DNA of 32,000 bases from assembly GCA_001761425.1 (NCBI GenBank), contig CP012986.1, forward strand, positions 750,001 to 782,000, in the 5' to 3' direction. Source of the stretch: Candidatus Saccharimonadota bacterium (lineage in GTDB: Archaea; Nanohalarchaeota; Nanosalinia; Nanosalinales; Nanosalinaceae). Made by a program: the position numbers and the translations under genes. The notes under the pieces are model-generated. The model searched no databases, was not told the DNA's origin, and saw only the letters and a list, made by a program, of their open reading frames with translations. Positions 1 to 32,000 of the stretch are shown here, piece after piece; positions within the stretch are counted from its first letter, which is position 1, and the number at the start of each line of letters is the position of its first letter.

Positions 1-1107
1 GAACTGGCAAAAGAACTGATGAAGTACGAGACAGTTTCACCAATCGAAAACCCGGATGCATTCCAGTTCCTGAAAGGAGTACTGGAGGACGAGGGAATAA
101 ACGCAGAGATCAGGGAGATAAACGGCGTCTACAACCTTGTAGCAGAGACCGGAGATCCTGAAGCAGAAGAATCAGTCTGTCTCAACGGCCACATGGACGT
201 AGTGGAACCAGAGGGAGAATGGAGCATCACAGAACCGTTTGAACCCGTAGAGGAAAACGGAAAGCTCTACGGCAGGGGAGCAGCCGATATGAAAGGTGCG
301 CTAGCCGCCCAGACCAAGGCCTTCATCGATCTACACCGCGACAGCGAGTTCAACGGCCGGGCAGTACTGATGGCAGTAGGAGACGAAGAGATCGGAGGAT
401 TCGACGGCTCCAAGGTACTGGCAAACGAATACAGCGAAAAAGGAAAGGGCTTCGACCATGTGATAGTCGGAGAACCAACAGACCTGGACTTACAGGTCGG
501 AACAAGAGGCCTGTTCTGGGCAAACGTCTACCTGAAAGGAGAATCTGTTCATGCGACAAGGCCTCACCTCGCAGAGACGAATACAATGGAAAAACTGCCT
601 GAAGCCCTGAAAAGACTGGGGAACCTGGAGATGAGCTTTGAAAACGATGGCCCTCTGCCTGATCCTTCCTCAGAGGTTACGATAGTCGAGTCAACCGATA
701 CCTACAACAGTATCCCTGCCGAGGTCAAGATAGGCATGGATTTAAGGTATCTTCCAGGACAGAAAGTTGATGAAGTAGTCGAAGATATAGAAAACAGTCT
801 TGAAGGCCTTGAAGTCGATGTCGAAGTTGAAGTTGAACAGGATCACGGCGGAGACTTCAAATTAGAGGATGAAAAGTTCAGAAACACTGCTTTCAATGTT
901 CTAATAGAGGTCAGAGGTGAAGAACCGGAGCAGATTACTTCTGGAGGTGCCTCAGATGGGCGTTTCTTCTCGAACAATGGAACACCGTTCATAGAGCTGG
1001 GTGTCAACCAGGAATCAGTCCACGGCGAAAACGAGTACTGTACAGTAGATAACCTGAAGAAACTGAGAAAGGCCTACTTCGATATCAGTAAAAGAATGGC
1101 GGGGTAA
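1..1107 (+). CDS. M20-family metallopeptidase (ArgE/DapE-like deacylase); 5' end probably lies upstream of the window
   Basis: ORF 19..1107. The frame is open back to base 1 (ELAKEL precedes the first Met). Motifs GHMDVV, GRGAADMKG and GDEEIGG are typical of the acetylornithine deacetylase / succinyl-DAP desuccinylase clan. Confidence 0.8.
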   Translation, partial: ELAKELMKYETVSPIENPDAFQFLKGVLEDEGINAEIREINGVYNLVAETGDPEAEESVCLNGHMDVVEPEGEWSITEPFEPVEENGKLYGRGAADMKGALAAQTKAFIDLHRDSEFNGRAVLMAVGDEEIGGFDGSKVLANEYSEKGKGFDHVIVGEPTDLDLQVGTRGLFWANVYLKGESVHATRPHLAETNTMEKLPEALKRLGNLEMSFENDGPLPDPSSEVTIVESTDTYNSIPAEVKIGMDLRYLPGQKVDEVVEDIENSLEGLEVDVEVEVEQDHGGDFKLEDEKFRNTAFNVLIEVRGEEPEQITSGGASDGRFFSNNGTPFIELGVNQESVHGENEYCTVDNLKKLRKAYFDISKRMAG

Positions 1108-1134
1108 AAAATTTGTCTATCTCAGGCCTCTAGC

Positions 1135-1141
1135 TTTTTTT
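1135..1141 (+). terminator. oligo-T (T7) tract downstream of the M20 peptidase gene; archaeal-type terminator candidate
   Basis: A T7 run lies 28 nt after the TAA stop and is preceded by AGGCCT at 1124-1129. Archaeal RNAP terminates at oligo-T tracts. Confidence 0.45.
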
Positions 1142-1205
1142 GCTTTCTGTTTAAAAAGTTTCGCGGATATCTTCTTGTTATAAAACGAGGGAGGTTTTTG
1201 GATTT

Positions 1206-2345
1206 ATGAAATTTTCAGATTTGACTATTTCGGAAAGTACAGTTTCTAGACTTGAGGAAAACGGTATTACAGAGCCTACAGAGGTTCAGGAAAAGGCCAT
1301 TCCAGAGGTTTTGAACGGGAAGGATCTTCTTGTGGAATCGGAGACAGGTTCAGGGAAGACTCTTGCGTTTTCACTGCCTATGATCGAAAATCTTGACCAT
1401 GAAAGCGGTGAGACAGAGGCCCTGGTACTTTCACCGACGCGTGAGCTGGCTAAACAGATCACCGCGGAGATAGAGATGGCTTCGGACAGTATCGATGCTG
1501 TCACGATTTATGGAGGCGTTGATTACGAGCCTCAGATCCAGGGTGCGAAGGAAGCGAATATAATCGTAGGTACGCCGGGAAGAGTCCTTGATCTGTTACA
1601 GCAGGGAAAGATTGATGTCTCGGATGTCGAATACTTCGTTCTTGACGAGGCAGACAGGATGCTGGACATGGGTTTCCAGGACGAACTGGAAGCCATCATT
1701 GACTTCCTGCCTGGGAAAAGAAAAAATCTACTGTTCGGAGCTACTATCCCGAGAGCACTGAAGAGAATGTGTGACAAATACAGTATAGATCCGGAGATCA
1801 TCCGTATCGAGCCAGGAGAACATACCGCAGAGCTTGAAGAGGCCTATATCAACGTCAAAAACAATAACAAGCTTTCCTACCTCTACACCTTCCTGAAAAA
1901 GAAAGATAGAGACCTGGCTATCGTCTTCTGCCAGACCAAGAACACGACACGCTGGTTAGCGGACAAACTGAGAAAAAACGGTATCAATGCACAGGAGATG
2001 AACGGCGACATGAGCCAGAACCAGAGAGAACAGACTCTGGAAAAATTCGAGAACTCAGGTACATCCCAGGATTCATCCAGCGAAGAGATAAAAGTCATCG
2101 TCGCAACAGACGTCGCAGCACGAGGAATCGACGTAGACGATGTAACACACGTCTTCAACTACGACGTACCTGACACAGCAGACACGTACACCCATAGAAT
2201 CGGAAGAGCCGGACGCCAGGGAAGAGAAGGAGAAGCAATCACACTCCTCGAGCCAGAAGACCACCAGAAGTTCAGGAAACTGAAACAGGAACATTCCGTA
2301 CCCAGGATCGACGAAAAACCAGACCTCCTGGACGCAAAAGTATAG
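1206..2345 (+). CDS. DEAD-box ATP-dependent RNA helicase
   Basis: Motif I ETGSGKT, Ia PTRELA, II VLDEAD, III GAT (variant of SAT), VI HRIGRAGRQG. GGAGG lies about 12 nt upstream of the ATG. Confidence 0.93.
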   Translation: MKFSDLTISESTVSRLEENGITEPTEVQEKAIPEVLNGKDLLVESETGSGKTLAFSLPMIENLDHESGETEALVLSPTRELAKQITAEIEMASDSIDAVTIYGGVDYEPQIQGAKEANIIVGTPGRVLDLLQQGKIDVSDVEYFVLDEADRMLDMGFQDELEAIIDFLPGKRKNLLFGATIPRALKRMCDKYSIDPEIIRIEPGEHTAELEEAYINVKNNNKLSYLYTFLKKKDRDLAIVFCQTKNTTRWLADKLRKNGINAQEMNGDMSQNQREQTLEKFENSGTSQDSSSEEIKVIVATDVAARGIDVDDVTHVFNYDVPDTADTYTHRIGRAGRQGREGEAITLLEPEDHQKFRKLKQEHSVPRIDEKPDLLDAKV

Positions 2346-2369
2346 CTAACAGCATAATTCCTTCCTTAT

Positions 2370-2681
2370 TCAAAGGCCTGAAAAATCTTCGAAACCTGCT
2401 ACAAACTCCACTGAAGGCCTGAAATCCTGTTTTCTGCTGTCCTCAAGCACAAAGCTCAGCGAGTAATCTGAACTATCTCCGGAGAACTCGGTGATCACTT
2501 CCAGATAGTTATCGACTTCGCCAGGGTCACTCTCGTGGATCTCCATGATATTTTCCCTCTTGAACTGATAGCCTTTCTCCTCGAGAGTTCTCAAGGCCTT
2601 TTTGTGGAACTCGTCACTTCTGTAGCTTTCCGCCAGGTCGTTTTCAAAGGTATCTGCCAGAATGTAGATATCAGTGTTCAC
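2370..2681 (-). CDS. hypothetical small acidic protein (103 aa) ending in GFEDFSGL
   Basis: ORF with the acidic composition typical of this window. Convergent with the helicase gene. No recognisable domain. Confidence 0.5.
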   Translation of the reverse strand: MNTDIYILADTFENDLAESYRSDEFHKKALRTLEEKGYQFKRENIMEIHESDPGEVDNYLEVITEFSGDSSDYSLSFVLEDSRKQDFRPSVEFVAGFEDFSGL

Positions 2682-2815
2682 GGTGATTTCAGCTCCAGAT
2701 TTGTTTTAGCAGCTCTAAAGAGGCCCTTCATAACTGTCAGTGAATCCTGGGTAAAAGCTGATACTGCGGTCATTATCAACTTTCTGTAGGACAGATCAAG
2801 CACTGGACTCATAGC

Positions 2816-3634
2816 TCAACCCTGTGCCGGAGAGTAAAGTGCCACTGAAGGCCTGTAACCGGGTTTTTCTTTCTCCTCTTTGGGAGAAGGCTTCCACCAG
2901 AAATCTATATCAGGATTTAAATCCGCTTCAAGGCCTGAGAACTGTTCTCTGATTTCCTGTTCGGAACCAGGCTCCGAGACCATCTCCAAGTAGGCCTCAT
3001 CCTTCAGAAATTTCTCTATGCCTCCGTAGAAGCTTTCTCCACCCACAACGTCGAAAACATTGTTAGTATAAACAGCGTCCGCCCCAGAAAGATTTTGTTC
3101 TCTGAAATCTCCGATGACCTGGTTGTCAGGTCTTTCCGTGTTGAAACCGATTTCGTCTATAACACCTGGATAAAAATCCTTCCAGGCAAAACCTATCTCC
3201 GAAAAATCCGGGATCTCGTCAAAACCTGTCTCAGGCCTTCCTGCGTACTCTCTATGTTTTTCAAGAACTTCTCCAGGCACTTTTCCATCCTCTACGAAGT
3301 TGGGGATCCCGGTTCCTGGATCGTCGATGCCTAAAAATTCTTTCAGTTCATCAGTGCTTTTCCCTGGCCCAGGCCTTGAAAGGTAATCTCCCGCAAAATT
3401 CTGGAGGTAAGATGTCCTGGGATTGACTTCTACAGTCGTGACCTCTGCCTCAGGATACCTGTCCTTTAGCCACCAGCCGACCAGGTCAGAGCCTACAGTA
3501 ACGATATGTGCATCCTCCGGTTCAAGGCCTTCCCCCTCAAATCTTTCAGCCACTGCCTCAAAATAAGGCAGATGCACATTCCCTGAAGGATAAGCCAGTT
3601 GATAGACATCATTCCCCCACTCCATTCTTACCAC
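2816..3634 (-). CDS. hypothetical protein, possibly a Rossmann-fold (SAM-methyltransferase / aminopropyltransferase-like) protein
   Basis: 272-aa ORF. IVTVGSDLVGWW ... EVTTVEVNP ... ADAVYTNNVFD loosely resembles class I MTase motifs I, II and IV. GTG start at 3634 or ATG at 3625. AATATATT TATA-like box at 3661-3668. Confidence 0.6.
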   Translation of the reverse strand: MVRMEWGNDVYQLAYPSGNVHLPYFEAVAERFEGEGLEPEDAHIVTVGSDLVGWWLKDRYPEAEVTTVEVNPRTSYLQNFAGDYLSRPGPGKSTDELKEFLGIDDPGTGIPNFVEDGKVPGEVLEKHREYAGRPETGFDEIPDFSEIGFAWKDFYPGVIDEIGFNTERPDNQVIGDFREQNLSGADAVYTNNVFDVVGGESFYGGIEKFLKDEAYLEMVSEPGSEQEIREQFSGLEADLNPDIDFWWKPSPKEEKEKPGYRPSVALYSPAQG

Positions 3635-3785
3635 TTAATTTGTTATGACAGTTAAACAACAATATATTTGTTTTGGTGTATAAGGCCTTTTCTGGTTAAG
3701 AAGTTGGCTAGAAAAGTTTCGGAAGTACTTTCTTTGGCTGTATGTTTTAGAAACGATCACATTAAATGTTTGAACGTGTGGTTGG

Positions 3786-4922
3786 ATGGAGTTTCGAGAA
3801 CTGGATAATCTTTTGCTCTATGAATTTTTGAAGAACTTTGCTCTTTCTCTGATAGGGGTTTTCATCCCTGTTTATATTGTTTCGCAGGGCTTTGGGTTGC
3901 TTCCTGCTGCTCTTTTCATAGTTATCTCAGGCCTCACGGGAACGGTCCTTTCTTATCCTGTTTCCAGGTTGATAGCGAGAATTGGTTTCAAGCATAGTTT
4001 AGCTGCGTCCTATCTTTTCCTTATTCCTGGTCTTGTAGTTATAAGATGGTTTGAGCTTTCTCTTGCGGTTATCGTTGCGTCTTCTTTGCTGTATAATGTT
4101 GGAAGGTTGCTGCATAATATCAGTATGAACTCGGAGTTTGCCGTGGATTCAGACGGAGATAGGAGAGCAAGTGATTCAGGTAAGATGTTGAGTTTGCCAA
4201 GTATCTCCAGAATCATAGCTCCTCTGACAGGAGGATTAATCTTCGCAGGATTAGGTTTCGGCGAATTAATGGCTGTGACAATTTTCATCTTGTTTCTCTC
4301 TGTAATTCCTTTAATTCGTTCCAGAGATCACAGAGACGCTCTGGATTATGATTTCGGAGAACTTCTGAACAAGGAAATCAAGAAAACTATACCGCTATTC
4401 ACTGCTAGGGGTATTCAGGGGGCTACAGCAGTAAGTATTTTCGGACTCTTTGTCTACATGGTAATCGGAGGCTCAGTGGATGTAGGAGGAGCAAGAGCTC
4501 TGGATAGCCTAGGATTTGTTCTGACAGGATTGCTTGTAGGACATCTCTCATCTAAAATTGACAAAGATAAATTCGTACTAGTAGGATGTTCAGGTGCAGC
4601 CTTCATGTATCTACTGAGAGGTTTCCTGGTATCACCTCTCCAGGTTTTCCTGGTCTCATTTGTAAGCGGAATTTTCTTTCAGGTATACCACGTCCCGGTC
4701 TTCTCAAGTTTCGCTGACGAAGCAGAAAGAACCGAAATCCTGGAATTCTACACTCTCAAAAGAATTTTCTCATCTCTCGGAAACATTCTCGCTGTAACGA
4801 CACTAGTCCTGTTCTTCTTTTTATACGATCTCAGAACAGGTTTCATAGCCAGCTTCACACTTGGAAGTATAGCAACGCTCCTAATGGCGGTAATTTACCG
4901 ATCAGAAAAAGAACTGAATTAG
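3786..4922 (+). CDS. MFS-type membrane transporter
   Basis: 378 aa with about 10-12 hydrophobic spans. SRLIARIGFKHSL resembles MFS motif A between TM2 and TM3. Confidence 0.7.
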   Translation: MEFRELDNLLLYEFLKNFALSLIGVFIPVYIVSQGFGLLPAALFIVISGLTGTVLSYPVSRLIARIGFKHSLAASYLFLIPGLVVIRWFELSLAVIVASSLLYNVGRLLHNISMNSEFAVDSDGDRRASDSGKMLSLPSISRIIAPLTGGLIFAGLGFGELMAVTIFILFLSVIPLIRSRDHRDALDYDFGELLNKEIKKTIPLFTARGIQGATAVSIFGLFVYMVIGGSVDVGGARALDSLGFVLTGLLVGHLSSKIDKDKFVLVGCSGAAFMYLLRGFLVSPLQVFLVSFVSGIFFQVYHVPVFSSFADEAERTEILEFYTLKRIFSSLGNILAVTTLVLFFFLYDLRTGFIASFTLGSIATLLMAVIYRSEKELN

Positions 4923-5001
4923 TCCAACAAAATCTTCTTCAACCCCAGAGACGAGGTTGAAAGACGTAAATAGGGCCTTGAAGAAGTAAAGAAGAACTAC
5001 G

Positions 5002-6480
5002 TTAGTAGTTTTTTGCGAAGTAGGCCCAGCGTTCTGCGTTTTCGCCGCAGACTGCGCATTCTCCGTCGATATGTTTGTCTGAGGCCTGGATGGATGCGGG
5101 TTTACTGTCTTCTCTGAATGGTAGGACGACGATCTCTGCGGATACTTCTTCTTTGATCTCGTCTTCGCATTTTTCTTTTCCGCACCAGCGGGTTTTGACG
5201 TATCCACGGTTTTTTCCAATGGTGGCGAGGATTTCCTGTTTGGATTCTGCTTCTCGGATGTTTTCCTTCAGATATTTTTCTAGTTCGGTGTAGAGGCCTT
5301 TCTGGATCTCTTCCAGTCTTTCTTCCGCTTCTTCTATGAATTCTTCGCGGTTGATGCCCATTTCTTTCTCGCTGTTGTCTCTTCTGACGGTTGTGACTGT
5401 TTCGTCTTCGACTTCGTTAGGCCCTACTTCGATACGCAGTGGTACTCCTTTCAGCTCCCATTCGTTGAACTTGTATCCTGGTGTCCTGTGATCCCGGTCA
5501 TCTAATTCTACTCTGAGGCCTTTCTGTTCGAGTTTTTCTGAAACTTTTTCTGCGTATTCCATGACTTTTTCCCTGTTGTCTTCCTGGTAGATAGGTACGA
5601 TGACTGTTTGTACCGGTGCGATGGAAGGAGGCAATCTAAGGCCGTCATTGTCTCCGTGTGCCATGATCAAGGCCCCGATTGTTCTCGTGGAGAGGCCCCA
5701 TGACGTGGTCCAGCAGGTCTGAGTGTTCGAGTCCTCATCCTCGAACTCTATTTCGAAGGCCTCGGCGAAGTGCTGGCCTAGCTGGTGTGAAGTTCCTGAC
5801 TGGATGCTTTTTCCGTCCGGCATCAGGGTTTCGATCGTTGTAGTGTATTTTGCGCCAGGGAACTTGTCGTGTTCCGGTTTATAGCCTAGGATGGAGGGGA
5901 TCGCCAGGTGGTCCTCAATAATTTCTCTGTACTGATCCAGTCTCAGCATTGTTTCCTCGTCAGCTGATTCTTCTGTGGCGTGTGCCGTGTGTCCTTCCTG
6001 CCAGAGGAATTCTCTGGTTCTCAGGAAAGGCCTTGTGTCAGTTGCTTCCCAGCGTACAACGTTCGCCCACTGGTTGACGCGGAAAGGCAGGTCACGGTGT
6101 GAGCGAATCTCGTCGGCCATGTACGGTGCGATCACGCTTTCGGATGTAGGCCTTACTGCGATCTTTTCTTCCAGTTCTTCGTCTCCTCCATGTGTGACCC
6201 ATGCGACTTCCGGGTCGAAGCCTTCTACAATGTCCTCTTCTTTGGCCAGTGTAGATTCTCTTATGAAAAGTGGGAAGTAGGCGTTTTCCACTCCGGTGTC
6301 TTCTATTTTTTCGTTGAACTCCTCTTTGATTGATTCCCAAAGTTTCATCCCGTAGGGCTTGATGATCATACAGCCCTTGACCTCAGCGTATTTTGCCAGT
6401 TCTGCCTTTTTGACGACCTGTGTGTACCATTCCGATGGTTTCTTGTCTTTCCTGACCGTTATACCTAGTTCCTGTGTCAT
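5002..6480 (-). CDS. proS: prolyl-tRNA synthetase, archaeal/eukaryotic type
   Basis: Class II aaRS motifs (RPTSE, FLRTREFLWQEGH, GTSHQLG). C-terminal Zn-binding domain with CGKEKC...CAVCGE, ending in the conserved terminal Tyr (FAKNY). Confidence 0.95.
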   Translation of the reverse strand: MTQELGITVRKDKKPSEWYTQVVKKAELAKYAEVKGCMIIKPYGMKLWESIKEEFNEKIEDTGVENAYFPLFIRESTLAKEEDIVEGFDPEVAWVTHGGDEELEEKIAVRPTSESVIAPYMADEIRSHRDLPFRVNQWANVVRWEATDTRPFLRTREFLWQEGHTAHATEESADEETMLRLDQYREIIEDHLAIPSILGYKPEHDKFPGAKYTTTIETLMPDGKSIQSGTSHQLGQHFAEAFEIEFEDEDSNTQTCWTTSWGLSTRTIGALIMAHGDNDGLRLPPSIAPVQTVIVPIYQEDNREKVMEYAEKVSEKLEQKGLRVELDDRDHRTPGYKFNEWELKGVPLRIEVGPNEVEDETVTTVRRDNSEKEMGINREEFIEEAEERLEEIQKGLYTELEKYLKENIREAESKQEILATIGKNRGYVKTRWCGKEKCEDEIKEEVSAEIVVLPFREDSKPASIQASDKHIDGECAVCGENAERWAYFAKNY

Positions 6481-6781
6481 TCGTAAAACACCTTGTGTTC
6501 TTCTATATCAAGCAAATCTGTGTTTCGAATCATGTTTAATACCTCTATAGAATGTGAAAGGCCTGAGAAATGTTTTGAAGGTTTTGAAAGAAATACCCTG
6601 CTCGCTTGAGCTATGGTTTTTAGAAGATGCTTTGTGTCTATGATTCAGGAGGGACGCAGGATTCTGTGAAAATTTCTTCTTGAGCAGTTTTTCCCTGTTG
6701 AGAAAGCTGCGGAATACATACACCTTTCATTGTGTAGAGTTTTTTAGAGGCCTGATTTTTTATATTCGCTGGTTGAGGCCT

Positions 6782-7552
6782 TTATTTGGCTCCTCTGGTT
6801 ATCTGGCCGTATTTCATTAGGCCTACGAAGATGGCTCCTCCTATGGCGTTTCCTATGGTTGAAAGTGATAGGAATTTGAGGTAGTCGATTGTCGTGACGT
6901 TGCTGGTTGTGAAAAGTCCCATCAGGACTTCTACGTTTCCTGCTATGCTGTGTGGTAGGTGGAGCATTCCGATGGTTGCTGTGACCATCCAGATAAAGAA
7001 TACTCTTCCGATCGTGTTTTCTGCTGATGTTACGAGCCAGGCCAGTAGGCCCATTAGCCAGCCTGCGAATATTCCGGCTGCTAGAAGCCAGTGGACGGGA
7101 TGGCTGACAAGTTTGTGGGCGATCGTTCCGAAGGCTTCGGGTGTTATGACTCCGAGGCCTGGCATTAAAAGTACTGCGAGGCCTGTGAAAAAGATTCCTC
7201 CGATTATGTTTCCTGCGTAGACTATTCCCCAGAGTCTTCCCAGTTTCTTTATTGGGGCTTTTCCGTCGATGACCGGCATCACTGCGAGGGTAGTGTGTTC
7301 TGTGAATAGTTCCGATCTTCCCAGTATGACGAATATGAATCCGACCGAGTAGGCGGATGCGAGAAGTAGTTCTGTCGACAGGTCGCCGTAGCTTCCGGCG
7401 GAGAGAGTAAGTATCACTCCCATAAGTAATGGTCCGAACCCTATGTCGAGGCCTGCTGAGATGCTGGAGAGGAATAGGCCTTCTCTTTCCCTATTGATCT
7501 CGTGGGTTCCTTTCTCAATCATGGATTCGAGGATCTCTCCTGCTGGCTTCAT
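6782..7552 (-). CDS. formate/nitrite transporter (FNT) family channel
   Basis: 256 aa with about six TM spans. GRSELFTEHT and LHLPHSIAGN motifs resemble FocA/NirC signatures. Confidence 0.75.
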   Translation of the reverse strand: MKPAGEILESMIEKGTHEINREREGLFLSSISAGLDIGFGPLLMGVILTLSAGSYGDLSTELLLASAYSVGFIFVILGRSELFTEHTTLAVMPVIDGKAPIKKLGRLWGIVYAGNIIGGIFFTGLAVLLMPGLGVITPEAFGTIAHKLVSHPVHWLLAAGIFAGWLMGLLAWLVTSAENTIGRVFFIWMVTATIGMLHLPHSIAGNVEVLMGLFTTSNVTTIDYLKFLSLSTIGNAIGGAIFVGLMKYGQITRGAK

Positions 7553-7630
7553 ACTTCTGTTTTTCTGCCGTATTTTTTAGAATCTCACCTCTCCTTTTCT
7601 GAACGGATATACCTGAGGACACAGATTGAG

Positions 7631-7639
7631 TTTTTATAT
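7631..7639 (+). promoter_or_regulatory. TATA-box-like element (TTTTTATAT) upstream of the 7662 ORF
   Basis: Centred about 27 nt upstream of the GTG at 7662. This fits an archaeal TATA box driving a leaderless transcript. Confidence 0.4.
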
Positions 7640-7661
7640 GTTTGTATAGGGTGGTTACAAC

Positions 7662-8066
7662 GTGACCCTGCCTAAGAGTTCTTTGAGGAGTGGTTTGAAT
7701 TATATCTCTGCACGTCTTGATCACAGCGGAGAGGCCTACTTACTGGATGCTGGAAGGGATAGTATCCATTCAGAGCCTGTTGTTTTTGTTTCATGGCCTG
7801 ATGAGAGTTCTGTGGAAGGCGGTTCTTTTATCGAGACTTTATTTGATCCGGAGCATATGGCAAGAAATTACACTCCGGATGAGAATATGCGTGTGGCTTA
7901 TGATGACGGTTTTGAGGATTTTTCTGGAGATGTGGAAGGCACGTTGAGGGAAGTGGATTTCTACAGTATAGGCAGGGATAGAAGATTAGAGTTTAGAGAA
8001 GGAAAGGAATCGGCCTACAGGCCTGACGATGAGGCCCTGGGCCAGCTTTATGATCAGCTTAGTTGA
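7662..8066 (+). CDS. hypothetical acidic protein (134 aa) containing a GFEDFSG motif
   Basis: ORF with a GTG start correctly spaced from a TATA-like box. Acidic composition. Its 3' end overlaps the convergent 8059..8778 gene by 8 nt. Confidence 0.5.
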   Translation: MTLPKSSLRSGLNYISARLDHSGEAYLLDAGRDSIHSEPVVFVSWPDESSVEGGSFIETLFDPEHMARNYTPDENMRVAYDDGFEDFSGDVEGTLREVDFYSIGRDRRLEFREGKESAYRPDDEALGQLYDQLS

Positions 8067-8778
8067 GGAAATCGTAGTCGGTGACTTCTGTAGCTACCTC
8101 GACCAGTTCCATGTCAGCCTGTTGTTCCTGTCCTTCGTGATGCCTGGAACCGGTTTTGTAGGCGAGGCCTGTCGATACTTCCGGTTTGTTGTTGCTGTCC
8201 TGGAGCAGGACTGCGCCCATTATGTAGCCTGCTGATGTGGCAAATTCTCTGTTGTAGCTGTTCATTCCCAGGTCTATCTTGTCTGCGCCCATTTTCTCTG
8301 AAGCACCGTACGTAATGCTGGCATTTCCCAGGGATTTGTTTTTCTTGCTTCTGAACGTGAAATCTGTGGGAGTCTTATCTTCGCCTTCAAGTATGTCATA
8401 GGCGTCTTCGGCGGAGTTCACCAGTGCATGAGCAGCTTCCTCCTTGTCGGAAGTGCTTTCAGCTGTCTCGAGGCCTTCTATAAGGATACCTTCTACTCTA
8501 GCCTCCTCCGAGCTGTAATCTTCTTCAAATATTTCGTCGAAGGCCTCGTATCCAAGCATGGTCTCTGTGCTTTTTTCCTGGCCTTCGTAGACTCTCTCAG
8601 TGACGCCGTCCCAGGAGTCGATCTCTGCGAACTGGGTTCCGTCGTCCTCTCCGAAAGATACTCTTCCGCCGTTCCCATGCATATCATGAACTCTGAATCC
8701 ATCTCCTATATCCTCTACCTCGTAATCAGAGGGAACCGCCGACTCGATATCCTCTACTGTAATTCCCATACAGAACAT
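8059..8778 (-). CDS. hypothetical acidic protein (239 aa)
   Basis: Long ORF with D/E-rich composition consistent with the rest of the proteome. Last gene of a three-gene same-strand cluster. No domain recognised. Confidence 0.6.
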   Translation of the reverse strand: MFCMGITVEDIESAVPSDYEVEDIGDGFRVHDMHGNGGRVSFGEDDGTQFAEIDSWDGVTERVYEGQEKSTETMLGYEAFDEIFEEDYSSEEARVEGILIEGLETAESTSDKEEAAHALVNSAEDAYDILEGEDKTPTDFTFRSKKNKSLGNASITYGASEKMGADKIDLGMNSYNREFATSAGYIMGAVLLQDSNNKPEVSTGLAYKTGSRHHEGQEQQADMELVEVATEVTDYDFLN

Positions 8779-8854
8779 TACTCATACTCCTATTTATAAC
8801 TTAAGGGTAACAACACTGGAGATCTTTTTCTTGATAGAAAATCCCGGGAAAATT

Positions 8855-9196
8855 TCAGAGATCAAGCTGTTCCTCTAGCTTTCTCAGCTTCCAAGGCCTC
8901 AAACCTATGAACTTGTCGTTCCCATCGCCGTACCTGTCCTGGAAACAGCCCTGTCTCTGAATATCTGTCTCCTGTTTCCTGATCTCTACAATGTTTTTCT
9001 GAACTAGCTGTTTAATAAATTTTTCTTCCTCGCCGGGATCAAACTCTTCAAGAACATCTGTTCTCTGACTCAGGCCTTTCTTCGGCAAAGCCAGGGCCTT
9101 TTTCTCAAGGATTCTCCGCCATTTCTCCCCGTGAAGTTCTTTCGCCCGTGCTACAAGACCCTGTATGTATCTGGCTTCCTCTGCTGTAAGCTTCAC
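8855..9196 (-). CDS. hypothetical protein (113 aa), basic/helical
   Basis: ORF between the two other cluster genes with short spacers (45 and 76 nt). No domain recognised. Confidence 0.5.
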   Translation of the reverse strand: MKLTAEEARYIQGLVARAKELHGEKWRRILEKKALALPKKGLSQRTDVLEEFDPGEEEKFIKQLVQKNIVEIRKQETDIQRQGCFQDRYGDGNDKFIGLRPWKLRKLEEQLDL

Positions 9197-9241
9197 GGTT
9201 TCAAGTCAACCTCCCCGATATTCATCAATTTTTCCTTCTTC

Positions 9242-9997
9242 TCAACTTTCATCCCTGTACTCTCTGAATACCTGATCTTCGACGTTTTTTATATGTTTCA
9301 GGGCTTCTCTGTAAGTCTCTGCATCTGGATCGATTAGGTCCTGGAGATTTTTATCGCCTTTGTACCTTTTGGCAGCCTCTTTTGCGAGAACAGAGTTTCT
9401 GTTATCTCTGTAGTCGTCTGCTTTCCCGCAGAGGTCATCTCTGACTTCATTGTCTTCAATAGCCTCTAGATAGCCTATCTCCTGGTTCAGGTCAAGTTTT
9501 TCGTCAGGTAAGAACTCTTCGTATTTCTGCCTGGCCTCTTCGTATGCCTTCCTTGAATCAGCAAGCTCTCTCAGCTCTAACTCTGTGGTATTCAGCTCCT
9601 CGAATTTTGACTCGGCTTTTCTCGCGACGAACTCTTCGTAAAGGATCTGATCCCACGGATCTCCGTCAGGCAACTCCGCATCAGAACCTGATTGCATCAA
9701 GATACCGTGAACGGATTCATGCGCCAGGCTGGAAAGCGGAGCATCCCTGAAGGCCTCAAGAACCACCTCACCGTTTTCCGTTCCGGCAGCAGCATGAGTT
9801 CCACCGCCGACAGTGTTAGAGTTCTCACCTCTCACATATCTATCAAAGGCCTCGTCCAGAGAAAAGCCCAGCTCTCTTTCAATCTCTCTGAGGCCTCTAT
9901 CGGAAGCCTCTAGTTCGGATGTAACAGGGCCTCTTTCTGTCTTCTGTTCAAATTCCTGTTCTTCTCTGTCGTAGTTTTCCCAGATTCCGGCACTCAT
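9242..9997 (-). CDS. hypothetical protein with an HExxH motif (putative zinc metallopeptidase-like)
   Basis: 251 aa. LAHESVHGIL contains HExxH after a Gly-rich segment (VGGGTHAAAGTENG). The rest is predicted helical and acidic. Confidence 0.6.
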   Translation of the reverse strand: MSAGIWENYDREEQEFEQKTERGPVTSELEASDRGLREIERELGFSLDEAFDRYVRGENSNTVGGGTHAAAGTENGEVVLEAFRDAPLSSLAHESVHGILMQSGSDAELPDGDPWDQILYEEFVARKAESKFEELNTTELELRELADSRKAYEEARQKYEEFLPDEKLDLNQEIGYLEAIEDNEVRDDLCGKADDYRDNRNSVLAKEAAKRYKGDKNLQDLIDPDAETYREALKHIKNVEDQVFREYRDES

Positions 9998-10036
9998 GTT
10001 TGTTACTTTCTCATGACAACGTAAAAGGTTTTTGGT

Positions 10037-10047
10037 TTATTTTTTAA
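10037..10047 (+). promoter_or_regulatory. TATA-like A/T box (TTTATTTTTTA) upstream of the zinc-finger micro-ORF
   Basis: Lies 24-34 nt upstream of the ATG at 10071, in the divergent spacer shared with the 9242..9997 gene. Confidence 0.35.
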
Positions 10048-10070
10048 CTCTGAAAGGCGGAAGTTTTTCT

Positions 10071-10238
10071 ATGGATGAAGTACTGGAATGTGGAGCGTGT
10101 GGAGAGGTTTTCTCCAGCGAAGAAACTCTGAGGAAGCATGCGGATTTTCAGCATGGTAACAAGAACGTTGAGATCAAGGATGGAAGAGCCGGTGAAGGCC
10201 TTCTGTCAAAGATTTCAGGTAAGATCAGAGGAGGATAG
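10071..10238 (+). CDS. 55-aa classical C2H2 zinc-finger micro-protein
   Basis: MDEVLECGACGEVFSSEETLRKHADFQH fits C-x2-C-x3-F-x5-L-x2-H-x4-H exactly. I prefer the ATG at 10071 to the ORF-track start at 10032 because of TATA spacing. A hairpin and T7 follow the stop. Confidence 0.6.
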   Translation: MDEVLECGACGEVFSSEETLRKHADFQHGNKNVEIKDGRAGEGLLSKISGKIRGG

Positions 10239-10282
10239 GAGAGAAATTGGAGGAGGGGAAAAGTTTTCCTCTCCGCCAGGCC

Positions 10283-10289
10283 TTTTTTT
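10283..10289 (+). terminator. oligo-T (T7) terminator candidate after the zinc-finger ORF
   Basis: The imperfect palindrome GAGGGGAAAAGTTTTCCTCTC (about 10250-10272) is followed by AGGCCT (10278-10283) running into T7. Confidence 0.45.
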
Positions 10290-10308
10290 CTTGTAGTTTC
10301 TTCTTTTT

Positions 10309-11580
10309 TTATCTTGGAAGGTTCCACATGAATGTTTTTGCCATTTGTTCGAGCTTGGAGCTTTCTCCTCCTGGCATTGCTGACATGAGGCCCATGTGGC
10401 TGACATCGTCTTCGTCTTCTTCCTCGTATTCCTTCCAGTATTTCTGGAGCCTGTTGTGGACCGTTGAGACCTCTTCTTTCCGGTTTTTGACTCCGCAGGT
10501 GTTTCCTACTCCGATGACTGCTACTTCGCCGTCGAACTTTTCTGCGATTTCCTTGACTTTTTCGACAGCTGGTTTGTAGGCCTCGTAGATCTCTTTTTTC
10601 ATAGGTTTGCTTGCTTCTGGTGCTGACTGTTTGATGACTACTCCTTCCAGTGGGACGTCTTGGTTGACTGCTGCTTCCTCGATCTTGGATTTTTCTACTC
10701 CTGGTCCGCCCATCATGACGCCTACTCCTTCGTTTACTGTTCCGGTTTCCTCTCCTTCGAATTTTGAGGCTGCGTCTACTGTGATGATGGCTTCCAGATC
10801 GTTTTCGTCCGCCAGGTCATCAATTGCGTTGCCGTATTTTCCTAGGCGTGCTCCAGGGCCTCTGGATTTGAGGACGTGGACTGTCTGGTCGTTGATCTGT
10901 TCTTCGCTGTGGATTATGTCGTCTGCGACTTCTTCTGGTTCTTGTTCGATAAGTTTTGCAGCTACCAGTGGTCCGATTGCGTCTCCGATCGGTGCTTCAT
11001 CGGTGAATGCTCTTGTTGCTCCTTTCTGGGCTTCTGCGAGTTCTGTGTAGATCGGGATCATCATCTGGGTGATACCGATCAACTGGAAGTTACCTGTCTT
11101 TGTAACGAGTTCTTTGAAATGTCTCATCACTTTGAAGATCTGCTGTGTGCCCATGACTCCTTTGAAAGCCATGTTCAGGTTTGCAAGCTTTTCTTCATCT
11201 TCTGTATCCGCGTTTCTTCTGACAAATCTCTTGAATTTGTCTTCGGAGGCGTCAAGAACGTTTTCCAGTCTGCCGACCATTCCAGCGGGGTCAAGGCCTG
11301 TAGGCTCGGAGATCTGGAAGTTCTTCATGGATCTGAACTTTTCGTTGAAGGCCTCATCTGCGTCTGGATTCAGTTTGTCGAGGAACATTGCTTTGGTATC
11401 GTTGTGGAATGCTTCCAGGTCAAGAAGTGCTGAATCCAGTTTCTTTGTGACCTGCCAGATCATCAGTCGGGGTCCGAAAATTATCAGTGCGGGGAAAATC
11501 AGGAATGATAGAATCATAGCTATTTGATAGATCTGGGTTAGTATACCTCCTCCGTCCGAAGCCATTAAGCCGAATACCAT
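10309..11580 (-). CDS. conserved archaeal membrane-anchored protein, DUF1512-like
   Basis: 423 aa with one N-terminal TM (IYQIAMILSFLIFPALIIFGPRLMIWQ) and a large soluble domain. The architecture and N-terminal pattern match my memory of the archaea-specific DUF1512 family. Needs an HMM check. Confidence 0.6.
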   Translation of the reverse strand: MVFGLMASDGGGILTQIYQIAMILSFLIFPALIIFGPRLMIWQVTKKLDSALLDLEAFHNDTKAMFLDKLNPDADEAFNEKFRSMKNFQISEPTGLDPAGMVGRLENVLDASEDKFKRFVRRNADTEDEEKLANLNMAFKGVMGTQQIFKVMRHFKELVTKTGNFQLIGITQMMIPIYTELAEAQKGATRAFTDEAPIGDAIGPLVAAKLIEQEPEEVADDIIHSEEQINDQTVHVLKSRGPGARLGKYGNAIDDLADENDLEAIITVDAASKFEGEETGTVNEGVGVMMGGPGVEKSKIEEAAVNQDVPLEGVVIKQSAPEASKPMKKEIYEAYKPAVEKVKEIAEKFDGEVAVIGVGNTCGVKNRKEEVSTVHNRLQKYWKEYEEEDEDDVSHMGLMSAMPGGESSKLEQMAKTFMWNLPR

Positions 11581-11667
11581 GTTTCGAAAATAAGTATCTA
11601 CATTTTTAACTCCTCAAGAAAAGCACTCGAAAGTATCTGTAAGAGTAAAACAGTAGATGAAAGGCCT

Positions 11668-12234
11668 TCAGTTCTCGAGATTCTTGATTTCTCCTATCAA
11701 CCTGTCGAATTCTTTGTCTGTGGGGGAAGCTCTCATGATAAGTTCCATGATTTTTCCGTCATTGATGAAACCTTTCAAGGCCTTTTTCTGTTCTTTTCCG
11801 AGGGCCTTGGATTTTCCGTGTGATAGTTCGTGAAGCATTATTGCTGTCGCATGACTCTGGTTCAGAGAGCTGTAGCCAGGGACTTCTATATGTACTACAG
11901 CGTCGCATAGGTTAAGTTCTTCGTTTGAGAGGCCTGAGCTTTCTCTTCCTATCATTAAAGAAGTGTTTTTACGTGGCTGGAACTGTTTGACCGGAAGGCC
12001 TCTGCCTGGTTTGGTACCTATTACCTGTTCAAGGTTTTTCACTGCTTGTTCTGCTGTGTCGTATATTTTTGTGTTCCTGAGTTTTTCCTGTGCGTTTGTG
12101 GCTGTTTTTCTGGCCTCTTCCAGCTGGAACTTTGGTTTGACTATTCTTAGCTCTGCGTCGTAGTTATCTGCTAGTCTTGCGATGAATCCAGTGTTTTCCG
12201 GGATCTCTGGTTCCACGAGTATAAGTGCCTTCAT
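11668..12234 (-). CDS. SPOUT (SpoU/TrmH-TrmJ class) RNA 2'-O-methyltransferase
   Basis: N-terminal EPEIPENTGFIARLADNY. C-terminal knot motifs MIGRESSGLSNEEL and SLNQSHATAIMLHEL. Confidence 0.75.
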   Translation of the reverse strand: MKALILVEPEIPENTGFIARLADNYDAELRIVKPKFQLEEARKTATNAQEKLRNTKIYDTAEQAVKNLEQVIGTKPGRGLPVKQFQPRKNTSLMIGRESSGLSNEELNLCDAVVHIEVPGYSSLNQSHATAIMLHELSHGKSKALGKEQKKALKGFINDGKIMELIMRASPTDKEFDRLIGEIKNLEN

Positions 12235-12283
12235 ACATCTTCTGCCTGTTTACAACTTTTTCAGTAGAGAAACAAAGGGTTTT

Positions 12284-12880
12284 TCAGTTGCCAAATGTGG
12301 TCTGGCCGGCTTCTACAAGGCTGATGTTTCCTTTCAGTTTCAGAGTCTTTTCGTCCGGGTTGGCGGTGATGTTTCCACTGAAGGATTCGATGCTGACAGA
12401 TGTGTTGGTCTCCTGGATTCCGGAGGAAGAGTTTGTAGCTTCAAGGTCGACGTTCGCTCTCCTGAAGTCCATTGCAACTCTTTCAACTCCCATGATATCT
12501 ACCTCTGACGTGTTGAGATCTGTTTCCAGCCTGAAGTTCCTTGCGACCTGTACGCCGTTCGATGTGAATCCTTCAGCCGATCCTGAAACCTTGCTTCCGT
12601 TCCCGATCCTGAGATTTCCTTCAAAGTTTTTGAACTCTATGTCGTTTTCCGACTGGATGTCGACGTCTTCGGAGAGGTACTGTGTGAGGCCTTGGATGGT
12701 CATGTTGCCGTTTGTCTGTACTGTGGCGTTGTCTGTAAGAACTTTTATCTCTGCTGTGACTCCTGTCTCCGGCTCAGGATTTTCCTGTGAGAAGAAATCC
12801 GGTACAAGGCCTCCTGCGTTCATTACTATGAATACTGCTGCCAGAGTGGTGAATACTGCTGCGAGAATTTTCAGGTCCAT
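12284..12880 (-). CDS. secreted or anchored beta-rich glycoprotein candidate (198 aa)
   Basis: N-terminal hydrophobic signal/anchor (ILAAVFTTLAAVFIVMNAGG). Eight N-x-S/T sequons by hand count. Last gene of the envelope operon. The antisense ORF 12225..12911 is rejected on composition. Confidence 0.65.
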   Translation of the reverse strand: MDLKILAAVFTTLAAVFIVMNAGGLVPDFFSQENPEPETGVTAEIKVLTDNATVQTNGNMTIQGLTQYLSEDVDIQSENDIEFKNFEGNLRIGNGSKVSGSAEGFTSNGVQVARNFRLETDLNTSEVDIMGVERVAMDFRRANVDLEATNSSSGIQETNTSVSIESFSGNITANPDEKTLKLKGNISLVEAGQTTFGN

Positions 12881-12916
12881 TGTTTCCAGTTTTGTTGTTT
12901 CTTTGGTATAAAGGTT

Positions 12917-13384
12917 TTATTCATCTTCTTCATCGTCTTTCACGTTGTCCAGTACTACTTCTTTTGTGGACTGTTCATCCTGTCTCTGGTCTTTCTCCTT
13001 TTTCTGTTCGTTTTTCCTCGCCTTTTGATGGTGGCTCCAGAGTTTTTTGAATGGATAGATCAGGGCCTTGGCCAGCTTTATCGGTATCTCTGCCAGTGTG
13101 GTTCCAGCTCTGTAAAGGGATATAGCGAAGCTGTAGACCATGTAGAGTGTGGCTCCGAGGAATGCGAACAGCAGGAGTTCATCTATCTTGAACCCTGTCA
13201 TTGATCCTCCGGAGAACAGGTATGTGAGGCCTGCGTAGAAAGCTCCTGACAGTGCTGCTACCGTCACTGTCTCGAATACTTTTTCCATGATCTTGTATGC
13301 GACGACCAGTACTGCTATCAAGAGGCCTATGAGTATGATGCTTGTCGCGCCTTGAGGCAGTGACTGTACTGCTTCTGGTATCAT
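12917..13384 (-). CDS. small integral membrane protein (155 aa, about 4 TM) with a charged K/E/D-rich tail
   Basis: Hydrophobic spans. The start overlaps the stop of the upstream 950-aa gene by 4 nt (ATGA), implying translational coupling. Confidence 0.7.
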   Translation of the reverse strand: MIPEAVQSLPQGATSIILIGLLIAVLVVAYKIMEKVFETVTVAALSGAFYAGLTYLFSGGSMTGFKIDELLLFAFLGATLYMVYSFAISLYRAGTTLAEIPIKLAKALIYPFKKLWSHHQKARKNEQKKEKDQRQDEQSTKEVVLDNVKDDEEDE

Positions 13385-16233
13385 TCTTCGTCCCCTAGAA
13401 TCCCGTAGAGTGGGTCTCCTTCTTCAGGTATGTAGCTTTCATAAAATACGAATCCTGCGATCCCCAGTACTACAAGGAATATCGCGATCGGGATGATCGG
13501 CAGGCCTCCATCACTGTTTTCCTGGTTGGAACCTGTTCCAGAGTTTTCTGATCCGCCTGAATCAGGGTCATCGGATTCTCCTGTACCTCCTTCATTGCTT
13601 GGAGGATCATCCTGTTCCTGGTCATCGTCCGAACCATCGTCTGAGTTGTCCTGGTTCGAGACCCAGTCCAGTCTGTTCTGTCCTTCCTGGTAAAGATTTT
13701 TCGCAGTCATGTAGTTACCTTCACTCCAGTTCTGTTCAATGTCTTCTACAGAGTCCGAGACCTCACTGAGTGTGCGTGTAAGATTGCTTCCTCTTACAGG
13801 CCTGAGATCCTCGATCCGGCTCTCAAGCTCCGAAGTTTTTGCAGAGTAATTCTCCACAGTAGAAGCGTTAACACTGATAACAGAGCTTACAAGGCCTTCA
13901 GATGTGTTACCGGATATATTTACCTGGCCTTCCTCCGTTGTTATGTTTTCAAATTCAAGGCCTACAGTTTCCGTATCTCCTCCACTGATGTTCAGATCTG
14001 AAACGTTCAGGCCTGTACTGAACTCTGAAGAACTGGCCTCAACGTTTTGAACTTCTATGTTGCCATTGTTCTGGATATCAAGTTCCTGCACTCTGTCGGT
14101 TTCTGACGGGACTGTTCCCAGGTCCAGGTTTGAAGCCGTTACAAGGCCTTTCTCATCGTTTTGTTCAAATGTTGTTTCCAGACTGGTGTTGAAAACTAGG
14201 CTTGAGGACGAGTTATCTGGTTCGAACTCTATGTTTCCTGTGTAGTTTCCTGCTTCGTCAACAGTGTAGTTGATCTGTACCTGGAGTTCGTCTTCAACTG
14301 TGTAGAGATCTCTTACTTCTACGAGGTCTGAAATGTTTCCGGTTACTTCTGTGGTCAGGTTTGTCGCGTTTCCGTCCTCTGCGTTGTTCTGGAAGATCAC
14401 TTCCTCCGTGTAGTTCCCTCTGCTGTCTGCTGTGACGTTGACCCATTTCCCGGTTAAACTGCAGACGTCTCCTGCGCTGAACTGGCAGGATCTTACATCG
14501 ATTCCGAGATCAACAGTCCTGTTATAGCCGGTCTCAGCGTCGGTAAAGTTCACATGTCCTTCAACGGCCTCGAAAGCACTCAGATTGACCGCGACAGTGA
14601 TATTTTCAACCGGATCGGAGATACTCACTGATTCGCTTATATTAACCTGATCGCCAAGGCCTTCAGAGACGTTGGTGTTCAGGGTTATCTCGCTTCCGAC
14701 AAGATTTTCAACAGTCATGTTGAACTCCTCGTATTCTTCCTCTTCTTTCTCAAAAACAGTATCGTTTACAGCAAAGGTCTGCTCAGAACTCGAGACCGAG
14801 AAGCCGGAATCTGCTTCCCTGACCTCTCCGTAGATATCCGAGGCCATTATGTCCAGGTTCCATCTGCCTGTGGAGGCCTGTTCAGGGATCATTATCTCTT
14901 CTTCAAAGGCCATTTCCTGGTCGTCAAAGGTCAGGTTGGAAAGGTTGTAGCTTCCGAACGTATTTGCTTCTGAGTCTGTCACGTTGACTTCAACTGTTTC
15001 GATCCTGGATTCACTCCATGGAGTGAGAGATTTCGGTTTCACAGTCTGGATGGAGAGATCGTAGGCCTGACCCTGTACAGTGCTTCTTGTCCCTGTATGG
15101 ATGACTTCCAGAGGAGTGTAGTCTACAGGGAAGACATCTACGTGATTTCTGTCGTTTCTGGTGACGTTGAACTTTATTGTGATTTCTTTATCGTAGGCTG
15201 ACGTGTTTATATCAGGTATTTCGATCTCGGAGGTGTAGAGGCCTTCCTGGTTCTGGTCCATTGTTTTCTCAAAGTAATTTTCAAGTTCGTTGGATGAACG
15301 GTTTCTCCTGTAGCCTGAGACCGTTACGTTATCGGCTTCTGCGCCTGTGACATTGTAAACTGCTTCAAATGTGGCTCCTGGTTCACATTCTGCTGCCTGA
15401 ATATCCTGTCCGCTTTCAACAGTTTCACATCCCTGGATATTCCTCAAGTCTTGAACCTTGCCTTTAAGCTCTCTTACAGTCTCTATGAATGTGGTAGTAG
15501 CTCCGTAAGAGTTTTCATAATTTTTCGAACGGTTCTGTGCGATTATACTCATCATGTACTCGCTTTCATAGCTTTCAGGGACGGGAACAGAGGCTCTGTA
15601 GAGTTTTTCTGTCTCGTTGTAGGTGAAATCTACTCCGTGCTGAGACTCCGAACTGTTCTTGAAGAATGCGTCGACATCGCTGTCGTTCACGTTCTCGGAA
15701 CTACCTCTCATAGTAACGTTAACTGACATGTTTACCTCATTGCCCGGTACCACCTTGGAAGGAATTTCATCCTGAAGTTCGACCGTATAGTTGCCAATTT
15801 TGACTGAAGCAGTATCGTTCTGCCATCCACCGGAGTCTGTTCCGGTATTTGGATTTCTGTTTCCCTGTGCCTCGAAGAGAATCTCGGCTTTGTTACCGGA
15901 GATGCCGTGTTTGGACTGATCGGCCTCGAACTCCGCATACCAGTAAGCTCCGCTGAAATGCGTCATGTTCTCAGAGGAACCATCAGATTTGTTGTAAGTA
16001 TAGATTACATCAGAAGCATCAGTTATATCCGACGGAAGAATAGGATCGCCCTGTTCATCCGTCAACTCGACGAAAATGATGGAGTTCTGACCCTCTGAAA
16101 AGAATATAGAGCTGCCGTCAGTATTCGTATGATCTGAAACAGTTAAATTCCATTCCGCAGCAGCAGGCGAAACAAGAACAGTCAAAAACACTAGAGTAAG
16201 CAACAGTTTTTTACCAGAACCAATTCCGTTCAT
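13381..16233 (-). CDS. large cell-surface glycoprotein (S-layer/adhesin candidate), 950 aa
   Basis: Sec-type signal peptide (KKLLLTLVFLTVLVSPAAAEW). About 45 N-x-S/T sequons by hand count. Acidic Gly/Ser/Asp-rich linker (SNQDNSDDGSDDDQEQDD...SGTGSNQENSDGG). Single C-terminal TM (LPIIPIAIFLVVLGIAGFVFY) and a short acidic tail. Confidence 0.8.
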   Translation of the reverse strand: MNGIGSGKKLLLTLVFLTVLVSPAAAEWNLTVSDHTNTDGSSIFFSEGQNSIIFVELTDEQGDPILPSDITDASDVIYTYNKSDGSSENMTHFSGAYWYAEFEADQSKHGISGNKAEILFEAQGNRNPNTGTDSGGWQNDTASVKIGNYTVELQDEIPSKVVPGNEVNMSVNVTMRGSSENVNDSDVDAFFKNSSESQHGVDFTYNETEKLYRASVPVPESYESEYMMSIIAQNRSKNYENSYGATTTFIETVRELKGKVQDLRNIQGCETVESGQDIQAAECEPGATFEAVYNVTGAEADNVTVSGYRRNRSSNELENYFEKTMDQNQEGLYTSEIEIPDINTSAYDKEITIKFNVTRNDRNHVDVFPVDYTPLEVIHTGTRSTVQGQAYDLSIQTVKPKSLTPWSESRIETVEVNVTDSEANTFGSYNLSNLTFDDQEMAFEEEIMIPEQASTGRWNLDIMASDIYGEVREADSGFSVSSSEQTFAVNDTVFEKEEEEYEEFNMTVENLVGSEITLNTNVSEGLGDQVNISESVSISDPVENITVAVNLSAFEAVEGHVNFTDAETGYNRTVDLGIDVRSCQFSAGDVCSLTGKWVNVTADSRGNYTEEVIFQNNAEDGNATNLTTEVTGNISDLVEVRDLYTVEDELQVQINYTVDEAGNYTGNIEFEPDNSSSSLVFNTSLETTFEQNDEKGLVTASNLDLGTVPSETDRVQELDIQNNGNIEVQNVEASSSEFSTGLNVSDLNISGGDTETVGLEFENITTEEGQVNISGNTSEGLVSSVISVNASTVENYSAKTSELESRIEDLRPVRGSNLTRTLSEVSDSVEDIEQNWSEGNYMTAKNLYQEGQNRLDWVSNQDNSDDGSDDDQEQDDPPSNEGGTGESDDPDSGGSENSGTGSNQENSDGGLPIIPIAIFLVVLGIAGFVFYESYIPEEGDPLYGILGDEE

Positions 16234-16275
16234 AAATAAATAGTGAAGGCCTTTCCTTAAAAAATCTATTCGAAA

Positions 16276-16803
16276 CTAGTCGAACTTCAAAAGCTTCAGC
16301 TCTTCGAACCAGATGTTTTTCTCCTCAACAAATACAAAGTCGAAACGGTCCAGAGCTTGCAGATCAGCACGTGAACTCACTAGGACGAGTGAATAACCGT
16401 CAGGCCTCAGGTAACCGGAGATGTCTTCAAGGAACTTTTCTGTAACCTCTGTGCCTTTATCGCCGCCCCGCCAGATCTCTTCATCGCCTAGGCCTTCCTC
16501 ACCGGGAAGATAAGGCGGATTGAAGACAACAACGTCAAACTCTTCTTCAATGTTTTTGAAAAGATCGGATTTCAAAAAGTTTATCCGGTTCTCAAGGCCT
16601 TTTTCTCTTGCTTTGTCCTTTGCGTATTCCAGGGCTTCAGGATTGATGTCTACAGCGGTTACTTCGGCTCCTTTCTCTGCAGCTTTGAGTGCTATCTTGC
16701 CGTTGCCTGTTCCCATGTCGAGGAACTTTTTTCCTTCCAGCTCAAGGCCTTTTATGTGTTCAAGTATGAGGTATGTGTCTTCTCCGGGTGTATAGACTGT
16801 CAC
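16276..16803 (-). CDS. HemK/PrmC-Mtq2-type N5-glutamine (NPPY) methyltransferase
   Basis: SAM motif I LDMGTGNGKIAL, acidic loop AVDINP, catalytic VVVFNPPYLP. The GTG start overlaps the pyrG stop by 4 nt (GTGA). Confidence 0.85.
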   Translation of the reverse strand: MTVYTPGEDTYLILEHIKGLELEGKKFLDMGTGNGKIALKAAEKGAEVTAVDINPEALEYAKDKAREKGLENRINFLKSDLFKNIEEEFDVVVFNPPYLPGEEGLGDEEIWRGGDKGTEVTEKFLEDISGYLRPDGYSLVLVSSRADLQALDRFDFVFVEEKNIWFEELKLLKFD

Positions 16804-17351
16804 TGCATCGATGCTTTCAGGAATGAGACATATAGAGGGTTTGGGTCCGCGAATCTTGATGTAAACTCTGGGTGTGCCTGTGTACCGATGTAGTAATCGT
16901 TTTCAGGTAGCTCTATGTACTCTACCAGGTCTTTTTCCTTGTTCTTACCTGAAATTTTGAGGCCTTTGTCTTCGAGCTGTTCTATGTAGTTGTTGTTGAC
17001 TTCGTACCTGTGTCTGTGTCTCTCCGCTACTTCTTTTTTTCCGTAAATTTCTTGGACCTGGCCTTCGACTTCTGCTGTATAGGATCCGAGTCTCATGGTC
17101 CCTCCCATTTCTTCGAGGTCTTTCTGCTCCGGCATCTCGTCGATTACAAGATGTTCCTCGTCTTCAGCGAACTCTGCGGAGGTTGCGTTAAGGCCTAAAA
17201 CGTTTTTGGCGTATTCGATGGTCATGAGCTGTAAACCGTAGCATAGGCCTAGTATTGGGACGTTATTTTCTCTGCAGTATCTTGCTGTCTCTATCTTGCC
17301 TTCTACGCCTCTCTTGCCGAATCCTCCAGGGATTATGACGCCGTCAAGTCC
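16800..17351 (-). CDS. pyrG: CTP synthase, C-terminal glutamine amidotransferase part (frame-shifted fragment)
   Basis: The frame is open from 17351 and reads GLDGVIIPGGFGKRGVEGKIETARYCRENNVPILGLCYGLQLMTIEYAKN...HRHRYEVN...GTQAHPEF. The catalytic Cys (GLCYGLQ) lies upstream of the first Met at 17225. Confidence 0.9.
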   Translation of the reverse strand, partial: GLDGVIIPGGFGKRGVEGKIETARYCRENNVPILGLCYGLQLMTIEYAKNVLGLNATSAEFAEDEEHLVIDEMPEQKDLEEMGGTMRLGSYTAEVEGQVQEIYGKKEVAERHRHRYEVNNNYIEQLEDKGLKISGKNKEKDLVEYIELPENDYYIGTQAHPEFTSRFADPNPLYVSFLKASMQ

Positions 17352-18370
17352 TTAAGTTCTTGTTCAGGGTTGAAGTCTTCTGTTCCGATCTGTTCTATCT
17401 CTACGCCTCCTCCGTTCTCGGCTGCTGCGTGTTCCAGGGCTGCTTCTACGGAGACGTAGCTGTCGTCCATATCAGTGTATTTTCCGCATATCGCAATTTT
17501 TGCCACAGGTTCTTTTTTCAGGTTCTGGACTCTCTTTCTCCAGTCCTTCATCCCATTGTCTCTTTCGGGAAGGCCTAGTTTGTCTGCGACAATTTCGTCG
17601 GCGTTTTGCTCGTCGAATAGAAGCGGTAGTTCGTATACCTGCTCAATATTTGGATCAGAGATCACAGCTTCTTCCGGGACATCGCAGAAGAGTGAAATCT
17701 TTTCGACAGTTTCTTCGTCCAGTTCTTCCTCGCTTCTTCCGACTAACATGTCCGGTGCAAGGCCTGTCTCTCTCAGTTCTTTGACTGAGTGCTGTGTCGG
17801 CTTTGTTTTTTGCTCTCCAGTGGTTTCTAGGAAAGGCACGATTGTTGCATGGATGTGGAACGTGTCTTCCTCCGGTAATTCGTTTCTGAGTTGTCTTACT
17901 GCTTCCAGGTACAGCATGTTTTCGATGTCGCCGACTGTTCCGCCGATCTCTACTGCGACGATGTCAGCATTTTTTTCCTGGACAGATTTTTTCCATGAGG
18001 CCTTTATCTCGTCTGTTACGTGCGGTACCATTTGGACAGTCTTCCCGAGGTAGTCTCCTTCTCTTTCTTTGTCAATGACTTTCTGGAAGATCTTTCCTGA
18101 TGTGAGGTTCCAGTCTCCTTCACCTGTTGTATCGAGAAATCTTTCGTAATGGCCGAAATCCATGTCGACTTCTGTTCCGTCGTCGAGGACGAAGACTTCT
18201 CCGTGTTCATGCGGGTTCATGGTCCCTGGGTCAACGTTCAGGTAGCCGTCACATTTGAGCGGGACGATTTTCTGACCTCTTTCCTGAAGTAGTTTTGAGA
18301 TAGAAGCTGAGATAAGGCCTTTTCCCAGGCCTGAGAGAACCCCTCCTGTTACGAATATCCACTTCGGCAT
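17333..18370 (-). CDS. pyrG: CTP synthase, N-terminal synthetase (amidoligase) part (frame-shifted fragment)
   Basis: MPKWIFVTGGVLSGLGKGLISASI..., DGYLNVDPGTMNP, GGTVGDIE. It ends prematurely at ...ELKDLTAS*, exactly where the GATase domain should begin. Confidence 0.9.
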   Translation of the reverse strand: MPKWIFVTGGVLSGLGKGLISASISKLLQERGQKIVPLKCDGYLNVDPGTMNPHEHGEVFVLDDGTEVDMDFGHYERFLDTTGEGDWNLTSGKIFQKVIDKEREGDYLGKTVQMVPHVTDEIKASWKKSVQEKNADIVAVEIGGTVGDIENMLYLEAVRQLRNELPEEDTFHIHATIVPFLETTGEQKTKPTQHSVKELRETGLAPDMLVGRSEEELDEETVEKISLFCDVPEEAVISDPNIEQVYELPLLFDEQNADEIVADKLGLPERDNGMKDWRKRVQNLKKEPVAKIAICGKYTDMDDSYVSVEAALEHAAAENGGGVEIEQIGTEDFNPEQELKDLTAS

Positions 18371-18406
18371 AATTTATTGGGAGAGGTGTTGGTTAAATAA
18401 CTTTTT

Positions 18407-18679
18407 TCAGCCGAAAAGTGTGTTCACGACTGTGCCCACTATCTGTTCCATGAGGCCTTTTTCTACTTTTTCATCGGTGATCTGGTCTGAGTCTTCTCCT
18501 CCGTACGTGAATTTCTGGTTGTCTCCTTCTCCGTTTTGTGATTCGTTGGCTGTGCTGTTGGAGGAACTGTCTTCTTCTCCTCCGAAGTCGAACAGGTTGA
18601 TCTCTATGCTCAGTGCTGCTCCACTGGCGGTAAGCATTAGGACTGCGAGAACAACAGTAGCTGCTTTCTTTGAATTCAT
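18407..18679 (-). CDS. small secreted acidic protein (90 aa), hypothetical
   Basis: Signal peptide (KKAATVVLAVLMLTASGAALS) followed by a D/E/S/G-rich segment. Confidence 0.5.
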   Translation of the reverse strand: MNSKKAATVVLAVLMLTASGAALSIEINLFDFGGEEDSSSNSTANESQNGEGDNQKFTYGGEDSDQITDEKVEKGLMEQIVGTVVNTLFG

Positions 18680-18701
18680 TATGAATCATTTACCTCTTTG
18701 C

Positions 18702-19514
18702 TTATTTTAAACTTCCGGGAAATTCCTGTTTGAAGGCCTCGGCTACTTCGTTAAGTTGTCTTATCTCGAGTTGGACAGGCCTTTTTTCGGAGTGAGGTAG
18801 CTGGTCTCTGAATTTTTTTGCTTCGTCTTTGGATATGTTGAGGATGTGTCTTGCGTCTACGAAGGCGTTTCTGGTTTTTTTTCTCTTGTTGGTGAACAAG
18901 GCCTTTGTAACGTGGAAAAGTGTTTCAGGTTTTTTTACACCGTGTCTGTCCTGGTTCGGGTAGAGTTTCAGGATGGATGTTGTGACTTCTGGTTCCGGAT
19001 GGTAGCTTCGTGAGGAAACGTCTCTCAGTTTAACAGGTAGAAAGTAGTAGTTTGTTTTTATTGTTATTTCCGTGTACTGGTTATCTCCTGGCTCTGACAG
19101 GACTTTCTCCGCCAGTTCTTTCTGGACGATAACCGAGCTCTGGATCTGTTTTTTCCCCAGTCTTTCGATAGTGTCTGTCGCGATGTGGAAAGGAAGATTG
19201 GAGACACATCTTGTCACTTCATCCGGTATATCGTACTCGTTGAAGTCTTCGTTGAGAACTTCGACATTGGAGGCCTCGAATTTTTTCTTTAGATGAGTGT
19301 AGAGCTTGGTATCTGTTTCAAGAGCATAGACTTTCTCTGCTTTCTCCGCCAGTTTTTCAGTTATAACTCCTGTGCCAGCTCCGATCTCCAGGACCACTTC
19401 GTCCTCTATTTCTCCGGCCTGGACTAAGGCCTTGATGGTTGGCTCCGAGTTAAGAAAGTTCTGGCCTTTTACAGGCTTTATTCCGAGCTCTTCCAGTTTT
19501 TCCCGGGTTTTCAT
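18702..19514 (-). CDS. ksgA: 16S/18S rRNA dimethyladenosine transferase (KsgA/Dim1/RsmA)
   Basis: GQNFL, LEIGAGTGVIT and SNLPFHI motifs. The ATG overlaps the upstream stop (ATGA). Confidence 0.92.
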   Translation of the reverse strand: MKTREKLEELGIKPVKGQNFLNSEPTIKALVQAGEIEDEVVLEIGAGTGVITEKLAEKAEKVYALETDTKLYTHLKKKFEASNVEVLNEDFNEYDIPDEVTRCVSNLPFHIATDTIERLGKKQIQSSVIVQKELAEKVLSEPGDNQYTEITIKTNYYFLPVKLRDVSSRSYHPEPEVTTSILKLYPNQDRHGVKKPETLFHVTKALFTNKRKKTRNAFVDARHILNISKDEAKKFRDQLPHSEKRPVQLEIRQLNEVAEAFKQEFPGSLK

Positions 19515-20047
19515 GACATGAGAAGTTTTCTCTTTGTCTCGCCCTGAAGCTCCTGTTTGATCCTTTTCACGATAGTTTCCCTGGGATCAGGGATGGATGG
19601 AACTCTTTCCTTGATCTCTTTAAAGTTTTCGAAGTCGCCCTGTTCTCTTTCATCGATCAGTTTTTGCATATGTTTTGATCCGATGCCTGGAAGAAGCTCG
19701 AAAGCGTGTCTTCTCGGGGTTACAGGCGTTGCTTCGTTGAAGAATTTTACGAAGCGGTCCTCGTTTTCGTCGACGAGTGCGTCAAGTACGTATTTCAGTT
19801 CTGACTTTGCACTGCCTGTCAGGTCGTCGTATCCGATTCTTTCCTTGATGAACTGGACTTTGTCTCTTTCACCGTCTCCGATGTAAAGTTCTTCGCCTCC
19901 TTTAGGCCTTTTCTCTTCACGCATCACGACCTCTAGGAGGTTGAAGTTTTCAGTACCTATTACCTGAGCAACTCTTTGCTCGCTGCCACCGGACTTCCCG
20001 TGCTCCAGAAAGTCCAGAACCTTCACGTATTCATCTTTATCGCTCAT
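19511..20047 (-). CDS. DUF655-family protein (OB-fold plus helix-hairpin-helix, putative RNA-binding)
   Basis: N-terminal YVKVLDFLEHG... and C-terminal LLPGIGSKHMQKLIDER HhH. Located in the conserved archaeal L21e-RpoF-DUF655-KsgA arrangement. Confidence 0.8.
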   Translation of the reverse strand: MSDKDEYVKVLDFLEHGKSGGSEQRVAQVIGTENFNLLEVVMREEKRPKGGEELYIGDGERDKVQFIKERIGYDDLTGSAKSELKYVLDALVDENEDRFVKFFNEATPVTPRRHAFELLPGIGSKHMQKLIDEREQGDFENFKEIKERVPSIPDPRETIVKRIKQELQGETKRKLLMS

Positions 20048-20082
20048 AATATCACATTATTTGTAGTTTTATCTTTTTCAGT

Positions 20083-20113
20083 ACCAAGGCCTTCAGAATA
20101 AGGAGGCCTCGGT
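20083..20113. repeat. inverted repeat built on two AGGCCT cores (ACCAAGGCCT-11 nt-AGGCCTCGGT)
   Basis: 10-nt arms with 9/10 complementarity, in the 114-nt spacer between rpoF and the DUF655 gene. Confidence 0.6.
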
Positions 20114-20161
20114 GAAGAAAATGAGGGAATCCTTATGTTAAAAGTCTTCCGGGAAAGGCCT

Positions 20162-20497
20162 TTATTCTTCTACCTCGATGCTCTGGCTGATCTCTAGGAT
20201 GTCTTCAATGTCGGAGTCTTCGAGTTTGACTCTTTCCTTGGAGAAAAGGGATCTTACCGTGGACTCGTGTTTGGGAACTGTCTCGAGCAGTTTGAAGATA
20301 TGTTTGTCCTTCAGGGCCTCGATCTCTGAGAATTCGTCGTGAAGCTCTGATAGCGTGTCCAGGTCATGGATTTTTGTGTGTCTGGAGAGGTTTTCCAGTG
20401 CGATTTTCTGTTCGTGGGTAAGATCTTCTTCCTCTCTTTCTTCAAGTAGATTCAGGGCCTCGACAGGGTATGCGTATTCTTCGTCCTTTATTTCCAT
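20162..20497 (-). CDS. rpoF: DNA-directed RNA polymerase subunit F (Rpo4/RpoF)
   Basis: 111-aa acidic protein with the Rpb4/RpoF-like pattern (ALNLLEERE...HEQKIALENL...KHIFKLLETVPK). Position between L21e and DUF655. Confidence 0.75.
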   Translation of the reverse strand: MEIKDEEYAYPVEALNLLEEREEEDLTHEQKIALENLSRHTKIHDLDTLSELHDEFSEIEALKDKHIFKLLETVPKHESTVRSLFSKERVKLEDSDIEDILEISQSIEVEE

Positions 20498-20510
20498 TCT
20501 TTATGCACCT

Positions 20511-20798
20511 TTACTCTCTTTTCTGGAGGTGTACTGGAGGAACCTGAAGCTGTTTCTCAGTGTCTCCGTCCATGAACTTGACCTCGTAGGACTGTCCTCT
20601 TTTTCCTGTGACCGTGACTGTTTCTCCGTGGAATCTCATGTGAGGCCTTCCGTCCTGTACGCTTGGCTCGACCTTGATGAGAGCTTTTTCTCCTTCTTCG
20701 AAGTCCTTGATCTTTTCGTTAACTGTAGTCTTGCTTCTCGGACTGCTTGAAAGCTTGCTCCTCGCTCCATGCTGAGGTCCTCTACTTTTCTCTGCCAT
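20511..20798 (-). CDS. rpl21e: 50S ribosomal protein L21e
   Basis: RGPQHGARSKLS..., HMRFHGETVTVTG...YEVKF...KQLQVPPVHL. GGTGA Shine-Dalgarno 9 nt upstream of the ATG. Confidence 0.9.
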   Translation of the reverse strand: MAEKSRGPQHGARSKLSSSPRSKTTVNEKIKDFEEGEKALIKVEPSVQDGRPHMRFHGETVTVTGKRGQSYEVKFMDGDTEKQLQVPPVHLQKRE

Positions 20799-20861
20799 AC
20801 TAATTTTTCACCTTATAATACGGTTAACGACTCAAAACTTTTTAAATAATGAAGTCAGCTA

Positions 20862-20877
20862 CCGGTGGAGTCACCGG
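20862..20877. other. 6-bp stem / 4-nt loop hairpin (CCGGTG-GAGT-CACCGG) just 3' of the pus10 stop; a T6 tract follows it on the plus strand (20879-20884) and overlaps that stop codon
   Basis: Perfect inverted repeat read directly from the sequence. It lies between pus10 and the L21e promoter region. Confidence 0.5.
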
Positions 20878-20882
20878 ATTTT

Positions 20883-22115
20883 TTACTTGTCAATTCCTAT
20901 GACATCGAGCTGGGTGCATTCAGATTCTGTGCCCAGAAGGCCTTTCACGGATGGTACTGTACGTCCTTCGTCACTGTGGATAAGCTCTTTGATGTATGTA
21001 CCGGCCTCAGCCTTTACTTCCAGGATGAGATGGTGTTCGTCTTCGTATTCCCAGTCAGTTTCAAGTACTTCTCTGACCCTGGTTTTCTCGGCTCTGCGGT
21101 GTTCTACTCTTTCAGGAGTGTCCTGTTCGACTTCGCCGAGAAGGCCTTCAAGTTTCTCAAGGTCTTTTTCTGTGATCCTGTCTTCTGTCTTGATTTTTGC
21201 TCTATAGGTTTTGTTGGCGTGTTTCTGTTTGATCTCCGCTGGCTTGTCGCTGTGGGTGAACTGGAGGTCGAATACCTCGATTTTGTCCGTGGCTTCGTTT
21301 ACTTCTCTCTGTAGTTTTTTCAGATCCAGATCTCTGTTCAGAGGTTCGATCAGCTCGAGTACGAATTCTCTCTTTCCCAGGCATTTGACGTTGATGTCTT
21401 CCCTTCCTGCTCCGTGGAACTTGGCTTCGATTCCTTTAGTTTCCCGGATGAACGGTTCCTGAATTTCTTGTTGTACGCTTGTCGGGTACTGGTATCCTGT
21501 CCAGTCACATTCGTCACAGCCTGAGCCACGACAGTTGTTGCAAGGCCATTCAGTCTGCGGTATCTCTCTGGAATATTTGTTGTATTTTCCATAGATAAGC
21601 AACGAGTTGACCTGTAGCTCGACACGGTCCTTACCGTCTCTCATATCGATAACTGCCATGATATCGGCGCGTTCAAAGTCTACTTCAAGGCCTGTTCTTT
21701 CCTCTATCTTCTTTCCTATGAGACGTGAGAGTTCTGTCTTTAGAGGCTCCGTCCATTCTACCCCTGTTTCCTCCCATAGTTCTTCCTCTTTCTTTACTGC
21801 CTGCTGCGGAGGCCTTATACCTATCAGGAAAGTGTTTAGCTCGTATCTCTCGAAGGAGTCGATCACCATATCGGTGTAGTGATCCAGTCTGGTGAAGACC
21901 CCCTGACAGTATTCACATTCTCCCCCGGTTTCTGCGTATTCAGGTATATTCTCTCTGACGAAGTCGTTTTCGTCCAGTTCTTCTTTTTCCCTGATTATAG
22001 CTCCTCTCTCATAGTTTTCCAGTCCATGACCTAGCTGTGCGAACTGGCGGCCAAGACAGTGGTCACAGATATCTTTTTCAAGTAAAATTTCTCTCTTCTT
22101 CTCTTCCGAAAGCAT
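20883..22115 (-). CDS. pus10: tRNA pseudouridine(54/55) synthase Pus10
   Basis: N-terminal Zn-ribbon/THUMP region (CDHCLGRQF, CEYCQG, CNNCRGSGCDEC). Catalytic region GAGREDINVKCLGKREFVLE and GTYIKELIHSDEGRTVPS. Confidence 0.92.
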   Translation of the reverse strand: MLSEEKKREILLEKDICDHCLGRQFAQLGHGLENYERGAIIREKEELDENDFVRENIPEYAETGGECEYCQGVFTRLDHYTDMVIDSFERYELNTFLIGIRPPQQAVKKEEELWEETGVEWTEPLKTELSRLIGKKIEERTGLEVDFERADIMAVIDMRDGKDRVELQVNSLLIYGKYNKYSREIPQTEWPCNNCRGSGCDECDWTGYQYPTSVQQEIQEPFIRETKGIEAKFHGAGREDINVKCLGKREFVLELIEPLNRDLDLKKLQREVNEATDKIEVFDLQFTHSDKPAEIKQKHANKTYRAKIKTEDRITEKDLEKLEGLLGEVEQDTPERVEHRRAEKTRVREVLETDWEYEDEHHLILEVKAEAGTYIKELIHSDEGRTVPSVKGLLGTESECTQLDVIGIDK

Positions 22116-22140
22116 AGAAACACAAATGTAAATGAACTTT

Positions 22141-22728
22141 TTAAGACCGACCAGTACCTTCCAGCATCCGGATAATCCTCTCGCCCGAAGAATTCTGAGG
22201 CCTCACAAAGCTTTGTTCAAGTCTTTCAGCACGCTGATCAAAGGCCTTACTGTCACTCGCCTTCTTCGCATACTTCAAAGGAGTATCCCTGCCCAGGAAA
22301 AGAGAAGATTTGATCTCAGACGCCAGGACAGCTGCCGAACTATTGTAGGCCTCTCTTGCGTTCTCGATAGCGTACTGGAGTTCTCTCCTCCGTGTCTCAA
22401 CTTCTCCATTTTCCTCATCGAAGTCTTCAAATACGGAATTCATCACTACTTCGGCTTCGAACTTTTCAGGAAGATCATCCAGAGCTTTTTCCATAGAGAT
22501 AAACGCTTCGTAGGCTTCAGGCCATATACTGCCTACTGCTTTCGCCGGGTCCGTGTATGAGGCCTTGGAGTTTTCAAGTGTATTCACTGCGTCCTGAAAG
22601 CTCTTAATTTTTCTGTAGGCTTCTTCTATTTCTGCGTACTCCGGTGCTAGCCTCAGATCCTGGTTTGAGAACTCGCTGAGATCTTCCAGGTCTTCTGGTA
22701 ATCTGTAGGAACTGTATTTTCTCTGCAC
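22141..22728 (-). CDS. hypothetical helical acidic protein (195 aa)
   Basis: ORF with a GTG start 36 nt after the upstream gene. No domain recognised. Confidence 0.5.
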   Translation of the reverse strand: MQRKYSSYRLPEDLEDLSEFSNQDLRLAPEYAEIEEAYRKIKSFQDAVNTLENSKASYTDPAKAVGSIWPEAYEAFISMEKALDDLPEKFEAEVVMNSVFEDFDEENGEVETRRRELQYAIENAREAYNSSAAVLASEIKSSLFLGRDTPLKYAKKASDSKAFDQRAERLEQSFVRPQNSSGERIIRMLEGTGRS

Positions 22729-22764
22729 AGACGTATTTTACTTCTACCTGCCTGTTAAAACTTT

Positions 22765-23298
22765 TTACCTGATCTGGAAGGTTTCCTCTTTCTTAACCCT
22801 CAGGTCTTTATCTGTTTTCTCTATTATCTGGGCTTTGAGGCCTTTTTCAGGAACTATTTTTGCCATAGTGGGGTTTCCTGGCTTTGCTGTTCCTCCGCCG
22901 ACTCCTGTACAGCTTCCCGGGTTTACAAGGATTTTCCCGTCTTCTTCGACTATTTCTTCTTTGTGTGAGTGGCCGTGGAAAAGTATGTCGCAGGAAAGAG
23001 TTTCAGCTGTCTTGACAAGCGTAGGATGATGGCCTCTGGGCGTGATACCCGATCCGTGGTACGCTCCAAATTTGAGGCCTTGTTTTTCGAATGTTTCTGA
23101 GGGTTCGAGGTCCATCCTGTCGCAGTTTCCCTTTACAGCTACAACTTCACCGTATTTTTCTATTTTTTCTTTGAAATCTTTGCTTACGATGTCTCCGCAG
23201 TGGACTATGGTTTCTGCTTCGTTTAAGATACTGTAAAATTTTTCTGGGATATCCTGGGCTCTCTTGGGTATGTGAGAGTCAGATATAACTGCTATCAT
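22765..23298 (-). CDS. YfcE/MJ0936-family metallophosphoesterase
   Basis: Motifs ISDSH, HCGD, GNCD and HGHSH in canonical order. 177 aa. Confidence 0.88.
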   Translation of the reverse strand: MIAVISDSHIPKRAQDIPEKFYSILNEAETIVHCGDIVSKDFKEKIEKYGEVVAVKGNCDRMDLEPSETFEKQGLKFGAYHGSGITPRGHHPTLVKTAETLSCDILFHGHSHKEEIVEEDGKILVNPGSCTGVGGGTAKPGNPTMAKIVPEKGLKAQIIEKTDKDLRVKKEETFQIR

Positions 23299-23388
23299 AT
23301 ATTCATCCAGCTATGAAACAATTTTAAATCAGTGTTCACTAGAGTATAAGGTAGGGAGGAGCGGGGAGACCTAAAGAGGTTTTCCTCA

Positions 23389-23688
23389 TTGAAAAGCAGA
23401 TACGCCGAGAAAATTTACCGGAAGATTTTGTTAGCGGTTTTAGGGACGACCAGAGGCCTCTACAGGCTGAACATTAATTTTCCTTCCCGTTGGAAAGGCC
23501 TTTTTGATACTTTACAGGTTTCCAGTGGTCTTGCTTATTCTACGCTTTCTTCGTTTGATGAAGAGGTTGATGAGGAGGTTCAGGAGTGGGAGACCCGTTT
23601 TGAGAGAAGTTTTGGGGATAAAAAGTTTTACAGTGAGGAAGAACTGGATAGGATCAGTGAGGAGTTTTCCAGGATAGATGTGAGGTAG
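23389..23688 (+). CDS. hypothetical protein (99 aa), weak call
   Basis: Only a TTG start is available in the frame. The C-terminal half is acidic and coding-like (DEEVDEEVQEWETRFE...). Convergent with srp54. Confidence 0.35.
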   Translation: MKSRYAEKIYRKILLAVLGTTRGLYRLNINFPSRWKGLFDTLQVSSGLAYSTLSSFDEEVDEEVQEWETRFERSFGDKKFYSEEELDRISEEFSRIDVR

Positions 23689-23701
23689 TGAGGCCTGTTT
23701 T

Positions 23702-25000
23702 TTAGAAGCCGAGGTTTTTCATCATGTCCTGCATGCCGCCGCCTCTTTTCATAGATCCTTTGTCGAACTTGTCCACCATGTTTCTTGTCTGTCGGTAGTG
23801 TTTGAGGAGTTCGCGGACCTCGTTGTTTGATGTTCCTGATCCCTGTGCTATTCTTTCGACACGGGATTTTTTGATGATGTCTGGGTCGTTTTTCTCTTCC
23901 GGAGTCATGGAGGTTATTATGATGTTGTAGGATTCGATTTTTCCTTCTGTCATGTCAGACATGTTGTCAGGTATCTGGCTTGATGAGAAAGGTAGCTGGT
24001 CCATTAGGTCGTCCATCATACCGCTTCCTGTGACCTGTTCCATCTGCTGCTGGAAGTCTTCCAGAGTGAAATCGCCTTCCAGGATTTCCTCAGGGTCTGT
24101 ATCCATCTCCTCGATCTTTTCAAGAAGGGACTCCAGATCTGGCTGTCCGATCATATCGGAGACAAACTCTACAGGGTCGTAGATTTCCAGATCGCCCATC
24201 TCCTCTCCTGTACCTATGAAAGTAACTTCAGAGCCGGAGTGTTCACAAGCTACCAGTGCGCCTCCTCCTTTAGCGGATGAGTCCATCTTGGTAACGATGA
24301 CGCCGTTGATACCTACAGCTTCATCAAAGCTCTGGGCCTGATCCTTCGCAGACTGGCCGATATCCGCCGGTATAACCAGGTATTTGTTATCAGGCTTGAA
24401 GATATCAGCGATCTCCGCCAGTTCCTGTTTAAGATCATTGTTCAAAGAGTTACGGCCGGCCGAGTCAACGATTCTTACATCAACGTCGTCCAGGGCCTCC
24501 ATACCCTCGGCTACAACCCGGACAGGATCTTCAGCGTCTTTTTCACCGTAGAAAGAAGCACCTGCGTCTTCCGCAACCTGCTTGAGCTGTTCGAAAGCAG
24601 CAGGCCTGTCAGTATCCGCTGCGATAACCCCTACTTTGAGGCCTCTCTTCCTGTAGAAATCTGATAGCTTGCCTGTTGTAGTAGTCTTTCCTGCTCCGTA
24701 GAGACCGGATAGAAGGATGTCCTGAGCCTCTATCTCGACCTCTGCCTCTTCTCCAAGAAGCTCCTCAAGTTTGCTGTAAACTATCTCGAGAACGTGTTCT
24801 TTCCGTGTAAGGCCTGAAGGGATATCGTCCTGAAGTGCTTCTTCTCTTATCTCATCGCTGAGGTCGGATACAAGGCCTACGTCGACGTCTGCTTTGATGA
24901 GGTCTCTCTGTATGTCTTTGACAAGTTCCTCGACTGCTTCTTCGTCAGCTACGCTTCTGCCTGAGAACTTCTGGATGGAGTCCTTGATTTTGTCAAACAT
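23702..25000 (-). CDS. srp54: signal recognition particle protein SRP54
   Basis: N domain, G domain (GLYGAGKTTTTGKL, DTDRPAA, DSAGR, TKMDSSAKGGGAL) and Met-rich M domain. I prefer the ATG at 25000 (MFDKIK...) to the GTG at 25009. Confidence 0.95.
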   Translation of the reverse strand: MFDKIKDSIQKFSGRSVADEEAVEELVKDIQRDLIKADVDVGLVSDLSDEIREEALQDDIPSGLTRKEHVLEIVYSKLEELLGEEAEVEIEAQDILLSGLYGAGKTTTTGKLSDFYRKRGLKVGVIAADTDRPAAFEQLKQVAEDAGASFYGEKDAEDPVRVVAEGMEALDDVDVRIVDSAGRNSLNNDLKQELAEIADIFKPDNKYLVIPADIGQSAKDQAQSFDEAVGINGVIVTKMDSSAKGGGALVACEHSGSEVTFIGTGEEMGDLEIYDPVEFVSDMIGQPDLESLLEKIEEMDTDPEEILEGDFTLEDFQQQMEQVTGSGMMDDLMDQLPFSSSQIPDNMSDMTEGKIESYNIIITSMTPEEKNDPDIIKKSRVERIAQGSGTSNNEVRELLKHYRQTRNMVDKFDKGSMKRGGGMQDMMKNLGF

Positions 25001-25022
25001 GATTATCACTTCATCTTGAAGG

Positions 25023-25031
25023 GTTAAAAAT
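25023..25031 (-). promoter_or_regulatory. TATA-like box (ATTTTTAAC on the minus strand) upstream of srp54
   Basis: Lies 23-31 nt upstream of the ATG at 25000, consistent with a leaderless or near-leaderless transcript. Confidence 0.4.
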
Positions 25032-25084
25032 CAGGTGCTGGCCTGGGATAAGAGCGATGTCGTGCATGGCTCAATGCGTGTCTC

Positions 25085-25104
25085 GAAGGCCTGAACAGGC
25101 CTTC
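25085..25104. repeat. 20-bp near-perfect palindrome containing two AGGCCT cores (GAAGGCCTG-AA-CAGGCCTTC)
   Basis: 9-nt arms are fully complementary. Intergenic, between the 25157 membrane-protein gene and srp54. Confidence 0.7.
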
Positions 25105-25111
25105 TGCTCCA

Positions 25112-25134
25112 GAAGATCAGATTAGCTGATCTTC
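25112..25134. other. hairpin GAAGATCAG-ATTAG-CTGATCTTC (9-bp stem, 5-nt loop)
   Basis: Perfect inverted repeat 8 nt from the AGGCCT palindrome and 23 nt downstream of the 25157 gene stop. Confidence 0.6.
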
Positions 25135-25156
25135 GGTATCTCCGCATCCGGAGTGG

Positions 25157-25498
25157 TTATCCACCGATGTTCCAGTACATGTAGATTGACATTGCGGATG
25201 CTGCGCCGATGAATAGCATTCCGAATCCGAATGTGGAGGCGTCTGGCAGAGGATTTCCCTGGTATGTCCAGTATGTGAATCCGAGGCCTGCTATCATTAA
25301 TGCTGCCATGAACGGGTTTTTGAAGAAGGCCAGGAGGTTCCAGAGGCTTTCCCAGCCTATCATTGAGAAGAAGAACCACGATAGTATGAACAGGACGATG
25401 AGGCCTGATTCTATCTGGGTGAGTTCGTAGGCCTGGTAGGCCAGGTATCCTGCGAGGCCTCCTACTGCTGATAGGATGAGAGCGGTTTTCGGGTTCAT
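25157..25498 (-). CDS. small integral membrane protein (113 aa, about 4 TM), hypothetical
   Basis: Four hydrophobic spans rich in aromatic residues. The competing ORF 25122..25379 is rejected on composition. Confidence 0.6.
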   Translation of the reverse strand: MNPKTALILSAVGGLAGYLAYQAYELTQIESGLIVLFILSWFFFSMIGWESLWNLLAFFKNPFMAALMIAGLGFTYWTYQGNPLPDASTFGFGMLFIGAASAMSIYMYWNIGG

Positions 25499-25556
25499 TT
25501 GTTTAGGTTTGAGTGGTTAAAGAGATAAAAGGTTTTCAGGTCCTTTCCTTGTTGCG

Positions 25557-26390
25557 ATGGAGTTTTCGCTTAAGAGAGTGGGAGACATGAATCTGCACCA
25601 TTTTGAATCCAGGACAGATTCACCTATTCAGCTGGTCTTCACTCCCGGTGTTCTCGGTCCTGAGGTCTGGGGGCATCAGATCCGTTATTTCTCGAAAAGA
25701 TTTGATACTACAGCGTATAATACTACTTTCAGCAACAGAGGTTTTGATGATCAGATGAAGGCCTTGGAGACTGTTATCTCCCAGGAAGATGTGGAGAATG
25801 CTGTTTTGATCGGTCAGGGACCTGGTAATTCATTGATTCAGGCCTTTGAGGAGGATGAAGATGTTGTTGGAACGGTTTTGACCAGTGTTCAGGATGATTA
25901 CAGGTCTGTTCCGCGTGAACTTTACGGTATTGGTAAGAAGCTTGGCTGTATGGAGCCGAAGCTTGTGAAGAAGTTTTTCTTTTCCGATATCACGGATTAT
26001 AATGTTGTTAAGAACTTTGTGGAAGACCTGGATCTTGTGGAGTACGGGGATTACAGGAGTTTTGTCGAGAACTACAGTATCAGGACTCCTGTAAAACAGT
26101 CGATGATTATCCATGCTACAGAGGACAGGTTCTCGGACAGACAGTGTGCAAGAGATGTTGAAGGCGCCAACCTCAGCGTTATCGACGCAGGTACCTTCAG
26201 TTTCTACGAGAAGCCACAGGAATATAACAAAGCCCTGCATGATTTTCTTGTAGGTGTTGAGAGGCTTGTTGAGGAGCGTGAGGTCTACAGGGCTGCTTCG
26301 GAGAACAGGTCCCTTAAAGAGTTTGAGGCCGAGGAAGATGATAGAAAGGTGAAAGTTCGGAATGATAGCAGGCCTGATCTTGAAGGATAG
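25557..26390 (+). CDS. alpha/beta-hydrolase-fold homologue with a degenerate catalytic triad
   Basis: Fold-typical spacing. PG replaces the oxyanion HG (VFTPGVLG). GQGPG replaces the G-x-S-x-G nucleophile elbow. ED is retained (IIHATEDRF). AGT replaces the catalytic-His motif (DAGTFSFYEKPQEY). Confidence 0.6.
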   Translation: MEFSLKRVGDMNLHHFESRTDSPIQLVFTPGVLGPEVWGHQIRYFSKRFDTTAYNTTFSNRGFDDQMKALETVISQEDVENAVLIGQGPGNSLIQAFEEDEDVVGTVLTSVQDDYRSVPRELYGIGKKLGCMEPKLVKKFFFSDITDYNVVKNFVEDLDLVEYGDYRSFVENYSIRTPVKQSMIIHATEDRFSDRQCARDVEGANLSVIDAGTFSFYEKPQEYNKALHDFLVGVERLVEEREVYRAASENRSLKEFEAEEDDRKVKVRNDSRPDLEG

Positions 26391-26922
26391 TATCGAAGAG
26401 GAGTCTCAAATCGCTTTTATGGATGAAGAAGTCAAGACTTTTTCTGTAAACGAAAACTCTGAGCTCGTCGAACTGATAAAGGAGTACGAGCCAGAGCTTG
26501 TAGCAGCGAATGTAGGCCTTGAACAGGGTAAGGAAGAGCTCACGAAGCAGGAGCAGGAGCTTCAGGATGAAGGATTTATCTTCACGCCGAACTCTCACCG
26601 GGAGAAGGTTGTGAAGAGACTGGAGACCTTGAAGGCTCAGATCGTTCATCAGACAGGCCTTCAGCCAGAGTTTATCAGGTTTGAGCCTCAGATCTCGGCC
26701 GAGGAGCTGGCTATCGATGGAGACAGGGCCTTAGAGAGTTATGGTGTCGATTCCTCTGATATTGATTCGGTTGAGGCCTTTGATGCGGTTGTCGGTGCTG
26801 TTACGGCTCGTTTCTATCAGGAGAACCAGCACTGGGATCTCGGTGTTGTAGTGCCTGAGGCGGTTAGAGAGAAGGATGGGACGGAGTCTGAGAAGGAGCT
26901 TGATCCGAGAGCAGAGGAGTGA
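26362..26922 (+). CDS. hypothetical protein, possibly RNase H-fold (COG2410/DUF429-like)
   Basis: MIAGLIL... start, ...ELVAANVGL..., ...FDAVVGAVTARFY resemble the family pattern, but the acidic catalytic positions appear substituted. Overlaps the upstream gene by 29 nt. Confidence 0.45.
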   Translation: MIAGLILKDSIEEESQIAFMDEEVKTFSVNENSELVELIKEYEPELVAANVGLEQGKEELTKQEQELQDEGFIFTPNSHREKVVKRLETLKAQIVHQTGLQPEFIRFEPQISAEELAIDGDRALESYGVDSSDIDSVEAFDAVVGAVTARFYQENQHWDLGVVVPEAVREKDGTESEKELDPRAEE

Positions 26923-26977
26923 CCTAAAAACTTATAAGGTTTTTACGATGAATAGGTAAATACAGGTTGTTAAAATT

Positions 26978-27319
26978 ATGGGAATGGAAAAATTTTACAG
27001 CACGGTCCGCAGCAAGCTAGGCTTGGAAAAAGAGGAGATGAAAGAAGAGTTGAAGGAAGAAGTTACTGAAGAGCTTAGACAGGAGCTTGGGCAGGAGATC
27101 TCCTACATTGAGGCCCAGATGAAAGAATACGAACAGCTCGTAGCAGAGGTAAATCATCTTCTCTCTACGATGAGGAAGGAACGCGTCCAGAAAAGATCGA
27201 ACGGTAACCAGATCAAGATGGACGATTTCAGCGAAGACATGGAACCTCTCAAGTCAAAGCTGAGGAAGCTTGAGGAATCCATGCAGAAGCGTCTGGACGA
27301 TCAGACAGCTTACAGCTAG
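26978..27319 (+). CDS. hypothetical coiled-coil protein (113 aa)
   Basis: Heptad-like E/K/L-rich sequence. No domain recognised. Confidence 0.5.
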   Translation: MGMEKFYSTVRSKLGLEKEEMKEELKEEVTEELRQELGQEISYIEAQMKEYEQLVAEVNHLLSTMRKERVQKRSNGNQIKMDDFSEDMEPLKSKLRKLEESMQKRLDDQTAYS

Positions 27320-27431
27320 AGAAGGCCTCCTCCATTTCATGGTTTATTTTTACCTCTAAGTGTATCCTCTGGCATATACGATTTTTTGTAACTATTTATT
27401 AAGTTGTGCTGAGGTAATTAGTCTCTGATCA

Positions 27432-28250
27432 ATGTCTAGAAGAAGCCATCCTGCTCTTAGTAGTTCTAAAAGTGTTTCCAGGGAAGATGCAGAGATACTG
27501 AAGAACTCGAGGAGGAGAGGTATTATCAAGGCCTTGAGCAGTGATACAGGTATGCTTGATTCTCTGGTAGGCCTTTTCCTGGAACAGGAAAATGATTCTG
27601 AGCCTGTAGGTAAGAGAGATTTATCGGATCAGGTCGCTGCATGGGAACAGGGAGTTCCCCTGGATGAGATATCTTACAAAAAATTGAAGAGTGTCTACGC
27701 TACCATACATCAGCATCATCTGGATATCCTTGATGAAGAGGATTTGATAAACCGTTATCCTCATGAAGGGCTTGTAGAACCTCTACCCGGTGTAGATGAT
27801 TATACGGAACTGATCGAGGACAGGCCTCACAAGGAAAGTGCTTTTCCGGGAGCGGATGACTCTCGGAACACAGATTCTGTTTTGACCACAGATGAGGCCT
27901 ATGATGCCCTCAGTAATGGGCGGCGCAGGCAAACCCTTAGCTATATGGGTAATAGCAGGGACGTAAAATTTTCTGTCGGGGAATTATCAGAGCACTTGGC
28001 CAGGTTAGAACAACCTGATGGAGATTCTATAACGTCTGGAGAACGGAAAGCAGCTTACGTAGGCCTTGCGCAGTGTCACCTGCCGATGCTGGATGAAACA
28101 GAGGTAATAGATTACGATGATAACAGGAAAAATGTAAGGAGAGGAAGACACTTCGAAGATGTAACAAGTTATCTGCCGGCGGACTCAGAGTCTATCTCAG
28201 ACCCTGGAGTGAGGAAAGCCAAGGCCTTGGGAGTTTTACCTCTTTTCTAG
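27432..28250 (+). CDS. tandem winged-helix (ArsR-like; haloarchaeal DUF7344-like) DNA-binding protein
   Basis: Two copies of the pattern [L.N.RRR....L]-[DL...VAAWE/LARLE]-[K..Y..L.Q.HLP.LD....I.Y]. Copy 1 is at about aa 20-110, copy 2 at about aa 155-235. TATA-like TATTTATTAA lies about 30 nt upstream. Confidence 0.65.
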   Translation: MSRRSHPALSSSKSVSREDAEILKNSRRRGIIKALSSDTGMLDSLVGLFLEQENDSEPVGKRDLSDQVAAWEQGVPLDEISYKKLKSVYATIHQHHLDILDEEDLINRYPHEGLVEPLPGVDDYTELIEDRPHKESAFPGADDSRNTDSVLTTDEAYDALSNGRRRQTLSYMGNSRDVKFSVGELSEHLARLEQPDGDSITSGERKAAYVGLAQCHLPMLDETEVIDYDDNRKNVRRGRHFEDVTSYLPADSESISDPGVRKAKALGVLPLF

Positions 28251-29137
28251 TCCAGTATCTGATCTACGAACTCTTCCCTGTCGAATTCTTCAATATCGCT
28301 GTAGTCCTGTCCCGTTCCAATGTATGCGACAGGTTTCCCGCTTCTTTCACTGATCGAGATAATGGCTCCTCCGCTCTCATCGACATCCAGTTTGGTGACG
28401 ATAACTGCGTCAAACATTCCTTCGTAGGCCTCTGCCTGTTCAAGCACGTCATTTCCGGCCAGGGCGTCTACTACCAGGAAACTGATATCTGGTTCGTTGA
28501 CCCGGACCATTTTCTCCAGTTCTCCCATCAGGTTATCATCACTGTGGCTTCTACCTGCTGTATCAATTATAGCGATCTTATCCTCGTTCTGTGCATGTTC
28601 CACGGCGTCGTATGCGACTGCTGCCGGGTCAGATTCGTATTCATGGCTGATAACTTTCGCACCGATGTTACTGCCGTGTTCCTCAAGCTGTTCTATCGAA
28701 GCAGCTCTGAAAGTGTCTCCAGCTCCGAGAACTACTTCCATACCCATGTCTTCAAACATGTCTCCGAGTTTACCGGCTGTAGTGGTCTTACCGGAGCCGT
28801 TGAAACCCATGAGAAACATTACAGGAGGTTCAGAGGCCTCATCCAGTGCATGTGCCAGGTCAAAGCTGTCATCAAGCAGTTCAAGCAGTACTTCCCGGAC
28901 AGCTTCTTCAACTTTTTCCTCAGCTTTTCCTCTTTTTACTTCACGGCCTCTCAAGGTCTCAAGAAGCTCTTCTTCTATGGCCTCGGCAGCTTCAAGCGAG
29001 ACATTGTTTTTCAAAAGCCTTAGCCGGAGATTTTCGAGTAAAGGGTTCAGGGTTTCCTCATCAAGTTCTTCCTCGGCTATAGCTGATTTTACATCGTCCG
29101 AAAAATCCTTTACCGAGTCCTTGAAGTTATTGAGAAT
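28247..29137 (-). CDS. ftsY: signal recognition particle receptor FtsY; probable non-canonical ATT start
   Basis: NG domain (GFNGSGKTTTAGKL, DTFRAA, DTAGR, TKLDVDESGGA, GTGQ). The FtsY-like N-terminal helix region continues upstream of the ORF-track TTG (29014) to an ATT at 29135-29137. That ATT is preceded by GGTGA with a 6-nt spacer and an in-frame TGA. Confidence 0.85.
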   Translation of the reverse strand: MLNNFKDSVKDFSDDVKSAIAEEELDEETLNPLLENLRLRLLKNNVSLEAAEAIEEELLETLRGREVKRGKAEEKVEEAVREVLLELLDDSFDLAHALDEASEPPVMFLMGFNGSGKTTTAGKLGDMFEDMGMEVVLGAGDTFRAASIEQLEEHGSNIGAKVISHEYESDPAAVAYDAVEHAQNEDKIAIIDTAGRSHSDDNLMGELEKMVRVNEPDISFLVVDALAGNDVLEQAEAYEGMFDAVIVTKLDVDESGGAIISISERSGKPVAYIGTGQDYSDIEEFDREEFVDQILD

Positions 29138-29143
29138 TGTTGG

Positions 29144-29148
29144 TCACC
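29144..29148 (-). promoter_or_regulatory. Shine-Dalgarno-like GGTGA upstream of the ftsY ATT codon
   Basis: The same GGTGA motif precedes the L21e ATG. The spacer to the ATT is 6 nt. Confidence 0.45.
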
Positions 29149-29200
29149 CTGTGAGGCCTTTTTGTAGAAGAAAGAGGTTTGATAGAGAGGCCTTCTTTTT

Positions 29201-29614
29201 TTATTCTTCTTTTTCTTCCATTGCCTGTTGCTGGAGCTGTTGCTGTAGGCCTTGCATTTCTTCCTGTAGTTCCTGTAGTTGCGTCTGTAGTTCTTCTTTT
29301 GTTGCTTTGAGTTCTTCTTTCTGCATTGTGAGGATGTCTGTTGCTTCTTCTGTTTCTCTTTTTTCGAAGGTTTCTCCTCCGATGTTTGTGACTACTTTGG
29401 TTGTTTCTTTGATTTCTGCGAGTGCGTATGTTCCTGCTCCGATTGGTGCGAGGATTTCTTTTCCTTCTTCGATGTCTGCGAGGTCTTTTACTGCTTCTGA
29501 GGATTCCTGTACTTTTTCTATGCTCTGGTCGACTTGTTCTACGTATTCCTGGATTTGCTGCATTTGTTTTTGGATTTGCTGGTATTGCTGCATCTTCTGC
29601 TGGTCTTGTGGCAT
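29201..29614 (-). CDS. pfdA: prefoldin alpha subunit
   Basis: Coiled coil - beta hairpins (ILAPIGAGTYALAEIKETTKVVTNIGGETFEKRETEEA) - coiled coil. The pfdA-ftsY adjacency is conserved in archaea. Confidence 0.88.
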   Translation of the reverse strand: MPQDQQKMQQYQQIQKQMQQIQEYVEQVDQSIEKVQESSEAVKDLADIEEGKEILAPIGAGTYALAEIKETTKVVTNIGGETFEKRETEEATDILTMQKEELKATKEELQTQLQELQEEMQGLQQQLQQQAMEEKEE

Positions 29615-29616
29615 TT

Positions 29617-29793
29617 CTAGATCTCCTCTGTGTTTTTGATCTCTACTTTGGATCTGCTGATGTTTTGTTCGCTTGTCAGCTGTGAGTAGAGTTTGTCCTG
29701 TGCGTGTTTTTCTGATTCTGCTTCGATCTCTCTGGTGAATGGCTGTTCTTCGATCCCGAGTTTTACTCTGCCGGAGAACTTGAATTCTGTCAT
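29617..29793 (-). CDS. rplX: 50S ribosomal protein LX (L18Ae/eL20 family), 58 aa; absent from the supplied ORF track
   Basis: My translation is MTEFKFSGRVKLGIEEQPFTREIEAESEKHAQDKLYSQLTSEQNISRSKVEIKNTEEI*. It matches the LX pattern (F.v.G.....G.Q.F.kEi.A......A.....YS..GS.H). The position immediately upstream of pfdA is conserved. Confidence 0.75.
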   Translation of the reverse strand: MTEFKFSGRVKLGIEEQPFTREIEAESEKHAQDKLYSQLTSEQNISRSKVEIKNTEEI

Positions 29794-29812
29794 ATTATAG
29801 TCGGAAGTTACG

Positions 29813-29823
29813 AAATTTTTAAA
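29813..29823 (-). promoter_or_regulatory. TATA box candidate (TTTAAAAATTT on the minus strand) for rplX-pfdA-ftsY
   Basis: Lies 20-30 nt upstream of the rplX ATG at 29793, in the 42-nt spacer after the ATPase gene. Confidence 0.45.
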
Positions 29824-29835
29824 CCCTGCGTAATG

Positions 29836-31872
29836 TCAATCGTATTTTTCGACGATTTCCATAGGATCTTCATTGTTCTGCGCCATCTCGACTACCATGT
29901 CTTCATCGCTGTAGTACTGTGCGATGATCTTTCCTACCTGTTCTACATCTGTTATGTCGTGGTCCACGAGCCATTGCAGGACTTCCTGTTTTTTTTCTAC
30001 GTTGTCGAATATTTCTCCACGGCTCATTCCTGTATGGAGTTTTAGTTTCTCAACGATCTCTGTGGATTCTCTCTCCTTGTTGATCTCGTCTTCTTCCGAG
30101 TCCCAAGCGTAGATGACGTTGGCTCCAAGCTCCGTCTCTCCTCCTCGTTTGTAACCTGATTTGGTGACTTCTGCTACCTGGAATACTCTTCTGAAGTTTC
30201 TTCTGCGTTCACGGAACATGACCACGTTAACGTCTACTGATTTAACCATCTGCTCCGCTACATCGATAGGCGGATTTAAAAGACGCTGAACTGTCTGTTC
30301 TGCTGTATCAGCGTGGATTGTGGAGTATACTGAGTGTCCTGTGTGCATCGCCTCGAAGAGGACTTCTGCCTGGCGCTTTTTACGGATCTCTCCGACCAGG
30401 ATACGGTCAGGACGCATACGAAGCGAGTTAACAAGCAGATCAAGCATCGAAATCTCTCCTTTACCTTCAGGGTTTGCCTCTCTCGTCGTAAGAGGCACCC
30501 AGTGAAGGAACTCCGGAAGCTGTACTTCTCTTGTATCCTCGATGGATATGATCCTCTGACTGGGAGGAATGAAAGGCATCAAGATGTTCAGAAGGCTTGT
30601 CTTACCAGCTCCTGTACCTCCTGATACAAGTACTGAAAGCTCGTACTGCAGACAGAGCCAGAGGAACGCAGCGACTTCTTTGTTAATAGTACCGTTTTTG
30701 ATAAAATCTATGACTGTCCACGGATCACGGGCGAACTTACGGATCGTGATAGTGTTACCGTGGGTAGAAATCGGCTGAATGGTGGAGTTAACACGATCTC
30801 CACTGGGAAGATGTGCGTCCAGAAGCGGATCCAGGGAGGAAATGTTTTTACCGACACGACGGGCAATTTCCGACGAGTAATTGTAGATCTCTTCTTCGTT
30901 CTCAAAAGTAAGGTTTGACTTCAGCCAGCCGTGCTCCTGGTGATAGACCCACGTCGGCTCATCCGCAGAGTTGATAACAAGTTCCTCAAGCCTGGGATCA
31001 TTCAAAAGGATCTCGACATCACCAAGCCCGACCATGTCATGAATCAAATTCCCGATAAGAATCTCCTTCGCACGCTCATCGGAATCAGGCAAAAGATCAT
31101 CCAACTGCTTCTCAACCTCCTCACTGAACTTTCTCTTAACAGTCTCAATCTCATCAGAATCCGTAAACTCCTCTCTCGTCAACTCCACATTCTCAATAAC
31201 ACGCTTCCTAATATTATCCACAAAGGCCTCCGTACCCAGACTGATCTGAGGCCTGTTAATAAAGTAAATCGGGACGTACTCATCGTCCTTATCTCCAATC
31301 ATGATTTTAGCTGGAACCTGATCCGCATCAACCTTGTAACTCTGATTTACCTCATCCAGAGTGCTTTCCCCGTACTCGACCTCCTCATGGTCTTCTTCAG
31401 GGATATCCTCATGATCATCCTCGACCTCGATCTCGTTCTTACCGCCTTCAATCTCAACCTCCTCAGGAATATCTTCCCCCTCAAGGCCTTCTTCCTCTTC
31501 ATCTTCTGAGGCCTCTTCGTCTTCTTCAGTTCCCTCTGACATCGAACCTGTTTCTATTATAGATGAACCCGAACCTTCATCGGAGCCTTCCTCATCCTCT
31601 TCATCTTCGTCCTCATAGTCCTCTGACTCAACGAGCTGGAAATCATCTCCAGAACCATCTCCAGAATCATCTCCGGAGTTTTCTCCATCAGATTCCTGGA
31701 TTTCATCGTCTTCAGAGGCCTGTTCTATCGCTGCCAGGTTCTTCTCGATCTCGTCCTCTATGTCCATGGAACCATCTTCTGAGGCCTCTTTTTCACCGCC
31801 TGAAGCTCCCTGATCCTCTGCTTGTTCGTCCATCATACCGCTTTCTATCAGAGAATCGTCTTCTTCACTCAT
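29836..31872 (-). CDS. type II/IV secretion-family ATPase (archaeal FlaI/ArlI-PilB-like) with a polyacidic N-terminal extension
   Basis: Walker A SGGTGAGKTS, Asp box IISIEDTREV, Walker B RPDRILVGEIR, His box TGHSVYSTIHA, and the GNTITIRKF motif typical of archaeal FlaI-like ATPases. The first ~170 aa are D/E/G/S low complexity. Confidence 0.9.
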   Translation of the reverse strand: MSEEDDSLIESGMMDEQAEDQGASGGEKEASEDGSMDIEDEIEKNLAAIEQASEDDEIQESDGENSGDDSGDGSGDDFQLVESEDYEDEDEEDEEGSDEGSGSSIIETGSMSEGTEEDEEASEDEEEEGLEGEDIPEEVEIEGGKNEIEVEDDHEDIPEEDHEEVEYGESTLDEVNQSYKVDADQVPAKIMIGDKDDEYVPIYFINRPQISLGTEAFVDNIRKRVIENVELTREEFTDSDEIETVKRKFSEEVEKQLDDLLPDSDERAKEILIGNLIHDMVGLGDVEILLNDPRLEELVINSADEPTWVYHQEHGWLKSNLTFENEEEIYNYSSEIARRVGKNISSLDPLLDAHLPSGDRVNSTIQPISTHGNTITIRKFARDPWTVIDFIKNGTINKEVAAFLWLCLQYELSVLVSGGTGAGKTSLLNILMPFIPPSQRIISIEDTREVQLPEFLHWVPLTTREANPEGKGEISMLDLLVNSLRMRPDRILVGEIRKKRQAEVLFEAMHTGHSVYSTIHADTAEQTVQRLLNPPIDVAEQMVKSVDVNVVMFRERRRNFRRVFQVAEVTKSGYKRGGETELGANVIYAWDSEEDEINKERESTEIVEKLKLHTGMSRGEIFDNVEKKQEVLQWLVDHDITDVEQVGKIIAQYYSDEDMVVEMAQNNEDPMEIVEKYD

Positions 31873-32000
31873 CGTCTATCTTACCTCTGAGAAACTCTTT
31901 CATAGTTTTACGGTCCTTGTGGCTTTCCTCGAACTCGAGCAAGGCCTTGTAATCCGGGTCCTCAAGTTCCTCGATCCTGAACTCCGCAGCTTTCTCTATA
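31865..32000 (-). CDS. 3' end of an unidentified acidic protein gene (partial; continues beyond the window)
   Basis: The open frame reads ...IEKAAEFRIEELEDPDYKALLEFEESHKDRKTMKEFLRGKIDDE*. Its TGA overlaps the ATPase start region (ATGAGTGA), suggesting coupling. Confidence 0.45.
   Translation of the reverse strand, partial: IEKAAEFRIEELEDPDYKALLEFEESHKDRKTMKEFLRGKIDDE

Follow-up and report, generated by a model that had tools for sequence, protein, structure and literature searches.

In a small, salt-loving, symbiotic group of archaea, the palindromic hexamer AGGCCT is present nearly wherever genes permit. This enrichment is real, archaeal, and akin to the highly iterated palindromes (HIPs) of cyanobacteria; its mechanism we infer. 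The window (the whole 32-kb stretch of DNA analyzed) corresponds to ~756.4–788.4 kb of the 1,125,078-bp contig of Candidatus Nanopetramus SG9 (Nanohaloarchaeota, DPANN). It belongs to the chromosome of a cellular symbiont, and the wording 'putative host' in the first-pass annotation does not imply a virus. An exact count over the whole window gives 137 sites, or ~1 per 234 bp, with starts at positions 317, 507, 559, 804, 1070, 1124, 1840, 2374, 2415, 2594, 2849, 2931, 2992, 3233, 3371, 3525, 3683, 3929, 5082, 5294, 5516, 5757; 6028, 6148, 6559, 6748, 6776, 6819, 7155, 7179, 7449, 7476, 7732, 8019, 8165, 8471, 8541, 8894, 9072, 9751, 9847, 9891; 10196, 10278, 10578, 11294, 11349, 11662, 11778, 11930, 11996, 12687, 12807, 13227, 13323, 13502, 13798, 13892, 13958, 14009, 14144, 14657, 14874, 15063, 15239; 16247, 16402, 16490, 16595, 16745, 16960, 17191, 17245, 17571, 17760, 17998, 18315, 18327, 18453, 18734, 18777, 18899, 19271, 19427, 19904; 20087, 20104, 20156, 20643, 20938, 21142, 21688, 21810, 22198, 22242, 22347, 22560, 22838, 23075, 23454, 23496, 23691, 24602, 24639, 24810, 24873; 25087, 25097, 25284, 25401, 25429, 25455, 25759, 25840, 26370, 26514, 26655, 26774, 27323, 27529, 27569, 27822, 27895, 28061, 28222, 28426, 28834, 29154, 29188, 29247, 31224, 31249, 31484, 31509, 31716, 31782, and 31942. 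The expectation is 7.4 sites under an order-1 Markov model and 7.07 in dinucleotide-preserving shuffles (sd 2.56, maximum 14), none of 100 of which reached 137; the enrichment is thus ~18-fold. An order-4 (maximal-order) model predicts 127 sites, but this says nothing about enrichment, since the motif itself supplies nearly all copies of the 5-mers AGGCC and GGCCT. AGGCCT is the top-ranking hexamer in the window, where the runner-up palindromic hexamer has 18 copies; it contains 137 of the 205 GGCC tetramers (67%), and its one-off neighbors are ordinary (0.7–2.1 times expectation). The following 9.9 kb of SG9 carry 43 sites at the same density, and the 137 copies are probably a sample of a genome-wide property.

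Coding sequences hold 116 sites, whereas 300 synonymous-codon shuffles, with every protein and its codon usage kept constant, yielded 18.8 ± 3.9 (maximum 30). The sites fall on both strands and in codon phases 0, 1, and 2 (20, 37, and 59 copies, respectively), as exemplified on the forward strand by AGG CCT encoding Arg-Pro (559–564), xAG GCC Txx encoding [K/E/Q]-Ala-[F/S/Y/L...] (317–322), and xxA GGC CTx encoding x-Gly-Leu (507–512); the motif is carried by 20/22 RP dipeptides, 37/65 of the phase-1 tripeptides, and 59/70 xGL tripeptides. Altogether, ~74% of synonymous opportunities in the window (116/157) are filled. The first-pass annotation had put the count at ~137, placed some two thirds of GGCC tetramers inside the motif, found its one-off relatives ordinary and its flanks variable, and reported all three phases on both strands; exact counting agrees on these points. 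Its statement that spacers have a similar density needs correction, as they are richer (~6.6 sites/kb versus 4.0/kb in coding sequences). Non-coding DNA contains 22 sites versus 0.44 expected (~50-fold), including three at 20087, 20104, and 20156 in a single 114-bp spacer (20048–20161), with the proviso that at least one 'spacer' site is genic, since site 17245 lies within a frameshifted pyrG gene. As the annotation had concluded, no single peptide motif explains these numbers. Amino-acid usage has itself shifted in favor of Gly-Leu and [K/E/Q]-Ala-[F/S/Y]: xGL tripeptides are ~2.3 times commoner in the clade described below than in outgroup orthologues (31 versus 13 and 29 versus 13; Fisher test against xG[IVM], P = 0.008 and 0.013). 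Two regions are sparse. An MFS transporter gene on the forward strand (3786–4922; 42.2% GC) has one site and uses 1/5 synonymous opportunities; it may have been acquired too recently for conversion to have reached it. The longest motif-free stretch (29253–31223; 1,977 bp between sites, P ~0.02 versus random placement) spans a spacer plus the N-terminal half of the FlaI/PilB-like ATPase, an acidic, low-complexity region with few opportunities.

Comparison with relatives shows a single origin of the AGGCCT-directed force, on the branch leading to the Ca. Nanopetramus clade. Loci from SG9, L213, L081, L082, and L086 are enriched (3.4–4.4 sites/kb), whereas those from L083, L087, L088, L089, and L212, together with more distant DPANN and haloarchaea, are not. 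The enriched genomes form one clade in an SRP54 tree, at ≥85% SRP54 identity, and the sister lineages without enrichment stand at ≤79%; the origin is very recent, lying between these two values. Three other clade members fill 65–80% of opportunities and the outgroups 0–7.5%, corresponding to an odds ratio of ~51 and an effective bias per site of ~e^4. At positions encoding the same peptide, AGGCCT is the choice of clade members in 40/44, 14/15, and 10/11 cases, compared to 0/8, 2/13, and 0/2 for outgroups. Between genomes of 79% identity, 57/83 sites are retained versus 28.5% for all hexamers (P = 4e-14), with constraint limited to the six bases (identity of 0.89 within the motif and 0.77 in its flanks), positional 'conservation' being in part a trivial consequence of protein conservation and saturation.

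The force is still operating. Comparison with the 2.1%-diverged strain L213 reveals, in small counts, three gains versus 0.5 expected (~6 times neutral, P = 0.014) and two losses versus 8.5 expected (~0.24 times neutral, P = 0.009). The gains comprise a C→G transversion at 14009–14014 (AGCCCT in L213, AACCC- in L081), an outer-position G→A at 18899–18904 (GGGCCT and GGGCTT, respectively), and an outer-position C→T at 29247–29252 (AGGCCC in both). The losses, both in L213 at sites kept by SG9 and L081, are AGGCTT at 25429–25434 and AGACCT at 28834–28839. Outgroup states that became AGGCCT include AGGTCT, AGGACT, AGGGCT, AGACCT, GGGCCT, CGGCCT, and AGGCCC, and thus involve every position by transitions and transversions alike; gains proceed by A, G, or T→C, by C→G, and by outer-position changes. 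The force is sequence-specific and has DNA as its target rather than peptides, RNA, or a mobile repeat; wherever a position is accessible, it drives the sequence to exactly AGGCCT. The earlier argument that selection or directional repair at the DNA level is needed is borne out by the odds ratio, the excess of gains, and the deficit of losses.

Several alternative causes were weighed. The usage of codons or amino acids, dispersed repeats or mobile elements, and artefacts of assembly, adapters, or contamination are a priori possibilities, and the commonest context is indeed a single phase (x-Gly-Leu); the chance that any of these is responsible is negligible. They are refuted by the synonymous shuffles, the non-coding enrichment, the outgroup codons for the same peptides, and the random flanks, as well as by the sharing of the enrichment among five independent assemblies from different projects (those named are NCBI/JGI SG9, Logan SRR2630167, ENA ERZ27300266, ERZ1034573, JGI Ga0102942, and GCA_042217615.1). 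Sequence beside the sites carries ≤0.28 bit of information and their spacing is Poisson-like (CV 1.06), which argues against a repeat element. A directional DNA-level process is required, and one such process, contained in the first-pass proposal, pairs an m5C methyltransferase with a Vsr-type very-short-patch (VSP) endonuclease that would restore C:G from T:G mismatches within the motif context, regenerating and enriching AGGCCT. Both recent losses are C→T or G→A changes in the core, and VSP repair in E. coli raises CCWGG and lowers CTWGG. However, we regard VSP repair as very unlikely here, because every kind of base change feeds AGGCCT and T:G correction cannot make the recent C→G, position-1 G→A, or position-6 C→T gains. 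Moreover, the deamination neighbors are not depleted (AGGCTT/AAGCCT at 0.79 and AGGTCT/AGACCT at 0.93 times expectation in the window; 7 non-coding one-off sites versus 9.4 expected), and an 18–50-fold enrichment is well beyond known VSP effects.

A DNA-uptake or recombination signal, spreading through the gene pool by molecular drive because AGGCCT-bearing DNA is preferred, would not need methylation. It would account for a clade-specific, 'dialect'-like motif that occurs in all reading frames with a measurable effect on the proteome, and for gains in excess with losses in deficit; a function as an uptake sequence is now advocated for HIP1, and nanohaloarchaea have been proposed to import DNA via SPEARE proteins. 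An archaeal type-IV-pilus-like cluster (T2SSE ATPase, prepilin peptidase) also lies at and past the window end, but the case made from it in the first-pass annotation is weak because an orthologous T2SSE ATPase occurs in non-enriched L088. The motif is a 6-bp palindrome with uninformative flanks, whereas known signals are asymmetric with 9–12 specified bases; it separates self from foreign DNA only ~18-fold, does not favor closely spaced inverted pairs (gaps ≤50 bp number 19 versus 26 expected), and is saturated far above the ~1 site/kb of USS/DUS. We know of no competence in this phylum, and overall consider a pure uptake signal rather unlikely. Somewhat less likely still is a binding site for an abundant chromatin or nucleoid protein, or a chromosome-organizing factor, new or re-specified in the clade and maintained by weak purifying selection per site. 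Sites kept far above background with constraint only in six bases, and densest in non-coding DNA, are consistent with binding, and Xu et al. favored a role in nucleoid structure for HIP1. Against this, the spacing is not regular, and near-total filling at the cost of altered proteins implies no diminishing returns, which is unexpected of an architectural function. Holding ~4,800 sites each with s > 1/Ne would be demanding for a small-population symbiont, and no candidate protein was identified.

For AGGCCT as the archaeal counterpart of cyanobacterial HIPs, mechanism included, we judge the balance to be about even. The agent would be an AGGCCT-recognizing protein peculiar to the clade; by analogy with cyanobacterial HIPs, it would most likely be a DNA cytosine methyltransferase of StuI specificity, either orphan or within a restriction–modification (RM) system; to this extent the methyltransferase suggested in the first-pass annotation is plausible. 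Methylated AGGCCT could serve as a dense 'self' mark, such that heteroduplexes or mismatches with the (methylatable) motif on one strand would be resolved in its favor and sites would accumulate. A methyl-directed repair ratchet might bring this about, as might a preference for marked DNA during uptake or recombination; by either route, each site would be gained faster and lost slower than neutral, independent of its neighbors. Several considerations weigh against this reading: no deamination hot-spot signature appears (core C→T makes up ~36% of single-step differences, near chance), repair directed by methylation does not by itself have to enrich its target, as Dam/MutH of E. coli shows, and selection for a protein-binding function would leave the same static pattern. 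The window and its 9.9-kb flank (~42 kb of SG9) yielded no DNA methyltransferase, RM gene, nuclease, or other reader of AGGCCT.

Among known systems, Dcm/Vsr of E. coli (CCWGG) likewise alters, through DNA repair, how often a methylated palindrome occurs, but acts on T:G only, with small effects and depletion of the T variant, neither signature being apparent for AGGCCT. The identical recognition sequence, with cytosine methylation, belongs to the StuI-type RM system reported in Alcanivorax borkumensis SK2, whose genome contains 1,674 AGGCCT sites. At a genome size of roughly 3 Mb, this amounts to ~0.5/kb. Because active RM targets are usually avoided or neutral, and AGGCCT in SG9 is ~18-fold enriched, an orphan or 'persistent' methyltransferase fits better than a defence system. 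Neisseria DUS and Pasteurellaceae USS share clade-specific, genome-wide over-representation and an accumulation explicable by drive rather than per-site benefit. Such motifs reportedly lie within genes in all frames and distort peptide composition, as does AGGCCT. Unlike this 6-bp palindrome without an informative flank or known competence system, they are 9–12 bp, asymmetric, often paired as terminators, and read by a known pilin/competence apparatus. The Campylobacter motif RAATTY is similarly 6 bp, partly palindromic, and over-represented, and is said to mark self DNA in transformation when methylated by CtsM, as does methylated HIP1; its over-representation is modest and follows AT-richness.

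The closest parallel is with HIPs. HIP1 (GCGATCGC) is 15–300-fold over-represented and conserved between genomes, is marked by a cognate methyltransferase, methylation, and 10–90-kb periodicity, and when methylated raises natural transformation >100-fold. Alternate HIPs are GGCGCC in Calothrix PCC 7103, rCCGGy in Oscillatoria PCC 10802, GCsGC in Cyanothece PCC 7822, GGGATCCC in Synechococcus JA strains, and CAGGCCTG in Synechococcus PCC 6312; each of these, 6-mers and CAGGCCTG included, co-occurs with its cognate methyltransferase, as holds for every cyanobacterial HIP examined. The first-pass remark of knowing no description of such a signal therefore needs a qualification, as hyper-abundant short palindromes are well documented in cyanobacteria; for Archaea, we found no report of one in the literature. 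Like HIPs, AGGCCT is a short GC-rich palindrome, ≥15-fold over-represented in coding and non-coding DNA without a longer repeat, kept between related genomes above background, and lineage-specific, as HIP motifs may differ between sister lineages; an AGGCCT core is present even in one cyanobacterial variant. It differs in belonging to a DPANN archaeal symbiont, in having six specified bases rather than eight, in its greater density with near-saturation of synonymous opportunities, and in its recent origin, with unenriched sister lineages available. AGGCCT thus resembles the unexplained HIP1 of cyanobacteria, yet is confined to one clade and young enough for its cause to be traced.

The first-pass annotation had put the number of AGGCCT sites at about 137, and the count is exactly that, with the positions given there confirmed. 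An order-1 Markov model predicts 7.4 copies and dinucleotide-preserving shuffles give 7.07 ± 2.56 (maximum 14); the motif is thus enriched 18-fold and is the top-ranked hexamer of the window, the runner-up among palindromic hexamers reaching 18 copies. As had also been noticed, about two-thirds of GGCC tetramers (137 of 205) lie inside AGGCCT, and its one-off relatives are ordinary, with all nine classes of one-mismatch neighbors at 0.7–2.1 times expectation. A maximal-order Markov model predicts 127 sites, a test we rejected as circular, since both 5-mers on which it draws, AGGCC and GGCCT, come nearly always from the motif. The organism, Ca. Nanopetramus SG9 from Atacama halite, is a cellular DPANN symbiont and not a virus; its 1,125,078-bp genome is a single contig (bioRxiv 10.1101/029934), and the paper describing it mentions neither the motif nor palindromes, methylation or restriction. 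Four proteins encoded in the window match AOV95071, AOV95081, AOV95088 and AOV95100 of 'Nanohaloarchaea archaeon SG9' exactly, and the window spans about 756.4–788.4 kb of the contig. A further 9.9 kb of SG9 past the window end carries 43 sites at a density equal to that of the window (4.36 per kb), so that, with ~42 kb of the 1.1-Mb genome seen, the feature is probably genome-wide; extrapolated from density, the whole-genome total would be ~4,800 sites. Observed-to-expected ratios are 12–23 in this extra 9.9 kb and in four other loci of the clade described below.

The unit being enriched is the hexamer itself. Positions beyond the six bases carry almost no information (maximum 0.28 bit, a weak purine preference at position –1, with A avoided at +6), in keeping with the earlier remark that the flanks vary, and the palindromic 8-mer AAGGCCTT covers just 29 of the 137 sites. 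Spacing is Poisson-like (CV 1.06): 19 gaps measure no more than 50 bp (26.4 ± 4.1 expected) and 7 measure 22–30 bp (4.7 expected, P = 0.19), and the longest, of 1,977 bp, spans a spacer together with coding sequence for an acidic, low-complexity stretch. With uninformative flanks and Poisson-like spacing, the unit is therefore the bare AGGCCT, positioned independently of neighboring sites. A dispersed repeat of REP or MITE type is ruled out by the random flanks, terminator pairs by the lack of any excess of close pairs, and an oriented signal of Chi or KOPS type because a motif that is its own reverse complement is unable to carry orientation.

Coding sequences were shuffled with each protein and its codon usage retained (36 ORFs treated as genes), which yielded 18.8 ± 3.9 sites (maximum 30) compared to the 116 observed, the latter falling in the three codon phases 20, 37 and 59 times. 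Peptide or codon effects are excluded as the cause, as is an assembly artefact, given five independent assemblies. Where the encoded peptide permits AGGCCT through synonymous codon choice, the motif is usually present: it encodes 20 of 22 Arg-Pro dipeptides in the window, 59 of 70 x-Gly-Leu (x being an NNA codon) and 30 of 41 [K/E/Q]-Ala-[F/S/Y/C/W], and 7 of 24 [K/E/Q]-Ala-Leu, for which rare TTR leucine codons are required. Overall, 116 of 157 such synonymous opportunities (74%) are filled, and saturation extends to nearly all genes of the window, the clearest exception being a low-GC MFS gene (3786–4922). The density in spacers, previously described as similar, is in fact higher (~6.6 per kb non-coding versus ~4.0 per kb coding); non-coding DNA holds 22 sites versus 0.44 expected from composition, and one-off neighbors there are near expectation (7 versus 9.4). 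At least one 'spacer' site (17245) actually lies within a frameshifted pyrG, and neither Rfam nor tRNA searches matched anything in the window, so structured RNAs do not account for the spacer sites.

The phylogenetic distribution of the motif is sharply bounded. Syntenic loci were gathered through a Pus10 scan of metagenomes and through SRP54 homologues, and four of them are enriched: L213, from a strain with 97.7% nucleotide identity to SG9 (87 sites in 21 kb), L081 (SRP54 96% identical to SG9; 83 sites in 20.9 kb), L082 (Pus10 85%, GC 41%; 21 sites in 6.3 kb) and L086 (SRP54 85%; 44 sites in 12.1 kb). Enrichment is absent from L087 (SRP54 79%; 3 sites in 21 kb), L212 (SRP54 78%; 7 sites in 16.5 kb), L088 (SRP54 77%; 5 sites in 21 kb), the N. 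constans locus L089 (SRP54 77%; 3 sites in 21 kb) and L083 (Pus10 77%; 3 sites in 4.4 kb, P = 1e-5 against the SG9 density), and likewise from more distant DPANN and haloarchaeal loci. The enriched genomes form a single clade in the SRP54 tree, and 65–80% of opportunities are filled within this clade versus 0–7.5% outside it (odds ratio 51, ln = 3.9). Clade-only enrichment together with this contrast in saturation establishes that the trait had a single, recent origin at the stem of the Nanopetramus clade. A search of the outgroups for a hyper-abundant word of their own found none above ~3-fold, and CGGTAT/TACCGG in L087 was dropped as a candidate on these grounds.

Comparison of SG9 with L081 (78.7% nucleotide identity) reveals 57 shared sites, or 57/83 of those in SG9 and 57/77 of those in L081 (69–74%), against a background of 28.5% for all hexamers (P = 4e-14). 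Identity is 0.89 inside the six bases and 0.77 in the 30-bp flanks, limiting the constraint to the hexamer; of the sites that are not shared, 43% have at least three mismatches, versus 18% of non-identical hexamers overall. Given such high saturation, this positional conservation is in part trivial, reflecting protein conservation plus saturation, and it is no proof that individual sites are needed. In codon alignments, identical peptides are encoded with the motif in 40/44, 14/15 and 10/11 cases within the clade and in 0/8, 2/13 and 0/2 among outgroups, the outgroup codons being AGGTCT, AGGACT, AGGGCT, AGACCT, CGACCG, GGGCCT and others. Gains started from any other base at position 4 (A, G or T) or position 6 (C, A or G), from G or C at position 1 and from A at position 3, and this variety at the same peptides means that every position is driven toward AGGCCT, through transitions and transversions alike.

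The proteins themselves have changed. Compared to outgroup orthologues, x-Gly-Leu is 2.2–2.5 times commoner in SG9 (31 versus 13 for L087, 29 versus 13 for L088 and 10 versus 4 for L089) and [KEQ]A[FSYCW] ~3 times commoner (10 versus 3 and 12 versus 4), with the control x-Gly-[IVM] dropping slightly (Fisher P = 0.008 and 0.013). Among the derived replacements, LGI to LGL, RV to RP and KDS to KAS are typical; when peptides at motif sites were compared with random ones, their conservation against outgroups was not significantly lower (P = 0.09 and 0.55), and it is in the peptide counts that the effect on the proteome shows. Recent events were read from SG9 and L213, at 2.1% divergence and polarized with L081. 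SG9 gained sites at 14009 (AGCCCT to AGGCCT, C to G at position 3), 18899 (GGGCCT to AGGCCT, G to A at position 1) and 29247 (AGGCCC to AGGCCT, C to T at position 6), and L213 lost those at 25429 (to AGGCTT) and 28834 (to AGACCT). From the average substitution rate, 0.5 gains would be predicted at the 82 ancestral one-off sites (3 observed, P = 0.014) and 8.5 losses at the 78 ancestral motif sites (2 observed, P = 0.009). The resulting gain/loss bias of ~26, from event counts of just three and two, is of the same order of magnitude as the equilibrium odds of ~50; small as the event numbers are, the process favoring AGGCCT is ongoing.

Several explanations at the DNA level can be weighed against these data. 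An active Type II restriction–modification target is excluded for a motif enriched 18-fold, because such targets should be avoided, as are CTAG, GCGC, CGCG and TGCA here. The first-pass annotation had suggested a StuI-type methyltransferase combined with very-short-patch (VSP)-like repair; in its strict form the repair component is disfavored, because T:G to C:G repair cannot make the observed gains and the T-containing deamination variants are not depleted in the window (AGGCTT/AAGCCT 0.79-fold, AGGTCT/AGACCT 0.93-fold). What remains is a factor that reads the whole hexamer and biases fixation toward AGGCCT from any neighbor. A DNA-uptake signal akin to DUS/USS is a live rival. Peptides encoded by the motif are enriched in the proteome, as they are for DUS/USS; however, DUS/USS cores are asymmetric with 9–12 specified bases, compared to a 6-bp palindrome, and their frequent close inverted terminator pairs have no counterpart in an excess of short gaps here. 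Next to the window are genes for a prepilin peptidase and a T2SSE ATPase, and an ATPase orthologue is present in the non-enriched L088 too. Binding by a nucleoid protein is also a live rival, although Poisson-like spacing and a near-saturation that shows no sign of levelling benefit are more readily explained by a drive acting on each site autonomously than by an architectural need; selection is compatible with either observation.

The best-supported reading, which we propose by analogy with cyanobacteria, where such palindromes co-occur with cognate methyltransferases, is a putative clade-specific AGGCCT methyltransferase. This enzyme would recognize and mark AGGCCT, and the mark would bias the resolution of mismatches or heteroduplexes (Elhai's ratchet), or else uptake and recombination. 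Each hyper-abundant cyanobacterial palindrome examined, among them the highly iterated palindrome HIP1 and its alternates GGCGCC, rCCGGy and GCsGC, co-occurs with a methyltransferase of matching specificity (Elhai 2015, PMC4390886), conservation extends to HIP1 sites (Xu et al. 2018, PMC5861425), and the variant CAGGCCTG of Synechococcus PCC 6312 has the same core as the AGGCCT motif. Natural transformation is >100-fold higher with methylated HIP1, HIP1 abundance is correlated with DNA-uptake machinery, and AGGCCT-methylating enzymes exist in nature. Searches of the window for a DNA methyltransferase, restriction–modification or defense gene (Pfam, NCBIfam, PADLOC, PDB) found none, nor was a DNA methyltransferase found in the 42 kb of SG9 comprising window and flank; an MTS-domain protein (16276–16803) was rejected as the methylase, being a small HemK/Mtq2-type enzyme conserved in non-enriched outgroups too. 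A survey of archaeal restriction–modification systems (PMC10609329) covers genome M3_22, and SG9 is absent from it.

Nanohaloarchaea carry SPEARE proteins whose intracellular restriction-enzyme domains have been suggested to break down imported DNA (Hamm et al. 2019); SG9 has four of these proteins. In another nanohaloarchaeon, a methyltransferase seems to be exported to the host, and marking of self versus non-self DNA is thus plausible in nanohaloarchaea. A bolder extension of the methyltransferase proposal, which we consider unlikely, is that AGGCCT would be the first 'self-DNA tag' described for Archaea, a dense, putatively methylated mark by which a DPANN ectosymbiont would distinguish own or conspecific DNA from imported host DNA, and which would spread by molecular drive. 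Such a tag might spare self DNA from degradation, or favor conspecific uptake and recombination. If the tag were real, the responsible gene should be findable by comparison with unenriched sister genomes, and would shed light on the 30-year-old HIP1 problem.

The window has further features of composition and gene content. CTAG (39 versus 118 expected), TGCA (46 versus 88), TTAA (63 versus 115), GCGC and CGCG (17 and 18, each versus 46) are strongly under-represented; CTAG avoidance is typical of halophilic archaea with an orphan CTAG m4C methyltransferase. The plus strand has an excess of T over A (10,158 versus 6,971) that tracks gene orientation, most genes lying on the minus strand with purine-rich coding strands. 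The MFS transporter (3786–4922, plus strand) has the lowest GC of the window (42.2%) and is the sole gene far from saturation (one of five opportunities filled, with AGGATT as three of its codon pairs). Recent acquisition is possible; the loci of the relatives stop short of the gene. A two-domain DUF7344 winged-helix protein (27432–28250, plus strand; Pfam E-value 1.4e-36) is encoded in SG9 and L213 and missing at that position in L081, L086 and all outgroups, a distribution that identifies an insertion, in which six of seven opportunities are already filled. The best matches listed for prolyl-tRNA synthetase (5002–6480, minus strand) are a Natronomonas MAG (59%) and Halobacteriales (57%), ahead of DPANN, and the gene may have been transferred from the host lineage. 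Small acidic hypothetical proteins at 2370–2681 (minus) and 7662–8066 (plus) have a common C-terminal GFEDFSG motif and are therefore probably paralogues; across the block 2370–9997, six ORFs gave no meaningful Pfam, NCBIfam or PADLOC match, with sub-threshold hits only.

In pyrG (CTP synthase, 16800–18370, minus strand) one base is missing from a T run (GAC-TTGAC versus GACTTTGAC), which breaks the gene into ORFs of 345 and 141 aa. The gene is intact in L213 (523 aa), L087 and L088; in SG9 it is a genuine pseudogene, or else the assembly has a homopolymer error. The FtsY ORF (28247–29200, minus strand) has a TTG start and 255 aa, compared to 293–300 aa in relatives, and its frame is open for ~45 more codons upstream, so part of the 'spacer' at 29015–29200 is probably coding; the called start codons of ORFs 23702–25009 and 19–1107 also differ from the recorded starts. 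The T2SSE protein (29836–31872, minus strand) is a FlaI/PilB-type ATPase with a D/E-rich N-terminal extension of ~200 residues, and gene calling yielded no orthologue at the syntenic positions in L087, L089 and L212. Its neighbors (locus L211, 1–10000) are a 495-aa protein, a prepilin peptidase homologue, an archaeosortase (EpsH), DUF460, a Hef-type helicase-nuclease and a HerA-like ATPase.

Dense AGGCCT clusters in IMG/VR were rejected as viruses of the clade, the matches listed being tandem repeats (L203, L135, L108, L207) or non-halophilic phages (L164, L090/L161). L164 (IMGVR_UViG_3300031867_007516, 1–10794) has 22 dispersed sites with variable flanks in 10.8 kb at 52% GC, and L090/L161 has 13, also dispersed with variable flanks, in 3.6 kb at 36% GC; these contigs carry AGGCCT at 5–10 times expectation, but were selected by the AGGCCT-cluster search and are not related to halophiles. 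L203 contains a tandem array (6700–8430, period ~73 bp) with AGGCCTAGGCCT in each unit; the ORFs of this 'viral' contig look eukaryote-like or low-complexity, and it has no bearing on the AGGCCT finding.

The main value of the Nanopetramus motif is as a tractable comparative system for finding the maker of such motifs: since its origin is recent, comparing gene presence and absence among public MAGs could name the causal enzyme. In practice, the codon and dipeptide bias imposed by AGGCCT should be allowed for in phylogenetics, binning and detection of horizontal transfer within the clade, and AGGCCT density can serve as a compositional marker both for Nanopetramus-clade DNA in hypersaline metagenomes and for recently acquired genes within these genomes. 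A full-text literature search, of incomplete coverage and thus yielding absence of evidence, found no archaeal motif of this kind described.

Work on hyper-abundant palindromes of cyanobacteria goes back to the 1990s, and their origin and function are still debated, the proposals including a repair ratchet, a role in nucleoid structure and a signal for uptake. AGGCCT shares several hallmarks of this HIP class: it is a short GC-rich palindrome at least 15-fold over-represented (137 versus 7.1–7.4 expected; ~42 kb of SG9 seen), present in coding sequence in all frames and in non-coding DNA without a longer repeat around it, and conserved above background between related genomes (SG9 and L081). 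The class is quasi-periodic at 10–90 kb; the short-range spacing of AGGCCT, seen in a window of just 32 kb, is Poisson-like. The system is HIP-like, yet archaeal, hexameric, denser and evolutionarily young, with SRP54 identities to SG9 of at least 85% where the trait is present and at most 79% where it is absent. It extends the phenomenon to another domain of life and to a reduced symbiont genome, and in a stronger form than in cyanobacteria, near saturation and with proteins visibly reshaped.
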